NCBI RefSeq assembly: GCF_036321535.1
Contig: NC_087472.1
Location: forward strand, 2,170,001-2,233,859
DNA: 63,859 bases
Reading direction: 5' to 3'
From: Camelus dromedarius
Taxonomy: Eukaryota
In this document: positions 1-63,859 of the stretch, in pieces
How the letters are laid out: each line of letters begins with the position of its first letter
Position numbering within the stretch: the first letter of the stretch is position 1
Translations under genes and position numbers: made by a program
Notes under the pieces: model-generated
What the model saw: only the letters and a program-made list of their open reading frames with translations
Database searches by the model: none
Told to the model about the DNA's origin: nothing

Positions 1-528
1 CGCCTCTCTATCCTGTTCCATTGATCTGTGTGTCTGTTTGGGGGCCAGAACCGCACTGTTTTGATTACTACAGCTTTGTAGTATAGTCCAATGTCAGGGA
101 GCATGATTTCTCCAGCTCTGTTCTTCATTCCCAAGATTGTTTTAGCTATTGGGGTTCTTTTCTTTTTCCAGACACTTTTTTAAATTATTTGTTCTGGTTC
201 TGAGAAAAATGCCATTGTTATTTTGACAGGGATTGCTTTGAATCTGTAGATTGCCTTGGGTAGTATGGTCACTGGGTTGTTTGGTCAACAACACTGATTC
301 TTCCAATCCAAGAACACGGTATATCTTTCCATCTGTTGGTGTCATCTTCAGCTTCTTGCATCAGTGTCTTGTAGTTATTGGAGTACAGGTCTTTGGTCTC
401 CTTAGCTAGGTTTATTACTAGATTATTTATTCTCTTTGATGTGATGGTAAATGGGATTGTTTCCTTAATTTCTCTTTCTGATACTCCTTTGTTAGTGTAT
501 AAGATGCAACAGATTTCTGTATATTAAT
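1..528 (-). mobile_element. LINE-1 fragment (5'-truncated end; continues before the window)
   Basis: Same sequence as 6906-7433; antisense L1 ORF2 sequence ending ...gatttctgtatattaat. Confidence 0.9.
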
Positions 529-1210
529 AATAATATTAAATAAGCTTCAGTATCTTAGTTTGTGAATGATATTGATTATACACGTACTGGTACTTAGGCA
601 GCCCAAGACTGAGTTTTGCTATTTTGTAAAACAAATTGGGAAAGTTTCCATCATACTGTGTCATGCCAAAGTAGGTAACACCGCATCGGAATAGAAATTT
701 ACTTGGAAATGTGAGAGTGATCAGCACTAAAATCGGTGGGGTCAAGAAAGAGAGAAGTAAAAGTAAACGATAGGTAATTATTGGCTCCTTATCCCTTTTC
801 TTCTGTCAGTCTATAAAATTATAATTATGTGTGTATAACCTGGATTTGTCTGGCTTAGTTAAGAAAGTAGGAGAAAATCAACCTGGATCAGTAGGATCCC
901 TGCTCACCATCTCAGTTCATCCGCAGACGTTCACCGAGCCTCTCCTCTCTGGAGGGCTCGGTGTTAGCAGTGGGGACACTCGGAAAAGCAGGACAGCCCA
1001 CACCTAGGATAGTCTAGGAGCCGCAGTCACATCGGGAAGTTGGTGAAAGGTCTCCTAAGTCCCATAGGGCAAATAAAAATAGGGCGAGGGGGTGGGGGTC
1101 CGGGAGAGAGCACCCAAGTGTAAGTGCCCAGCGCCAGGGCAGTTCGGGGCTTTGGGAAGCTGGGGGGGAGGTCCTTCTGTGGGAGGTGATGGTAATGAAG
1201 CTGGGTGGTG
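529..1210 (+). other. Detached distal MAGE-A 3' UTR and 3' flank belonging to the upstream gene copy
   Basis: aagcttcagtatcttagtttgtgaatga, aattgggaaa, tacttggaaatgtga, cctggatttgtctggctt, gtctaggagccgcagtcac and gggctttgggaagctg resemble the recalled human MAGEA1 distal 3' UTR and flank, in the same order. Repeats at 7434, 14707, 21979, 29255, 36528, 43620, 50896, 58172. Confidence 0.7.
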
Positions 1211-1700
1211 GCGGCAGGCAGACGTGCAGACGGCGCTTGTTAGTGGTGAGAGGAACGTGTCAGGTGGGAGATTGCTCTGAGAAGTCCCTCTGGGATCGTG
1301 GATACATCTCCTGGGCGAGGGGGGAAGGTGTACTTTGTTCAGGGATGCTTAGAGACCTGGTTATCCTGCCTGAGCTGCTAGGACACTCAGAATGCTCCAA
1401 CTGCAGGGAGGAGTGGCGTTTGACGTGGCTCACAGTGTACTCCGTCCTGGCATATATAGTTGAAGAGGTTTGGTAACCGCCCCAAACTTGGGGTAGGATT
1501 TACTGGGGTGTGTTCTTGGAAACGGTCTGCTGGACACTTACACTGATGGGTCAGCTCCCCTCGATGGTCAGAATCCAAAGCCATAGATGAGGAATGGTCC
1601 TGGACATCGCAGGGAGGAAACACCCACCGAGGCTGAATTCCAAACAGGGAATCCACCTCCGGCCCTCCCGACAGCCCTGGGAGACCCCCGGGCACGGGGT

Positions 1701-1712
1701 CCGGATGTGACG
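1701..1712 (+). promoter_or_regulatory. ETS/half-CRE composite CCGGATGTGACG, MAGE-A-type core promoter element
   Basis: The same 12-mer is recalled from the human MAGEA1 promoter, whose CpG-containing ETS sites are methylation sensitive. Also at 8606, 15879, 23151, 30427, 37700, 44792, 52068, 59344. Confidence 0.65.
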
Positions 1713-2671
1713 GGCGCTGATGCCCCCTCCCTGGGGGGTGAGAGAGGTGAGGGCCTGGGTGAGGGAGGCCGGCTTCAGGTCTGCACAGGGAAGGAGCCCA
1801 GCGCTGCCAGGAGTCAAGGTAGAACCGTGTGGAGGGACTCGGGTTGCAGGGAATCCAGGTCGGTTCTGCTGTCAGCCCTGGGAGACCGCAGGCAGGGTTG
1901 CGGGGATCAGTGCCCCAACCCCCACCCCCGCTTCCCTCTCGGGGGTCCTGGCTGTGGAGGGGCCTGGGTCCAAGGGGAGCAAACTGAGGTGGGCAGAGGG
2001 AGGGGCCCAGGCCCAGCCTGGAGCCCAGGTGAGGAGCAGAGGGAAGGCTGAGGGACCCCCGGGGAATCCATCTCAGCGCCTGGCGTCCACAGTCCTGGGA
2101 AGCCCTGGGCTTGGTGGCCTGCTGTGAGTCCACAGACGCCCCTGGGGGTCTCTGGGCAGTGAGGGCCTTGGTGTGAAGGTGTGGGCTCGGCTCAACAAGG
2201 GGGCGTCCCAGGACCCGCCGGGGCTCAAGGTGAGGACCCTGACGGAGGACAGCATGGGCCCCACAGATCCCCGCCCCTGCTGTCAGCCCTGGGAGGGCCT
2301 GGGTGGGATGAGCACTCGTGGGGCCCTGACTTCCTCACACCCGGGTCTCCGAGGGACGGGGGTCCTGCGATGAGGGGCGGGGCCTCGGGTGGCCAGAGGC
2401 TAGACGACACGACGCCTAAGTGACGACCCTGAGGGAAAACTGAGGGGACCCCGAACCCGGAAAAGAGGCCATCCCACAGAAAGGGGCCCTTGCTATCAGC
2501 TGTCCGGAGGCCCGAGGGCAGGACAGGCCCCCGTGTTGTGTCGTGACTGCGGCACCCTGGTCTCACAGAGACCGGGGACTTCGTGTGAGATGAGGGGGGG
2601 ACCCTCAGATCTGCAGAGGAGAGAATCCCAGGTCCCACTGGGAGTGAAGGTGACGACCGCGAGCGAGCAGT

Positions 2672-3031
2672 GAGGGACCCTGGACCCCAAAACACAGTCG
2701 GTCCTGGGAGGCCATAGGTCGGAATAAGCACCGGCGGCATTTCCCGCCATCCGGGTCTCGGAGGGACTGGGGTCCTGGGATGAGGGGCGGGGCTTCGGGG
2801 GTTCCAAGGGGAGGCTACATGCCGCCTGAGTCAAAGTGAGGACCCCGAGGGAGAACGGACGGATCTTGCACCCCGGGACAGTGTTGGACCTTGGAGGCCT
2901 TGGGGCAGGGTGACCACCTGCGGCGTTTCCTGCCATCCGGGTCTCGGAGGGACTGGGGTCATGGGATGAGGGGCGGGGCCTCGGGGGCTCCAAGGGGAGG
3001 CTACATGCCGCCTGAGTCAAAGTGAGGACCC
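2672..3031. repeat. 186-bp VNTR, unit 1, 2 copies (types A,C)
   Basis: ctgagtcaaaGTgaggacc with GT at 2836 and 3022. Confidence 0.95.
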
Positions 3032-4033
3032 TCAAGCAGGAAGGAGGGGCCCCTGAACCCAGAAAAGTGGCCATCCCACAGAGAGTCGCCCTTGCTTTCA
3101 GCTGTCCGGCGGCCCGAGGGGACGACAGCCCACGTGGTTTGTCCTGACTTCCGCATCCGAGTCTCAGACAGACCTGGGACATAGTGAAAGGGCGGGGGCC
3201 TCAGGTCTGCGGAGGAGAGAATCTCAGGGCCGCCTGGGAGTGAAGGTGACGACCGCGAGTTAGCATTCAGGGACCCTGGACCCCAAAACAGAGTCAGTCC
3301 TGGGAGGCCATGGGGCGGGAGGACCTCGGGCAGCAGTTCCTGAAATGCGGGTCTCAGAGGGACTGGGGTCTTGGTATGACGGGCGGGGCCTCAGGTGGGC
3401 TGAGAGGGGAATCCCAGGTCCTGCCAGGAGTCAAGGTGACCCCGAGGGAGGAGTGAGGGACCCGAGATCCCAGAACAGAGGGGACGCAACCGATCCTGCC
3501 CCTGCTGTCAGCCCTGGGAGGCCTCAATGCGGGATGAGCACACGTGGTGTGTCCTGACTTCGGCATCCAGGGCTCAGAGAGACCGGGGACCTACTATCAG
3601 GATGGGGCCCTCAGGTGGTTGCAGAGCAGAATCCCAGGTCCCGCTTGGAGTCCCGGTGAGGACCCTGAGTTAGCGCGGACAGGACCTCCCACCCTAGAAG
3701 AGTGGGAACCTGCCAGAGCCCAGGCCTCCTGCCAGCACGCGGGTCCAGGGCTGTGCCACAGTGTAGATCCGAGGTCTCCCCTCCTTTCTCTCCCAGGGGC
3801 TCCAGACACCGGGAAGGCCTAGGTCTGAGACACGTGTTCTCGGGTCACAGAGCACAGGAGGCTGGCAGTGCCAGGACTGAAGGTGAGGTGTGGGCCCTGA
3901 GTGTGTACCCGGGGGCTCCCGGAACAGAGGGGACCCCGCGAGGCCAACGTCCACTCCACACACCCCGTGTTGCCCCCAGAACCTCGGGCTGTGCCGGCTG
4001 CACCCTGAGGAGCCGCCTCACTTCCCCCGTCAG

Positions 4034-4102
4034 GTTCACAGACGACCGTCCACCAGGAGGAGAGCCCCTGTGAGGCCGAGGGCACCCCTGAAGAGGAGAC
4101 CT
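4034..4102 (+). other. Non-coding penultimate exon (69 nt) of the MAGE-A gene
   Basis: Flanked by acceptor cttcccccgtcAG (4032-4033) and donor GTAAGT (4103). Matches the recalled MAGEA layout (...GAAGATCT|gtaagtag). Other copies: 11311-11379, 18584-18652, 25856-25924, 33132-33200, 40220-40288, 47497-47565, 54773-54841, 62050-62118. Confidence 0.85.
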
Positions 4103-4176
4103 GTAAGTAGCCTTTGTCAGAGCCCCCCACGGTGGGTTTCTCAGCCCGGGCCACTGACACTCCCTTTCTTCCCCAG
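4103..4176 (+). other. 74-nt GT-AG intron before the coding exon
   Basis: GTAAGT donor, branch point CACTGAC at 4152-4158, pyrimidine tract tccctttcttcccc, AG at 4175-4176. The exon then starts GCCCGTGGGTC, like recalled human GCCTGTGGGTC. Present in all 9 units. Confidence 0.85.
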
Positions 4177-4254
4177 GCCCGTGGGTCCCCATCTGTCACC
4201 CCTGCCCTCGCTGCTCTCAGCTGCCCGACACCACTCACCGTGCCTCCCGTTCAG

Positions 4255-5259
4255 ATGCGTGACCTCCACCACACTGAAGCCGACTTTCACGACCCAAGAG
4301 AGGCTGAGGATTCCGAGGATGAGCAGGACATTTGGGTTGAGGAGGAGGAGGGCGCATCCCCGTTGTCTCCCTCCTCCTCCTCCTCCTCCTCCTCCTCCTC
4401 CTTCTCCTCCTCGTCTTCCTACTCAGTCCTGTTCCTGGGCAGTGGCGAGGAGGTGGCTGATTCTGGGACACCCAGTCCCGCGCAGAGCCCTCAGGGTGTC
4501 TGCCCCTCCCCCACAGCCGTGGCAGCCCCTCCCTGGAGCCAGTCGGAAGACAATGGCCTCAGAAGCCAAGGTGAGGAGGGGCCCAGCACCGGGCAGGACC
4601 CGGCAGATGCCGAGTCCCGGCTCCACGATGCATTACATTTGATGATGGTTGACCTGATGGGCTTCCTGCTCCACAAGTACCGCACAAAGCAGCCGACCTC
4701 AAAAGAGGAAATGCTGAATGCGGTCCTCAGAGATGACCGGGACCACTTCCCTGCGGTCTTGAGCCAAGCCTCTGAGTGTCTGCAGCTGGTCTTTGGGGTG
4801 GATGTGAAGGAGGTGGACCCCAGGGAGCACTTGTATGTCCTGGTCCCCACCCTGGGCCTCACCTACGATGGCATGCAGGACGATGGGCAGAGCATTCCCA
4901 AGACTGGCCTCCTGCTGATACTTCTGGGTGTGATTGTCCTGGAGGGCGACTTTGCTCCTGAGGAGGCAGTCTGGGGAGCACTTAGCAAGATGGGGCTGTG
5001 TGCTGGGAGGGAGCACTTCATCTATGGGGAGCCCAGGGAGCTCATCACCAACGTGTGGGTGCGGGAGGGGTACGTGGAGTACCGGCAGGTGGCCAACAGC
5101 GATCCCGCTCGCCACGAGTTCCTGTGGGGTCCCCGGGCCTACACGGAGACCAGCAAGCTGCAAGTCCTGGAACATTTCCTCAGGATCAATAGAAGGGGTC
5201 CCAGTTCTTTCCCGTCCCTGTCTGAAGAGCGAGTGAGTGATGAGGAAGAGGGGGCCTGA
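4255..5259 (+). CDS. MAGEA: MAGE-A family protein (MAGE-A10-like), copy 1, 334 aa, single coding exon
   Basis: MAGE homology domain motifs DLMGFLLHKY, FPAVLSQASECLQLVFGVDVKEVDP, LGLTYDGM, PKTGLL, EHFIYGEPRELIT, VEYRQVANSDPARHEFLWGPRA, plus a Ser-rich/acidic N-terminus. First ATG of the coding exon is at 4255. The ORF-track start at 4114 is an intronic TTG. Exact orthologue not assignable. Confidence 0.95.
   Translation: MRDLHHTEADFHDPREAEDSEDEQDIWVEEEEGASPLSPSSSSSSSSSSFSSSSSYSVLFLGSGEEVADSGTPSPAQSPQGVCPSPTAVAAPPWSQSEDNGLRSQGEEGPSTGQDPADAESRLHDALHLMMVDLMGFLLHKYRTKQPTSKEEMLNAVLRDDRDHFPAVLSQASECLQLVFGVDVKEVDPREHLYVLVPTLGLTYDGMQDDGQSIPKTGLLLILLGVIVLEGDFAPEEAVWGALSKMGLCAGREHFIYGEPRELITNVWVREGYVEYRQVANSDPARHEFLWGPRAYTETSKLQVLEHFLRINRRGPSSFPSLSEERVSDEEEGA
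4372..4401 (+). repeat. Coding (TCC)n microsatellite, poly-Ser
   Basis: Ser codon run before TTC is 10, 8, 8, 10, 9, 9, 10, 10, 6 in copies 1-9. Confidence 0.97.
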
Positions 5260-5497
5260 GCCAGACTTGCAGCTGGGCTCCTTCTAGGCCCCTGTCCGGC
5301 AGCTTCTCCTGCCGGGCAGGAAGTGAGGCTGACTCTTCACTGTGTGTCTGAGGAGCAAGGAGTCAGCATCCTAAGTAGTGAGGGCCCGGGCCAGTGGGGG
5401 GGACACGGTGTACAGCATCTCTGGGCTCCTGTTCTCTACAATGATATGGAAGTTCATCTTCATTTCCTTTAGTGATGTTTCAGATGTTATTCGTTTT

Positions 5498-5503
5498 AAT
5501 AAA
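5498..5503 (+). terminator. Candidate polyadenylation signal AATAAA, 239 nt after the stop codon
   Basis: AATAAA in copies 1, 2, 3, 6, 9 (5498, 12769, 20042, 41681, 63502); CATAAA in copies 4, 5, 7, 8 (27320, 34593, 48961, 56237). Followed by a T-rich stretch. Usage is inferred. Confidence 0.55.
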
Positions 5504-5514
5504 TATCAATATAC

Positions 5515-7433
5515 TTTATTTTATTATACAGTCTTTTTAAAGATTACATTTTATTTACAGTTATGAGAAAATATTGGTTATATACCCCTTGTTCTGCAAT
5601 ACATTCTTGAACCTTCCTTACACCCAATAGTTTGTACTTCCCACTCCCTCACCCCTGTATTGCCCCTTGCCCCTCACCCCTCCCCACTGGTAATCACTAG
5701 TTTGTTCTCTATGAGCCTGCTTCTTCTTTGTTATACTCACTAGTTTGTTGTATTTTTTAGAGTCCACATATAAATTGATATCATACAGTATTTGTCTTTC
5801 TCTGTCTGATTTATTTCACTTAGCATAATGTCCTCCAAGTCCATCCATCTTGCTGNNNNNNNNNNNNNNNNNNNNNNNNNNNNNNNNNNNNNNNNNNNNN
5901 NNNNNNNNNNNNNNNNNNNNNNNNNNNNNNNNNNNNNNNNNNNNNNNNNNNNNNNNNNNNNNNNNNNNNNNNNNNNNNNNNNNNNNNNNNNNNNNTAGAT
6001 AACGCTGCTATGAATATTGGGTGCGTGTATCTTTTCAAATTAGTATCTGGTTTTTTTTTTTGTTTTTTTTTTTTTTTGAGATGTATACCCAGGAATGGAA
6101 TTGCTGGGTCACTTGGTAGTTCTAGTTTTAGTTTTTTGAGAAACGGCATACTGTTTTCCAGAGTGGTCACACCAATTTACATCCCCACCAACAGTGTAGG
6201 AGGGATCCCTTCTCTCCACATCTTCACCAACATTTGCTATTTGCNNNNNNNNNNNNNNNNNNNNNNNNNNNNNNNNNNNNNNNNNNNNNNNNNNNNNNNN
6301 NNNNNNNNNNNNNNNNNNNNNNNNNNNNNNNNNNNNNNNNNNNNNNNNNNNNNNNNNNNNNNNNNNNNNNNNCTTTGGACAAATGTCTATTGTGTTGTTC
6401 TGCCCGTTTTTAGTTGGGTCATTTGTTTTTTTGATGTTGAATTGTATGAGCTGTTTATATATGGTGGTTATTGCTCCCTTGTCAGTTGTAACGTTTGCAA
6501 ATATTTTCTCCCCTTCAGTAGGTTGTTGTTTTAATTTAGTCAGTGGGTTCCCTTGCTGTGCAGAAGCTTTTAAGTATAATTAGGTCCCCGCTGTTTATTT
6601 TTCCTTTTATTTCCTTTGTTTTTGGACATGGATCCAAAAAGTTATTGCTGTAATTTATGTCAGAGAGTGTTCTGCCTATGTTTTCCTCTAGGAGTATTAT
6701 AGTATCCAGTCTTAAATGTAGATCTTTAATCTATTTTGAGTTTATTTTTGTATATGGTGTTAGAGAATGTTCTAAGTTCATTGTTTGACAGGTAGCTGTC
6801 CAGTTTTCCCAGAGCCACTTATTGAAGAGACTGTCTTTTCTCCATTCAATATCCTTGCTTCCTTTGTCGTACATTAATTGACGGTAAGTGTGTGGGTTTA
6901 CTTCTCGCCTCTCTATCCTGTTCCATTGATCTGTGTGTCTGTTTGGGGGCCAGAACCGCACTGTTTTGATTACTACAGCTTTGTAGTATAGTCCAATGTC
7001 AGGGAGCATGATTTCTCCAGCTCTGTTCTTCATTCCCAAGATTGTTTTAGCTATTGGGGTTCTTTTCTTTTTCCAGACACTTTTTTAAATTATTTGTTCT
7101 GGTTCTGAGAAAAATGCCATTGTTATTTTGACAGGGATTGCTTTGAATCTGTAGATTGCCTTGGGTAGTATGGTCACTGGGTTGTTTGGTCAACAACACT
7201 GATTCTTCCAATCCAAGAACACGGTATATCTTTCCATCTGTTGGTGTCATCTTCAGCTTCTTGCATCAGTGTCTTGTAGTTATTGGAGTACAGGTCTTTG
7301 GTCTCCTTAGCTAGGTTTATTACTAGATTATTTATTCTCTTTGATGTGATGGTAAATGGGATTGTTTCCTTAATTTCTCTTTCTGATACTCCTTTGTTAG
7401 TGTGTAAGATGCAACAGATTTCTGTATATTAAT
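5515..7433 (-). mobile_element. 5'-truncated, degenerate LINE-1 (3' UTR plus ORF2 C-terminal part), antisense to MAGE-A
   Basis: Minus-strand remnants [15 protein letters not shown]...DQWNRIE...[13 protein letters not shown]...[10 protein letters not shown] and the Cys-rich [22 protein letters not shown]...LELPSDPAIPFLGI match L1 ORF2. Broken by stops and frameshifts. T-rich remnant tail near 5515. Confidence 0.93.
5856..6372. other. Two N blocks inside each L1 copy (5856-5995 and 6245-6372), probably masking rather than assembly gaps
   Basis: Same flanks in every unit. First block is 140/142/142/140/140/144/140/140 nt; second block is 128 nt wherever counted. Confidence 0.7.
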
Positions 7434-9576
7434 AATAATATTAAATAAGCTTCAGTATCTTAGTTTGTGAATGATATTGATTATACACGTACTGGTACTT
7501 AGGCAGCCCAAGACTGAGTTTTGCTATTTTGTAAAACAAATTGGGAAAGTTTCCATCATACTGTGTCATGCCAAAGTAGGTAACACCGCATCGGAATAGA
7601 AATTTACTTGGAAATGTGAGAGTGATCAGCACTAAAATCGGTGGGGTCAAGAAAGAGAGAAGTAAAAGTAAACGATAGGTAATTATTGGCTCCTTATCCC
7701 TTTTCTTCTGTCAGTCTATAAAATTATAATTATGTGTGTATAACCTGGATTTGTCTGGCTTAGTTAAGAAAGTAGGAGAAAATCAACCTGGATCAGTAGG
7801 ATCCCTGCTCACCATCTCAGTTCATCCGCAGACGTTCACCGAGCCTCTCCTCTCTGGAGGGCTCGGTGTTAGCAGTGGGGACACTCGGAAAAGCAGGACA
7901 GCCCACACCTAGGATAGTCTAGGAGCCGCAGTCACATCGGGAAGTTGGTGAAAGGTCTCCTAAGTCCCATAGGGCAAATAAAAATAGGGCGAGGGGGTGG
8001 GGGTCCGGGAGAGAGCACCCAAGTGTAAGTGCCCAGCGCCAGGGCAGTTCGGGGCTTTGGGAAGCTGGGGGGGAGGTCCTTCTGTGGGAGGTGATGGTAA
8101 TGAAGCTGGGTGGTGGCGGCAGGCAGACGTGCAGACGGCGCTTGTTAGTGGTGAGAGGAACGTGTCAGGTGGGAGATTGCTCTGAGAAGTCCCTCTGGGA
8201 TCGTGGATACATCTCCTGGGCGAGGGGGGAAGGTGTACTTTGTTCAGGGATGCTTAGAGACCTGGTTATCCTGCCTGAGCTGCTAGGACACTCAGAATGC
8301 TCCAACTGCAGGGAGGAGTGGCGTTTGACGTGGCTCACAGTGTACTCCGTCCTGGCATATATAGTTGAAGAGGTTTGGTAACCGCCCCAAACTTGGGGTA
8401 GGATTTACTGGGGTGTGTTCTTGGAAACGGTCTGCTGGACACTTACACTGATGGGTCAGCTCCCCTCGATGGTCAGAATCCAAAGCCATAGATGAGGAAT
8501 GGTCCTGGACATCGCAGGGAGGAAACACCCACCGAGGCTGAATTCCAAACAGGGAATCCACCTCCGGCCCTCCCGACAGCCCTGGGAGACCCCCGGGCAC
8601 GGGGTCCGGATGTGACGGGCGCTGATGCCCCCTCCCTGGGGGGTGAGAGAGGTGAGGGCCTGGGTGAGGGAGGCCGGCTTCAGGTCTGCACAGGGAAGGA
8701 GCCCAGCGCTGCCAGGAGTCAAGGTAGAACCGTGTGGAGGGACTCGGGTTGCAGGGAATCCAGGTCGGTTCTGCTGTCAGCCCTGGGAGACCGCAGGCAG
8801 GGTTGCGGGGATCAGTGCCCCAACCCCCACCCCCGCTTCCCTCTCGGGGGTCCTGGCTGTGGAGGGGCCTGGGTCCAAGGGGAGCAAACTGAGGTGGGCA
8901 GAGGGAGGGGCCCAGGCCCAGCCTGGAGCCCAGGTGAGGAGCAGAGGGAAGGCTGAGGGACCCCCGGGGAATCCATCTCAGCGCCTGGCGTCCACAGTCC
9001 TGGGAAGCCCTGGGCTTGGTGGCCTGCTGTGAGTCCACAGACGCCCCTGGGGGTCTCTGGGCAGTGAGGGCCTTGGTGTGAAGGTGTGGGCTCGGCTCAA
9101 CAAGGGGGCGTCCCAGGACCCGCCGGGGCTCAAGGTGAGGACCCTGACGGAGGACAGCATGGGCCCCACAGATCCCCGCCCCTGCTGTCAGCCCTGGGAG
9201 GGCCTGGGTGGGATGAGCACTCGTGGGGCCCTGACTTCCTCACACCCGGGTCTCCGAGGGACGGGGGTCCTGCGATGAGGGGCGGGGCCTCGGGTGGCCA
9301 GAGGCTAGACGACACGACGCCTAAGTGACGACCCTGAGGGAAAACTGAGGGGACCCCGAACCCGGAAAAGAGGCCATCCCACAGAAAGGGGCCCTTGCTA
9401 TCAGCTGTCCGGAGGCCCGAGGGCAGGACAGGCCCCCGAGTTGTGTCGTGACTGCGGCACCCTGGTCTCACAGAGACCGGGGACTTCGTGTGAGATGAGG
9501 GGGGGACCCTCAGATCTGCAGAGGAGAGAATCCCAGGTCCCACTGGGAGTGAAGGTGACGACCGCGAGCGAGCAGT

Positions 9577-10308
9577 GAGGGACCCTGGACCCCAAAACAC
9601 AGTCGGTCCTGGGAGGCCATAGGTCGGAATAAGCACCGGCGGCGTTTCCCGCCATCCGGGTCTCGGAGGGACTGGGGTCCTGGGATGAGGGGCGGGGCTT
9701 CGGGGGTTCCAAGGGGAGGCTACATGCCGCCTGAGTCAAAGTGAGGACCCCGAGGGAGAACGGAGGGACCCTGGACCCCAAAACACAGTCGGTCCTGGGA
9801 GGCCATAGGTCGGAATAAGCACCGGCGGCATTTCCCGCCATCCGGGTCTCGGAGGGACTGGGGTCCTGGGATGAGGGGCGGGGCTTCGGGGGTTCCAAGG
9901 GGAGGCTACATGCCGCCTGAGTCAAAGTGAGGACCCCGAGGGAGAACGGAGGGATCCTGGACCCCAAGACAGTGTTGGATCTTGGAGGCCTAGGGGCAGG
10001 GTGACCACCTGCGGCGTTTCCTGCCATCCGGGTCTCGGAGGGACTGGGGTCCTGGGATGAGGGGCGGGGCCTCGGGGGCTCCAAGGGGAGGCTATCTGCC
10101 GCCTGAGTCAAAGTGAGGACCCCGAGGGGGAACGGACGGATCTTGCACCCCGGGACAGTGTTGGACCTTGGAGGCCTTGGGGCAGGGTGACCACCTGCGG
10201 CGTTTCCTGCCATCCGGGTCTCGGAGGGACTGGGGTCATGGGATGAGGGGCGGGGCCTCGGGGGCTCCAAGGGGAGGCTACATGCCGCCTGAGTCAAAGT
10301 GAGGACCC
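9577..10308. repeat. 186-bp VNTR, unit 2, 4 copies (A,A,B,C)
   Basis: GT at 9741, 9927, 10113, 10299. Confidence 0.95.
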
Positions 10309-11531
10309 TCAAGCAGGAAGGAGGGGCCCCTGAACCCAGAAAAGTGGCCATCCCACAGAGAGTCGCCCTTGCTTTCAGCTGTCCGGCGGCCCGAGGGGAC
10401 GACAGCCCACGTGGTTTGTCCTGACTTCCGCATCCGAGTCTCAGACAGACCTGGGACATAGTGAAAGGGCGGGGGCCTCAGGTCTGCGGAGGAGAGAATC
10501 TCAGGGCCGCCTGGGAGTGAAGGTGACGACCGCGAGTTAGCATTCAGGGACCCTGGACCCCAAAACAGAGTCAGTCCTGGGAGGCCATGGGGCGGGAGGA
10601 CCTCGGGCAGCAGTTCCTGAAATGCGGGTCTCAGAGGGACTGGGGTCTTGGTATGACGGGCGGGGCCTCAGGTGGGCTGAGAGGGGAATCCCAGGTCCTG
10701 CCAGGAGTCAAGGTGACCCCGAGGGAGGAGTGAGGGACCCGAGATCCCAGAACAGAGGGGACGCAACCGATCCTGCCCCTGCTGTCAGCCCTGGGAGGCC
10801 TCAATGCGGGATGAGCACACGTGGTGTGTCCTGACTTCGGCATCCAGGGCTCAGAGAGACCGGGGACCTACTATCAGGATGGGGCCCTCAGGTGGTTGCA
10901 GAGCAGAATCCCAGGTCCCGCTTGGAGTCCCGGTGAGGACCCTGAGTTAGCGCGGACAGGACCTCCCACCCTAGAAGAGTGGGAACCTGCCAGAGCCCAG
11001 GCCTCCTGCCAGCACGCGGGTCCAGGGCTGTGCCACAGTGTAGATCCGAGGTCTCCCCTCCTTTCTCTCCCAGGGGCTCCAGACACCGGGAAGGCCTAGG
11101 TCTGAGACACGTGTTCTCGGGTCACAGAGCACAGGAGGCTGGCAGTGCCAGGACTGAAGGTGAGGTGTGGGCCCTGAGTGTGTACCCGGGGGCTCCCGGA
11201 ACAGAGGGGACCCCGCGAGGCCAACGTCCACTCCACACACCCCGTGTTGCCCCCAGAACCTCGGGCTGTGCCGGCTGCACCCTGAGGAGCCGCCTCACTT
11301 CCCCCGTCAGGTTCACAGACGACCGTCCACCAGGAGGAGAGCCCCTGTGAGGCCGAGGGCACCCCTGAAGAGGAGACCTGTAAGTAGCCTTTGTCAGAGC
11401 CCCCCACGGTGGGTTTCTCAGCCCGGGCCACTGACACTCCCTTTCTTCCCCAGGCCCGTGGGTCCCCATCTGTCACCCCTGCCCTCGCTGCTCTCAGCTG
11501 CCCGACACCACTCACCGTGCCTCCCGTTCAG

Positions 11532-12530
11532 ATGCGTGACCTCCACCACACTGAAGCCGACTTTCACGACCCAAGAGAGGCTGAGGATTCCGAGGATGAG
11601 CAGGACATTTGGGTTGAGGAGGAGGAGGGCGCATCCCCGTTGTCTCCCTCCTCCTCCTCCTCCTCCTCCTCCTTCTCCTCCTCGTCTTCCTACTCAGTCC
11701 TGTTCCTGGGCAGTGGCGAGGAGGTGGCTGATTCTGGGACACCCAGTCCCGCGCAGAGCCCTCAGGGTGTCTGCCCCTCCCCCACAGCCGTGGCAGCCCC
11801 TCCCTGGAGCCAGTCGGAAGACAATGGCCTCAGAAGCCAAGGTGAGGAGGGGCCCAGCACCGGGCAGGACCCGGCAGATGCCGAGTCCCGGCTCCACGAT
11901 GCATTACATTTGATGATGGTTGACCTGATGGGCTTCCTGCTCCACAAGTACCGCACAAAGCAGCCGACCTCAAAAGAGGAAATGCTGAATGCGGTCCTCA
12001 GAGATGACCGGGACCACTTCCCTGCGGTCTTGAGCCAAGCCTCTGAGTGTCTGCAGCTGGTCTTTGGGGTGGATGTGAAGGAGGTGGACCCCAGGGAGCA
12101 CTTGTATGTCCTGGTCCCCACCCTGGGCCTCACCTACGATGGCATGCAGGACGATGGGCAGAGCATTCCCAAGACTGGCCTCCTGCTGATACTTCTGGGT
12201 GTGATTGTCCTGGAGGGCGACTTTGCTCCTGAGGAGGCAGTCTGGGGAGCACTTAGCAAGATGGGGCTGTGTGCTGGGAGGGAGCACTTCATCTATGGGG
12301 AGCCCAGGGAGCTCATCACCAACGTGTGGGTGCGGGAGGGGTACGTGGAGTACCGGCAGGTGGCCAACAGCGATCCCGCTCGCCACGAGTTCCTGTGGGG
12401 TCCCCGGGCCTACACGGAGACCAGCAAGCTGCAAGTCCTGGAACATTTCCTCAGGATCAATAGAAGGGGTCCCAGTTCTTTCCCGTCCCTGTCTGAAGAG
12501 CGAGTGAGTGATGAGGAAGAGGGGGCCTGA
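11532..12530 (+). CDS. MAGEA: MAGE-A family protein, copy 2, 332 aa (8-Ser tract, DDRDH)
   Basis: Same protein as copy 1 except for poly-Ser length; intact frame. Confidence 0.95.
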   Translation: MRDLHHTEADFHDPREAEDSEDEQDIWVEEEEGASPLSPSSSSSSSSFSSSSSYSVLFLGSGEEVADSGTPSPAQSPQGVCPSPTAVAAPPWSQSEDNGLRSQGEEGPSTGQDPADAESRLHDALHLMMVDLMGFLLHKYRTKQPTSKEEMLNAVLRDDRDHFPAVLSQASECLQLVFGVDVKEVDPREHLYVLVPTLGLTYDGMQDDGQSIPKTGLLLILLGVIVLEGDFAPEEAVWGALSKMGLCAGREHFIYGEPRELITNVWVREGYVEYRQVANSDPARHEFLWGPRAYTETSKLQVLEHFLRINRRGPSSFPSLSEERVSDEEEGA

Positions 12531-12785
12531 GCCAGACTTGCAGCTGGGCTCCTTCTAGGCCCCTGTCCGGCAGCTTCTCCTGCCGGGCAGGAAGTGAGGC
12601 TGACTCTTCACTGTGTGTCTGAGGAGCAAGGAGTCAGCATCCTAAGTAGTGAGGGCCCGGGCCAGTGGGGGGGACACGGTGTACAGCATCTCTGGGCTCC
12701 TGTTCTCTACAATGATATGGAAGTTCATCTTCATTTCCTTTAGTGATGTTTCAGATGTTATTCGTTTTAATAAATATCAATATAC

Positions 12786-14706
12786 TTTATTTTATTATAC
12801 AGTCTTTTTAAAGATTACATTTTATTTACAGTTATGAGAAAATATTGGTTATATACCCCTTGTTCTGCAATACATTCTTGAACCTTCCTTACACCCAATA
12901 GTTTGTACTTCCCACTCCCTCACCCCTGTATTGCCCCTTGCCCCTCACCCCTCCCCACTGGTAATCACTAGTTTGTTCTCTATGAGCCTGCTTCTTCTTT
13001 GTTATACTCACTAGTTTGTTGTATTTTTTAGAGTCCACATATAAATTGATATCATACAGTATTTGTCTTTCTCTGTCTGATTTATTTCACTTAGCATAAT
13101 GTCCTCCAAGTCCATCCATCTTGCTGNNNNNNNNNNNNNNNNNNNNNNNNNNNNNNNNNNNNNNNNNNNNNNNNNNNNNNNNNNNNNNNNNNNNNNNNNN
13201 NNNNNNNNNNNNNNNNNNNNNNNNNNNNNNNNNNNNNNNNNNNNNNNNNNNNNNNNNNNNNNNNNNNNTAGATAACGCTGCTATGAATATTGGGTGCGTG
13301 TATCTTTTCAAATTAGTATCTGGTTTTTTTTTTTGTTTTTTTTTTTTTTTGAGATGTATACCCAGGAATGGAATTGCTGGGTCACTTGGTAGTTCTAGTT
13401 TTAGTTTTTTGAGAAACGGCATACTGTTTTCCAGAGTGGTCACACCAATTTACATCCCCACCAACAGTGTAGGAGGGATCCCTTCTCTCCACATCTTCAC
13501 CAACATTTGCTATTTGCNNNNNNNNNNNNNNNNNNNNNNNNNNNNNNNNNNNNNNNNNNNNNNNNNNNNNNNNNNNNNNNNNNNNNNNNNNNNNNNNNNN
13601 NNNNNNNNNNNNNNNNNNNNNNNNNNNNNNNNNNNNNNNNNNNNNCTTTGGACAAATGTCTATTGTGTTGTTCTGCCCGTTTTTAGTTGGGTCATTTGTT
13701 TTTTTGATGTTGAATTGTATGAGCTGTTTATATATGGTGGTTATTGCTCCCTTGTCAGTTGTAACGTTTGCAAATATTTTCTCCCCTTCAGTAGGTTGTT
13801 GTTTTAATTTAGTCAGTGGGTTCCCTTGCTGTGCAGAAGCTTTTAAGTATAATTAGGTCCCCGCTGTTTATTTTTCCTTTTATTTCCTTTGTTTTTGGAC
13901 ATGGATCCAAAAAGTTATTGCTGTAATTTATGTCAGAGAGTGTTCTGCCTATGTTTTCCTCTAGGAGTATTATAGTATCCAGTCTTAAATGTAGATCTTT
14001 AATCTATTTTGAGTTTATTTTTGTATATGGTGTTAGAGAATGTTCTAAGTTCATTGTTTGACAGGTAGCTGTCCAGTTTTCCCAGAGCCACTTATTGAAG
14101 AGACTGTCTTTTCTCCATTCAATATCCTTGCTTCCTTTGTCGTACATTAATTGACGGTAAGTGTGTGGGTTTACTTCTCGCCTCTCTATCCTGTTCCATT
14201 GATCTGTGTGTCTGTTTGGGGGCCAGAACCGCACTGTTTTGATTACTACAGCTTTGTAGTATAGTCCAATGTCAGGGAGCATGATTTCTCCAGCTCTGTT
14301 CTTCATTCCCAAGATTGTTTTAGCTATTGGGGTTCTTTTCTTTTTCCAGACACTTTTTTAAATTATTTGTTCTGGTTCTGAGAAAAATGCCATTGTTATT
14401 TTGACAGGGATTGCTTTGAATCTGTAGATTGCCTTGGGTAGTATGGTCACTGGGTTGTTTGGTCAACAACACTGATTCTTCCAATCCAAGAACACGGTAT
14501 ATCTTTCCATCTGTTGGTGTCATCTTCAGCTTCTTGCATCAGTGTCTTGTAGTTATTGGAGTACAGGTCTTTGGTCTCCTTAGCTAGGTTTATTACTAGA
14601 TTATTTATTCTCTTTGATGTGATGGTAAATGGGATTGTTTCCTTAATTTCTCTTTCTGATACTCCTTTGTTAGTGTGTAAGATGCAACAGATTTCTGTAT
14701 ATTAAT
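12786..14706 (-). mobile_element. LINE-1 remnant, copy after gene 2
   Basis: Near-identical to 5515-7433. Confidence 0.93.
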
Positions 14707-16849
14707 AATAATATTAAATAAGCTTCAGTATCTTAGTTTGTGAATGATATTGATTATACACGTACTGGTACTTAGGCAGCCCAAGACTGAGTTTTGCTAT
14801 TTTGTAAAACAAATTGGGAAAGTTTCCATCATACTGTGTCATGCCAAAGTAGGTAACACCGCATCGGAATAGAAATTTACTTGGAAATGTGAGAGTGATC
14901 AGCACTAAAATCGGTGGGGTCAAGAAAGAGAGAAGTAAAAGTAAACGATAGGTAATTATTGGCTCCTTATCCCTTTTCTTCTGTCAGTCTATAAAATTAT
15001 AATTATGTGTGTATAACCTGGATTTGTCTGGCTTAGTTAAGAAAGTAGGAGAAAATCAACCTGGATCAGTAGGATCCCTGCTCACCATCTCAGTTCATCC
15101 GCAGACGTTCACCGAGCCTCTCCTCTCTGGAGGGCTCGGTGTTAGCAGTGGGGACACTCGGAAAAGCAGGACAGCCCACACCTAGGATAGTCTAGGAGCC
15201 GCAGTCACATCGGGAAGTTGGTGAAAGGTCTCCTAAGTCCCATAGGGCAAATAAAAATAGGGCGAGGGGGTGGGGGTCCGGGAGAGAGCACCCAAGTGTA
15301 AGTGCCCAGCGCCAGGGCAGTTCGGGGCTTTGGGAAGCTGGGGGGGAGGTCCTTCTGTGGGAGGTGATGGTAATGAAGCTGGGTGGTGGCGGCAGGCAGA
15401 CGTGCAGACGGCGCTTGTTAGTGGTGAGAGGAACGTGTCAGGTGGGAGATTGCTCTGAGAAGTCCCTCTGGGATCGTGGATACATCTCCTGGGCGAGGGG
15501 GGAAGGTGTACTTTGTTCAGGGATGCTTAGAGACCTGGTTATCCTGCCTGAGCTGCTAGGACACTCAGAATGCTCCAACTGCAGGGAGGAGTGGCGTTTG
15601 ACGTGGCTCACAGTGTACTCCGTCCTGGCATATATAGTTGAAGAGGTTTGGTAACCGCCCCAAACTTGGGGTAGGATTTACTGGGGTGTGTTCTTGGAAA
15701 CGGTCTGCTGGACACTTACACTGATGGGTCAGCTCCCCTCGATGGTCAGAATCCAAAGCCATAGATGAGGAATGGTCCTGGACATCGCAGGGAGGAAACA
15801 CCCACCGAGGCTGAATTCCAAACAGGGAATCCACCTCCGGCCCTCCCGACAGCCCTGGGAGACCCCCGGGCACGGGGTCCGGATGTGACGGGCGCTGATG
15901 CCCCCTCCCTGGGGGGTGAGAGAGGTGAGGGCCTGGGTGAGGGAGGCCGGCTTCAGGTCTGCACAGGGAAGGAGCCCAGCGCTGCCAGGAGTCAAGGTAG
16001 AACCGTGTGGAGGGACTCGGGTTGCAGGGAATCCAGGTCGGTTCTGCTGTCAGCCCTGGGAGACCGCAGGCAGGGTTGCGGGGATCAGTGCCCCAACCCC
16101 CACCCCCGCTTCCCTCTCGGGGGTCCTGGCTGTGGAGGGGCCTGGGTCCAAGGGGAGCAAACTGAGGTGGGCAGAGGGAGGGGCCCAGGCCCAGCCTGGA
16201 GCCCAGGTGAGGAGCAGAGGGAAGGCTGAGGGACCCCCGGGGAATCCATCTCAGCGCCTGGCGTCCACAGTCCTGGGAAGCCCTGGGCTTGGTGGCCTGC
16301 TGTGAGTCCACAGACGCCCCTGGGGGTCTCTGGGCAGTGAGGGCCTTGGTGTGAAGGTGTGGGCTCGGCTCAACAAGGGGGCGTCCCAGGACCCGCCGGG
16401 GCTCAAGGTGAGGACCCTGACGGAGGACAGCATGGGCCCCACAGATCCCCGCCCCTGCTGTCAGCCCTGGGAGGGCCTGGGTGGGATGAGCACTCGTGGG
16501 GCCCTGACTTCCTCACACCCGGGTCTCCGAGGGACGGGGGTCCTGCGATGAGGGGCGGGGCCTCGGGTGGCCAGAGGCTAGACGACACGACGCCTAAGTG
16601 ACGACCCTGAGGGAAAACTGAGGGGACCCCGAACCCGGAAAAGAGGCCATCCCACAGAAAGGGGCCCTTGCTATCAGCTGTCCGGAGGCCCGAGGGCAGG
16701 ACAGGCCCCCGAGTTGTGTCGTGACTGCGGCACCCTGGTCTCACAGAGACCGGGGACTTCGTGTGAGATGAGGGGGGGACCCTCAGATCTGCAGAGGAGA
16801 GAATCCCAGGTCCCACTGGGAGTGAAGGTGACGACCGCGAGCGAGCAGT

Positions 16850-17581
16850 GAGGGACCCTGGACCCCAAAACACAGTCGGTCCTGGGAGGCCATAGGTCGG
16901 AATAAGCACCGGCGGCGTTTCCCGCCATCCGGGTCTCGGAGGGACTGGGGTCCTGGGATGAGGGGCGGGGCTTCGGGGGTTCCAAGGGGAGGCTACATGC
17001 CGCCTGAGTCAAAGTGAGGACCCCGAGGGAGAACGGAGGGACCCTGGACCCCAAAACACAGTCGGTCCTGGGAGGCCATAGGTCGGAATAAGCACCGGCG
17101 GCATTTCCCGCCATCCGGGTCTCGGAGGGACTGGGGTCCTGGGATGAGGGGCGGGGCTTCGGGGGTTCCAAGGGGAGGCTACATGCCGCCTGAGTCAAAG
17201 TGAGGACCCCGAGGGAGAACGGAGGGATCCTGGACCCCAAGACAGTGTTGGATCTTGGAGGCCTTGGGGCAGGGTGACCACCTGCGGCGTTTCCTGCCAT
17301 CCGGGTCTCGGAGGGACTGGGGTCCTGGGATGAGGGGCGGGGCCTCGGGGGCTCCAAGGGGAGGCTATCTGCCGCCTGAGTCAAAGTGAGGACCCCGAGG
17401 GGGAACGGACGGATCTTGCACCCCGGGACAGTGTTGGACCTTGGAGGCCTTGGGGCAGGGTGACCACCTGCGGCGTTTCCTGCCATCCGGGTCTCGGAGG
17501 GACTGGGGTCATGGGATGAGGGGCGGGGCCTCGGGGGCTCCAAGGGGAGGCTACATGCCGCCTGAGTCAAAGTGAGGACCC
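16850..17581. repeat. 186-bp VNTR, unit 3, 4 copies (A,A,B,C)
   Basis: Four copies, same order as unit 2. Confidence 0.95.
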
Positions 17582-18804
17582 TCAAGCAGGAAGGAGGGGC
17601 CCCTGAACCCAGAAAAGTGGCCATCCCACAGAGAGTCGCCCTTGCTTTCAGCTGTCCGGCGGCCCGAGGGGACGACAGCCCACGTGGTTTGTCCTGACTT
17701 CCGCATCCGAGTCTCAGACAGACCTGGGACATAGTGAAAGGGCGGGGGCCTCAGGTCTGCGGAGGAGAGAATCTCAGGGCCGCCTGGGAGTGAAGGTGAC
17801 GACCGCGAGTTAGCATTCAGGGACCCTGGACCCCAAAACAGAGTCAGTCCTGGGAGGCCATGGGGCGGGAGGACCTCGGGCAGCAGTTCCTGAAATGCGG
17901 GTCTCAGAGGGACTGGGGTCTTGGTATGACGGGCGGGGCCTCAGGTGGGCTGAGAGGGGAATCCCAGGTCCTGCCAGGAGTCAAGGTGACCCCGAGGGAG
18001 GAGTGAGGGACCCGAGATCCCAGAACAGAGGGGACGCAACCGATCCTGCCCCTGCTGTCAGCCCTGGGAGGCCTCAATGCGGGATGAGCACACGTGGTGT
18101 GTCCTGACTTCGGCATCCAGGGCTCAGAGAGACCGGGGACCTACTATCAGGATGGGGCCCTCAGGTGGTTGCAGAGCAGAATCCCAGGTCCCGCTTGGAG
18201 TCCCGGTGAGGACCCTGAGTTAGCGCGGACAGGACCTCCCACCCTAGAAGAGTGGGAACCTGCCAGAGCCCAGGCCTCCTGCCAGCACGCGGGTCCAGGG
18301 CTGTGCCACAGTGTAGATCCGAGGTCTCCCCTCCTTTCTCTCCCAGGGGCTCCAGACACCGGGAAGGCCTAGGTCTGAGACACGTGTTCTCGGGTCACAG
18401 AGCACAGGAGGCTGGCAGTGCCAGGACTGAAGGTGAGGTGTGGGCCCTGAGTGTGTACCCGGGGGCTCCCAGAACAGAGGGGACCCCGCGAGGCCAACGT
18501 CCACTCCACACACCCCGTGTTGCCCCCAGAACCTCGGGCTGTGCCGGCTGCACCCTGAGGAGCCGCCTCACTTCCCCCGTCAGGTTCACAGACGACCGTC
18601 CACCAGGAGGAGAGCCCCTGTGAGGCCGAGGGCACCCCTGAAGAGGAGACCTGTAAGTAGCCTTTGTCAGAGCCCCCCACGGTGGGTTTCTCAGCCCGGG
18701 CCACTGACACTCCCTTTCTTCCCCAGGCCCGTGGGTCCCCATCTGTCACCCCTGCCCTCGCTGCTCTCAGCTGCCCGACACCACTCACCGTGCCTCCCGT
18801 TCAG

Positions 18805-19803
18805 ATGCGTGACCTCCACCACACTGAAGCCGACTTTCACGACCCAAGAGAGGCTGAGGATTCCGAGGATGAGCAGGACATTTGGGTTGAGGAGGAGGAG
18901 GGCGCATCCCCGTTGTCTCCCTCCTCCTCCTCCTCCTCCTCCTCCTTCTCCTCCTCGTCTTCCTACTCAGTCCTGTTCCTGGGCAGTGGCGAGGAGGTGG
19001 CTGATTCTGGGACACCCAGTCCCGCGCAGAGCCCTCAGGGTGTCTGCCCCTCCCCCACAGCCGTGGCAGCCCCTCCCTGGAGCCAGTCGGAAGACAATGG
19101 CCTCAGAAGCCAAGGTGAGGAGGGGCCCAGCACCGGGCAGGACCCGGCAGATGCCGAGTCCCGGCTCCACGATGCATTACATTTGATGATGGTTGACCTG
19201 ATGGGCTTCCTGCTCCACAAGTACCGCACAAAGCAGCCGACCTCAAAAGAGGAAATGCTGAATGCGGTCCTCAGAGATGACCGGGACCACTTCCCTGCGG
19301 TCTTGAGCCAAGCCTCTGAGTGTCTGCAGCTGGTCTTTGGGGTGGATGTGAAGGAGGTGGACCCCAGGGAGCACTTGTATGTCCTGGTCCCCACCCTGGG
19401 CCTCACCTACGATGGCATGCAGGACGATGGGCAGAGCATTCCCAAGACTGGCCTCCTGCTGATACTTCTGGGTGTGATTGTCCTGGAGGGCGACTTTGCT
19501 CCTGAGGAGGCAGTCTGGGGAGCACTTAGCAAGATGGGGCTGTGTGCTGGGAGGGAGCACTTCATCTATGGGGAGCCCAGGGAGCTCATCACCAACGTGT
19601 GGGTGCGGGAGGGGTACGTGGAGTACCGGCAGGTGGCCAACAGCGATCCCGCTCGCCACGAGTTCCTGTGGGGTCCCCGGGCCTACACGGAGACCAGCAA
19701 GCTGCAAGTCCTGGAACATTTCCTCAGGATCAATAGAAGGGGTCCCAGTTCTTTCCCGTCCCTGTCTGAAGAGCGAGTGAGTGATGAGGAAGAGGGGGCC
19801 TGA
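18805..19803 (+). CDS. MAGEA: MAGE-A family protein, copy 3, 332 aa (8-Ser tract, DDRDH)
   Basis: Same translation as copy 2; intact frame. Confidence 0.95.
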   Translation: MRDLHHTEADFHDPREAEDSEDEQDIWVEEEEGASPLSPSSSSSSSSFSSSSSYSVLFLGSGEEVADSGTPSPAQSPQGVCPSPTAVAAPPWSQSEDNGLRSQGEEGPSTGQDPADAESRLHDALHLMMVDLMGFLLHKYRTKQPTSKEEMLNAVLRDDRDHFPAVLSQASECLQLVFGVDVKEVDPREHLYVLVPTLGLTYDGMQDDGQSIPKTGLLLILLGVIVLEGDFAPEEAVWGALSKMGLCAGREHFIYGEPRELITNVWVREGYVEYRQVANSDPARHEFLWGPRAYTETSKLQVLEHFLRINRRGPSSFPSLSEERVSDEEEGA

Positions 19804-20058
19804 GCCAGACTTGCAGCTGGGCTCCTTCTAGGCCCCTGTCCGGCAGCTTCTCCTGCCGGGCAGGAAGTGAGGCTGACTCTTCACTGTGTGTCTGAGGAGC
19901 AAGGAGTCAGCATCCTAAGTAGTGAGGGCCCGGGCCAGTGGGGGGGACACGGTGTACAGCATCTCTGGGCTCCTGTTCTCTACAATGATATGGAAGTTCA
20001 TCTTCATTTCCTTTAGTGATGTTTCAGATGTTATTCGTTTTAATAAATATCAATATAC

Positions 20059-21978
20059 TTTATTTTATTATACAGTCTTTTTAAAGATTACATTTTATTT
20101 ACAGTTATGAGAAAATATTGGTTATATACCCCTTGTTCTGCAATACATTCTTGAACCTTCCTTACACCCAATAGTTTGTACTTCCCACTCCCTCACCCCT
20201 GTATTGCCCCTTGCCCCTCACCCCTCCCCACTGGTAATCACTAGTTTGTTCTCTATGAGCCTGCTTCTTCTTTGTTATACTCACTAGTTTGTTGTATTTT
20301 TTAGAGTCCACATATAAATTGATATCATACAGTATTTGTCTTTCTCTGTCTGATTTATTTCACTTAGCATAATGTCCTCCAAGTCCATCCATCTTGCTGN
20401 NNNNNNNNNNNNNNNNNNNNNNNNNNNNNNNNNNNNNNNNNNNNNNNNNNNNNNNNNNNNNNNNNNNNNNNNNNNNNNNNNNNNNNNNNNNNNNNNNNNN
20501 NNNNNNNNNNNNNNNNNNNNNNNNNNNNNNNNNNNNNNNNNTAGATAACGCTGCTATGAATATTGGGTGCGTGTATCTTTTCAAATTAGTATCTGGTTTT
20601 TTTTTTGTTTTTTTTTTTTTTTGAGATGTATACCCAGGAATGGAATTGCTGGGTCACTTGGTAGTTCTAGTTTTAGTTTTTTGAGAAACGGCATACTGTT
20701 TTCCAGAGTGGTCACACCAATTTACATCCCCACCAACAGTGTAGGAGGGATCCCTTCTCTCCACATCTTCGCCAACATTTGCTATTTGCNNNNNNNNNNN
20801 NNNNNNNNNNNNNNNNNNNNNNNNNNNNNNNNNNNNNNNNNNNNNNNNNNNNNNNNNNNNNNNNNNNNNNNNNNNNNNNNNNNNNNNNNNNNNNNNNNNN
20901 NNNNNNNNNNNNNNNNNCTTTGGACAAATGTCTATTGTGTTGTTCTGCCCGTTTTTAGTTGGGTCATTTGTTTTTTTGATGTTGAATTGTATGAGCTGTT
21001 TATATATGGTGGTTATTGCTCCCTTGTCAGTTGTAACGTTTGCAAATATTTTCTCCCCTTCAGTAGGTTGTTGTTTTAATTTAGTCAGTGGGTTCCCTTG
21101 CTGTGCAGAAGCTTTTAAGTATAATTAGGTCCCCGCTGTTTATTTTTCCTTTTATTTCCTTTGTTTTTGGACATGGATCCAAAAAGTTATTGCTGTAATT
21201 TATGTCAGAGAGTGTTCTGCCTATGTTTTCCTCTAGGAGTATTATAGTATCCAGTCTTAAATGTAGATCTTTAATCTATTTTGAGTTTATTTTTGTATAT
21301 GGTGTTAGAGAATGTTCTAAGTTCATTGTTTGACAGGTAGCTGTCCAGTTTTCCCAGAGCCACTTATTGAAGAGACTGTCTTTTCTCCATTCAATATCCT
21401 TGCTTCCTTTGTCGTACATTAATTGACGGTAAGTGTGTGGGTTTACTTCTCGCCTCTCTATCCTGTTCCATTGATCTGTGTGTCTGTTTGGGGGCCAGAA
21501 CCGCACTGTTTTGATTACTACAGCTTTGTAGTATAGTCCAATGTCAGGGAGCATGATTTCTCCAGCTCTGTTCTTCATTCCCAAGATTGTTTTAGCTATT
21601 GGGGTTCTTTTCTTTTTCCAGACACTTTTTTAAATTATTTGTTCTGGTTCTGAGAAAAATGCCATTGTTATTTTGACAGGGATTGCTTTGAATCTGTAGA
21701 TTGCCTTGGGTAGTATGGTCACTGGGTTGTTTGGTCAACAACACTGATTCTTCCAATCCAAGAACACGGTATATCTTTCCATCTGTTGGTGTCATCTTCA
21801 GCTTCTTGCATCAGTGTCTTGTAGTTATTGGAGTACAGGTCTTTGGTCTCCTTAGCTAGGTTTATTACTAGATTATTTATTCTCTTTGATGTGATGGTAA
21901 ATGGGATTGTTTCCTTAATTTCTCTTTCTGATACTCCTTTGTTAGTGTATAAGATGCAACAGATTTCTGTATATTAAT
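20059..21978 (-). mobile_element. LINE-1 remnant, copy after gene 3
   Basis: Near-identical to 5515-7433. Confidence 0.93.
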
Positions 21979-24121
21979 AATAATATTAAATAAGCTTCAG
22001 TATCTTAGTTTGTGAATGATATTGATTATACACGTACTGGTACTTAGGCAGCCCAAGACTGAGTTTTGCTATTTTGTAAAACAAATTGGGAAAGTTTCCA
22101 TCATACTGTGTCATGCCAAAGTAGGTAACACCGCATCGGAATAGAAATTTACTTGGAAATGTGAGAGTGATCAGCACTAAAATCGGTGGGGTCAAGAAAG
22201 AGAGAAGTAAAAGTAAACGATAGGTAATTATTGGCTCCTTATCCCTTTTCTTCTGTCAGTCTATAAAATTATAATTATGTGTGTATAACCTGGATTTGTC
22301 TGGCTTAGTTAAGAAAGTAGGAGAAAATCAACCTGGATCAGTAGGATCCCTGCTCACCATCTCAGTTCATCCGCAGACGTTCACCGAGCCTCTCCTCTCT
22401 GGAGGGCTCGGTGTTAGCAGTGGGGACACTCGGAAAAGCAGGACAGCCCACACCTAGGATAGTCTAGGAGCCGCAGTCACATCGGGAAGTTGGTGAAAGG
22501 TCTCCTAAGTCCCATAGGGCAAATAAAAATAGGGCGAGGGGGTGGGGGTCCGGGAGAGAGCACCCAAGTGTAAGTGCCCAGCGCCAGGGCAGTTCGGGGC
22601 TTTGGGAAGCTGGGGGGGAGGTCCTTCTGTGGGAGGTGATGGTAATGAAGCTGGGTGGTGGCGGCAGGCAGACGTGCAGACGGCGCTTGTTAGTGGTGAG
22701 AGGAACGTGTCAGGTGGGAGATTGCTCTGAGAAGTCCCTCTGGGATCGTGGATACATCTCCTGGGCGAGGGGGGAAGGTGTACTTTGTTCAGGGATGCTT
22801 AGAGACCTGGTTATCCTGCCTGAGCTGCTAGGACACTCAGAATGCTCCAACTGCAGGGAGGAGTGGCGTTTGACGTGGCTCACAGTGTACTCCGTCCTGG
22901 CATATATAGTTGAAGAGGTTTGGTAACCGCCCCAAACTTGGGGTAGGATTTACTGGGGTGTGTTCTTGGAAACGGTCTGCTGGACACTTACACTGATGGG
23001 TCAGCTCCCCTCGATGGTCAGAATCCAAAGCCATAGATGAGGAATGGTCCTGGACATCGCAGGGAGGAAACACCCACCGAGGCTGAATTCCAAACAGGGA
23101 ATCCACCTCCGGCCCTCCCGACAGCCCTGGGAGACCCCCGGGCACGGGGTCCGGATGTGACGGGCGCTGATGCCCCCTCCCTGGGGGGTGAGAGAGGTGA
23201 GGGCCTGGGTGAGGGAGGCCGGCTTCAGGTCTGCACAGGGAAGGAGCCCAGCGCTGCCAGGAGTCAAGGTAGAACCGTGTGGAGGGACTCGGGTTGCAGG
23301 GAATCCAGGTCGGTTCTGCTGTCAGCCCTGGGAGACCGCAGGCAGGGTTGCGGGGATCAGTGCCCCAACCCCCACCCCCGCTTCCCTCTCGGGGGTCCTG
23401 GCTGTGGAGGGGCCTGGGTCCAAGGGGAGCAAACTGAGGTGGGCAGAGGGAGGGGCCCAGGCCCAGCCTGGAGCCCAGGTGAGGAGCAGAGGGAAGGCTG
23501 AGGGACCCCCGGGGAATCCATCTCAGCGCCTGGCGTCCACAGTCCTGGGAAGCCCTGGGCTTGGTGGCCTGCTGTGAGTCCACAGACGCCCCTGGGGGTC
23601 TCTGGGCAGTGAGGGCCTTGGTGTGAAGGTGTGGGCTCGGCTCAACAAGGGGGCGTCCCAGGACCCGCCGGGGCTCAAGGTGAGGACCCTGACGGAGGAC
23701 AGCATGGGCCCCACAGATCCCCGCCCCTGCTGTCAGCCCTGGGAGGGCCTGGGTGGGATGAGCACTCGTGGGGCCCTGACTTCCTCACACCCGGGTCTCC
23801 GAGGGACGGGGGTCCTGCGATGAGGGGCGGGGCCTCGGGTGGCCAGAGGCTAGACGACACGACGCCTAAGTGACGACCCTGAGGGAAAACTGAGGGGACC
23901 CCGAACCCGGAAAAGAAGCCATCCCACAGAAAGGGGCCCTTGCTATCAGCTGTCCGGAGGCCCGAGGGCAGGACAGGCCCCCGTGTTGTGTCGTGACTGC
24001 GGCACCCTGGTCTCACAGAGACCGGGGACTTCGTGTGAGATGAGGGGGGGACCCTCAGATCTGCAGAGCAGAGAATCCCAGGTCCCACTGGGAGTGAAGG
24101 TGACGACCGCGAGCGAGCAGT

Positions 24122-24853
24122 GAGGGACCCTGGACCCCAAAACACAGTCGGTCCTGGGAGGCCATAGGTCGGAATAAGCACCGGCGGCATTTCCCGCCAT
24201 CCGGGTCTCGGAGGGACTGGGGTCCTGGGATGAGGGGCGGGGCTTCGGGGGTTCCAAGGGGAGGCTACATGCCGCCTGAGTCAAAGTGAGGACCCCGAGG
24301 GAGAACAGAGGGATCCTGGACCCCAAGACAGTGTTGGATCTTGGAGGCCTTGGGGCAGGGTGACCACCTGTGGCGTTTCCTGCCATCCGGGTCTCGGAGG
24401 GACTGGGGTCCTGGGATGAGGGGCGGGGCCTCGGGGGCTCCAAGGGGAGGCTATCTGCCGCCTGAGTCAAAGTGAGGACCCCGAGGGAGAACGGAGGGAT
24501 CCTGGACCCCAAGACACTGTTGGATCTTGGAGGCCTTGGGGCAGGGTGACCACCTGCGGCGTTTCCTGCCATCCGGGTCTCGGAGGGACTGGGGTCCTGG
24601 GATGAGGGGCGGGGCCTCGGGGGCTCCAAGGGGAGGCTATCTGCCGCCTGAGTCAAAGTGAGGACCCCGAGGGGGAACGGACGGATCTTGCACCCCGGGA
24701 CAGTGTTGGACCTTGGAGGCCTTGGGGCAGGGTGACCACCTGCGGCGTTTCCTGCCATCCGGGTCTCGGAGGGACTGGGGTCATGGGATGAGGGGCGGGG
24801 CCTCGGGGGCTCCAAGGGGAGGCTACATGCCGCCTGAGTCAAAGTGAGGACCC
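24122..24853. repeat. 186-bp VNTR, unit 4, 4 copies (A,B,B,C)
   Basis: Four copies; the second copy is B-type. Confidence 0.95.
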
Positions 24854-26076
24854 TCAAGCAGGAAGGAGGGGCCCCTGAACCCAGAAAAGTGGCCATCCCA
24901 CAGAGAGTCGCCCTTGCTTTCAGCTGTCCGGCGGCCCGAGGGGACGACAGCCCACGTGGTTTGTCCTGACTTCCGCATCCGAGTCTCAGACAGACCTGGG
25001 ACATAGTGAAAGGGCGGGGGCCTCAGGTCTGCGGAGGAGAGAATCTCAGGGCCGCCTGGGAGTGAAGGTGACGACCGCGAGTTAGCATTCAGGGACCCTG
25101 GACCCCAAAACAGAGTCAGTCCTGGGAGGCCATGGGGCGGGAGGACCTCGGGCAGCAGTTCCTGAAATGCGGGTCTCAGAGGGACTGGGGTCTTGGTATG
25201 ACGGGCGGGGCCTCAGGTGGGCTGAGAGGGGAATCCCAGGTCCTGCCAGGAGTCAAGGTGACCCCGAGGGAGGAGTGAGGGACCCGAGATCCCAGAACAG
25301 AGGGGACGCAACCGATCCTGCCCCTGCTGTCAGCCCTGGGAGGCCTCAATGCGGGATGAGCACACGTGGTGTGTCCTGACTTCGGCATCCAGGGCTCAGA
25401 GAGACCGGGGACCTACTATCAGGATGGGGCCCTCAGGTGGTTGCAGAGCAGAATCCCAGGTCCCGCTTGGAGTCCCGGTGAGGACCCTGAGTTAGCGCGG
25501 ACAGGACCTCCCACCCTAGAAGAGTGGGAACCTGCCAGAGCCCAGGCCTCCTGCCAGCACGCGGGTCCAGGGCTGTGCCACAGTGTAGATCCGAGGTCTC
25601 CCCTCCTTTCTCTCCCAGGGGCTCCAGACACCGGGAAGGCCTAGGTCTGAGACACGTGTTCTCGGGTCACAGAGCACAGGAGGCTGGCAGTGCCAGGACT
25701 GAAGGTGAGGTGTGGGCCCTGAGTGTGTACCCGGGGGCTCCCGGAACAGAGGGGACCCCGCGAGGCCAACGTCCACTCCACACACCCCGTGTTGCCCCCA
25801 GAACCTCGGGCTGTGCCGGCTGCACCCTGAGGAGCCGCCTCACTTCCCCCGTCAGGTTCACAGACGACCGTCCACCAGGAGGAGAGCCCCTGTGAGGCCG
25901 AGGGCACCCCTGAAGAGGAGACCTGTAAGTAGCCTTTGTCAGAGCCCCCCACGGTGGGTTTCTCAGCCCGGGCCACTGACACTCCCTTTCTTCCCCAGGC
26001 CCGTGGGTCCCCATCTGTCACCCCTGCCCTCGCTGCTCTCAGCTGCCCGACACCACTCACCGTGCCTCCCGTTCAG

Positions 26077-27081
26077 ATGCGTGACCTCCACCACACTGAA
26101 GCCGACTTTCACGACCCAAGAGAGGCTGAGGATTCCGAGGATGAGCAGGACATTTGGGTTGAGGAGGAGGAGGGCGCATCCCCGTTGTCTCCCTCCTCCT
26201 CCTCCTCCTCCTCCTCCTCCTCCTTCTCCTCCTCGTCTTCCTACTCAGTCCTGTTCCTGGGCAGTGGCGAGGAGGTGGCTGATTCTGGGACACCCAGTCC
26301 CGCGCAGAGCCCTCAGGGTGTCTGCCCCTCCCCCACAGCCGTGGCAGCCCCTCCCTGGAGCCAGTCGGAAGACAATGGCCTCAGAAGCCAAGGTGAGGAG
26401 GGGCCCAGCACCGGGCAGGACCCGGCAGATGCCGAGTCCCGGCTCCACGATGCATTACATTTGATGATGGTTGACCTGATGGGCTTCCTGCTCCACAAGT
26501 ACCGCACAAAGCAGCCGACCTCAAAAGAGGAAATGCTGAATGCGGTCCTCAGAGATGACCAGGACCACTTCCCTGCGGTCTTGAGCCAAGCCTCTGAGTG
26601 TCTGCAGCTGGTCTTTGGGGTGGATGTGAAGGAGGTGGACCCCAGGGAGCACTTGTATGTCCTGGTCCCCACCCTGGGCCTCACCTACGATGGCATGCAG
26701 GACGATGGGCAGAGCATTCCCAAGACTGGCCTCCTGCTGATACTTCTGGGTGTGATTGTCCTGGAGGGCGACTTTGCTCCTGAGGAGGCAGTCTGGGGAG
26801 CACTTAGCAAGATGGGGCTGTGTGCTGGGAGGGAGCACTTCATCTATGGGGAGCCCAGGGAGCTCATCACCAACGTGTGGGTGCGGGAGGGGTACGTGGA
26901 GTACCGGCAGGTGGCCAACAGCGATCCCGCTCGCCACGAGTTCCTGTGGGGTCCCCGGGCCTACACGGAGACCAGCAAGCTGCAAGTCCTGGAACATTTC
27001 CTCAGGATCAATAGAAGGGGTCCCAGTTCTTTCCCGTCCCTGTCTGAAGAGCGAGTGAGTGATGAGGAAGAGGGGGCCTGA
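26077..27081 (+). CDS. MAGEA: MAGE-A family protein, copy 4, 334 aa (10-Ser tract, DDQDH)
   Basis: Intact frame; R>Q variant relative to copies 1-3. Confidence 0.95.
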   Translation: MRDLHHTEADFHDPREAEDSEDEQDIWVEEEEGASPLSPSSSSSSSSSSFSSSSSYSVLFLGSGEEVADSGTPSPAQSPQGVCPSPTAVAAPPWSQSEDNGLRSQGEEGPSTGQDPADAESRLHDALHLMMVDLMGFLLHKYRTKQPTSKEEMLNAVLRDDQDHFPAVLSQASECLQLVFGVDVKEVDPREHLYVLVPTLGLTYDGMQDDGQSIPKTGLLLILLGVIVLEGDFAPEEAVWGALSKMGLCAGREHFIYGEPRELITNVWVREGYVEYRQVANSDPARHEFLWGPRAYTETSKLQVLEHFLRINRRGPSSFPSLSEERVSDEEEGA

Positions 27082-27336
27082 GCCAGACTTGCAGCTGGGC
27101 TCCTTCTAGGCCCCTGTCCGGCAGCTTCTCCTGCCGGGCAGGAAGTGAGGCTGACTCTTCACTGTGTGTCTGAGGAGCAAGGAGTCAGCACCCTAAGTAG
27201 TGAGGGCCCGGGCCAGTGGGGGGGACACGGTGTACAGCATCTCTGGGCTCCTGTTCTCTACAATGATATGGAAATTCATCTTCATTTCCTTTAGTGATGT
27301 TTCAGATGTTATTCGTTTTCATAAATATCAATATAC

Positions 27337-29254
27337 TTTATTTTATTATACAGTCTTTTTAAAGATTACATTTTATTTACAGTTATGAGAAAATATTGGT
27401 TATATACGCCTTGTTCTGCAATACATTCTTGAACCTTCCTTACACCCAATAGTTTGTACTTCCCACTCCCTCACCCCTATATTGCCCCTTGCCCCTCACC
27501 CCTCCCCACTGGTAATCACTAGTTTGTTCTCTATGAGCCTGCTTCTTCTTTGTTATACTCACTAGTTTGTTGTATTTTTTAGAGTCCACATATAAATTGA
27601 TATCATACAGTATTTGTCTTTCTCTGTCTGATTTATTTCACTTAGCATAATGTCCTCCAAGTCCATCCATCTTGCTGNNNNNNNNNNNNNNNNNNNNNNN
27701 NNNNNNNNNNNNNNNNNNNNNNNNNNNNNNNNNNNNNNNNNNNNNNNNNNNNNNNNNNNNNNNNNNNNNNNNNNNNNNNNNNNNNNNNNNNNNNNNNNNN
27801 NNNNNNNNNNNNNNNNNTAGATAACACAGCTATGAATATTGGGTGCGTGTATCTTTTCAAATTAGTATCTGGTTTTTTTTTTGTTTTTTTTTTTTTTTGA
27901 GATGTATACCCAGGAATGGAATTGCTGGGTCACTTGGTAGTTCTAGTTTTAGTTTTTTGAGAAACGGCATACTGTTTTCCAGAGTGGTCACACCAATTTA
28001 CATCCCCACCAACAGTGTAGGAGGGATCCCTTCTCTCCACATCTTCGCCAACATTTGCTATTTGCNNNNNNNNNNNNNNNNNNNNNNNNNNNNNNNNNNN
28101 NNNNNNNNNNNNNNNNNNNNNNNNNNNNNNNNNNNNNNNNNNNNNNNNNNNNNNNNNNNNNNNNNNNNNNNNNNNNNNNNNNNNNNNNNNNNNCTTTGGA
28201 CAAATGTCTATTGTGTTGTTCTGCCCGTTTTTAGTTGGGTCATTTGTTTTTTTGATGTTGAATTGTATGAGCTGTTTATATATGGTGGTTATTGCTCCCT
28301 TGTCAGTTGTAACGTTTGCAAATATTTTCTCCCCTTCAGTAGGTTGTTGTTTTAATTTAGTCAGTGGGTTCCCTTGCTGTGCAGAAGCTTTTAAGTATAA
28401 TTAGGTCCCCGCTGTTTATTTTTCCTTTTATTTCCTTTGTTTTAGGACATGGATCCAAAAAGTTATTGCTGTAATTTATGTCAGAGAGTGTTCTGCCTAT
28501 GTTTTCCTCTAGGAGTATTATAGTATCCAGTCTTAAATGTAGATCTTTAATCTATTTTGAGTTTATTTTTGTATATGGTGTTAGAGAATGTTCTAAGTTC
28601 ATTGTTTGACAGGTAGCTGTCCAGTTTTCCCAGAGCCACTTATTGAAGAGACTGTCTTTTCTCCATTCAATATCCTTGCTTCCTTTGTCGTACATTAATT
28701 GACGGTAAGTGTGTGGGTTTACTTCTCGCCTCTCTATCCTGTTCCATTGATCTGTGTGTCTGTTTGGGGGCCAGAACCGCACTGTTTTGATTACTACAGC
28801 TTTGTAGTATAGTCCAATGTCAGGGAGCATGATTTCTCCAGCTCTGTTCTTCATTCCCAAGATTGTTTTAGCTATTGGGGTTCTTTTCTTTTTCCAGACA
28901 CTTTTTTAAATTATTTGTTCTGGTTCTGAGAAAAATGCCATTGTTATTTTGACAGGGATTGCTTTGAATCTGTAGATTGCCTTGGGTAGTATGGTCACTG
29001 GGTTGTTTGGTCAACAACACTGATTCTTCCAATCCAAGAACACGGTATATCTTTCCATCTGTTGGTGTCATCTTCAGCTTCTTGCATCAGTGTCTTGTAG
29101 TTATTGGAGTACAGGTCTTTGGTCTCCTTAGCTAGGTTTATTACTAGATTATTTATTCTCTTTGATGTGATGGTAAATGGGATTGTTTCCTTAATTTCTC
29201 TTTCTGATACTCCTTTGTTAGTGTGTAAGATGCAACAGATTTCTGTATATTAAT
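27337..29254 (-). mobile_element. LINE-1 remnant, copy after gene 4
   Basis: Near-identical to 5515-7433. Confidence 0.93.
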
Positions 29255-31397
29255 AATAATATTAAATAAGCTTCAGTATCTTAGTTTGTGAATGATATTG
29301 ATTATACACGTACTGGTACTTAGGCAGCCCAAGACTGAGTTTTGCTATTTTGTAAAACAAATTGGGAAAGTTTCCATCATACTGTGTCATGCCAAAGTAG
29401 GTAACACCGCATCGGAATAGAAATTTACTTGGAAATGTGAGAGTGATCAGCACTAAAATCGGTGGGGTCAAGAAAGAGAGAAGTAAAAGTAAACGATAGG
29501 TAATTATTGGCTCCTTATCCCTTTTCTTCTGTCAGTCTATAAAATTATAATTATGTGTGTATAACCTGGATTTGTCTGGCTTAGTTAAGAAAGTAGGAGA
29601 AAATCAACCTGGATCAGTAGGATCCCTGCTCACCATCTCAGTTCATCCGCAGACGTTCACCGAGCCTCTCCTCTCTGGAGGGCTCGGTGTTAGCAGTGGG
29701 GACACTCGGAAAAGCAGGACAGCCCACACCTAGGATAGTCTAGGAGCCGCAGTCACATCGGGAAGTTGGTGAAAGGTCTCCTAAGTCCCATAGGGCAAAT
29801 AAAAATAGGGCGAGGGGGTGGGGGTCCGGGAGAGAGCACCCAAGTGTAAGTGCCCAGCGCCAGGGCAGTTCGGGGCTTTGGGAAGCTGGGGGGGAGGTCC
29901 TTCTGTGGGAGGTGATGGTAATGAAGCTGGGTGGTGGCGGCAGGCAGACGTGCAGACGGCGCTTGTTAGTGGTGAGAGGAACGTGTCAGGTGGGAGATTG
30001 CTCTGAGAAGTCCCTCTGGGATCGTGGATACATCTCCTGGGCGAGGGGGGAAGGTGTACTTTGTTCAGGGATGCTTAGAGACCTGGTTATCCTGCCTGAG
30101 CTGCTAGGACACTCAGAATGCTCCAACTGCAGGGAGGAGTGGCGTTTGACGTGGCTCACAGTGTACTCCGTCCTGGCATATATAGTTGAAGAGGTTTGGT
30201 AACCGCCCCAAACTTGGGGTAGGATTTACTGGGGTGTGTTCTTGGAAACGGTCTGCTGGACACTTACACTGATGGGTCAGCTCCCCTCGATGGTCAGAAT
30301 CCAAAGCCATAGATGAGGAATGGTCCTGGACATCGCAGGGAGGAAACACCCACCGAGGCTGAATTCCAAACAGGGAATCCACCTCCGGCCCTCCCGACAG
30401 CCCTGGGAGACCCCCGGGCACGGGGTCCGGATGTGACGGGCGCTGATGCCCCCTCCCTGGGGGGTGAGAGAGGTGAGGGCCTGGGTGAGGGAGGCCGGCT
30501 TCAGGTCTGCACAGGGAAGGAGCCCAGCGCTGCCAGGAGTCAAGGTAGAACCGTGTGGAGGGACTCGGGTTGCAGGGAATCCAGGTCGGTTCTGCTGTCA
30601 GCCCTGGGAGACCGCAGGCAGGGTTGCGGGGATCAGTGCCCCAACCCCCACCCCCGCTTCCCTCTCGGGGGTCCTGGCTGTGGAGGGGCCTGGGTCCAAG
30701 GGGAGCAAACTGAGGTGGGCAGAGGGAGGGGCCCAGGCCCAGCCTGGAGCCCAGGTGAGGAGCAGAGGGAAGGCTGAGGGACCCCCGGGGAATCCATCTC
30801 AGCGCCTGGCGTCCACAGTCCTGGGAAGCCCTGGGCTTGGTGGCCTGCTGTGAGTCCACAGACGCCCCTGGGGGTCTCTGGGCAGTGAGGGCCTTGGTGT
30901 GAAGGTGTGGGCTCGGCTCAACAAGGGGGCGTCCCAGGACCCGCCGGGGCTCAAGGTGAGGACCCTGACGGAGGACAGCATGGGCCCCACAGATCCCCGC
31001 CCCTGCTGTCAGCCCTGGGAGGGCCTGGGTGGGATGAGCACTCGTGGGGCCCTGACTTCCTCACACCCGGGTCTCCGAGGGACGGGGGTCCTGCGATGAG
31101 GGGCGGGGCCTCGGGTGGCCAGAGGCTAGACGACACGACGCCTAAGTGACGACCCTGAGGGAAAACTGAGGGGACCCCGAACCCGGAAAAGAAGCCATCC
31201 CACAGAAAGGGGCCCTTGCTATCAGCTGTCCGGAGGCCCGAGGGCAGGACAGGCCCCCGTGTTGTGTCGTGACTGCGGCACCCTGGTCTCACAGAGACCG
31301 GGGACTTCGTGTGAGATGAGGGGGGGACCCTCAGATCTGCAGAGCAGAGAATCCCAGGTCCCACTGGGAGTGAAGGTGACGACCGCGAGCGAGCAGT

Positions 31398-32129
31398 GAG
31401 GGACCCTGGACCCCAAAACACAGTCGGTCCTGGGAGGCCATAGGTCGGAATAAGCACCGGCGGCATTTCCCGCCATCCGGGTCTCGGAGGGACTGGGGTC
31501 CTGGGATGAGGGGCGGGGCTTCGGGGGTTCCAAGGGGAGGCTACATGCCGCCTGAGTCAAAGTGAGGACCCCGAGGGAGAACAGAGGGATCCTGGACCCC
31601 AAGACAGTGTTGGATCTTGGAGGCCTTGGGGCAGGGTGACCACCTGTGGCGTTTCCTGCCATCCGGGTCTCGGAGGGACTGGGGTCCTGGGATGAGGGGC
31701 GGGGCCTCGGGGGCTCCAAGGGGAGGCTATCTGCCGCCTGAGTCAAAGTGAGGACCCCGAGGGAGAACGGAGGGATCCTGGACCCCAAGACACTGTTGGA
31801 TCTTGGAGGCCTTGGGGCAGGGTGACCACCTGCGGCGTTTCCTGCCATCCGGGTCTCGGAGGGACTGGGGTCCTGGGATGAGGGGCGGGGCCTCGGGGGC
31901 TCCAAGGGGAGGCTATCTGCCGCCTGAGTCAAAGTGAGGACCCCGAGGGGGAACGGACGGATCTTGCACCCCGGGACAGTGTTGGACCTTGGAGGCCTTG
32001 GGGCAGGGTGACCACCTGCGGCGTTTCCTGCCATCCGGGTCTCGGAGGGACTGGGGTCATGGGATGAGGGGCGGGGCCTCGGGGGCTCCAAGGGGAGGCT
32101 ACATGCCGCCTGAGTCAAAGTGAGGACCC
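31398..32129. repeat. 186-bp VNTR, unit 5, 4 copies (A,B,B,C)
   Basis: Same as unit 4. Confidence 0.95.
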
Positions 32130-33352
32130 TCAAGCAGGAAGGAGGGGCCCCTGAACCCAGAAAAGTGGCCATCCCACAGAGAGTCGCCCTTGCTTTCAGC
32201 TGTCCGGCGGCCCGAGGGGACGACAGCCCACGTGGTTTGTCCTGACTTCCGCATCCGAGTCTCAGACAGACCTGGGACATAGTGAAAGGGCGGGGGCCTC
32301 AGGTCTGCGGAGGAGAGAATCTCAGGGCCGCCTGGGAGTGAAGGTGACGACCGCGAGTTAGCATTCAGGGACCCTGGACCCCAAAACAGAGTCAGTCCTG
32401 GGAGGCCATGGGGCGGGAGGACCTCGGGCAGCAGTTCCTGAAATGCGGGTCTCAGAGGGACTGGGGTCTTGGTATGACGGGCGGGGCCTCAGGTGGGCTG
32501 AGAGGGGAATCCCAGGTCCTGCCAGGAGTCAAGGTGACCCCGAGGGAGGAGTGAGGGACCCGAGATCCCAGAACAGAGGGGACGCAACCGATCCTGCCCC
32601 TGCTGTCAGCCCTGGGAGGCCTCAATGCGGGATGAGCACACGTGGTGTGTCCTGACTTCGGCATCCAGGGCTCAGAGAGACCGGGGACCTACTATCAGGA
32701 TGGGGCCCTCAGGTGGTTGCAGAGCAGAATCCCAGGTCCCGCTTGGAGTCCCGGTGAGGACCCTGAGTTAGCGCGGACAGGACCTCCCACCCTAGAAGAG
32801 TGGGAACCTGCCAGAGCCCAGGCCTCCTGCCAGCACGCGGGTCCAGGGCTGTGCCACAGTGTAGATCCGAGGTCTCCCCTCCTTTCTCTCCCAGGGGCTC
32901 CAGACACCGGGAAGGCCTAGGTCTGAGACACGTGTTCTCGGGTCACAGAGCACAGGAGGCTGGCAGTGCCAGGACTGAAGGTGAGGTGTGGGCCCTGAGT
33001 GTGTACCCGGGGGCTCCCGGAACAGAGGGGACCCCGCGAGGCCAACGTCCACTCCACACACCCCGTGTTGCCCCCAGAACCTCGGGCTGTGCCGGCTGCA
33101 CCCTGAGGAGCCGCCTCACTTCCCCCGTCAGGTTCACAGACGACCGTCCACCTGGAGGAGAGCCCCTGTGAGGCCGAGGGCACCCCTGAAGAGGAGACCT
33201 GTAAGTAGCCTTTGTCAGAGCCCCCCACGGTGGGTTTCTCAGCCCGGGCCACTGACACTCCCTTTCTTCCCCAGGCCCGTGGGTCCCCATCTGTCACCCC
33301 TGCCCTCGCTGCTCTCAGCTGCCCGACACCACTCACCGTGCCTCCCGTTCAG

Positions 33353-34354
33353 ATGCGTGACCTCCACCACACTGAAGCCGACTTTCACGACCCAAGAGAG
33401 GCTGAGGATTCCGAGGATGAGCAGGACATTTGGGTTGAGGAGGAGGAGGGCGCATCCCCGTTGTCTCCCTCCTCCTCCTCCTCTTCCTCCTCCTCCTTCT
33501 CCTCCTCGTCTTCCTACTCAGTCCTGTTCCTGGGCAGTGGCGAGGAGGTGGCTGATTCTGGGACACCCAGTCCCGCGCAGAGCCCTCAGGGTGTCTGCCC
33601 CTCCCCCACAGCCGTGGCAGCCCCTCCCTGGAGCCAGTCGGAAGACAATGGCCTCAGAAGCCAAGGTGAGGAGGGGCCCAGCACCGGGCAGGACCCGGCA
33701 GATGCCGAGTCCCGGCTCCACGATGCATTACATTTGATGATGGTTGACCTGATGGGCTTCCTGCTCCACAAGTACCGCACAAAGCAGCCGACCTCAAAAG
33801 AGGAAATGCTGAATGCGGTCCTCAGAGATGACCAGGACCACTTCCCTGCGGTCTTGAGCCAAGCCTCTGAGTGTCTGCAGCTGGTCTTTGGGGTGGATGT
33901 GAAGGAGGTGGACCCCAGGGAGCACTTGTATGTCCTGGTCCCCACCCTGGGCCTCACCTACGATGGCATGCAGGACGATGGGCAGAGCATTCCCAAGACT
34001 GGCCTCCTGCTGATACTTCTGGGTGTGATTGTCCTGGAGGGCGACTTTGCTCCTGAGGAGGCAGTCTGGGGAGCACTTAGCAAGATGGGGCTGTGTGCTG
34101 GGAGGGAGCACTTCATCTATGGGGAGCCCAGGGAGCTCATCACCAACGTGTGGGTGCGGGAGGGGTACGTGGAGTACCGGCAGGTGGCCAACAGCGATCC
34201 CGCTCGCCACGAGTTCCTGTGGGGTCCCCGGGCCTACACGGAGACCAGCAAGCTGCAAGTCCTGGAACATTTCCTCAGGATCAATAGAAGGGGTCCCAGT
34301 TCTTTCCCGTCCCTGTCTGAAGAGCGAGTGAGTGATGAGGAAGAGGGGGCCTGA
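33353..34354 (+). CDS. MAGEA: MAGE-A family protein, copy 5, 333 aa (9-Ser tract with TCT interruption, DDQDH)
   Basis: Intact frame. Confidence 0.95.
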   Translation: MRDLHHTEADFHDPREAEDSEDEQDIWVEEEEGASPLSPSSSSSSSSSFSSSSSYSVLFLGSGEEVADSGTPSPAQSPQGVCPSPTAVAAPPWSQSEDNGLRSQGEEGPSTGQDPADAESRLHDALHLMMVDLMGFLLHKYRTKQPTSKEEMLNAVLRDDQDHFPAVLSQASECLQLVFGVDVKEVDPREHLYVLVPTLGLTYDGMQDDGQSIPKTGLLLILLGVIVLEGDFAPEEAVWGALSKMGLCAGREHFIYGEPRELITNVWVREGYVEYRQVANSDPARHEFLWGPRAYTETSKLQVLEHFLRINRRGPSSFPSLSEERVSDEEEGA

Positions 34355-34609
34355 GCCAGACTTGCAGCTGGGCTCCTTCTAGGCCCCTGTCCGGCAGCTT
34401 CTCCTGCCGGGCAGGAAGTGAGGCTGACTCTTCACTGTGTGTCTGAGGAGCAAGGAGTCAGCACCCTAAGTAGTGAGGGCCCGGGCCAGTGGGGGGGACA
34501 CGGTGTACAGCATCTCTGGGCTCCTGTTCTCTACAATGATATGGAAATTCATCTTCATTTCCTTTAGTGATGTTTCAGATGTTATTCGTTTTCATAAATA
34601 TCAATATAC

Positions 34610-36527
34610 TTTATTTTATTATACAGTCTTTTTAAAGATTACATTTTATTTACAGTTATGAGAAAATATTGGTTATATACGCCTTGTTCTGCAATACATT
34701 CTTGAACCTTCCTTACACCCAATAGTTTGTACTTCCCACTCCCTCACCCCTATATTGCCCCTTGCCCCTCACCCCTCCCCACTGGTAATCACTAGTTTGT
34801 TCTCTATGAGCCTGCTTCTTCTTTGTTATACTCACTAGTTTGTTGTATTTTTTAGAGTCCACATATAAATTGATATCATACAGTATTTGTCTTTCTCTGT
34901 CTGATTTATTTCACTTAGCATAATGTCCTCCAAGTCCATCCATCTTGCTGNNNNNNNNNNNNNNNNNNNNNNNNNNNNNNNNNNNNNNNNNNNNNNNNNN
35001 NNNNNNNNNNNNNNNNNNNNNNNNNNNNNNNNNNNNNNNNNNNNNNNNNNNNNNNNNNNNNNNNNNNNNNNNNNNNNNNNNNNNNNNNNNTAGATAACAC
35101 AGCTATGAATATTGGGTGCGTGTATCTTTTCAAATTAGTATCTGGTTTTTTTTTTGTTTTTTTTTTTTTTTGAGATGTATACCCAGGAATGGAATTGCTG
35201 GGTCACTTGGTAGTTCTAGTTTTAGTTTTTTGAGAAACGGCATACTGTTTTCCAGAGTGGTCACACCAATTTACATCCCCACCAACAGTGTAGGAGGGAT
35301 CCCTTCTCTCCACATCTTCGCCAACATTTGCTATTTGCNNNNNNNNNNNNNNNNNNNNNNNNNNNNNNNNNNNNNNNNNNNNNNNNNNNNNNNNNNNNNN
35401 NNNNNNNNNNNNNNNNNNNNNNNNNNNNNNNNNNNNNNNNNNNNNNNNNNNNNNNNNNNNNNNNNNCTTTGGACAAATGTCTATTGTGTTGTTCTGCCCG
35501 TTTTTAGTTGGGTCATTTGTTTTTTTGATGTTGAATTGTATGAGCTGTTTATATATGGTGGTTATTGCTCCCTTGTCAGTTGTAACGTTTGCAAATATTT
35601 TCTCCCCTTCAGTAGGTTGTTGTTTTAATTTAGTCAGTGGGTTCCCTTGCTGTGCAGAAGCTTTTAAGTATAATTAGGTCCCCGCTGTTTATTTTTCCTT
35701 TTATTTCCTTTGTTTTAGGACATGGATCCAAAAAGTTATTGCTGTAATTTATGTCAGAGAGTGTTCTGCCTATGTTTTCCTCTAGGAGTATTATAGTATC
35801 CAGTCTTAAATGTAGATCTTTAATCTATTTTGAGTTTATTTTTGTATATGGTGTTAGAGAATGTTCTAAGTTCATTGTTTGACAGGTAGCTGTCCAGTTT
35901 TCCCAGAGCCACTTATTGAAGAGACTGTCTTTTCTCCATTCAATATCCTTGCTTCCTTTGTCGTACATTAATTGACGGTAAGTGTGTGGGTTTACTTCTC
36001 GCCTCTCTATCCTGTTCCATTGATCTGTGTGTCTGTTTGGGGGCCAGAACCGCACTGTTTTGATTACTACAGCTTTGTAGTATAGTCCAATGTCAGGGAG
36101 CATGATTTCTCCAGCTCTGTTCTTCATTCCCAAGATTGTTTTAGCTATTGGGGTTCTTTTCTTTTTCCAGACACTTTTTTAAATTATTTGTTCTGGTTCT
36201 GAGAAAAATGCCATTGTTATTTTGACAGGGATTGCTTTGAATCTGTAGATTGCCTTGGGTAGTATGGTCACTGGGTTGTTTGGTCAACAACACTGATTCT
36301 TCCAATCCAAGAACACGGTATATCTTTCCATCTGTTGGTGTCATCTTCAGCTTCTTGCATCAGTGTCTTGTAGTTATTGGAGTACAGGTCTTTGGTCTCC
36401 TTAGCTAGGTTTATTACTAGATTATTTATTCTCTTTGATGTGATGGTAAATGGGATTGTTTCCTTAATTTCTCTTTCTGGTACTCCTTTGTTAGTGTATA
36501 AGATGCAACAGATTTCTGTATATTAAT
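34610..36527 (-). mobile_element. LINE-1 remnant, copy after gene 5
   Basis: Near-identical to 5515-7433. Confidence 0.93.
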
Positions 36528-38670
36528 AATAATATTAAATAAGCTTCAGTATCTTAGTTTGTGAATGATATTGATTATACACGTACTGGTACTTAGGCAG
36601 CCCAAGACTGAGTTTTGCTATTTTGTAAAACAAATTGGGAAAGTTTCCATCATACTGTGTCATGCCAAAGTAGGTAACACCGCATCGGAATAGAAATTTA
36701 CTTGGAAATGTGAGAGTGATCAGCACTAAAATCGGTGGGGTCAAGAAAGAGAGAAGTAAAAGTAAACGATAGGTAATTATTGGCTCCTTATCCCTTTTCT
36801 TCTGTCAGTCTATAAAATTATAATTATGTGTGTATAACCTGGATTTGTCTGGCTTAGTTAAGAAAGTAGGAGAAAATCAACCTGGATCAGTAGGATCCCT
36901 GCTCACCATCTCAGTTCATCCGCAGACGTTCACCGAGCCTCTCCTCTCTGGAGGGCTCGGTGTTAGCAGTGGGGACACTCGGAAAAGCAGGACAGCCCAC
37001 ACCTAGGATAGTCTAGGAGCCGCAGTCACATCGGGAAGTTGGTGAAAGGTCTCCTAAGTCCCATAGGGCAAATAAAAATAGGGCGAGGGGGTGGGGGTCC
37101 GGGAGAGAGCACCCAAGTGTAAGTGCCCAGCGCCAGGGCAGTTCGGGGCTTTGGGAAGCTGGGGGGGAGGTCCTTCTGTGGGAGGTGATGGTAATGAAGC
37201 TGGGTGGTGGCGGCAGGCAGACGTGCAGACGGCGCTTGTTAGTGGTGAGAGGAACGTGTCAGGTGGGAGATTGCTCTGAGAAGTCCCTCTGGGATCGTGG
37301 ATACATCTCCTGGGCGAGGGGGGAAGGTGTACTTTGTTCAGGGATGCTTAGAGACCTGGTTATCCTGCCTGAGCTGCTAGGACACTCAGAATGCTCCAAC
37401 TGCAGGGAGGAGTGGCGTTTGACGTGGCTCACAGTGTACTCCGTCCTGGCATATATAGTTGAAGAGGTTTGGTAACCGCCCCAAACTTGGGGTAGGATTT
37501 ACTGGGGTGTGTTCTTGGAAACGGTCTGCTGGACACTTACACTGATGGGTCAGCTCCCCTCGATGGTCAGAATCCAAAGCCATAGATGAGGAATGGTCCT
37601 GGACATCGCAGGGAGGAAACACCCACCGAGGCTGAATTCCAAACAGGGAATCCACCTCCGGCCCTCCCGACAGCCCTGGGAGACCCCCGGGCACGGGGTC
37701 CGGATGTGACGGGCGCTGATGCCCCCTCCCTGGGGGGTGAGAGAGGTGAGGGCCTGGGTGAGGGAGGCCGGCTTCAGGTCTGCACAGGGAAGGAGCCCAG
37801 CGCTGCCAGGAGTCAAGGTAGAACCGTGTGGAGGGACTCGGGTTGCAGGGAATCCAGGTCGGTTCTGCTGTCAGCCCTGGGAGACCGCAGGCAGGGTGGC
37901 GGAGATCAGTGCCCCAACCCCCACCCCCGCTTCCCTCTCGGGGGTCCTGGCTGTGGAGGGGCCTGGGTCCAAGGGGAGCAAACTGAGGTGGGCAGAGGGA
38001 GGGGCCCAGGCCCAGCCTGGAGCCCAGGTGAGGAGCAGAGGGAAGGCTGAGGGACCCCCGGGGAATCCATCTCAGCGCCTGGCGTCCACAGTCCTGGGAA
38101 GCCCTGGGCTTGGTGGCCTGCTGTGAGTCCACAGACGCCCCTGGGGGTCTCTGGGCAGTGAGGGCCTTGGTGTGAAGGTGTGGGCTCGGCTCAACAAGGG
38201 GGCGTCCCAGGACCCGCCGGGGCTCAAGGTGAGGACCCTGACGGAGGACAGCATGGGCCCCACAGATCCCCGCCCCTGCTGTCAGCCCTGGGAGGGCCTG
38301 GGTGGGATGAGCACTCGTGGGGCCCTGACTTCCTCACACCCGGGTCTCCGAGGGACGGGGGTCCTGCGATGAGGGGCGGGGCCTCGGGTGGCCAGAGGCT
38401 AGACGACACGACGCCTAAGTGACGACCCTGAGGGAAAACTGAGGGGACCCCGAACCCGGAAAAGAGGCCATCCCACAGAAAGGGGCCCTTGCTATCAGCT
38501 GTCCGGAGGCCCGAGGGCAGGACAGGCCCCCGTGTTGTGTCGTGACTGCGGCACCCTGGTCTCACAGAGACCGGGGACTTCGTGTGAGATGAGGGGGGGA
38601 CCCTCAGATCTGCAGAGGAGAGAATCCCAGGTCCCACTGGGAGTGAAGGTGACGACCGCGAGCGAGCAGT

Positions 38671-39216
38671 GAGGGACCCTGGACCCCAAAACACAGTCGG
38701 TCCTGGGAGGCCATAGGTCGGAATAAGCACCGGCGGCATTTCCCGCCATCCGGGTCTCGGAGGGACTGGGGTCCTAGGATGAGGGGCGGGGCTTCGGGGG
38801 TTCCAAGGGGAGGCTACATGCCGCCTGAGTCAAAGTGAGGACCCCGAGGGAGAACGGAGGGATCCTGGACCCCAAGACAGTGTTGGACCTTGGAGGCCTA
38901 GGGGCAGGGTGACCACCAGTGGCATTTCCCGACATCCGGGTCTCGGAGGGACTGGGGTCCTGGGATGAGGGGCGGGGATTGGGGTGGCCAGAGGGGAGAC
39001 CACATGCTGCCTGAGTCAAGGTGAGGACCCCGAGGGAGAACGGAGGGATCCTGGACCCCAAGACAGTGTTGGACCTTGGAGGCCTTGGGGCAGGGTGACC
39101 ACCTGTGGCGTTTCCTGCCATCCGGGTCTCGGAGGGACTGGGGTCCTTGGATGAGGGGCGGGGCCTCGGGGGCTCCAAGGGGAGGCTACATGCCGCCTGA
39201 GTCAAAGTGAGGACCC
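38671..39216. repeat. 186-bp VNTR, unit 6, 3 copies (A,D,B/C)
   Basis: Three copies; divergent D copy ending ctgagtcaagGTgagg (GT at 39021). Confidence 0.95.
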
Positions 39217-40440
39217 TCAAGCAGGAAGGAGGGGCCCCTGAACCCAGAAAAGTGGCCATCCCACAGAGAGTCGCCCTTGCTTTCAGCTGTCCGGCGGCCC
39301 GAGGGGACGACAGGCCCACGTGGTTTGTCCTGACTTCCGCATTCGAGTCTCAGACAGACTGGAGACTTAGTGAAAGGGAGGGGGCCTCAGGTCTGCGGAG
39401 GAGAGAATCTCAGGGCCGCCTGGGAGTGAAGGTGACAACCGCGAGTTTGCATTCAGGGACCCTGGACCCCAGAACAGAGTCAGTCCTGGAAGGCCATGGG
39501 GCGGGAGGACCTCGGGCAGCAGTTCCTGAAATGCGGGTCTCAGAGGGACTGGGGTCTTGGTATGACGGGCGGGGCCTCAGGTGGGCTGAGAGGGGAATCC
39601 CAGGTCCTGCCAGGAGTCAAGGTGACCCCGAGGGAGGAGTGAGGGACCCGAGATCCCAGAACAGAGGGGACGCAACCGATCCTGCCCCTGCTGTCAGCCC
39701 TGGGAGGCCTCAATGCGGGATGAGCACACGTGGTGTGTCCTGACTTCGGCATCCAGGGCTCAGAGAGACCGGGGACCTACTATCAGGATGGGGCCCTCAG
39801 GTGGTTGCAGAGCAGAATCCCAGGTCCCGCTTGGAGTCCCGGTGAGGACCCTGAGTTAGCACGGACAGGACCTCCCACCCTAGAAGAGTGGGAACCTGCC
39901 AGAGCCCAGGCCTCCTGCCAGCACGCGGGTCCAGGGCTGTGCCACAGTGTAGATCCGAGGTCTCCCCTCCTTTCTCTCCCAGGGGCTCCAGACACCGGGA
40001 AGGCCTAGGTCTGAGACACGTGTTCTCGGGTCACAGAGCACAGGAGGCTGGCAGTGCCAGGACTGAAGGTGAGGTGTGGGCCCTGAGTGTGTACCCGGGG
40101 GCTCCCGGAACAGAGGGGACCCCGCGAGGCCAACGTCCACTCAACACACCCCGTGTTGCCCCCAGAACCTCGGGCTGTGCCGGCTGCACCCTGAGGAGCC
40201 GCCTCACTTCCCCCGTCAGGTTCACAGACGACCGTCCACCTGGAGGAGAGCCCCTGTGAGGCCGAGGGCACCCCTGAAGAGGAGACCTGTAAGTAGCCTT
40301 TGTCAGAGCCCCCCACGGTGGGTTTCTCAGCCCGGGCCACTGACACTCCCTTTCTTCCCCAGGCCCGTGGGTCCCCATCTGTCACCCCTGCCCTCGCTGC
40401 TCTCAGCTGCCCGACACCACTCACCGTGCCTCCCGTTCAG

Positions 40441-41442
40441 ATGCGTGACCTCCACCACACTGAAGCCGACTTTCACGACCCAAGAGAGGCTGAGGATTCC
40501 GAGGATGAGCAGGACATTTGGGTTGAGGAGGAGGAGGGCGCATCCCCGTTGTCTCCCTCCTCCTCCTCCTCTTCCTCCTCCTCCTTCTCCTCCTCGTCTT
40601 CCTACTCAGTCCTGTTCCTGGGCAGTGGCGAGGAGGTGGCTGATTCTGGGACACCCAGTCCCGCGCAGAGCCCTCAGGGTGTCTGCCCCTCCCCCACAGC
40701 CGTGGCAGCCCCTCCCTGGAGCCAGTCGGAAGACAATGGCCTCAGAAGCCAAGGTGAGGAGGGGCCCAGCACCGGGCAGGACCCGGCAGATGCCGAGTCC
40801 CGGCTCCACGATGCATTACATTTGATGATGGTTGACCTGATGGGCTTCCTGCTCCACAAGTACCGCACAAAGCAGCCGACCTCAAAAGAGGAAATGCTGA
40901 ATGCGGTCCTCAGAGATGACCAGGACCACTTCCCTGCGGTCTTGAGCCAAGCCTCTGAGTGTCTGCAGCTGGTCTTTGGGGTGGATGTGAAGGAGGTGGA
41001 CCCCAGGGAGCACTTGTATGTCCTGGTCCCCACCCTGGGCCTCACCTACGATGGCATGCAGGACGATGGGCAGAGCATTCCCAAGACTGGCCTCCTGCTG
41101 ATACTTCTGGGTGTGATTGTCCTGGAGGGCGACTTTGCTCCTGAGGAGGCAGTCTGGGGAGCACTTAGCAAGATGGGGCTGTGTGCTGGGAGGGAGCACT
41201 TCATCTATGGGGAGCCCAGGGAGCTCATCACCAACGTGTGGGTGCGGGAGGGGTACGTGGAGTACCGGCAGGTGGCCAACAGCGATCCCGCTCGCCACGA
41301 GTTCCTGTGGGGTCCCCGGGCCTACACGGAGACCAGCAAGCTGCAAGTCCTGGAACATTTCCTCAGGATCAATAGAAGGGGTCCCAGTTCTTTCCCGTCC
41401 CTGTCTGAAGAGCGAGTGAGTGATGAGGAAGAGGGGGCCTGA
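40441..41442 (+). CDS. MAGEA: MAGE-A family protein, copy 6, 333 aa (9-Ser tract with TCT interruption, DDQDH)
   Basis: Intact frame. Confidence 0.95.
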   Translation: MRDLHHTEADFHDPREAEDSEDEQDIWVEEEEGASPLSPSSSSSSSSSFSSSSSYSVLFLGSGEEVADSGTPSPAQSPQGVCPSPTAVAAPPWSQSEDNGLRSQGEEGPSTGQDPADAESRLHDALHLMMVDLMGFLLHKYRTKQPTSKEEMLNAVLRDDQDHFPAVLSQASECLQLVFGVDVKEVDPREHLYVLVPTLGLTYDGMQDDGQSIPKTGLLLILLGVIVLEGDFAPEEAVWGALSKMGLCAGREHFIYGEPRELITNVWVREGYVEYRQVANSDPARHEFLWGPRAYTETSKLQVLEHFLRINRRGPSSFPSLSEERVSDEEEGA

Positions 41443-41697
41443 GCCAGACTTGCAGCTGGGCTCCTTCTAGGCCCCTGTCCGGCAGCTTCTCCTGCCGGGC
41501 AGGAAGTGAGGCTGACTCTTCACTGTGTGTCTGAGGAGCAAGGAGTCAGCATCCTAAGTAGTGAGGGCCCGGGCCAGTGGGGGGGACACGGTGTACAGCA
41601 TCTCTGGGCTCCTGTTCTCTACAATGATATGGAAGTTCATCTTCATTTCCTTTAGTGATGTTTCAGATGTTATTCGTTTTAATAAATATCAATATAC

Positions 41698-43619
41698 TTT
41701 ATTTTATTATACAGTCTTTTTAAAGATTACATTTTATTTACAGTTATGAGAAAATATTGGTTATATACGCCTTGTTCTGCAATACATTCTTGAACCTTCC
41801 TTACACCCAATAGTTTGTACTTCCCACTCCCTCACCCCTGTATTGCCCCTTGCCCCTCACCCCTCCCCACTGGTAATCACTAGTTTGTTCTCTATGAGCC
41901 TGCTTCTTCTTTGTTATACTCACTAGTTTGTTGTATTTTTTAGAGTCCACATATAAATTGATATCATACAGTATTTGTCTTTCTCTGTCTGATTTATTTC
42001 ACTTAGCATAATGTCCTCCAAGTCCATCCATCTTGCTGNNNNNNNNNNNNNNNNNNNNNNNNNNNNNNNNNNNNNNNNNNNNNNNNNNNNNNNNNNNNNN
42101 NNNNNNNNNNNNNNNNNNNNNNNNNNNNNNNNNNNNNNNNNNNNNNNNNNNNNNNNNNNNNNNNNNNNNNNNNNNNNNNNNNTAGATAACGCTGCTATGA
42201 ATATTGGGTGCGTGTATCTTTTCAAATTAGTATCTGGTTTTTTTTTTGTTTTTTTTTTTTTTTGAGATGTATACCCAGGAATGGAATTGCTGGGTCACTT
42301 GGTAGTTCTAGTTTTAGTTTTTTGAGAAACGGCATACTGTTTTCCAGAGTGGTCACACCAATTTACATCCCCACCAACAGTGTAGGAGGGATCCCTTCTC
42401 TCCACATCTTCGCCAACATTTGCTATTTGCNNNNNNNNNNNNNNNNNNNNNNNNNNNNNNNNNNNNNNNNNNNNNNNNNNNNNNNNNNNNNNNNNNNNNN
42501 NNNNNNNNNNNNNNNNNNNNNNNNNNNNNNNNNNNNNNNNNNNNNNNNNNNNNNNNNNCTTTGGACAAATGTCTATTGTGTTGTTCTGCCCGTTTTTAGT
42601 TGGGTCATTTGTTTTTTTGATGTTGAATTGTATGAGCTGTTTATATATGGTGGTTATTGCTCCCTTGTCAGTTGTAACGTTTGCAAATATTTTCTCCCCT
42701 TCAGTAGGTTGTTGTTTTAATTTAGTCAGTGGGTTCCCTTGCTGTGCAGAAGCTTTTAAGTATAATTAGGTCCCCGCTGTTTATTTTTCCTTTTATTTCC
42801 TTTGTTTTTGGACATGGATCCAAAAAGTTATTGCTGTAATTTATGTCAGAGAGTGTTCTGCCTATGTTTTCCTCTAGGAGTATTATAGTATCCAGTCTTA
42901 AATGTAGATCTTTAATCTATTTTGAGTTTATTTTTGTATATGGTGTTAGAGAATGTTCTAAGTTCATTGTTTGACAGGTAGCTGTCCAGTTTTCCCAGAG
43001 CCACTTATTGAAGAGACTGTCTTTTCTCCATTCAATATCCTTGCTTCCTTTGTCGTACATTAATTGACGGTAAGTGTGTGGGTTTACTTCTCGCCTCTCT
43101 ATCCTGTTCCATTGATCTGTGTGTCTGTTTGGGGGCCAGAACCGCACTGTTTTGATTACTACAGCTTTGTAGTATAGTCCAATGTCAGGGAGCATGATTT
43201 CTCCAGCTCTGTTCTTCATTCCCAAGATTGTTTTAGCTATTGGGGTTCTTTTCTTTTTCCAGACACTTTTTTAAATTATTTGTTCTGGTTCTGAGAAAAA
43301 TGCCATTGTTATTTTGACAGGGATTGCTTTGAATCTGTAGATTGCCTTGGGTAGTATGGTCACTGGGTTGTTTGGTCAACAACACTGATTCTTCCAATCC
43401 AAGAACACGGTATATCTTTCCATCTGTTGGTGTCATCTTCAGCTTCTTGCATCAGTGTCTTGTAGTTATTGGAGTACAGGTCTTTGGTCTCCTTAGCTAG
43501 GTTTATTACTAGATTATTTATTCTCTTTGATGTGATGGTAAATGGGATTGTTTCCTTAATTTCTCTTTCTGGTACTCCTTTGTTAGTGTATAAGATGCAA
43601 CAGATTTCTGTATATTAAT
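41698..43619 (-). mobile_element. LINE-1 remnant, copy after gene 6
   Basis: Near-identical to 5515-7433. Confidence 0.93.
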
Positions 43620-45762
43620 AATAATATTAAATAAGCTTCAGTATCTTAGTTTGTGAATGATATTGATTATACACGTACTGGTACTTAGGCAGCCCAAGAC
43701 TGAGTTTTGCTATTTTGTAAAACAAATTGGGAAAGTTTCCATCATACTGTGTCATGCCAAAGTAGGTAACACCGCATCGGAATAGAAATTTACTTGGAAA
43801 TGTGAGAGTGATCAGCACTAAAATCGGTGGGGTCAAGAAAGAGAGAAGTAAAAGTAAACGATAGGTAATTATTGGCTCCTTATCCCTTTTCTTCTGTCAG
43901 TCTATAAAATTATAATTATGTGTGTATAACCTGGATTTGTCTGGCTTAGTTAAGAAAGTAGGAGAAAATCAACCTGGATCAGTAGGATCCCTGCTCACCA
44001 TCTCAGTTCATCCGCAGACGTTCACCGAGCCTCTCCTCTCTGGAGGGCTCGGTGTTAGCAGTGGGGACACTCGGAAAAGCAGGACAGCCCACACCTAGGA
44101 TAGTCTAGGAGCCGCAGTCACATCGGGAAGTTGGTGAAAGGTCTCCTAAGTCCCATAGGGCAAATAAAAATAGGGCGAGGGGGTGGGGGTCCGGGAGAGA
44201 GCACCCAAGTGTAAGTGCCCAGCGCCAGGGCAGTTCGGGGCTTTGGGAAGCTGGGGGGGAGGTCCTTCTGTGGGAGGTGATGGTAATGAAGCTGGGTGGT
44301 GGCGGCAGGCAGACGTGCAGACGGCGCTTGTTAGTGGTGAGAGGAACGTGTCAGGTGGGAGATTGCTCTGAGAAGTCCCTCTGGGATCGTGGATACATCT
44401 CCTGGGCGAGGGGGGAAGGTGTACTTTGTTCAGGGATGCTTAGAGACCTGGTTATCCTGCCTGAGCTGCTAGGACACTCAGAATGCTCCAACTGCAGGGA
44501 GGAGTGGCGTTTGACGTGGCTCACAGTGTACTCCGTCCTGGCATATATAGTTGAAGAGGTTTGGTAACCGCCCCAAACTTGGGGTAGGATTTACTGGGGT
44601 GTGTTCTTGGAAACGGTCTGCTGGACACTTACACTGATGGGTCAGCTCCCCTCGATGGTCAGAATCCAAAGCCATAGATGAGGAATGGTCCTGGACATCG
44701 CAGGGAGGAAACACCCACCGAGGCTGAATTCCAAACAGGGAATCCACCTCCGGCCCTCCCGACAGCCCTGGGAGACCCCCGGGCACGGGGTCCGGATGTG
44801 ACGGGCGCTGATGCCCCCTCCCTGGGGGGTGAGAGAGGTGAGGGCCTGGGTGAGGGAGGCCGGCTTCAGGTCTGCACAGGGAAGGAGCCCAGCGCTGCCA
44901 GGAGTCAAGGTAGAACCGTGTGGAGGGACTCGGGTTGCAGGGAATCCAGGTCGGTTCTGCTGTCAGCCCTGGGAGACCGCAGGCAGGGTGGCGGAGATCA
45001 GTGCCCCAACCCCCACCCCCGCTTCCCTCTCGGGGGTCCTGGCTGTGGAGGGGCCTGGGTCCAAGGGGAGCAAACTGAGGTGGGCAGAGGGAGGGGCCCA
45101 GGCCCAGCCTGGAGCCCAGGTGAGGAGCAGAGGGAAGGCTGAGGGACCCCCGGGGAATCCATCTCAGCGCCTGGCGTCCACAGTCCTGGGAAGCCCTGGG
45201 CTTGGTGGCCTGCTGTGAGTCCACAGACGCCCCTGGGGGTCTCTGGGCAGTGAGGGCCTTGGTGTGAAGGTGTGGGCTCGGCTCAACAAGGGGGCGTCCC
45301 AGGACCCGCCGGGGCTCAAGGTGAGGACCCTGACGGAGGACAGCATGGGCCCCACAGATCCCCGCCCCTGCTGTCAGCCCTGGGAGGGCCTGGGTGGGAT
45401 GAGCACTCGTGGGGCCCTGACTTCCTCACACCCGGGTCTCCGAGGGACGGGGGTCCTGCGATGAGGGGCGGGGCCTCGGGTGGCCAGAGGCTAGACGACA
45501 CGACGCCTAAGTGACGACCCTGAGGGAAAACTGAGGGGACCCCGAACCCGGAAAAGAAGCCATCCCACAGAAAGGGGCCCTTGCTATCAGCTGTCCGGAG
45601 GCCCGAGGGCAGGACAGGCCCCCGTGTTGTGTCGTGACTGCGGCACCCTGGTCTCACAGAGACCGGGGACTTCGTGTGAGATGAGGGGGGGACCCTCAGA
45701 TCTGCAGAGCAGAGAATCCCAGGTCCCACTGGGAGTGAAGGTGACGACCGCGAGCGAGCAGT

Positions 45763-46494
45763 GAGGGACCCTGGACCCCAAAACACAGTCGGTCCTGGGA
45801 GGCCATAGGTCGGAATAAGCACCGGCGGCATTTCCCGCCATCCGGGTCTCGGAGGGACTGGGGTCCTGGGATGAGGGGCGGGGCTTCGGGGGTTCCAAGG
45901 GGAGGCTACATGCCGCCTGAGTCAAAGTGAGGACCCCGAGGGAGAACAGAGGGATCCTGGACCCCAAGACAGTGTTGGATCTTGGAGGCCTTGGGGCAGG
46001 GTGACCACCTGTGGCGTTTCCTGCCATCCGGGTCTCGGAGGGACTGGGGTCCTGGGATGAGGGGCGGGGCCTCGGGGGCTCCAAGGGGAGGCTATCTGCC
46101 GCCTGAGTCAAAGTGAGGACCCCGAGGGAGAACGGAGGGATCCTGGACCCCAAGACACTGTTGGATCTTGGAGGCCTTGGGGCAGGGTGACCACCTGCGG
46201 CGTTTCCTGCCATCCGGGTCTCGGAGGGACTGGGGTCCTGGGATGAGGGGCGGGGCCTCGGGGGCTCCAAGGGGAGGCTATCTGCCGCCTGAGTCAAAGT
46301 GAGGACCCCGAGGGGGAACGGACGGATCTTGCACCCCGGGACAGTGTTGGACCTTGGAGGCCTTGGGGCAGGGTGACCACCTGCGGCGTTTCCTGCCATC
46401 CGGGTCTCGGAGGGACTGGGGTCATGGGATGAGGGGCGGGGCCTCGGGGGCTCCAAGGGGAGGCTACATGCCGCCTGAGTCAAAGTGAGGACCC
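45763..46494. repeat. 186-bp VNTR, unit 7, 4 copies (A,B,B,C)
   Basis: Same as units 4 and 5. Confidence 0.95.
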
Positions 46495-47717
46495 TCAAGC
46501 AGGAAGGAGGGGCCCCTGAACCCAGAAAAGTGGCCATCCCACAGAGAGTCGCCCTTGCTTTCAGCTGTCCGGCGGCCCGAGGGGACGACAGCCCACGTGG
46601 TTTGTCCTGACTTCCGCATCCGAGTCTCAGACAGACCTGGGACATAGTGAAAGGGCGGGGGCCTCAGGTCTGCGGAGGAGAGAATCTCAGGGCCGCCTGG
46701 GAGTGAAGGTGACGACCGCGAGTTAGCATTCAGGGACCCTGGACCCCAAAACAGAGTCAGTCCTGGGAGGCCATGGGGCGGGAGGACCTCGGGCAGCAGT
46801 TCCTGAAATGCGGGTCTCAGAGGGACTGGGGTCTTGGTATGACGGGCGGGGCCTCAGGTGGGCTGAGAGGGGAATCCCAGGTCCTGCCAGGAGTCAAGGT
46901 GACCCCGAGGGAGGAGTGAGGGACCCGAGATCCCAGAACAGAGGGGACGCAACCGATCCTGCCCCTGCTGTCAGCCCTGGGAGGCCTCAATGCGGGATGA
47001 GCACACGTGGTGTGTCCTGACTTCGGCATCCAGGGCTCAGAGAGACCGGGGACCTACTATCAGGATGGGGCCCTCAGGTGGTTGCAGAGCAGAATCCCAG
47101 GTCCCGCTTGGAGTCCCGGTGAGGACCCTGAGTTAGCGCGGACAGGACCTCCCACCCTAGAAGAGTGGGAACCTGCCAGAGCCCAGGCCTCCTGCCAGCA
47201 CGCGGGTCCAGGGCTGTGCCACAGTGTAGATCCGAGGTCTCCCCTCCTTTCTCTCCCAGGGGCTCCAGACACCGGGAAGGCCTAGGTCTGAGACACGTGT
47301 TCTCGGGTCACAGAGCACAGGAGGCTGGCAGTGCCAGGACTGAAGGTGAGGTGTGGGCCCTGAGTGTGTACCCGGGGGCTCCCGGAACAGAGGGGACCCC
47401 GCGAGGCCAACGTCCACTCCACACACCCCGTGTTGCCCCCAGAACCTCGGGCTGTGCCGGCTGCACCCTGAGGAGCCGCCTCACTTCCCCCGTCAGGTTC
47501 ACAGACGACCGTCCACCAGGAGGAGAGCCCCTGTGAGGCCGAGGGCACCCCTGAAGAGGAGACCTGTAAGTAGCCTTTGTCAGAGCCCCCCACGGTGGGT
47601 TTCTCAGCCCGGGCCACTGACACTCCCTTTCTTCCCCAGGCCCGTGGGTCCCCATCTGTCACCCCTGCCCTCGCTGCTCTCAGCTGCCCGACACCACTCA
47701 CCGTGCCTCCCGTTCAG

Positions 47718-48722
47718 ATGCGTGACCTCCACCACACTGAAGCCGACTTTCACGACCCAAGAGAGGCTGAGGATTCCGAGGATGAGCAGGACATTTGGGT
47801 TGAGGAGGAGGAGGGCGCATCCCCGTTGTCTCCCTCCTCCTCCTCCTCCTCCTCCTCCTCCTCCTTCTCCTCCTCGTCTTCCTACTCAGTCCTGTTCCTG
47901 GGCAGTGGCGAGGAGGTGGCTGATTCTGGGACACCCAGTCCCGCGCAGAGCCCTCAGGGTGTCTGCCCCTCCCCCACAGCCGTGGCAGCCCCTCCCTGGA
48001 GCCAGTCGGAAGACAATGGCCTCAGAAGCCAAGGTGAGGAGGGGCCCAGCACCGGGCAGGACCCGGCAGATGCCGAGTCCCGGCTCCACGATGCATTACA
48101 TTTGATGATGGTTGACCTGATGGGCTTCCTGCTCCACAAGTACCGCACAAAGCAGCCGACCTCAAAAGAGGAAATGCTGAATGCGGTCCTCAGAGATGAC
48201 CAGGACCACTTCCCTGCGGTCTTGAGCCAAGCCTCTGAGTGTCTGCAGCTGGTCTTTGGGGTGGATGTGAAGGAGGTGGACCCCAGGGAGCACTTGTATG
48301 TCCTGGTCCCCACCCTGGGCCTCACCTACGATGGCATGCAGGACGATGGGCAGAGCATTCCCAAGACTGGCCTCCTGCTGATACTTCTGGGTGTGATTGT
48401 CCTGGAGGGCGACTTTGCTCCTGAGGAGGCAGTCTGGGGAGCACTTAGCAAGATGGGGCTGTGTGCTGGGAGGGAGCACTTCATCTATGGGGAGCCCAGG
48501 GAGCTCATCACCAACGTGTGGGTGCGGGAGGGGTACGTGGAGTACCGGCAGGTGGCCAACAGCGATCCCGCTCGCCACGAGTTCCTGTGGGGTCCCCGGG
48601 CCTACACGGAGACCAGCAAGCTGCAAGTCCTGGAACATTTCCTCAGGATCAATAGAAGGGGTCCCAGTTCTTTCCCGTCCCTGTCTGAAGAGCGAGTGAG
48701 TGATGAGGAAGAGGGGGCCTGA
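47718..48722 (+). CDS. MAGEA: MAGE-A family protein, copy 7, 334 aa (10-Ser tract, DDQDH)
   Basis: Intact frame. Confidence 0.95.
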   Translation: MRDLHHTEADFHDPREAEDSEDEQDIWVEEEEGASPLSPSSSSSSSSSSFSSSSSYSVLFLGSGEEVADSGTPSPAQSPQGVCPSPTAVAAPPWSQSEDNGLRSQGEEGPSTGQDPADAESRLHDALHLMMVDLMGFLLHKYRTKQPTSKEEMLNAVLRDDQDHFPAVLSQASECLQLVFGVDVKEVDPREHLYVLVPTLGLTYDGMQDDGQSIPKTGLLLILLGVIVLEGDFAPEEAVWGALSKMGLCAGREHFIYGEPRELITNVWVREGYVEYRQVANSDPARHEFLWGPRAYTETSKLQVLEHFLRINRRGPSSFPSLSEERVSDEEEGA

Positions 48723-48977
48723 GCCAGACTTGCAGCTGGGCTCCTTCTAGGCCCCTGTCCGGCAGCTTCTCCTGCCGGGCAGGAAGTGAGGCTGACTCTT
48801 CACTGTGTGTCTGAGGAGCAAGGAGTCAGCACCCTAAGTAGTGAGGGCCCGGGCCAGTGGGGGGGACACGGTGTACAGCATCTCTGGGCTCCTGTTCTCT
48901 ACAATGATATGGAAATTCATCTTCATTTCCTTTAGTGATGTTTCAGATGTTATTCGTTTTCATAAATATCAATATAC

Positions 48978-50895
48978 TTTATTTTATTATACAGTCTTTT
49001 TAAAGATTACATTTTATTTACAGTTATGAGAAAATATTGGTTATATACGCCTTGTTCTGCAATACATTCTTGAACCTTCCTTACACCCAATAGTTTGTAC
49101 TTCCCACTCCCTCACCCCTATATTGCCCCTTGCCCCTCACCCCTCCCCACTGGTAATCACTAGTTTGTTCTCTATGAGCCTGCTTCTTCTTTGTTATACT
49201 CACTAGTTTGTTGTATTTTTTAGAGTCCACATATAAATTGATATCATACAGTATTTGTCTTTCTCTGTCTGATTTATTTCACTTAGCATAATGTCCTCCA
49301 AGTCCATCCATCTTGCTGNNNNNNNNNNNNNNNNNNNNNNNNNNNNNNNNNNNNNNNNNNNNNNNNNNNNNNNNNNNNNNNNNNNNNNNNNNNNNNNNNN
49401 NNNNNNNNNNNNNNNNNNNNNNNNNNNNNNNNNNNNNNNNNNNNNNNNNNNNNNNNNNTAGATAACACAGCTATGAATATTGGGTGCGTGTATCTTTTCA
49501 AATTAGTATCTGGTTTTTTTTTTGTTTTTTTTTTTTTTTGAGATGTATACCCAGGAATGGAATTGCTGGGTCACTTGGTAGTTCTAGTTTTAGTTTTTTG
49601 AGAAACGGCATACTGTTTTCCAGAGTGGTCACACCAATTTACATCCCCACCAACAGTGTAGGAGGGATCCCTTCTCTCCACATCTTCGCCAACATTTGCT
49701 ATTTGCNNNNNNNNNNNNNNNNNNNNNNNNNNNNNNNNNNNNNNNNNNNNNNNNNNNNNNNNNNNNNNNNNNNNNNNNNNNNNNNNNNNNNNNNNNNNNN
49801 NNNNNNNNNNNNNNNNNNNNNNNNNNNNNNNNNNCTTTGGACAAATGTCTATTGTGTTGTTCTGCCCGTTTTTAGTTGGGTCATTTGTTTTTTTGATGTT
49901 GAATTGTATGAGCTGTTTATATATGGTGGTTATTGCTCCCTTGTCAGTTGTAACGTTTGCAAATATTTTCTCCCCTTCAGTAGGTTGTTGTTTTAATTTA
50001 GTCAGTGGGTTCCCTTGCTGTGCAGAAGCTTTTAAGTATAATTAGGTCCCCGCTGTTTATTTTTCCTTTTATTTCCTTTGTTTTAGGACATGGATCCAAA
50101 AAGTTATTGCTGTAATTTATGTCAGAGAGTGTTCTGCCTATGTTTTCCTCTAGGAGTATTATAGTATCCAGTCTTAAATGTAGATCTTTAATCTATTTTG
50201 AGTTTATTTTTGTATATGGTGTTAGAGAATGTTCTAAGTTCATTGTTTGACAGGTAGCTGTCCAGTTTTCCCAGAGCCACTTATTGAAGAGACTGTCTTT
50301 TCTCCATTCAATATCCTTGCTTCCTTTGTCGTACATTAATTGACGGTAAGTGTGTGGGTTTACTTCTCGCCTCTCTATCCTGTTCCATTGATCTGTGTGT
50401 CTGTTTGGGGGCCAGAACCGCACTGTTTTGATTACTACAGCTTTGTAGTATAGTCCAATGTCAGGGAGCATGATTTCTCCAGCTCTGTTCTTCATTCCCA
50501 AGATTGTTTTAGCTATTGGGGTTCTTTTCTTTTTCCAGACACTTTTTTAAATTATTTGTTCTGGTTCTGAGAAAAATGCCATTGTTATTTTGACAGGGAT
50601 TGCTTTGAATCTGTAGATTGCCTTGGGTAGTATGGTCACTGGGTTGTTTGGTCAACAACACTGATTCTTCCAATCCAAGAACACGGTATATCTTTCCATC
50701 TGTTGGTGTCATCTTCAGCTTCTTGCATCAGTGTCTTGTAGTTATTGGAGTACAGGTCTTTGGTCTCCTTAGCTAGGTTTATTACTAGATTATTTATTCT
50801 CTTTGATGTGATGGTAAATGGGATTGTTTCCTTAATTTCTCTTTCTGGTACTCCTTTGTTAGTGTATAAGATGCAACAGATTTCTGTATATTAAT
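48978..50895 (-). mobile_element. LINE-1 remnant, copy after gene 7
   Basis: Near-identical to 5515-7433. Confidence 0.93.
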
Positions 50896-53038
50896 AATAA
50901 TATTAAATAAGCTTCAGTATCTTAGTTTGTGAATGATATTGATTATACACGTACTGGTACTTAGGCAGCCCAAGACTGAGTTTTGCTATTTTGTAAAACA
51001 AATTGGGAAAGTTTCCATCATACTGTGTCATGCCAAAGTAGGTAACACCGCATCGGAATAGAAATTTACTTGGAAATGTGAGAGTGATCAGCACTAAAAT
51101 CGGTGGGGTCAAGAAAGAGAGAAGTAAAAGTAAACGATAGGTAATTATTGGCTCCTTATCCCTTTTCTTCTGTCAGTCTATAAAATTATAATTATGTGTG
51201 TATAACCTGGATTTGTCTGGCTTAGTTAAGAAAGTAGGAGAAAATCAACCTGGATCAGTAGGATCCCTGCTCACCATCTCAGTTCATCCGCAGACGTTCA
51301 CCGAGCCTCTCCTCTCTGGAGGGCTCGGTGTTAGCAGTGGGGACACTCGGAAAAGCAGGACAGCCCACACCTAGGATAGTCTAGGAGCCGCAGTCACATC
51401 GGGAAGTTGGTGAAAGGTCTCCTAAGTCCCATAGGGCAAATAAAAATAGGGCGAGGGGGTGGGGGTCCGGGAGAGAGCACCCAAGTGTAAGTGCCCAGCG
51501 CCAGGGCAGTTCGGGGCTTTGGGAAGCTGGGGGGGAGGTCCTTCTGTGGGAGGTGATGGTAATGAAGCTGGGTGGTGGCGGCAGGCAGACGTGCAGACGG
51601 CGCTTGTTAGTGGTGAGAGGAACGTGTCAGGTGGGAGATTGCTCTGAGAAGTCCCTCTGGGATCGTGGATACATCTCCTGGGCGAGGGGGGAAGGTGTAC
51701 TTTGTTCAGGGATGCTTAGAGACCTGGTTATCCTGCCTGAGCTGCTAGGACACTCAGAATGCTCCAACTGCAGGGAGGAGTGGCGTTTGACGTGGCTCAC
51801 AGTGTACTCCGTCCTGGCATATATAGTTGAAGAGGTTTGGTAACCGCCCCAAACTTGGGGTAGGATTTACTGGGGTGTGTTCTTGGAAACGGTCTGCTGG
51901 ACACTTACACTGATGGGTCAGCTCCCCTCGATGGTCAGAATCCAAAGCCATAGATGAGGAATGGTCCTGGACATCGCAGGGAGGAAACACCCACCGAGGC
52001 TGAATTCCAAACAGGGAATCCACCTCCGGCCCTCCCGACAGCCCTGGGAGACCCCCGGGCACGGGGTCCGGATGTGACGGGCGCTGATGCCCCCTCCCTG
52101 GGGGGTGAGAGAGGTGAGGGCCTGGGTGAGGGAGGCCGGCTTCAGGTCTGCACAGGGAAGGAGCCCAGCGCTGCCAGGAGTCAAGGTAGAACCGTGTGGA
52201 GGGACTCGGGTTGCAGGGAATCCAGGTCGGTTCTGCTGTCAGCCCTGGGAGACCGCAGGCAGGGTGGCGGAGATCAGTGCCCCAACCCCCACCCCCGCTT
52301 CCCTCTCGGGGGTCCTGGCTGTGGAGGGGCCTGGGTCCAAGGGGAGCAAACTGAGGTGGGCAGAGGGAGGGGCCCAGGCCCAGCCTGGAGCCCAGGTGAG
52401 GAGCAGAGGGAAGGCTGAGGGACCCCCGGGGAATCCATCTCAGCGCCTGGCGTCCACAGTCCTGGGAAGCCCTGGGCTTGGTGGCCTGCTGTGAGTCCAC
52501 AGACGCCCCTGGGGGTCTCTGGGCAGTGAGGGCCTTGGTGTGAAGGTGTGGGCTCGGCTCAACAAGGGGGCGTCCCAGGACCCGCCGGGGCTCAAGGTGA
52601 GGACCCTGACGGAGGACAGCATGGGCCCCACAGATCCCCGCCCCTGCTGTCAGCCCTGGGAGGGCCTGGGTGGGATGAGCACTCGTGGGGCCCTGACTTC
52701 CTCACACCCGGGTCTCCGAGGGACGGGGGTCCTGCGATGAGGGGCGGGGCCTCGGGTGGCCAGAGGCTAGACGACACGACGCCTAAGTGACGACCCTGAG
52801 GGAAAACTGAGGGGACCCCGAACCCGGAAAAGAAGCCATCCCACAGAAAGGGGCCCTTGCTATCAGCTGTCCGGAGGCCCGAGGGCAGGACAGGCCCCCG
52901 TGTTGTGTCGTGACTGCGGCACCCTGGTCTCACAGAGACCGGGGACTTCGTGTGAGATGAGGGGGGGACCCTCAGATCTGCAGAGCAGAGAATCCCAGGT
53001 CCCACTGGGAGTGAAGGTGACGACCGCGAGCGAGCAGT

Positions 53039-53770
53039 GAGGGACCCTGGACCCCAAAACACAGTCGGTCCTGGGAGGCCATAGGTCGGAATAAGCACCG
53101 GCGGCATTTCCCGCCATCCGGGTCTCGGAGGGACTGGGGTCCTGGGATGAGGGGCGGGGCTTCGGGGGTTCCAAGGGGAGGCTACATGCCGCCTGAGTCA
53201 AAGTGAGGACCCCGAGGGAGAACAGAGGGATCCTGGACCCCAAGACAGTGTTGGATCTTGGAGGCCTTGGGGCAGGGTGACCACCTGCGGCGTTTCCTGC
53301 CATCCGGGTCTCGGAGGGACTGGGGTCCTGGGATGAGGGGCGGGGCCTCGGGGGCTCCAAGGGGAGGCTATCTGCCGCCTGAGTCAAAGTGAGGACCCCG
53401 AGGGAGAACGGAGGGATCCTGGACCCCAAGACACTGTTGGATCTTGGAGGCCTTGGGGCAGGGTGACCACCTGCGGCGTTTCCTGCCATCCGGGTCTCGG
53501 AGGGACTGGGGTCCTGGGATGAGGGGCGGGGCCTCGGGGGCTCCAAGGGGAGGCTATCTGCCGCCTGAGTCAAAGTGAGGACCCCGAGGGGGAACGGACG
53601 GATCTTGCACCCCGGGACAGTGTTGGACCTTGGAGGCCTTGGGGCAGGGTGACCACCTGCGGCGTTTCCTGCCATCCGGGTCTCGGAGGGACTGGGGTCA
53701 TGGGATGAGGGGCGGGGCCTCGGGGGCTCCAAGGGGAGGCTACATGCCGCCTGAGTCAAAGTGAGGACCC
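53039..53770. repeat. 186-bp VNTR, unit 8, 4 copies (A,B,B,C)
   Basis: As unit 7, but cacctgcgg rather than cacctgtgg in copy 2. Confidence 0.95.
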
Positions 53771-54993
53771 TCAAGCAGGAAGGAGGGGCCCCTGAACCCA
53801 GAAAAGTGGCCATCCCACAGAGAGTCGCCCTTGCTTTCAGCTGTCCGGCGGCCCGAGGGGACGACAGCCCACGTGGTTTGTCCTGACTTCCGCATCCGAG
53901 TCTCAGACAGACCTGGGACATAGTGAAAGGGCGGGGGCCTCAGGTCTGCGGAGGAGAGAATCTCAGGGCCGCCTGGGAGTGAAGGTGACGACCGCGAGTT
54001 AGCATTCAGGGACCCTGGACCCCAAAACAGAGTCAGTCCTGGGAGGCCATGGGGCGGGAGGACCTCGGGCAGCAGTTCCTGAAATGCGGGTCTCAGAGGG
54101 ACTGGGGTCTTGGTATGACGGGCGGGGCCTCAGGTGGGCTGAGAGGGGAATCCCAGGTCCTGCCAGGAGTCAAGGTGACCCCGAGGGAGGAGTGAGGGAC
54201 CCGAGATCCCAGAACAGAGGGGACGCAACCGATCCTGCCCCTGCTGTCAGCCCTGGGAGGCCTCAATGCGGGATGAGCACACGTGGTGTGTCCTGACTTC
54301 GGCATCCAGGGCTCAGAGAGACCGGGGACCTACTATCAGGATGGGGCCCTCAGGTGGTTGCAGAGCAGAATCCCAGGTCCCGCTTGGAGTCCCGGTGAGG
54401 ACCCTGAGTTAGCGCGGACAGGACCTCCCACCCTAGAAGAGTGGGAACCTGCCAGAGCCCAGGCCTCCTGCCAGCACGCGGGTCCAGGGCTGTGCCACAG
54501 TGTAGATCCGAGGTCTCCCCTCCTTTCTCTCCCAGGGGCTCCAGACACCGGGAAGGCCTAGGTCTGAGACACGTGTTCTCGGGTCACAGAGCACAGGAGG
54601 CTGGCAGTGCCAGGACTGAAGGTGAGGTGTGGGCCCTGAGTGTGTACCCGGGGGCTCCCGGAACAGAGGGGACCCCGCGAGGCCAACGTCCACTCCACAC
54701 ACCCCGTGTTGCCCCCAGAACCTCGGGCTGTGCCGGCTGCACCCTGAGGAGCCGCCTCACTTCCCCCGTCAGGTTCACAGACGACCGTCCACCAGGAGGA
54801 GAGCCCCTGTGAGGCCGAGGGCACCCCTGAAGAGGAGACCTGTAAGTAGCCTTTGTCAGAGCCCCCCACGGTGGGTTTCTCAGCCCGGGCCACTGACACT
54901 CCCTTTCTTCCCCAGGCCCGTGGGTCCCCATCTGTCACCCCTGCCCTCGCTGCTCTCAGCTGCCCGACACCACTCACCGTGCCTCCCGTTCAG

Positions 54994-55998
54994 ATGCGTG
55001 ACCTCCACCACACTGAAGCCGACTTTCACGACCCAAGAGAGGCTGAGGATTCCGAGGATGAGCAGGACATTTGGGTTGAGGAGGAGGAGGGCGCATCCCC
55101 GTTGTCTCCCTCCTCCTCCTCCTCCTCCTCCTCCTCCTCCTTCTCCTCCTCGTCTTCCTACTCAGTCCTGTTCCTGGGCAGTGGCGAGGAGGTGGCTGAT
55201 TCTGGGACACCCAGTCCCGCGCAGAGCCCTCAGGGTGTCTGCCCCTCCCCCACAGCCGTGGCAGCCCCTCCCTGGAGCCAGTCGGAAGACAATGGCCTCA
55301 GAAGCCAAGGTGAGGAGGGGCCCAGCACCGGGCAGGACCCGGCAGATGCCGAGTCCCGGCTCCACGATGCATTACATTTGATGATGGTTGACCTGATGGG
55401 CTTCCTGCTCCACAAGTACCGCACAAAGCAGCCGACCTCAAAAGAGGAAATGCTGAATGCGGTCCTCAGAGATGACCAGGACCACTTCCCTGCGGTCTTG
55501 AGCCAAGCCTCTGAGTGTCTGCAGCTGGTCTTTGGGGTGGATGTGAAGGAGGTGGACCCCAGGGAGCACTTGTATGTCCTGGTCCCCACCCTGGGCCTCA
55601 CCTACGATGGCATGCAGGACGATGGGCAGAGCATTCCCAAGACTGGCCTCCTGCTGATACTTCTGGGTGTGATTGTCCTGGAGGGCGACTTTGCTCCTGA
55701 GGAGGCAGTCTGGGGAGCACTTAGCAAGATGGGGCTGTGTGCTGGGAGGGAGCACTTCATCTATGGGGAGCCCAGGGAGCTCATCACCAACGTGTGGGTG
55801 CGGGAGGGGTACGTGGAGTACCGGCAGGTGGCCAACAGCGATCCCGCTCGCCACGAGTTCCTGTGGGGTCCCCGGGCCTACACGGAGACCAGCAAGCTGC
55901 AAGTCCTGGAACATTTCCTCAGGATCAATAGAAGGGGTCCCAGTTCTTTCCCGTCCCTGTCTGAAGAGCGAGTGAGTGATGAGGAAGAGGGGGCCTGA
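54994..55998 (+). CDS. MAGEA: MAGE-A family protein, copy 8, 334 aa (10-Ser tract, DDQDH)
   Basis: Intact frame. Confidence 0.95.
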   Translation: MRDLHHTEADFHDPREAEDSEDEQDIWVEEEEGASPLSPSSSSSSSSSSFSSSSSYSVLFLGSGEEVADSGTPSPAQSPQGVCPSPTAVAAPPWSQSEDNGLRSQGEEGPSTGQDPADAESRLHDALHLMMVDLMGFLLHKYRTKQPTSKEEMLNAVLRDDQDHFPAVLSQASECLQLVFGVDVKEVDPREHLYVLVPTLGLTYDGMQDDGQSIPKTGLLLILLGVIVLEGDFAPEEAVWGALSKMGLCAGREHFIYGEPRELITNVWVREGYVEYRQVANSDPARHEFLWGPRAYTETSKLQVLEHFLRINRRGPSSFPSLSEERVSDEEEGA

Positions 55999-56253
55999 GC
56001 CAGACTTGCAGCTGGGCTCCTTCTAGGCCCCTGTCCGGCAGCTTCTCCTGCCGGGCAGGAAGTGAGGCTGACTCTTCACTGTGTGTCTGAGGAGCAAGGA
56101 GTCAGCACCCTAAGTAGTGAGGGCCCGGGCCAGTGGGGGGGACACGGTGTACAGCATCTCTGGGCTCCTGTTCTCTACAATGATATGGAAATTCATCTTC
56201 ATTTCCTTTAGTGATGTTTCAGATGTTATTCGTTTTCATAAATATCAATATAC

Positions 56254-58171
56254 TTTATTTTATTATACAGTCTTTTTAAAGATTACATTTTATTTACAGT
56301 TATGAGAAAATATCGGTTATATACGCCTTGTTCTGCAATACATTCTTGAACCTTCCTTACACCCAATAGTTTGTACTTCCCACTCCCTCACCCCTATATT
56401 GCCCCTTGCCCCTCACCCCTCCCCACTGGTAATCACTAGTTTGTTCTCTATGAGCCTGCTTCTTCTTTGTTATACTCACTAGTTTGTTGTATTTTTTAGA
56501 GTCCACATATAAATTGATATCATACAGTATTTGTCTTTCTCTGTCTGATTTATTTCACTTAGCATAATGTCCTCCAAGTCCATCCATCTTGCTGNNNNNN
56601 NNNNNNNNNNNNNNNNNNNNNNNNNNNNNNNNNNNNNNNNNNNNNNNNNNNNNNNNNNNNNNNNNNNNNNNNNNNNNNNNNNNNNNNNNNNNNNNNNNNN
56701 NNNNNNNNNNNNNNNNNNNNNNNNNNNNNNNNNNTAGATAACACAGCTATGAATATTGGGTGCGTGTATCTTTTCAAATTAGTATCTGGTTTTTTTTTTG
56801 TTTTTTTTTTTTTTTGAGATGTATACCCAGGAATGGAATTGCTGGGTCACTTGGTAGTTCTAGTTTTAGTTTTTTGAGAAACGGCATACTGTTTTCCAGA
56901 GTGGTCACACCAATTTACATCCCCACCAACAGTGTAGGAGGGATCCCTTCTCTCCACATCTTCGCCAACATTTGCTATTTGCNNNNNNNNNNNNNNNNNN
57001 NNNNNNNNNNNNNNNNNNNNNNNNNNNNNNNNNNNNNNNNNNNNNNNNNNNNNNNNNNNNNNNNNNNNNNNNNNNNNNNNNNNNNNNNNNNNNNNNNNNN
57101 NNNNNNNNNNCTTTGGACAAATGTCTATTGTGTTGTTCTGCCCGTTTTTAGTTGGGTCATTTGTTTTTTTGATGTTGAATTGTATGAGCTGTTTATATAT
57201 GGTGGTTATTGCTCCCTTGTCAGTTGTAACGTTTGCAAATATTTTCTCCCCTTCAGTAGGTTGTTGTTTTAATTTAGTCAGTGGGTTCCCTTGCTGTGCA
57301 GAAGCTTTTAAGTATAATTAGGTCCCCGCTGTTTATTTTTCCTTTTATTTCCTTTGTTTTAGGACATGGATCCAAAAAGTTATTGCTGTAATTTATGTCA
57401 GAGAGTGTTCTGCCTATGTTTTCCTCTAGGAGTATTATAGTATCCAGTCTTAAATGTAGATCTTTAATCTATTTTGAGTTTATTTTTGTATATGGTGTTA
57501 GAGAATGTTCTAAGTTCATTGTTTGACAGGTAGCTGTCCAGTTTTCCCAGAGCCACTTATTGAAGAGACTGTCTTTTCTCCATTCAATATCCTTGCTTCC
57601 TTTGTCGTACATTAATTGACGGTAAGTGTGTGGGTTTACTTCTCGCCTCTCTATCCTGTTCCATTGATCTGTGTGTCTGTTTGGGGGCCAGAACCGCACT
57701 GTTTTGATTACTACAGCTTTGTAGTATAGTCCAATGTCAGGGAGCATGATTTCTCCAGCTCTGTTCTTCATTCCCAAGATTGTTTTAGCTATTGGGGTTC
57801 TTTTCTTTTTCCAGACACTTTTTTAAATTATTTGTTCTGGTTCTGAGAAAAATGCCATTGTTATTTTGACAGGGATTGCTTTGAATCTGTAGATTGCCTT
57901 GGGTAGTATGGTCACTGGGTTGTTTGGTCAACAACACTGATTCTTCCAATCCAAGAACACGGTATATCTTTCCATCTGTTGGTGTCATCTTCAGCTTCTT
58001 GCATCAGTGTCTTGTAGTTATTGGAGTACAGGTCTTTGGTCTCCTTAGCTAGGTTTATTACTAGATTATTTATTCTCTTTGATGTGATGGTAAATGGGAT
58101 TGTTTCCTTAATTTCTCTTTCTGGTACTCCTTTGTTAGTGTATAAGATGCAACAGATTTCTGTATATTAAT
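56254..58171 (-). mobile_element. LINE-1 remnant, copy after gene 8
   Basis: Near-identical to 5515-7433. Confidence 0.93.
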
Positions 58172-60314
58172 AATAATATTAAATAAGCTTCAGTATCTTA
58201 GTTTGTGAATGATATTGATTATACACGTACTGGTACTTAGGCAGCCCAAGACTGAGTTTTGCTATTTTGTAAAACAAATTGGGAAAGTTTCCATCATACT
58301 GTGTCATGCCAAAGTAGGTAACACCGCATCGGAATAGAAATTTACTTGGAAATGTGAGAGTGATCAGCACTAAAATCGGTGGGGTCAAGAAAGAGAGAAG
58401 TAAAAGTAAACGATAGGTAATTATTGGCTCCTTATCCCTTTTCTTCTGTCAGTCTATAAAATTATAATTATGTGTGTATAACCTGGATTTGTCTGGCTTA
58501 GTTAAGAAAGTAGGAGAAAATCAACCTGGATCAGTAGGATCCCTGCTCACCATCTCAGTTCATCCGCAGACGTTCACCGAGCCTCTCCTCTCTGGAGGGC
58601 TCGGTGTTAGCAGTGGGGACACTCGGAAAAGCAGGACAGCCCACACCTAGGATAGTCTAGGAGCCGCAGTCACATCGGGAAGTTGGTGAAAGGTCTCCTA
58701 AGTCCCATAGGGCAAATAAAAATAGGGCGAGGGGGTGGGGGTCCGGGAGAGAGCACCCAAGTGTAAGTGCCCAGCGCCAGGGCAGTTCGGGGCTTTGGGA
58801 AGCTGGGGGGGAGGTCCTTCTGTGGGAGGTGATGGTAATGAAGCTGGGTGGTGGCGGCAGGCAGACGTGCAGACGGCGCTTGTTAGTGGTGAGAGGAACG
58901 TGTCAGGTGGGAGATTGCTCTGAGAAGTCCCTCTGGGATCGTGGATACATCTCCTGGGCGAGGGGGGAAGGTGTACTTTGTTCAGGGATGCTTAGAGACC
59001 TGGTTATCCTGCCTGAGCTGCTAGGACACTCAGAATGCTCCAACTGCAGGGAGGAGTGGCGTTTGACGTGGCTCACAGTGTACTCCGTCCTGGCATATAT
59101 AGTTGAAGAGGTTTGGTAACCGCCCCAAACTTGGGGTAGGATTTACTGGGGTGTGTTCTTGGAAACGGTCTGCTGGACACTTACACTGATGGGTCAGCTC
59201 CCCTCGATGGTCAGAATCCAAAGCCATAGATGAGGAATGGTCCTGGACATCGCAGGGAGGAAACACCCACCGAGGCTGAATTCCAAACAGGGAATCCACC
59301 TCCGGCCCTCCCGACAGCCCTGGGAGACCCCCGGGCACGGGGTCCGGATGTGACGGGCGCTGATGCCCCCTCCCTGGGGGGTGAGAGAGGTGAGGGCCTG
59401 GGTGAGGGAGGCCGGCTTCAGGTCTGCACAGGGAAGGAGCCCAGCGCTGCCAGGAGTCAAGGTAGAACCGTGTGGAGGGACTCGGGTTGCAGGGAATCCA
59501 GGTCGGTTCTGCTGTCAGCCCTGGGAGACCGCAGGCAGGGTGGCGGAGATCAGTGCCCCAACCCCCACCCCCGCTTCCCTCTCGGGGGTCCTGGCTGTGG
59601 AGGGGCCTGGGTCCAAGGGGAGCAAACTGAGGTGGGCAGAGGGAGGGGCCCAGGCCCAGCCTGGAGCCCAGGTGAGGAGCAGAGGGAAGGCTGAGGGACC
59701 CCCGGGGAATCCATCTCAGCGCCTGGCGTCCACAGTCCTGGGAAGCCCTGGGCTTGGTGGCCTGCTGTGAGTCCACAGACGCCCCTGGGGGTCTCTGGGC
59801 AGTGAGGGCCTTGGTGTGAAGGTGTGGGCTCGGCTCAACAAGGGGGCGTCCCAGGACCCGCCGGGGCTCAAGGTGAGGACCCTGACGGAGGACAGCATGG
59901 GCCCCACAGATCCCCGCCCCTGCTGTCAGCCCTGGGAGGGCCTGGGTGGGATGAGCACTCGTGGGGCCCTGACTTCCTCACACCCGGGTCTCCGAGGGAC
60001 GGGGGTCCTGCGATGAGGGGCGGGGCCTCGGGTGGCCAGAGGCTAGACGACACGACGCCTAAGTGACGACCCTGAGGGAAAACTGAGGGGACCCCGAACC
60101 CGGAAAAGAGGCCATCCCACAGAAAGGGGCCCTTGCTATCAGCTGTCCGGAGGCCCGAGGGCAGGACAGGCCCCCGTGTTGTGTCGTGACTGCGGCACCC
60201 TGGTCTCACAGAGACCGGGGACTTCGTGTGAGATGAGGGGGGGACCCTCAGATCTGCAGAGGAGAGAATCCCAGGTCCCACTGGGAGTGAAGGTGACGAC
60301 CGCGAGCGAGCAGT

Positions 60315-61046
60315 GAGGGACCCTGGACCCCAAAACACAGTCGGTCCTGGGAGGCCATAGGTCGGAATAATCACTGGCGGCATTTCCCGCCATCCGGGTC
60401 TCGGAGGGACTGGGGTCCTGGGATGAGGGGCGGGGCTTCGGGGGTTCCAAGGGGAGGCTACATGCCGCCTGAGTCAAAGTGAGGACCCCGAGGGAGAACG
60501 GAGGGATCCTGGACCCCAAGACAGTGTTGGACCTTGGAGGCCTAGGGGCAGGGTGACCACCGGTGCCATTTCCCGACATCCGGGTCTCGGAGGGACTGGG
60601 GTCCTGGGTTGAGGGGCGGGGCTTCGGGGGTTCCAAGGGGAGGCTACATGCCGCCTGAGTCAAAGTGAGGACCCCGAGGGAGAACGGAGGGATCCTGGAC
60701 CCCAAAACAGTGTTGGACCTTGGAGGCCTAGGGGCAGGGTGACCACCAGTGGCATTTCCCGACATCCGGGTCTCGGAGGGACTGGGGTCCTGGGTTGAGG
60801 GGCGGGGATTGGGGTGGCCAGAGGGGAGACCACATGCTGCCTGAGTCAAGGTGAGGACCCCGAGGGGGAACGGACGGATCTTGCACCCCGGGACAGTGTT
60901 GGACCTTGGAGGCCTTGGGGCAGGGTGACCACCTGTGGCGTTTCCTGCCATCCGGGTCTCGGAGGGACTGGGGTCCTGGGATGAGGGGCGGGGCCTCGGG
61001 GGCTCCAAGGGGAGGCTACATGCCGCCTGAGTCAAAGTGAGGACCC
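60315..61046. repeat. 186-bp VNTR, unit 9, 4 copies (A',B',D,C)
   Basis: Contains the D copy (GT at 60851) shared with unit 6. Confidence 0.95.
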
Positions 61047-62270
61047 TCAAGCAGGAAGGAGGGGCCCCTGAACCCAGAAAAGTGGCCATCCCACAGAGAG
61101 TCGCCCTTGCTTTAAGCTGTCCGGCGGCCCGAGGGGACGACAGGCCCATGTGGTTTTTCCTGACTTCCGCATTCGAGTCTCAGACAGAATGGAGACATAG
61201 TGAAAGGGAGGGGGCCTCAGGTCTGCGGAGGAGAGAATCTCAGGGCCGCCTGGAAGTGAAGGTGACAACCGCGAGTTTGCATTCAGGGACCCTGGACCCC
61301 AGAACAGAGTCAGTCCTGGGAGGCCATGGGGCGGGAGGACCTCGGGCAGCAGTTCCTGAAATGCGGGTCTCAGAGGGACTGGGGTCTTGGTATGACGGGC
61401 GGGGCCTCAGGTGGGCTGAGAGGGGAATCCCAGGTCCTGCCAGGAGTCAAGGTGACCCCGAGGGAGGAGTGAGGGACCCGAGATCCCAGAACAGAGGGGA
61501 CGCAACCGATCCTGCCCCTGCTGTCAGCCCTGGGAGGCCTCAATGCGGGATGAGCACACGTGGTGTGTTCTGACTTCGGCATCCAGGGCACAGAGAGACC
61601 GGGGACCTACTATCAGGATGGGGCCCTCAGGTGGTTGCAGAGCAGAATCCCAGGTCCCGCTTGGAGTCCCGGTGAGGACCCTGAGTTAGCGCGGACAGGA
61701 CCTCCCACCCTAGAAGAGTGGGAACCTGCCAGAGCCCAGGCCTCCTGCCAGCACGCGGGTCCAGGGCTGTGCCACAGTGTAGATCCGAGGTCTCCCCTCC
61801 TTTCTCTCCCAGGGGCTCCAGACACCGGGAAGGCCTAGGTCTGAGACACGTGTTCTCGGGTCACAGAGCACAGGAGGCTGGCAGTGCCAGGACTGAAGGT
61901 GAGGTGTGGGCCCTGAGTGTGTACCCGGGGGCTCCCGGAACAGAGGGGACCCCGCGAGGCCAACGTCCACTCAACACACCCCGTGTTGCCCCCAGAACCT
62001 CGGGCTGTGCCGGCTGCACCCTGAGGAGCCGCCTCACTTCCCCCGTCAGGTTCACAGACGACCGTCCACCAGGAGGAGAGCCCCTGTGAGGCCGAGGGCA
62101 CCCCTGAAGAGGAGACCTGTAAGTAGCCTTTGTCAGAGCCCCCCACGGTGGGTTTCTCAGCCCGGGCCACTGACACTCCCTTTCTTCCCCAGGCCCGTGG
62201 GTCCCCATCTGTCACCCCTGCCCTCGCTGCTCTCAGCTGCCCGACACCACTCACCGTGCCTCCCGTTCAG

Positions 62271-63263
62271 ATGCGTGACCTCCACCACACTGAAGCCGAC
62301 TTTCACGACCCAAGAGAGGCTGAGGATTCCGAGGATGAGCAGGACATTTGGGTTGAGGAGGAGGAGGGCGCATCCCCGTTGTCTCCCTCCTCCTCCTCCT
62401 CCTCCTTCTCCTCCTCGTCTTCCTACTCAGTCCTGTTCCTGGGCAGTGGCGAGGAGGTGGCTGATTCTGGGACACCCAGTCCCGCGCAGAGCCCTCAGGG
62501 TGTCTGCCCCTCCCCCACAGCCGTGGCAGCCCCTCCCTGGAGCCAGTCGGAAGACAATGGCCTCAGAAGCCAAGGTGAGGAGGGGCCCAGCACCGGGCAG
62601 GACCCGGCAGATGCCGAGTCCCGGCTCCACGATGCATTACATTTGATGATGGTTGACCTGATGGGCTTCCTGCTCCACAAGTACCGCACAAAGCAGCCGA
62701 CCTCAAAAGAGGAAATGCTGAATGCGGTCCTCAGAGATGACCAGGACCACTTCCCTGCGGTCTTGAGCCAAGCCTCTGAGTGTCTGCAGCTGGTCTTTGG
62801 GGTGGATGTGAAGGAGGTGGACCCCAGGGAGCACTTGTATGTCCTGGTCCCCACCCTGGGCCTCACCTACGATGGCATGCAGGACGATGGGCAGAGCATT
62901 CCCAAGACTGGCCTCCTGCTGATACTTCTGGGTGTGATTGTCCTGGAGGGCGACTTTGCTCCTGAGGAGGCAGTCTGGGGAGCACTTAGCAAGATGGGGC
63001 TGTGTGCTGGGAGGGAGCACTTCATCTATGGGGAGCCCAGGGAGCTCATCACCAACGTGTGGGTGCGGGAGGGGTACGTGGAGTACCGGCAGGTGGCCAA
63101 CAGCGATCCCGCTCGCCACGAGTTCCTGTGGGGTCCCCGGGCCTACACGGAGACCAGCAAGCTGCAAGTCCTGGAACATTTCCTCAGGATCAATAGAAGG
63201 GGTCCCAGTTCTTTCCCGTCCCTGTCTGAAGAGCGAGTGAGTGATGAGGAAGAGGGGGCCTGA
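62271..63263 (+). CDS. MAGEA: MAGE-A family protein, copy 9, 330 aa (6-Ser tract, DDQDH)
   Basis: Intact frame. Confidence 0.95.
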   Translation: MRDLHHTEADFHDPREAEDSEDEQDIWVEEEEGASPLSPSSSSSSFSSSSSYSVLFLGSGEEVADSGTPSPAQSPQGVCPSPTAVAAPPWSQSEDNGLRSQGEEGPSTGQDPADAESRLHDALHLMMVDLMGFLLHKYRTKQPTSKEEMLNAVLRDDQDHFPAVLSQASECLQLVFGVDVKEVDPREHLYVLVPTLGLTYDGMQDDGQSIPKTGLLLILLGVIVLEGDFAPEEAVWGALSKMGLCAGREHFIYGEPRELITNVWVREGYVEYRQVANSDPARHEFLWGPRAYTETSKLQVLEHFLRINRRGPSSFPSLSEERVSDEEEGA

Positions 63264-63518
63264 GCCAGACTTGCAGCTGGGCTCCTTCTAGGCCCCTGTC
63301 CGGCAGCTTCTCCTGCCGGGCAGGAAGTGAGGCTGACTCTTCACTGTGTGTCTGAGGAGCAAGGAGTCAGCATCCTAAGTAGTGAGGGCCCGGGCCAGTG
63401 GGGGGGACACGGTGTACAGCATCTCTGGGCTCCTGTTCTCTACAATGATATGGAAGTTCATCTTCATTTCCTTTAGTGATGTTTCAGATGTTATTCGTTT
63501 TAATAAATATCAATATAC

Positions 63519-63859
63519 TTTATTTTATTATACAGTCTTTTTAAAGATTACATTTTATTTACAGTTATGAGAAAATATCGGTTATATACGCCTTGTTCTG
63601 CAATACATTCTTGAACCTTCCTTACACCCAATAGTTTGTACTTCCCACTCCCTCACCCCTATATTGCCCCTTGCCCCTCACCCCTCCCCACTGGTAATCA
63701 CTAGTTTGTTCTCTATGAGCCTGCTTCTTCTTTGTTATACTCACTAGTTTGTTGTATTTTTTAGAGTCCACATATAAATTGATATCATACAGTATTTGTC
63801 TTTCTCTGTCTGATTTATTTCACTTAGCATAATGTCCTCCAAGTCCATCCATCTTGCTG
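63519..63859 (-). mobile_element. LINE-1 3' end, copy after gene 9 (cut by the window edge)
   Basis: Near-identical to 5515-5855. Confidence 0.9.

Follow-up and report, generated by a model that had tools for sequence, protein, structure and literature searches.

The window, i.e., the whole stretch of 63,859 nucleotides that was analysed (positions 1..63859, plus strand), lies on the dromedary X chromosome (GCA_036321535.1; positions 2,170,001-2,233,859 of the 114-Mb record CM070346.1) and forms part of a tandem array, here called array 1, of a MAGE-A8-like gene. It holds 8.8 units, i.e., seven full and two partial repeat units of 7,092-7,276 bp that are 99.1-99.96% identical. Anchored on a unique word, the full units measure, in order, 7273, 7272, 7276, 7273, 7092, 7276 and 7276 bp and are followed and preceded by the two partial end units; across the whole window, k-mer spacing has its main peak at 7,272-7,277 bp and minor peaks at 7,088-7,092 and 6,905 bp. 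Pairwise, the full units differ at 3-58 of about 7,000 aligned positions (0.04-0.85%), a likeness far beyond chance. The units stand head to tail, and neither a unique spacer nor an inverted unit occurs within the window. A preliminary description of this DNA had reported at least nine direct repeats of about 7.27 kb that run beyond both window edges, each with an open coding sequence; the unit counts, unit identity and spacing bear this out, the array continues past both edges, and the tandem MAGE-A array is confirmed as real. With several copies at this level of identity (at least 97-99% is customary for ampliconic sequence) and 26 copies in the region, the locus is ampliconic, and its kb-scale head-to-tail unit without spacers makes it a macrosatellite.

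As the representative full unit we use 6373..13645 on the plus strand, its phase set after the second of two masked stretches described below. The other units, placed by unique-word anchoring on the same strand, lie at 1-6372 (partial), 13646-20917, 20918-28193, 28194-35466, 35467-42558 (7,092 bp, with one cassette fewer), 42559-49834, 49835-57110 and 57111-63859 (partial). The true duplication junction falls at approximately position 8553 (+), which corresponds to unit position 2181 (window position 23098 in unit 3), where the first unit of array 1 and that of a second array, array 2, both start.

Nine open MAGE-A8-like reading frames of 330-334 aa lie in the window, all on the plus strand, and their proteins are the same except for one R/Q site and a serine run of variable length. 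Three carry the R variant, namely copy 1 (4255..5259, 334 aa), copy 2 (11532..12530, 332 aa, with the Pfam domains MAGE_N and MAGE) and copy 3 (18805..19803, 332 aa). The Q variant is found in copy 4 (26077..27081, 334 aa), copy 5 (33353..34354, 333 aa), copy 6 (40441..41442, 333 aa, whose unit diverges most within the window), copy 7 (47718..48722, 334 aa), copy 8 (54994..55998, 334 aa) and copy 9 (62271..63263, 330 aa). Pfam places the MAGE homology domain PF01454 at residues 182-345 of the 379-aa ORF (E = 6e-15) and also recovers the MAGE N-terminal region PF12440 (E = 2.4e-13). Among the best 120 matches, all named proteins are melanoma-associated antigen 1/4/8/9/10/11(-like) or MAGEA13P; by these named matches the gene is assigned to MAGE-A, as in the preliminary description. 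The best named relatives of the array protein come from Camelus (99%) and alpaca (88%). RNA-seq assemblies from two studies, one of them labelled reproductive system, contain 0.60-0.66 of the sampled words, a fraction that may include DNA carry-over.

Each unit runs from a GC-rich, presumed promoter region that contains 186-bp cassettes, through a predicted short exon without coding sequence and an exon with the whole MAGE-A coding sequence (CDS), to the 3'UTR and, lastly, an L1 remnant in antisense orientation. In the representative unit the GC-rich upstream region spans 9187..10757 (+), with four full cassettes at 9547-10290 and three that are partial (9187-9322, 10515-10672, 10705-10757). 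Because each cassette ends in a GT donor-like site, the cassettes are presumed to represent promoter or first-exon sequence, and because their number differs between units, the units fall into four length classes (about 6,900, 7,090, 7,275 and 7,450 bp). The whole CDS lies in one uninterrupted terminal exon, with AG acceptor and GT donor motifs upstream in all nine copies; the upstream exons are predicted. Predicted non-coding exon 2 (11311..11380, +; acceptor cag/GTTCAC, donor CCTG/gtaagt) has identical splice motifs in 9/9 window copies. The predicted last exon (11454..12790, +; acceptor ccccag/GCCCG) contains the CDS at 11532-12530 and a 3'UTR with AATAAA at 12769-12774. This poly(A) hexamer, 241 bp past the stop, is replaced by CATAAA in four of the nine copies (4, 5, 7 and 8). 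That each unit is a complete gene, as had been proposed, thus holds for the open CDS and the splice motifs, but is qualified by the altered hexamer in these four copies. GC-rich minus-strand ORFs, among them a 352-aa ORF through the cassettes, were considered as a second gene in the unit and rejected, as they have no Pfam match and the region diverges at the neutral rate. An Rfam scan of 6373-13126 returned no family.

Between the gene and the GC-rich region of the next unit lies an antisense, 5'-truncated L1 remnant with C-terminal pieces of ORF2 (12880..14700, minus strand, limits approximate), which is also present in the alpaca unit and contains both masked stretches. The window has 16 runs of N, one of 140-144 and one of 128 per unit at constant phase. 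The first (N x 142) lies at 13127..13268, with equivalents at 5856-5995, 20400-20541, 27678-27817, 34951-35090, 42039-42182, 49319-49458 and 56595-56734; the second (N x 128) lies at 13518..13645, with equivalents at 6245-6372, 20790-20917, 28066-28193, 35339-35466, 42431-42558, 49707-49834 and 56983-57110. The unit period is preserved when the Ns are counted, the anchors flanking the runs are about 137 and about 134 letters apart in alpaca (from coordinates only), and the antisense L1 ORF2 frame is open and unchanged on both sides of the first run; on these grounds the N runs are one-for-one masks of real sequence rather than gaps. They lie at least 596 bp downstream of the MAGE stop codon and leave the MAGE gene untouched.

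Beyond the window, array 1 comprises 17 copies, with CDS starts at 2,145,739-2,261,339 of CM070346.1, and array 2 comprises eight copies in inverted orientation about 200 kb away, these exact copy counts coming from one assembly per species. The earlier statement that there are no inversions or unique spacers accordingly stands inside the window and fails outside it. The two arrays have their 5' edge and 4.6 kb of flank in common. At 3.14 Mb, some 0.6 Mb past the nearer of the two, there is also a solo copy. All 26 copies in the region (17 + 8 + solo) have intact ORFs, which do not amount to 26 independent observations, the copies being recently descended from each other. A PNMA6A/6B-like gene lies 4 kb past the array end, which fits a location in the PNMA/MAGE-A neighbourhood of the X chromosome; the 10 kb to each side of dog PNMA6 contain nothing MAGE-like, a search that says nothing of greater distances.

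The alpaca unit is collinear with all 7.27 kb of the camel unit at about 95% identity and recurs with a period of 7,308-7,312 bp. Alpaca and dromedary units have the internal junction and the L1 remnant in common. The 5' boundary of the alpaca array coincides with that of the dromedary array to the nucleotide (±1), together with 91 bp of unique flank; the alpaca array examined lies on an unplaced scaffold whose outer flank differs apart from these 91 bp, so that positional orthology is demonstrated at the boundary only. On the side of the Cor1-domain gene, this outer alpaca flank matches no dromedary array flank except in TE-like pieces. Multi-copy annotation is independently present in C. bactrianus and in two alpaca contigs. 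In a tree of units, from which an 18-codon stretch (12268-12321 in copy 2) had been cut at a fixed offset that is exact in the 332-aa copies only, the units form species-specific clades (SH-aLRT 100), separated by 0.028 changes per site on each side compared with <0.02 within dromedary. The dromedary copies are non-identical and fall into supported subclades, with the edge units basal, as unequal exchange predicts, which argues against duplicates made by the assembler.

Old and New World camelids split 11-25 Mya (PMC4884201). Because alpaca has the unit, the junction and the 5' boundary in common with dromedary, the array predates this split; the sequence comparison shows that it goes back to a single tandem duplication, earlier than the separation of the Old World and New World lineages. 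The high identity within each species is due to concerted evolution, since units cluster by species in the tree: structure is common to the two species, and paralogues are nonetheless closer within species than orthologues are between them (support 100). Judged from these comparisons, the array is old, kept uniform by concerted evolution, and not a recent burst in origin. The amplification had initially been described as recent and lineage-specific, a claim that holds at the level of the family Camelidae but not of species or genus, given the alpaca array; phylogeny and comparison with related species, named at the time as a check, spoke against a recent origin through the common 7.3-kb unit, junction and boundary and the species-specific clades.

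It is the last intron and the CDS that are shown to be most strongly homogenised; among copies, variation is about ten times lower in the CDS than in the flanks, synonymous sites included. Between camel and alpaca, neutral-looking parts diverge by 4.8-5.2% and the CDS by 2.8%. Both indels in the CDS (2/2) are in frame, and 13 of 16 in the flanks outside the cassette array are out of frame. All ORFs read in the two lineages are open (30/30), and the probability that the ORF stays open is about 0.013 under neutrality. Maintenance of the open reading frame by selection, which would account for this retention, is thus supported statistically. The camel-alpaca dN/dS is about 1.0 (20 N : 6 S, in codon counts that exclude 18 codons, 12268-12321 in copy 2), so that constraint at the protein level is weak or mixed with positive selection. 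A McDonald-Kreitman-like contrast suggested by 15 'segregating' CDS sites in the DNA alignment was rejected, since these sites arose where the serine run had been misaligned. In the codon alignment no such contrast appears: fixed differences number 19 N : 6 S, while the dromedary copies vary at 2 N : 1 S and the alpaca copies at 3 N : 0 S.

We conclude, with a probability of roughly three in four, that the locus is an X-linked ampliconic MAGE-A array of the camel family that is old, evolves in concert, has a selected ORF and is accompanied by an inverted sister array and a solo copy. Least credible among the alternatives is an amplification that started recently from a single copy within one species or genus, the camel and alpaca arrays being independent. 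The within-species identity of 99.1-99.96% and the strict clustering by species would fit it, and some of today's copies may indeed stem from recent expansion, but independent duplications would not have in common the junction, the start of the first unit to ±1 nt, 91 bp of flank and the L1 remnant. Moreover, the divergence of units between species (about 5%) equals the neutral divergence of orthologous sequence. It is also very improbable that a true locus of one or few copies was multiplied by the assembler: assembly of 7-kb repeats that are nearly identical is difficult, and an annotated model in array 2 is called partial (289 aa), but the units carry specific SNPs, serine-run lengths and cassette numbers and form supported subclades, and the period and unit recur in an independent alpaca assembly, with multi-copy models in C. 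bactrianus.

Two further readings accept the array as real. Sex-chromosome conflict, i.e., amplification of an X array driven by an arms race against a partner on the Y or an autosome (cf. mouse Slx/Sly) and not by simple dosage, is improbable. It would suit an X-linked, multi-copy, germline-type family with arrays and inverted arrays, and recurrent adaptive change could yield a dN/dS of about 1; against it, fixed and paralogous N:S counts (19:6 vs 2:1 and 3:0) give no McDonald-Kreitman-type contrast. We give more weight, while still considering it unlikely, to an array that is real and old but neutral, in which unequal crossing-over sustains the repeats, dosage is unselected and at least one working copy suffices. 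The dN/dS of about 1, the weakened poly(A) hexamer in 4/9 copies and the drift of cassette number between units all agree with neutrality, and the intact copies are not independent. Over 11-25 My, however, collapse or decay would be expected of a neutral array, yet both lineages keep many copies with 30/30 open ORFs, a retention with P of about 0.013 under neutrality.

The likely payoff of such an array would be that male germ cells receive a single MAGE-A protein at high dose, a role suggested by the gene family. MAGE proteins serve RING E3 ubiquitin ligases as adaptors, and under stress Mage-a genes give protection to spermatogonia (PMC6541465). A bolder and rather doubtful extension is that selection has kept the MAGE-A macrosatellite for >11 My in both camelid lineages, with homogenisation centred on the coding exon, and that new protein variants sweep through all copies, both arrays and even the solo copy, in which case the array would evolve as a single 'super-gene' that serves germline stress protection or X-linked drive.

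D4Z4/DUX4 and TSPY are familiar examples of gene-bearing macrosatellites that have lasted long, with concerted evolution of their units and an ORF kept open; they lie on subtelomeric autosomal sequence and the Y chromosome, respectively, and copy-number polymorphism is documented for them. The camelid array differs from both in its unrelated gene and chromosomal setting, and its copy number comes from one assembly per species. A closer likeness is offered by the human X cancer-testis arrays (GAGE, CT47, CT45, SPANX) and X ampliconic families (PMC8327908, PMC13616518), which similarly are X-linked and kb-scale, with head-to-tail units that contain a whole gene at >99% identity, and whose family content varies between mammalian lineages. 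Unlike these, the camelid array consists of another gene family, its unit and junction have persisted for 11-25 My with concerted evolution, and the array itself has been duplicated in inverted orientation. With the human and primate MAGE-A cluster at Xq28 (Katsura & Satta 2011, PMC3112145) it has in common the MAGE-A identity by best named matches, a CDS in one terminal exon, inverted duplication with gene conversion, and a dN/dS near 1 (0.9 for MAGE-A3/A6; PMC3112145). The primate genes, however, are paralogues that have diverged and that sit in palindromes and units of 10-20 kb, and selection there opposes homogenisation of part of the CDS (PMC3112145); in camelids a single paralogue makes up a homogeneous tandem array, and no part of it is more homogenised than the CDS. 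The mouse Mage-a cluster (Fon Tacer et al. 2019, PMC6541465) is likewise an X-linked multigene cluster, and its role in spermatogonial stress protection serves as a functional model, transferred to camelids by family membership only. We found no published account of a camelid MAGE array in the literature, and PMC8327908 does not include camelids.

The camelid array would thus be an added case among X-linked ampliconic cancer-testis arrays, its testis role suggested by family membership. With it, camelids would be counted among mammals in which an X-linked ampliconic cancer-testis family is specific to the lineage, and MAGE-A, elsewhere mostly a group of diverged paralogues, is seen as a homogeneous tandem array. 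The unit and boundary kept in camel and alpaca provide a dated natural experiment (11-25 My) on the lifetime of a macrosatellite, the rate of homogenisation and its focus on the coding exon. Short-read variant calls will be unreliable across about 25 near-identical MAGE copies, and the number of these germline-type copies is a candidate factor in the male fertility of camel and alpaca.

Within the window, identical 25-mers are mostly spaced 7,272–7,277 bp apart, with side peaks at ~7,090 and ~6,905 bp, and splitting at a unique anchor resolves seven full units (7273, 7272, 7276, 7273, 7092, 7276 and 7276 bp) and two partial ones. Full units differ from one another by 3–58 mismatches per ~7,000 aligned bases (0.04–0.85%). 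Every unit contains an internal 186-bp tandem repeat of ~4 copies detected by TRF, and the 7,092-bp unit is explained by gain or loss of one such cassette; cassette number varies among units (window 2672–3031 and 38641–39216), as is also seen in the CDS spacings. Each unit contributes one + strand ORF, nine in total, with lengths of 377–381 codons when listed from TTG to stop, which confirms the head-to-tail tandem repeats with an open gene in each that were reported in the preliminary description. The window also holds 16 N runs, one of 140–144 N and one of 128 N per unit, at constant phase. The unit period holds with the Ns counted, alpaca has ~137 and ~134 letters between the matching anchors (alignment coordinates only), and the antisense L1 ORF2 reading frame that is open before the first run is also the open one after it; the runs are therefore one-for-one masks within an L1 remnant. 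They start 596 bp past the MAGE stop codon and leave the gene unaffected. Other loci of the same genome are unmasked; from these, only coordinates and sequence lying beyond the masked stretches were used.

The ORF carries Pfam MAGE_N and MAGE domains, and the nine window translations vary only in how long a serine run is and at a single R/Q site. Translated from its annotated ATG (332 aa in unit 1), the protein most closely matches 'melanoma-associated antigen 8-like' entries from Camelus bactrianus (99%) and alpaca (88%), followed by MAGE-A-named proteins from many Laurasiatheria at 50–66% identity. The predicted structure 5' of the ATG comprises a 70-nt exon bounded by a good acceptor and a good donor, then a 73-nt intron leading to the coding-exon acceptor, with the same splice motifs in all nine window copies. 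An AATAAA hexamer lies 241 nt past the stop in five of nine copies; the other four have CATAAA (window 27320–27325, 34593–34598, 48961–48966 and 56237–56242) and may read through into the antisense, 5'-truncated L1 that fills the gap from the 3'UTR to the following GC-rich region. CpG observed/expected is 0.4–0.6 over the GC-rich 3.5 kb, and the four full cassettes are flanked on both sides by partial ones. Human MAGE-A4 has alternative first exons, and given this parallel and the GT donor-like site at the end of each cassette, the cassettes are putatively promoter/first-exon modules. The ORF listing also gives a 352-aa minus-strand frame through the cassettes (window 9401–10459 and equivalents), for which Pfam gives no match; its periodic sequence is a product of the repeat, and it very probably does not represent a gene.

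Exact-protein look-ups placed the window on dromedary chromosome CM070346.1 (GCA_036321535.1) at 2,170,001–2,233,859, inside an array of 17 + strand copies (array 1; CDS starts 2,145,739–2,261,339 in one assembly). Four spacing classes occur in it (about 6,900, 7,090, 7,275 and 7,450 bp), consistent with units of 2 to 5 cassettes. The array opens at unit position 2181 (L003:7020, a locus outside the window) and closes with a partial unit that stops at unit position 1748 (L014:13862). In the same assembly, eight copies with the same ATG word lie on the minus strand at 2,474,010–2,524,700 (array 2; L015–L021, record 2,463,012–2,534,700). The first unit of array 2 begins at the same unit position as that of array 1, and the outer flanks of the two arrays match over 4.56 kb at 98.97% before the matching ends; on opposite strands, the arrays are therefore inverted duplicates facing each other, ~200 kb apart. 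The inner end of array 2 runs into a diverged MAGE copy, and this structure is repeated at 98.7%, adjoining diverged MAGE paralogue included, around a solo copy at ~3,140,300 (L022). The earlier claim that there are no inversions thus holds inside the window but fails beyond it. In all 26 copies the ORF is open (330–334 aa); together they encode seven distinct proteins with two variable sites besides the serine run. About 4 kb past the end of array 1 lies a minus-strand PNMA6A/6B-like gene (L014:17907–19286; CM070346.1 about 2,269,245–2,270,624), annotated with a 459-aa product. Because an in-frame TGA separates its PNMA_N and PNMA domains and no Bactrian or alpaca orthologue is among its matches, it may be a camelid pseudogene or contain a recoded stop.

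An assembly artefact is unlikely: the copies bear distinct, phylogenetically structured variants, unit lengths differ by whole cassettes, an independent alpaca assembly has the same period, and RefSeq holds many C. bactrianus and alpaca models, although several accessions per protein may be isoforms. Contig sets from DNA-type runs (several studies of one organism and one run of a second) contained 0.88–0.89 of the sampled words, and those from RNA-seq runs of two studies, one labelled 'reproductive system metagenome', contained 0.60–0.66.

In alpaca (scaffold JBLVOU010000200.1) the same gene recurs with a period of 7,308–7,312 bp. The camel unit is collinear with the alpaca units over its full length, including the L1 remnant and the junction at position 2181, at mostly 93–95% identity (lower in the cassettes and the short inter-mask piece). 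At the outer edge of the alpaca array the first unit starts at the dromedary nucleotide ±1, and 91 bp of non-unit flank are common to both species (91% identity), beyond which the flanks differ. Directly outside the alpaca edge lies a Cor1/Xlr/SYCP3-like gene (PF04803; L001:291–5979); this flank lacks a counterpart beside the dromedary arrays examined. The common junction and boundary therefore mean that a single duplication predates the divergence of Old World from New World camelids, for which estimates are 11–25 Mya (PMC4884201). The preliminary description had proposed a recent, lineage-specific amplification; with the same unit, junction and boundary in alpaca, its interpretation is supported in part: a MAGE-A tandem array with open ORFs stands, a recent origin does not, and lineage specificity survives at the level of Camelidae.

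In a tree of 26 dromedary and four alpaca units, each species' units form one clade (SH-aLRT 100), with stems of 0.028 changes per site each and within-species terminal branches mostly <0.004. Such species-wise clades of a common array are the hallmark of concerted evolution. Most array-2 units fall in a single clade within the diversity of array 1; basal positions are taken by the solo copy and by the units at the outer ends of the two arrays, the pattern that rarer exchange at array ends would produce. Scaled to 5% interspecies divergence, and assuming a clock and no conversion, the deepest window pair (0.85%) would be roughly 2–4 My old and the closest pairs (0.04–0.06%) some 0.1–0.3 My, and the flanks of the two arrays (1.03%) would have split about 2–5 My ago.

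Homogenization differs from one part of the unit to another. The 26 copies show 7–9.5 segregating sites per 100 bp between −1300 and −700 relative to the ATG, 0–2 per 100 bp from about −500 through the stop codon, and 4–4.5 per 100 bp immediately past the stop; an apparent cluster at 792–802 is an artefact of the cut made in the input. Variation drops ~tenfold over the last intron and CDS, synonymous sites included (about −500 to +1000; e.g., window 11030–12530). Of 918 sites in the codon alignment only three are variable (two nonsynonymous, one synonymous), against 20 of 578 for the 3' flank (P = 2e-6); for synonymous variants the count is one vs. 7.4 expected (P = 0.005). Relative to interspecies divergence, the CDS also shows less within-array variation than the flanks do (P = 7e-4). 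Protein-level selection alone fails to account for so little synonymous variation; either conversion acting more often on the coding exon, or a single CDS that recently swept through the two arrays and the solo copy, would explain it.

Camel–alpaca divergence is 5.1% in the L1 remnant, 4.8% in the GC-rich upstream region, 5.2% from the cassettes to exon 2, 2.7% in exon 2, intron and 5'UTR, 2.8% in the CDS and 6.9% in the 3'UTR. For the CDS, dN = 0.029 and dS = 0.028 (ω ~1.0; 20 N : 6 S), with dN ~0.6× the flanking neutral rate. The CDS has two indels, of 48 and 24 nt, and both preserve the reading frame; 13 of 16 flank indels outside the cassette array are out of frame, and the probability that an unconstrained ORF stays open is ~0.013, as calculated from how often the flanks acquire indels and what fraction of substitutions would introduce a stop. 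On these grounds selection on coding capacity is statistically supported; the amino-acid sequence either changes freely or is driven to change.

Our literature search found no published account of a camelid MAGE array. X-linked ampliconic cancer-testis families are widespread, with content varying by lineage (PMC8327908, PMC13616518), and primate MAGE-A genes, arranged as duplicate units of 10–20 kb and as palindromes, undergo gene conversion and have dN/dS ~0.9 (PMC3112145). Part of the primate CDS is kept diverse (PMC3112145); in the camelid array no part is more uniform than the CDS. Mage-a genes have a protective role in stressed spermatogonia (PMC6541465), and it is from this protection that a function for the camelid array might be suggested by analogy. 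Overall, the window belongs to a genuine MAGE-A tandem array that is old, camelid-wide and accompanied by an inverted sister array, and that undergoes concerted evolution with its ORF under selection; its CDS-centered homogenization and candidate copy-number variation deserve attention.

Follow-up and report, generated by a model that had tools for sequence, protein, structure and literature searches.

Nine head-to-tail MAGE-A8-like gene units fill the analysed window of Camelus dromedarius DNA (the whole stretch under study, 63,859 nucleotides). The region upstream of each gene is marked by a head-to-tail 186-bp repeat, a minisatellite of the VNTR type, whose copy number varies among the nine paralogous units and between camelid species assemblies. 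The repeat is the youngest segment within an old series of MAGE modules that resemble promoter/first-exon units. The best explanation of the data, which we favour with some reserve, is that of a minisatellite made of a MAGE-A 5' building block, whose copies may serve as alternative starts silenced by methylation.

The outer unit measures ~7.27 kb, with a period of 7272–7277 bp between units of equal repeat copy number, and unit-to-unit identity exceeds 99.5%. The flanks of the units (5.3 kb) differ by 1–27 bases, and sort the units into the clusters {1,2,3}, {4,5,7,8} and {6,9}. An intact ORF of 330–334 codons is found in 9/9 units. Pfam domains MAGE (6e-15) and MAGE_N (2.4e-13) both reside in one coding exon, and by domain content the gene is assigned to the type I MAGEs (MAGE-A). 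The top database matches of the ORF are proteins called 'melanoma-associated antigen 8-like' in Camelus bactrianus (99%) and Vicugna pacos (88%). Each gene is followed at the 3' side by an L1-derived spacer, which includes the two masked N runs of the unit. Given what is known of MAGE-A genes, we take the array to reside on the X chromosome. An Rfam search of the window gave no match, and a literature search brought up no work on camel MAGE arrays.

A (CCT)n microsatellite of 14–18 repeats, encoding poly-serine, is located inside the ORF of every unit (4370-4424, 11647-11695, 18920-18968 etc.), and the protein variants of 330–334 aa among the nine units are due to differences in its length. 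The alpaca orthologue (P0002) features instead a long Glu/Asp run just before the poly-serine position.

Altogether, 33 copies of the repeat were identified, each of exactly 186 bp. The sequence-only reading had proposed 2, 4, 4, 4, 4, 3, 4, 4 and 4 copies in units 1 to 9, and these figures proved exact, both by exact-motif counts and by in-register extraction. The arrays are distributed as follows:

2642..3013, + strand: unit 1 array, 2 copies (A-type and D-type), from motif counts and extraction
9547..10290, + strand: unit 2 array, 4 copies, from TRF and extraction
16820..17563, + strand: unit 3 array, 4 copies, from TRF and extraction
24092..24835, + strand: unit 4 array, 4 copies, from TRF and extraction
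31368..32111, + strand: unit 5 array, 4 copies, from TRF and extraction
38641..39198, + strand: unit 6 array, 3 copies (A-X-D), the common Bactrian arrangement, from TRF and extraction
45733..46476, + strand: unit 7 array, 4 copies, A at 45733, B at 45919, C at 46105, D at 46291; the reference unit
53009..53752, + strand: unit 8 array, 4 copies, from TRF and extraction
60285..61028, + strand: unit 9 array, 4 copies (A, ?, X, D), from TRF and extraction

TRF lists eight arrays (units 2–9), and misses that of unit 1 because the two copies of the latter are only 82% identical. The interval 2672–3031, from which the analysis started, corresponds to this same two-copy array, in a phase slightly shifted relative to 2642–3013. 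Repeats of 186 bp at 80–100% identity are far beyond chance.

Copies can be sorted into types. Type A, the first copy of each array, is 98–100% identical across units, yet shares just 80–85% identity with the majority of other copies, owing to a 5' half that resembles the module called m10 below. Type D, the last copy, and the inner B and C copies are mostly 94–99% alike; type X, found in units 6 and 9, is more distant (86–93%). Units 6 and 9 also carry private variants.

The motif CATCCGGG, of Ets type, and the GC box GAGGGGCGGGG were found ~25 bp apart in 33/33 copies. In the layout of a copy, TTTCC(C/T)GCC stands beside the Ets-type CATCCGG, which has a CpG in its core, the Sp1 GC box follows ~25 bp on, and a donor-like AAA|GTGAGG is located ~45 bp after the GC box. 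The 3' motif reads GAGTCAAA|GTGAGG in 31/33 copies and GAGTCAAG|GTGAGG in 2/33. The donor-like sites of all 33 copies match MAG|GTRAGT at 7/9 or 8/9 positions, and feature A at position -1 in 31. Copies in unit 7 hold 7–14 CpGs each, have a G+C content of 66–68% and a CpG observed/expected ratio of 0.37–0.72, which is intermediate, and not that of a strong CpG island. The Ets-like motif, GC box and donor-like AA(A/G)|GTGAGG that had been ascribed to each copy are found in 33/33, and the several CpGs in every copy of unit 7.

The 186-bp copies are not isolated, but are part of a longer series. About 12 modules of ~190–220 bp fill the 2.4 kb upstream of exon 2, which is conserved and is followed by coding exon 3, so that several homologous promoter/exon-1-like units, 12 per gene, lie before one shared exon 2. 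In unit 7 the run is organized as follows:

44890..47353, + strand: run of 12 head-to-tail homologous modules, from nhmmer with the 186-bp profile, alignment and motif table
44890, 45101, 45311 and 45508, + strand: starts of m1, m2, m3 and m4, on the 5' side
45733-46476, + strand: modules A–D, the 186-bp repeat, corresponding to modules 5–8
46477, 46699, 46889 and 47109, + strand: starts of m9, m10, m11 and m12, on the 3' side
47346, + strand: first intron base at the m12 donor CTGAAG|GTGAGG, where the run ends

Flanking modules were matched by the 186-bp profile in nhmmer searches at 4e-37 (m10), 2e-23 (m3), 2e-19 (m11), 2e-11 (m4) and 1e-10 (m9), and more weakly in m12, m2 and m1. According to the motif table, A–D are the only modules of the unit in which Ets core, GC box and donor are kept together. 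The donor of the older modules reads AAG|GTGAGG, versus the A found at -1 in 31/33 copies. Module m9 carries ACTTCCGC (46600-46620 in unit 7, and likewise in other units), in which CTTCCG is closer to the Ets consensus than anything in the repeat copies; with a GC box and a pair of donor-like sites besides, m9 is a candidate for a real promoter.

Upstream of the first recognizable module lies a G+C-rich stretch (7900-8350 in unit 2, 44090-44540 in unit 7, the same place elsewhere), which shows the strongest G-over-C skew of the unit (0.36). Next to it, in unit 7, a single weak module-like match was found (44737-44884).

Downstream of the run, the following predicted exons were delimited:

47497..47565, + strand: exon 2 of unit 7, non-coding, 69 nt, ..cag|GTTCAC...GAGACCT|gtaagt
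4034-4102 and 11311-11379, + strand: exon 2 of units 1 and 2, as examples of the other units
47640..48722, + strand: exon 3 of unit 7 to the stop codon, with acceptor ccccag|GCCCGTGGG, a 78 nt leader, ATG at 47718 and the 334-codon MAGE ORF
4255..5259, + strand: MAGE-A8-like ORF of unit 1, 334 aa, downstream of the two-copy array

Splice sites that fit the consensus bound exon 2 and mark the acceptor of exon 3 at the same position in 9/9 units, as judged from sequence, and reading frames were worked out exon by exon. The coding-exon acceptors CAG|ATG and CTCTCAG|CTG were abandoned once the canonical boundaries of exons 2 and 3 had been found. The NCBI model P0007, from the Bactrian locus L002, delimits exon 2 in precisely this way, and two others, P0005 and P0085, which are extended at the N-terminus, read through the acceptor of exon 3.

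The annotated models examined start in m10 or use the m12 donor, and none uses the repeat. The m12 donor, of the same module-boundary type as the donor-like sites of the copies, is used in the camelid models P0004 and P0005. P0007 uses a CAG|GT donor within m10; the same place in the repeat copies reads CTCGGGGG, and the donor is lost. The coding sequence of P0007 starts inside m10 (L002:2278-3070, Bactrian camel). Another model, P0095, runs from m10 across the modules as far as an adjacent MAGE-A10-like gene; at this edge of the array, it probably represents a chimeric or read-through prediction. No transcript contigs were found for the camel protein cluster, all members of which derive from genome records, and the sole short contig of the dog relative (L020) is colinear genomic DNA and no transcript. 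RNA-labelled runs from a 'reproductive system' study hold 52–55% of the sampled words of 44800–49300, more than the ~35% of this interval made up by the ORF and downstream sequence; the share denotes presence only, and unspliced RNA or carry-over of DNA would explain it just as well.

Copy number has changed recently. Unit 1 (2 copies) and units 2 and 3 (4 copies) have flanks only 2–3 bases apart in 5.3 kb, and unit 6 (3 copies) groups by its flanks with unit 9 (4 copies). The two differences, 2 versus 4 and 3 versus 4, therefore point to two or more recent events within the window. In the Bactrian camel (L001–L009), 3 copies were found in 13 sampled units, and 1 copy in two terminal units. 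The A-X-D array of dromedary unit 6 and the Bactrian A-X-D array are identical, copy by copy, at 185, 183 and 180 of 186 positions. The single Bactrian copy has an A-like 5' part and a D-like 3' end, a hybrid make-up that is the footprint of unequal exchange. In the alpaca (L010, L011) there are 2+2 copies. Orthologues of A and D are found at 95% and 92% identity, hence the repeat predates the camel-alpaca split. The second alpaca pair is inserted between m3 and m4, and has m3/D hybrid ends (e.g. L011:7583-8378); it arose independently, so two places in the module run have expanded in two lineages. Copy-number states thus range from 1 to 4 across Camelus, and are 2+2 in alpaca. Most units of one genome share one state because the outer array homogenizes.

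The Bactrian array (GCA_048773025.1, CM109942.1, 116.22-116.36 Mb) spans at least 140 kb and includes ~20 units with a period of 7080–7117 bp. Its two terminal units are shorter and have one repeat copy each; units at the edge apparently evade homogenization. An older dromedary assembly (L021, GCA_000803125.3) has four noisy copies between m4 and m9. This assembly apparently includes one or two array units only, in which repeat copies are full of small indels, and the array has probably been collapsed.

The repeat had been described from the sequence as a live, still-mutating version of fossil modules. This view is borne out: recent copy-number change, between near-identical units and between camelid species, combined with homology to five degenerate flanking modules (1e-10 to 4e-37), marks the repeat as an ongoing case of the process by which the older modules arose. 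Modules of this type are not restricted to camelids. Searches across orders with the 186-bp profile, and with a broader profile made from the 12 camel modules, detected homologous module runs within 6 kb upstream of MAGE-A-like genes in black rhinoceros (L012), dog (L013 and L014) and a beaked whale (L016). The recurrent core is made by TTCC..CATCCGGGTCTCAGAG, followed by the GGGCGGGG box and by CTCAGGT, with GAGTCAAG|GTGAGGACC at the module boundary. The presence of modules in rhinoceros, dog and whale indicates that the fossil modules are a general architecture of MAGE-A 5' regions.

The function that the copies might have is suggested by human MAGE-A1. According to two papers that deal with its promoter (PMC4230356, PMC6126015, citing De Smet 1995 and 1999), Ets factors account for most of the activity, an Sp1 site overlaps the two Ets sites, and the gene is silenced by CpG methylation of these sites. 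The camel stretch GTTTCCCGCCATC resembles the forward primer published for the -77/+183 fragment of this promoter (PMC4230356); the human sequence compared is this one 19-nt primer, read by eye. At the level of motifs, the set of a MAGE-A1-type promoter, an Ets motif with CpG plus an Sp1 GC box, is found in 33/33 copies. Each copy had been called a complete promoter/first-exon cassette. The MAGE-A1 motif set, and a donor-like site before a canonical exon 2, agree with this description by resemblance; against the word 'complete' speak the weak donor of 31/33 copies, the loss of the CAG|GT donor, an upstream ATG in 31/33 copies and a motif half that is not significantly more conserved than the rest. 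The ATG (GGGATGAGGGG, in the GC-box region) lies 56 nt before the donor in 31/33 copies (e.g. 45871-45926), and is replaced by TTG in two copies of unit 9; in a transcript with such a copy as first exon, an upstream ORF of ~32 codons would start there and stop in exon 2. The donor GT is lost in one Bactrian and one alpaca copy type. A test for constraint covered 30 different copies of three species. When each copy type is taken by itself, variability in the Ets-to-GC-box segment is not significantly lower than elsewhere in the copy (p 0.2–0.8). A p of 0.016, obtained with A-type and non-A copies mixed, was rejected as evidence of selection, as it is due to the chimeric origin of type A. CpG transitions account for 9/77 variable columns, and CpG decay is not informative.

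These data leave room for different views of the repeat. Copies may be descended from promoter/exon-1 modules, and now be part of an inert minisatellite in the 5' flank or intron 1, which drifts in copy number, the gene being driven elsewhere, for example by one of the modules m9–m12 near exon 2, or by m1–m3 upstream. The weakened donor, the loss of CAG|GT, the broken donors of some copies and the upstream ATG fit this account, as do the gene models, which use m10 or m12, the better Ets consensus of m9 (CTTCCG) and the lack of excess conservation in the motif segment. Yet gene models, being predictions, need not correspond to RNA; constraint is expected to be weak anyway in redundant alternative first exons; and the copies are the very modules which combine Ets core, GC box and donor. 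We regard inertness as possible, but rather unlikely. That at least some copies can start transcripts is plausible by homology, and to us slightly the better guess.

Two further readings concern copy number itself. Cassette number had been viewed as a selected dosage dial, which would tune the number of start sites, the CpG load and the methylation sensitivity, and hence the output of each gene copy. Copy number does vary between species and units, and the motifs are those of a methylation-controlled promoter, but most units share one state (4 copies in dromedary, 3 in Bactrian camel), as array homogenization alone predicts, and copies show no sign of constraint. A copy number shared within a genome fits concerted evolution as well as selection; the dial is speculative and hardly probable, and differences in copy number are expected to be largely neutral. 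The boldest form of the idea, in which the copies would be active methylation-gated alternative promoters, whose number (1–4) sets MAGE output in a two-level system (gene units by cassettes) evolving fast under male-germline selection or X-linked conflict, strikes us as improbable. The 2- and 3-copy arrays could instead be collapsed versions of a uniform 4-copy repeat, in a macrosatellite that is hard to assemble. Units more than 99.5% identical are prone to such a reading, and the older dromedary assembly is visibly noisy at the repeat. Against it, the A-X-D array of unit 6 matches the common Bactrian arrangement copy by copy (180–185 of 186), units 6 and 9 have private variants, differences in copy number go along with distinct variants in sequence, and states of 1, 3 and 2+2 copies are seen in independent assemblies. 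An artefact of this sort is very unlikely.

The favoured reading, that of a minisatellite of potential alternative starts, may be outlined as follows. The young, near-identical copies A, B, C and D arose, and come and go, through slippage or unequal crossing-over of adjacent modules, as shown by the recombinant copies (the Bactrian A/D hybrid and the alpaca m3/D hybrids). Homogenization of the outer array then spreads one copy-number state over most units of a genome. We infer that each copy retains the motif set of a MAGE-A promoter/exon-1 unit, and because of this set each would most likely be a potential alternative start silenced by DNA methylation. From the short first exon of a copy, splicing would proceed to the conserved 69-nt exon 2 and on to coding exon 3, after the pattern of human MAGE-A4, which has a series of duplicated first exons.

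MAGE-A genes are textbook examples of switching by promoter methylation. To our knowledge, the reason why their 5' regions consist of repeated promoter/first-exon modules has never been explained. The phenomenon described here is of a known kind, the duplication of promoter/first-exon modules of MAGE-A genes, caught young and variable: in the camel array modules are identical, gains and losses can be dated, and three species can be compared. The array therefore makes up a natural allelic series (1, 2, 3 and 4 cassettes in near-identical units) for the analysis of start sites and methylation sensitivity. If the cassettes are silent, what is left is merely a minisatellite within an ampliconic gene array.

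The closest known system is human MAGE-A4 (MAGE4a), in which De Plaen et al. in 1997 are said to have described a set of eight alternative first exons, homologous to one another and each under a promoter of its own. Both systems feature homologous units of promoter and first exon, which arise by local duplication upstream of a common exon. The camel differs in that its youngest units are 94–99% alike, lie exactly 186 bp apart and hold first exons that are putative only, and in that the number of units differs among paralogous gene copies as well as among species. With the human MAGE-A1 promoter the camel unit shares CATCCGG with a CpG core, an adjacent TTCC motif, a GC box, the absence of a TATA box and an intermediate CpG density. 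The MAGE-A1 promoter has an inverted pair, versus the one CATCCGG of the camel unit. The distance from the putative promoter to the donor is shorter in the camel unit.

Outside the family, the Drosophila hydra gene, expressed in testis, has nine tandem alternative first exons, at least four of which have been shown to start transcripts (PMC1904467). Common to both are a young gene of the male germline and the repeated tandem duplication of its exon 1, with a structure that differs between sibling species. Hydra is an unrelated gene, however, its exons are flanked by transposons, and the camel first exons are putative. Promoter-region tandem repeats which vary in copy number, and may alter transcription, include MAOA-uVNTR and INS-VNTR. 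Their units are factor-binding sequences of 14–30 bp that vary between alleles, whereas the camel units are whole promoter/exon-like modules that vary between paralogues of an array. X-linked ampliconic arrays of cancer/testis genes of the same kind as the camel outer array are known in CT47 and GAGE. The ampliconic genes of the primate X (PMC13616518) likewise consist of head-to-tail units more than 99% identical, with intact genes of testis type that undergo concerted evolution. The likeness concerns the 7.27-kb outer array, and the finding reported here is the repeat nested inside it.

Follow-up and report, generated by a model that had tools for sequence, protein, structure and literature searches.

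The window, by which we mean the whole 63,859-nt stretch of camel DNA analysed here, carries nine copies of a MAGE-A8-like gene, all on the forward strand. The 29-mer CACTCACC GTG CCT CCC GTT CAG ATG CGT occurs at nine exact sites on this strand with no mismatches (starting at 4232, 11509, 18782, 26054, 33330, 40418, 47695, 54971 and 62248), against a chance expectation of 0 in 100 shuffles. An earlier note on this DNA had placed a GTG followed by an ATG in every copy, and the nine exact occurrences bear this out. Successive copies are spaced 7272–7277 bp apart, with a single exception of 7088 bp. Read from the GTG, the frame stays open for 335–339 codons in all nine copies, and the resulting ORFs vary solely in the length of a poly-Ser run and at one R/Q site. 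The features of copy 1, followed by the remaining copies, are listed below.

3797–3882, + strand: leader exon 1b of copy 1, as inferred from alpaca model P0005; contains the in-frame stops TAG 3820 and TGA 3826 and no ATG
4034–4102, + strand: leader exon 2 of copy 1, 69 nt, bounded by AG and GT; no ATG, MAGE frame open
4177–4239, + strand: 5' part of the last exon of copy 1, upstream of the GTG; acceptor AG at 4175–4176, open in frame, no ATG
4240–4242, + strand: GTG at the ancestral MAGE-A initiator position of copy 1; context ACC GTG C
4255–4257, + strand: ATG at codon 6 of copy 1; weak context CAG ATG C; an ATG in every relative read
4255–5259, + strand: MAGE-A8-like coding sequence of copy 1, 334 codons plus TGA, wholly inside the last exon
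11517–12530, + strand: copy 2, GTG 11517, ATG 11532, ORF to stop
18790–19803, + strand: copy 3, GTG 18790, ATG 18805, ORF to stop
26062–27081, + strand: copy 4, GTG 26062, ATG 26077, ORF to stop
33338–34354, + strand: copy 5, GTG 33338, ATG 33353, ORF to stop
40426–41442, + strand: copy 6, GTG 40426, ATG 40441, ORF to stop
47703–48722, + strand: copy 7, GTG 47703, ATG 47718, ORF to stop
54979–55998, + strand: copy 8, GTG 54979, ATG 54994, ORF to stop
62256–63263, + strand: copy 9, GTG 62256, ATG 62271, ORF to stop

The predicted product contains the MAGE homology domain (Pfam PF01454, residues 137–300; 56.6 bits against a cut-off of 25) and the MAGE_N domain (Pfam PF12440; 52.6–60 bits against a curated cut-off of 26.6). 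Its top protein match is Camelus bactrianus P0001, ‘melanoma-associated antigen 8-like’, at 99% identity over 100% of the query, and the next is Vicugna pacos P0002 of the same name, at 88% identity. All of the best matches are to MAGE-A8/9/10-like genes, and one alpaca chromosome record contains several of the loci. The layout typical of type I MAGE-A genes is also present, with short leader exons (the leader being inferred from alpaca P0005) and an uninterrupted coding sequence in the last exon. By domain content, homology and copy structure, the window is a camel tandem array of an intact MAGE-A8-like gene.

To place the GTG at 4240, the DNA of relatives was retrieved via their annotated proteins and the homologous codons were read. 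Codons 1 to 7 are as follows.

Camel array (window): GTG CCT CCC GTT CAG ATG CGT
Alpaca array gene: the same as the camel array
Alpaca paralogue P0009: ATG CCT GTG GTT CAG ATG GGT
C. bactrianus P0048 gene: ATG TCC CTG GTT CAG ATG AGT
Rhino: ATG CCT CTA GGT CAG ATG AGT
Horse: ATG ACT CTA GGT CGG ATG GGT
Mesoplodon (beaked whale): ATG CCC CTG GTC GAG ATG AGT

The leader just 5' of codon 1 also aligns between the camel array gene and these relatives, and position 1 of the Pfam MAGE_N model matches residue 5 of the rhino protein, numbered from Met1, as well as residue 5 of the window gene's translation, numbered from the GTG. In a maximum-likelihood tree built on positions −60 to +690, the GTG genes form one clade (support 99/99) nested among camelid paralogues that have the ATG, and whales, perissodactyls and a bat branch outside; in the 5' half with the trait codon itself removed, the support for this clade is 100/100. 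Because the GTG clade is nested among ATG genes, GTG is derived and goes back to one mutation. The alignment, the domain register and the tree show codon 4240 to be the homologue of the canonical MAGE-A initiator ATG. The proposal that an old ATG had become GTG at 4240 is therefore upheld by five ATG-bearing relatives read codon for codon, by the MAGE_N register and by the polarity of the tree. The sequence contexts given in the earlier note were also correct: A occupies −3 of the GTG (whose +4 is C), and C occupies both −3 and +4 of the ATG at 4255.

That note had compared the gene with human MAGE-A10. The motif TCATCATGCCT, claimed for the human gene, occurs literally in the rhino gene. For MAGE-A10, non-human orthologues were used in place of the human sequence; they begin MPRAPKRRRYMLEE or MPHVPKRRRY, match gap-free with M1 on the window's V1, and carry K at position 6, as that note had it.

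The codon-6 ATG (Met6) has a different history from the one first proposed. It is an ATG in every relative read as DNA, whatever the state of codon 1. N-termini of the form M-x-x-x-x-M are common among the best 120 homologues, where they include MPVVQM, MPGVQM, MSLVQM and MPLVQM in camelids, MPLGQM in rhino, MTLGRM in horse, MPLVEM in whale and MPGHHM, MPRHQM, MPFNQM and MPLRQM in bats; in the same set, position 6 is Q in pig, R, S or K in carnivores and K in the A10 group. The view that the ATG at 4255 is a new replacement does not survive this comparison, since a codon-6 ATG coexists with the canonical ATG (ATG1) in camelid paralogues, rhino, horse, whales and many bats. Met6 is thus older than the loss of ATG1, and it had looked like a fresh gain because MAGE-A10 was the only comparator. 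Across these homologues, Met6 is an old, widely shared second methionine of the MAGE-A8-like subfamily and not a new start. Of the start-codon turnover proposed earlier, one half stands, namely that the initiator was lost and that GTG is derived; the other half falls, as the replacing ATG predates the loss.

The alpaca genome helps to date these events. Comparison with two alpaca stretches (L015:1-21029 and L016:1-21029) revealed an array of four consecutive genes at 7308–7312 bp spacing, with the same 29-mer in all four copies read. Its left edge lies at L015:7194, adjoining a Cor1-domain gene, and an interior alpaca junction is collinear with camel across the L015:7194 point over 1614 bp at 93.9% identity (window 857–2445). 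As this internal junction is common to both species, the tandem duplication predates the camel/alpaca split, and the presence of GTG in both arrays makes this codon, on the sequences compared, at least as old as the split. Over the 5' 3.2 kb, alpaca copies are 99.7–99.9% identical to one another and camel copies 97.9–100%, against ~95% between the species. Such likeness within species is, as a pattern of identities, the signature of concerted evolution or repeated re-expansion, and points to an old array kept homogeneous within each lineage. With an array common to both species and homogenised copies, the order of mutation and amplification is unreadable. Fixation of GTG before amplification, as the earlier note had it, and spread of GTG by homogenisation are inseparable on these data. 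For its further suggestion that array expansion compensates for weak initiation, no support for such dosage compensation was found; alpaca P0009, which retains ATG1, is multi-copy too.

Where translation would begin depends on the leader, whose spliced exon structure was taken from NCBI gene models. According to alpaca P0005, introns of 151 and 74 nt separate the three parts of the leader, namely exon 1b, exon 2 and the last exon, and the 74-nt intron before the last exon of the camel gene agrees with this model. The translation of exon 2, VHRRPSTRRRAPVRPRAPLKRRP, occurs in the Gnomon models P0005 and P0084. All nine camel copies have GT-AG leader exon boundaries, equivalents of TAG 3820 and TGA 3826 in frame, and a spliced leader that contains no ATG. 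On this model, the exon 1b-2-3 leader would offer AUG 4255 as its first AUG. With no other leader AUG and two in-frame stops upstream, initiation would most likely take place at AUG 4255. The next AUG, at 4319, has A at −3 but is out of frame and opens a 107-codon ORF.

Several further features of the 5' region were observed. The start ATG of P0005 in exon 1b corresponds to AGG in camel, two codons before the equivalent of a CTG at 3862–3864; this CTG is in frame, downstream of the stops, and has A at −3 and G at +4, the optimal surroundings for a near-cognate start. Initiation there would lengthen the protein by ~60 Arg/Pro-rich residues. By their position and context, CTG 3862 and GTG 4240 are candidate near-cognate starts. 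In alpaca P0005 itself, the frame from the exon 1b ATG runs on through the GTG and adds an N-terminal extension of 58 residues, rich in Arg and Pro. Models P0007 and P0089 use a candidate alternative first exon at 3311–3395, which has three ATGs, at 3311 (GCC ATG G), 3345 and 3377, with a GT donor immediately 3' of it, at 3396. Spliced to exon 2, the ATGs at 3311 and 3377 are in a different frame, which ends at TGA 4260–4262 and overlaps the MAGE start; if present in the mRNA, the ATGs of this exon would give a long overlapping upstream ORF. The array gene has also received three incompatible annotations in P0003, P0004 and P0007 (C. ferus, C. dromedarius and C. bactrianus, respectively), which start at an upstream ATG out of the MAGE frame, use internal acceptors or fuse adjacent copies, and which include chimeric models beginning in exons further 5', probably because the canonical ATG is missing.

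Taken together, we consider it likely that a single ATG-to-GTG change occurred before the camel and alpaca lineages split and that Met6 took over as the start of the camelid array gene. One A-to-G change in the camelid lineage would have converted the canonical ATG to GTG, and Met6, already in frame five codons downstream, would have kept the gene translatable. Scanning ribosomes would then reach AUG 4255 first and most likely initiate there, yielding a product shorter by five residues at a disordered, poorly conserved N-terminus. Such a shift would probably be near-neutral. Some observations count against this reading: the weak Kozak context of AUG 4255 and the out-of-frame AUG at 4319 mean that output could be poor, and the ATGs of the alternative first exon at ~3311–3395 (P0007, P0089) also weigh on this side. 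The base at +4 of the second ATG, G or A in relatives, became C on the GTG lineage; this base having weakened, nothing indicates that the remaining start became stronger once ATG1 had gone.

Other readings place the start elsewhere or deny the gene a product. GUG 4240 might still initiate, decoded by Met-tRNAi, to give two proteoforms or mainly the full-length one. The codon keeps the old strong upstream context (ACC, with A at −3) while the AUG downstream is weakly placed, and PMC3105428 offers a precedent in the non-AUG N-terminal extensions it documents in mammals. The GTG and the next four codons are also the same in camel and alpaca, but this 15-nt identity cannot count in favour: the adjoining leader differs at just 2 of 75 nt, and five codons give the comparison no power. 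As a rule GUG initiates weakly, the C at +4 is poor for near-cognate starts, and the humpback and Pteropus genes have lost the same ATG in other ways (to AGG and ACG), which suggests that the codon is dispensable rather than preserved. Retained initiation at GUG thus appears unlikely. A true start at an upstream AUG in an alternative 5' exon, with GTG as an internal Val codon, is highly improbable. Gnomon models alpaca P0005 and C. ferus P0084 in this way, the alpaca gene having an in-frame ATG in exon 1b; extended models of a similar kind exist for humpback and Pteropus, and in the camel gene the 44 codons of exon 2 and of the last exon 5' of the GTG are free of stops. A stop-free run of 44 codons, however, has p ~0.4 in such GC-rich sequence by a base-composition estimate. 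The exon 1b ATG position is AGG in all nine camel copies with TAG 3820 and TGA 3826 just upstream, no ATG lies within 3900–4239, and the ATGs at 3311 and 3377 join exon 2 in another frame.

It might also be that loss of the start marks a decaying gene, the array yielding hardly any MAGE protein or none. Comparing the array genes of camel and alpaca (window 4255–4996 against alpaca L006, first 239 aligned codons), we counted 5 synonymous and 18 non-synonymous differences, a dN/dS of ~1.1, against ~0.6 in comparisons with paralogues; the value is compatible with relaxed constraint. The weak context of the surviving AUG, the well-placed out-of-frame AUG that follows it and the mutually inconsistent camel annotations of the locus would fit such decay as well. 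Yet 5:18 is not significantly different from the ratio seen with paralogues (a rough binomial estimate on small counts, ~0.17), and the ORFs are intact in all 13 copies seen (9 camel, 4 alpaca), with length differences in multiples of three, at a camel–alpaca divergence of ~3% in the coding part (and ~5% in the compared 5' region). In addition, eight RNA-labelled runs, including four reproductive-system libraries, contain 61–75% of the sampled words of 3280–5300. We therefore regard decay as quite unlikely, and takeover by Met6 remains the preferred reading. The alpaca array gene also carries a long in-frame Glu/Asp expansion after residue 30.

The loss of ATG1 is not confined to camelids. In the humpback whale gene codon 1 is AGG (L011:1171-1173) and in that of the flying fox Pteropus vampyrus it is ACG (L012:738-740), with the ATG at codon 6 kept in both. 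In these two genes the MAGE ORF is otherwise modelled, and the NCBI models use upstream in-frame starts. On the tree, ATG1 has been lost independently in three lineages, namely camelids, humpback and Pteropus vampyrus. A parallel loss in toothed whales was considered and rejected, as the Mesoplodon gene is annotated from Met6 yet its DNA has an intact in-frame ATG1. Both Mesoplodon (L009:1486-1503) and C. bactrianus P0048 (L013:1486-1503) are annotated from the second ATG while their ATG1 is intact, with a purine at −3, and so annotation from Met6 is no evidence that ATG1 has been lost. In Mesoplodon, P0048 and the camel array gene, an AG after a pyrimidine-rich run precedes the second ATG (in camel, cctcccgttcag directly before the ATG), and it is conceivable from this arrangement that an alternative splice acceptor lies just before the second ATG in these genes.

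The ATG-less 5' module has also moved between paralogues. Alpaca P0005 (L004:3001-4389) carries GTG, but its 5' part falls within the array clade and its 3' part with P0009, and a single clade in the 3' part is disfavoured (AU p = 0.04). As the two parts group differently, the 5' module was acquired by recombination. P0005 had been considered as proof that GTG far predates the camel/alpaca split; being a chimera, it was set aside for that purpose. C. ferus P0084, which has VPPVEM on a P0048-like body, is probably a similar chimera, as judged from its protein sequence only. A broader proposal would treat the MAGE-A8-like genes of Laurasiatheria as two-start genes (Met1 and Met6) whose first start is expendable or disfavoured, such that the repeated losses and the spread of the module reflect selection on start choice or proteoform ratio, not drift, and a minor GUG form may persist in camels. 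We offer this tentatively and think it rather unlikely to hold.

The main value of these results lies in annotation and in the correct reading of MAGE-A evolution. With Met6 as an old back-up start, the camel array gene can be modelled simply and consistently, and several other Laurasiatherian MAGE-A genes annotated from Met6 (for example in sheep, reindeer, right whale, Kogia and bats) may be explained in the same way, with the caveat that ATG1 is intact in both of those read as DNA (P0048 and Mesoplodon). The functional effect is probably small, at five residues of a variable N-terminus. The loss of ATG1 in three lineages and the copying of the 5' module onto paralogues are of modest interest for start-codon evolution. 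In itself, a start-site shift by five residues is ordinary and of a known kind, and the gene is already annotated.

Our searches for literature on MAGE-A start codons or camel MAGE-A found nothing specific, and comparison is best made with related genes and with general studies. The camelid MAGE-A8-like entries P0001 and P0002 share the MAGE_N and MAGE domains with the window gene, show no substantive difference from it and are the same gene; their annotation already begins at the 4255-equivalent ATG and is silent on the fallback after loss of the canonical ATG. The alpaca gene lies in the ~7.3 kb array of that species. The camelid paralogues that retain both ATGs (alpaca P0009, MPVVQM; C. bactrianus P0010, MPGVQM; and the P0048 gene, MSLVQM) have in common with the array gene the exon layout, a homologous leader and the codon-6 ATG, at 71–73% protein identity. 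They differ in having an ATG1 with a purine at −3 where the array gene has GTG, and in carrying G or A at +4 of the second ATG where the array gene has C. MAGE-A10 is more distant: its orthologues (alpaca P0042, dolphin P0065, warthog P0074) align gap-free at the N-terminus, but they belong to a separate MAGE-A subfamily with ~60% identity over 74–78% of the query, and are not the nearest comparator.

Beyond this family, in-frame AUGs that are conserved downstream and act as alternative starts have been described as a general property of eukaryotic genes (PMC3025576, PMC7397870). Bazykin and Kochetov (2011; PMC3025576) and Benitez-Cantos et al. (2020; PMC7397870) describe start-capable in-frame AUGs within the first ~30 codons that are conserved across species, and Met6 is of this sort. 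The difference lies in the first AUG, which in those studies is present but weak, whereas in MAGE-A8-like genes it is well placed in relatives and then disappeared altogether, independently in three lineages.

Follow-up and report, generated by a model that had tools for sequence, protein, structure and literature searches.

Transposable element (TE) insertions in mammalian 3' UTRs can give a gene a new 3' end or displace the existing one. In the D4Z4/DUX4 macrosatellite only the last unit meets a polymorphic poly(A) signal, which sits outside the repeat. A single-base change of the hexamer itself is known from the beta-globin gene, where c.*108A>C (AATAAA>CATAAA) is a catalogued thalassaemia allele (PMC10886608; Ma et al. 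2001 as cited in PMC7356254). Globin poly(A) signal mutants yield extended transcripts ending at downstream signals, and read-through from HBA2 can disturb HBA1 (PMC7356254). Furthermore, piRNA-guided decay has been shown for mRNAs whose 3' UTR contains retrotransposon sequence (Watanabe et al. 2015; PMC4352877).

The DNA analysed here, referred to as the window, comprises 63,859 nucleotides of Camelus dromedarius (NC_087472.1) and is filled by a head-to-tail gene array that repeats about every 7.27 kb. Its nine array units were compared with one Bactrian unit and four alpaca units. On balance we favour the interpretation that a proximal poly(A) signal was born at the junction of an L1 insertion, that four of the nine units share one derived A-to-C change in it, and that this change would partially weaken the signal and permit some read-through.

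All nine array copies contain an intact MAGE-A8-like coding exon of 330-334 aa, which in copy 4 extends over 26077..27081 of the plus strand (334 aa). The protein carries the Pfam domains MAGE_N (PF12440, 2e-13) and MAGE (PF01454, 8e-15) within a single coding exon, as is characteristic of type I MAGE genes. A protein search with the N-terminal 248 residues only (26074-26817) returned the Camelus bactrianus “melanoma-associated antigen 8-like” protein at 99% identity and Vicugna pacos next at 85%, so that the nearest named relatives are MAGE-A8-like. The copies differ at the protein level only in the length of a serine run (26192-26203 and equivalents), which accounts for the range of 330-334 aa, and in R162Q (26561 and equivalents), where copies 1-3 have R and copies 4-9 have Q, a pattern unlike that of the hexamer types described below. 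Upstream of the gene lies a 186-bp repeat that is present in 4.1 copies in most units and in about 3.1 copies in copy 6 (2672-3031, 9547-10308, 38641-39216 and equivalents). It holds many of the SNPs between units, and the alignment of copy 1 is shorter by 372 nt in this repeat, corresponding to about two repeat units. An Rfam search with window positions 22273-26818, taken from one unit, matched no family, and a literature search turned up no publication describing a MAGE array in camels.

Anchoring on the preceding 12 nt located nine hexamer sites on the plus strand with a spacing of 7088-7280 nt. Copies 1, 2, 3, 6 and 9 read AATAAA (5498..5503 in copy 1, and 12769, 20042, 41681 and 63502), whereas copies 4, 5, 7 and 8 read CATAAA (27320..27325 in copy 4, and 34593, 48961 and 56237). 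The hexamer is located 239 nt past the stop codon of the intact MAGE gene and is directly followed by the antisense L1. The proximal 3' UTR in front of it (27082..27319) is homologous to the 3' UTRs of the rhino, zebra, whale and alpaca paralogues and contains none of the other poly(A) hexamer variants, which leaves the hexamer as the first recognised signal downstream of the stop. The U fraction is 0.55 on both sides (the downstream value being taken at +10 to +50), 13 T-rich pentamers derived from the antisense L1 tail follow downstream, and an AATATA is found at 27330, 10 nt past the hexamer start. The site thus combines a first signal, a downstream U-rich element and conservation in related genomes, as mammalian AAUAAA-type sites do.

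The L1 itself is 5'-truncated and lies antisense to the gene on the minus strand (27330..29254), where it comprises the end of ORF2, the 3' UTR and a decayed A-rich tail. Its minus strand matches residues 862-962 of the human L1 ORF2p at 28555-28860 (E 5e-35), with more ORF2 pieces on the same strand up to 29071 and the AATAAA motifs of the tail at 27337, 27342 and 27372. Hence the ORF2 homology resides on one strand and is colinear with the A-rich 3' end, as in a LINE-1 element. Homology to L1-free relatives stops at about 27305-27329 and restarts at about 29255; the element therefore measures about 1.93 kb, a length that includes two masked N runs per unit. The sequence-only reading had recognised a MAGE-A gene, the distribution of AATAAA and CATAAA among the copies and 1.9 kb of antisense L1 directly behind the hexamer; the domains and nearest relatives, the nine anchored sites, and the ORF2p match together with the homology break bear out these three claims. 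On the minus strand the A-type units alone read ATTAAA across the variant base (5495-5500, 12766, 20039, 41678, 63499), an extra signal just beyond the minus-strand AATAAA signals of the L1, and the C units read ATGAAA there.

The L1-free relatives comprise an alpaca single-copy paralogue (L003), the alpaca paralogues L006 and L007, black rhino (L005), zebra (L009) and beaked whale (L010). At their empty sites, ...CCTTTTAA runs into an A/G-rich 10-mer and then TTTAAT, which is read here as a TTT/AA-type L1 nick site. The comparison places the L1 insertion inside the old 3' UTR, and its presence in the alpaca array indicates an age at least equal to that of the camel-alpaca split. The left junction consists of a probable target-site duplication on the plus strand (27321..27329), a 9-nt AT-rich segment with the sequence AATAAATAT (ATAAATAT in the C copies) that holds five of the six hexamer bases and that relatives without the L1 lack. 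Its probable counterpart on the right (29255..29266, plus strand; AATAATATT) overlaps an ATTAAA at 29261. The 9 nt at the far junction match those at the left imperfectly, and since the segment is short and AT-rich, the interpretation as a decayed target-site duplication is made with moderate confidence. An assignment of the hexamer to the L1 tail was considered and rejected, as the 9 nt resemble both the 9 nt of the far junction and the target in the outgroups. The hexamer has no counterpart in any L1-free relative compared; its presence at this junction is probably owed to the L1 insertion. Each of the L1-free alpaca MAGE paralogues is followed by a convergent gene with an HSF-type DNA-binding domain (L003 11652-13087; L006 6284-7020), and L006 and L007 are duplicates located about 34 kb apart on an X-sized scaffold.

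The same array with the same antisense L1 was detected in alpaca, where it has a period of about 7.31 kb on a 503-kb contig. All four distinct alpaca array hexamers are AATAAA, and so is that of the Bactrian array unit (L008), which shares 97.3-98.8% identity with the units of the window. Since the four alpaca copies and the Bactrian copy all carry A, AATAAA is the older state and C the derived one. The alpaca contig is unplaced, and its first unit is flanked by an opposite-strand gene with a Cor1 (SYCP3/XLR-like) domain (L001 1-3979).

The signals behind the L1 tell more about which 3' end has been in use. A conserved distal AATAAA occupies one aligned position in all three outgroups, about 180 nt beyond the insertion point: at stop+424 in rhino (L005, around 4408), stop+389 in zebra (L009, around 3921) and stop+468 in beaked whale (L010, around 3916). 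The camel and alpaca arrays alike have AGTAAA there, and in copy 4 the decayed ancestral signal is present as AGTAAA twice (29482..29493, with starts at 29482 and 29488, plus strand; AGTAAAAGTAAA). The decay of the distal signal and the retention of the proximal AATAAA in the alpaca copies and the Bactrian copy point to the proximal site as the working 3' end. This evolutionary argument is the strongest indication available of such a role for the proximal site, presumably since before the camel-alpaca split.

A transcript that passed the hexamer would find no plus-strand AATAAA or ATTAAA within the L1, where only the weak plus-strand hexamers AATACA (27420), TATAAA (27591) and AAAAAG (28457) were detected. 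An ATTAAA with GU-rich sequence behind it lies at the far L1 junction (29261-29266, plus strand) and recurs at all nine junctions (535, 7440, 14713, 21985, 36534, 43626, 50902 and 58178 for the other units). The alpaca units and the Bactrian L008 have ATTTAA instead, which marks the ATTAAA as the product of a T-to-A change that is derived and has become fixed at every one of the nine junctions in the window. Further downstream follow the AGTAAA pair, a TATAAA at 29538 and the next plus-strand AATAAA (29798..29803), which has a U-poor context and lies before the promoter repeats of the next copy at 31368.

As the units are arranged head-to-tail and the next promoter-repeat block begins about 4 kb past the hexamer of copy 4, read-through from C units might mainly dampen the next copy via its promoter repeats, in the manner in which HBA2 read-through affects HBA1 (PMC7356254). 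This is nevertheless considered very unlikely, because three more signals (29261, 29482/29488 and 29798) precede the next promoter and little transcription should reach it.

Within about 7.0 kb of each unit, 11 linked type-diagnostic SNPs, the A/C site among them, follow the pattern 1-1-1-2-2-1-2-2-1 along the array. The ten others are located at 23917, 24069, 24307, 24339, 27191, 27274, 27826, 27828, 28444 and 27479, the last with the exception of copy 9. According to the outgroup states, the derived letter of type II units is C (27320, 27191), and those of type I units are G (27274, 27479) and T (28444). These data argue for two unit lineages, each with derived letters of its own. Units spaced three apart in the array differ least (4, 7 and 36 differences, compared with 9-58 otherwise), and units 1-3 are nearly identical. 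The linkage of the SNPs and the minimum at the three-unit offset indicate that the C allele arose once. Its distribution is best read as the result of a unit duplication, after which block 4-5-6 was copied into 7-8-9. The L1 variants that the sequence-only reading had ascribed to these units are indeed confined to copies 4, 5, 7 and 8. The repeated “switch” that it saw in four copies is replaced by one inherited mutation, as follows from the 11 linked SNPs and the three-unit minimum. The chance that one of 11 diagnostic SNPs falls in a given hexamer is about 1%, which does not count as evidence of selection because the motif was chosen post hoc among many possible motifs.

Near-identical 7.3-kb repeats are difficult to assemble, and the DNA-like sequencing runs considered below contain only 0.90-0.91 of the words sampled from part of a unit. 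Thus, the two unit types might be imagined as an assembly artefact, in which alleles or wrongly joined reads only look like neighbouring units of one array. Such an artefact is extremely improbable, given that the 11 SNPs keep perfect phase across 4.5 kb of each unit, that the array shows a regular three-unit higher-order pattern, and that the units differ independently in VNTR copy number and serine-run length.

With regard to the effect of the substitution, CAUAAA ranks below AAUAAA, AUUAAA and AGUAAA in a bicistronic reporter (PMC5796225), and older in vitro work gives the same low rank, as far as it is cited there. This ranking and the HBB allele agree with the earlier description of CATAAA as a weak variant signal. 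On the basis of the weaker performance of CAUAAA in assays and the globin precedent, reduced cleavage is expected at 27320 and its equivalents in the four C units; the change should weaken the proximal signal, probably short of abolishing it. The read-through path and its likely ends had also been proposed before, with ATTAAA at 7440 and AATAAA at 7977 as the next sense-strand signals. Both are in place, their equivalents in copy 4 being those at 29261 and 29798, and the path agrees with the signals found after the hexamer.

It is possible, though we regard it as distinctly less probable than the partial weakening of the signal, that the variant is silent and that the U-rich elements and the AATATA let both unit types cleave alike, so that the SNP serves only as a lineage marker. 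The U fraction of 0.55 on both sides, the 13 downstream T-rich pentamers and the AATATA at 27330 are all in keeping with this, and among pig poly(A) sites CAUAAA peaks at the position expected of a true signal, which places it among the genuine signals in surveys of mammalian poly(A) sites (PMC8773104). The identical substitution in HBB, however, lowers the output enough to be listed for beta-thalassaemia, and the hexamer ranks only fourth in the reporter tests.

A further comparison bears on the silent variant as well as on read-through. Words sampled from positions 25936-27677, a query that consists of the gene part and 337 nt of the L1 in a C-type unit, are contained to 0.54-0.77 in RNA runs, several of them labelled reproductive system, and to 0.90-0.91 in DNA-like runs. 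If the predicted splice acceptor 25998/25999 and cleavage near 27340 are assumed, the exonic share of the query is 1342/1742 = 0.77, which equals the ceiling reached by the RNA runs. This ceiling is compatible with transcripts that stop near the hexamer and is weak evidence against abundant read-through, the comparison of word shares being indirect in that contigs drop rare forms and a share states how many words are present and not which ones. That the shares stop at the exonic fraction despite the C-type query would also suit a silent variant. An exact look-up of the 41-aa ORF spanning the hexamer, aimed at run contigs that cross the junction, returned nothing.

In the C units the weakened first signal comes before 1.9 kb of antisense L1, with a defined second signal at the far junction. 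As the sequence-only reading proposed, this order of elements could also suggest an array that is split into short-mRNA copies and read-through copies, with L1-antisense RNAs that feed or attract piRNAs and result in L1 silencing or in regulated self-attenuation. The ORFs of the C units are intact, RNA of the gene was found in libraries from reproductive tissue, and in mouse spermatocytes retrotransposon sequence in 3' UTRs is a piRNA target (PMC4352877). Nevertheless, this model seems quite unlikely. The C allele is one hitch-hiking mutation among 11 linked SNPs and bears no sign of selection, the RNA runs do not rise above the exonic word share, and the L1 is older than the camel-alpaca split and a poor match to active L1s. 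As the L1 is at least that old, a role against active L1s is unlikely. A more explicit version, in which A units would produce short mRNAs and C units isoforms with a 2.2-kb 3' UTR that end at the new ATTAAA and act as piRNA substrates or targets, with the ratio of copy types tuning the MAGE dosage, is likewise held to be improbable. The coupling to piRNAs is speculation, and a central role for it is unlikely.

Taking partial weakening of the proximal signal as the preferred interpretation, the history of the locus may be reconstructed as follows. Before the camel-alpaca split, an L1 would have inserted in antisense orientation at a TTT/AA-type site of the old 3' UTR, leaving a canonical AATAAA at the left junction, within the probable 9-nt duplication of the target site, and supplying a U-rich downstream element with its antisense tail. 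The proximal site would then have taken over, and the conserved distal AATAAA would have decayed to AGTAAA. Later, a single A-to-C mutation presumably created CATAAA, which was carried together with the ten linked SNPs to four of the nine units by unit duplication and the duplication of a three-unit block. Proximal cleavage in the C units is predicted to be weakened, its persistence being aided by the U-rich flanks and the AATATA 10 nt on. A fraction of their transcripts may thus cross the antisense L1 and end at ATTAAA 29261, AGTAAA 29482 or AATAAA 29798, giving 3' UTRs of 2.2-2.7 kb and probably a lower protein output. Such a variant could be tolerated because the gene has many copies, and it is most likely neutral or mildly hypomorphic. 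CATAAA would thereby represent an ordinary subtype- and lineage-marking SNP with a plausible hypomorphic effect.

For an amplified cancer-testis gene, the array offers a clean succession of changes at the 3' end that can be dated, leading from the L1 insertion via a new proximal signal to the decay of the distal one. In the last step about half of the copies in the array of one species would weaken the new signal, and a fresh ATTAAA appears behind the L1. If the unit types differ in their 3' ends, the array would constitute a natural experiment on poly(A) signal strength, in which promoters and coding sequences are near-identical and the diagnostic SNPs allow phasing.

Among the systems described so far, the locus resembles other TE-associated poly(A) sites in having acquired an L1 in a 3' UTR together with a new proximal signal on the edge of the insertion, while a conserved distal signal decays. 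It departs from them in two respects: the camel hexamer lies in the duplicated target and not in the TE body, and the unit of gene plus L1 was then amplified into a tandem array common to camels and alpaca. At hexamer position 1 the camel array shows the very substitution of HBB c.*108A>C, and HBB poly(A) signal mutants show less normal mRNA together with extended transcripts to downstream cryptic signals (PMC7356254, PMC10886608). HBB, however, is a single-copy gene with one signal, whereas the camel array has five or more sister copies with AATAAA, by which a partial defect would be buffered. The predicted read-through isoform corresponds to the mRNAs of Watanabe et al. 2015 in that it is a germline mRNA with a piece of a retrotransposon in its 3' UTR. 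The L1 of the camel isoform, however, is ancient and diverged, and for this predicted isoform the precedent goes no further than to show that piRNAs can target 3' UTRs with L1 sequence. As in D4Z4/DUX4, where it decides how the transcripts are finished, a one-base difference in a poly(A) hexamer is found at a tandem gene array; in the camel array, unlike in D4Z4, a signal is present in each unit and varies from unit to unit.
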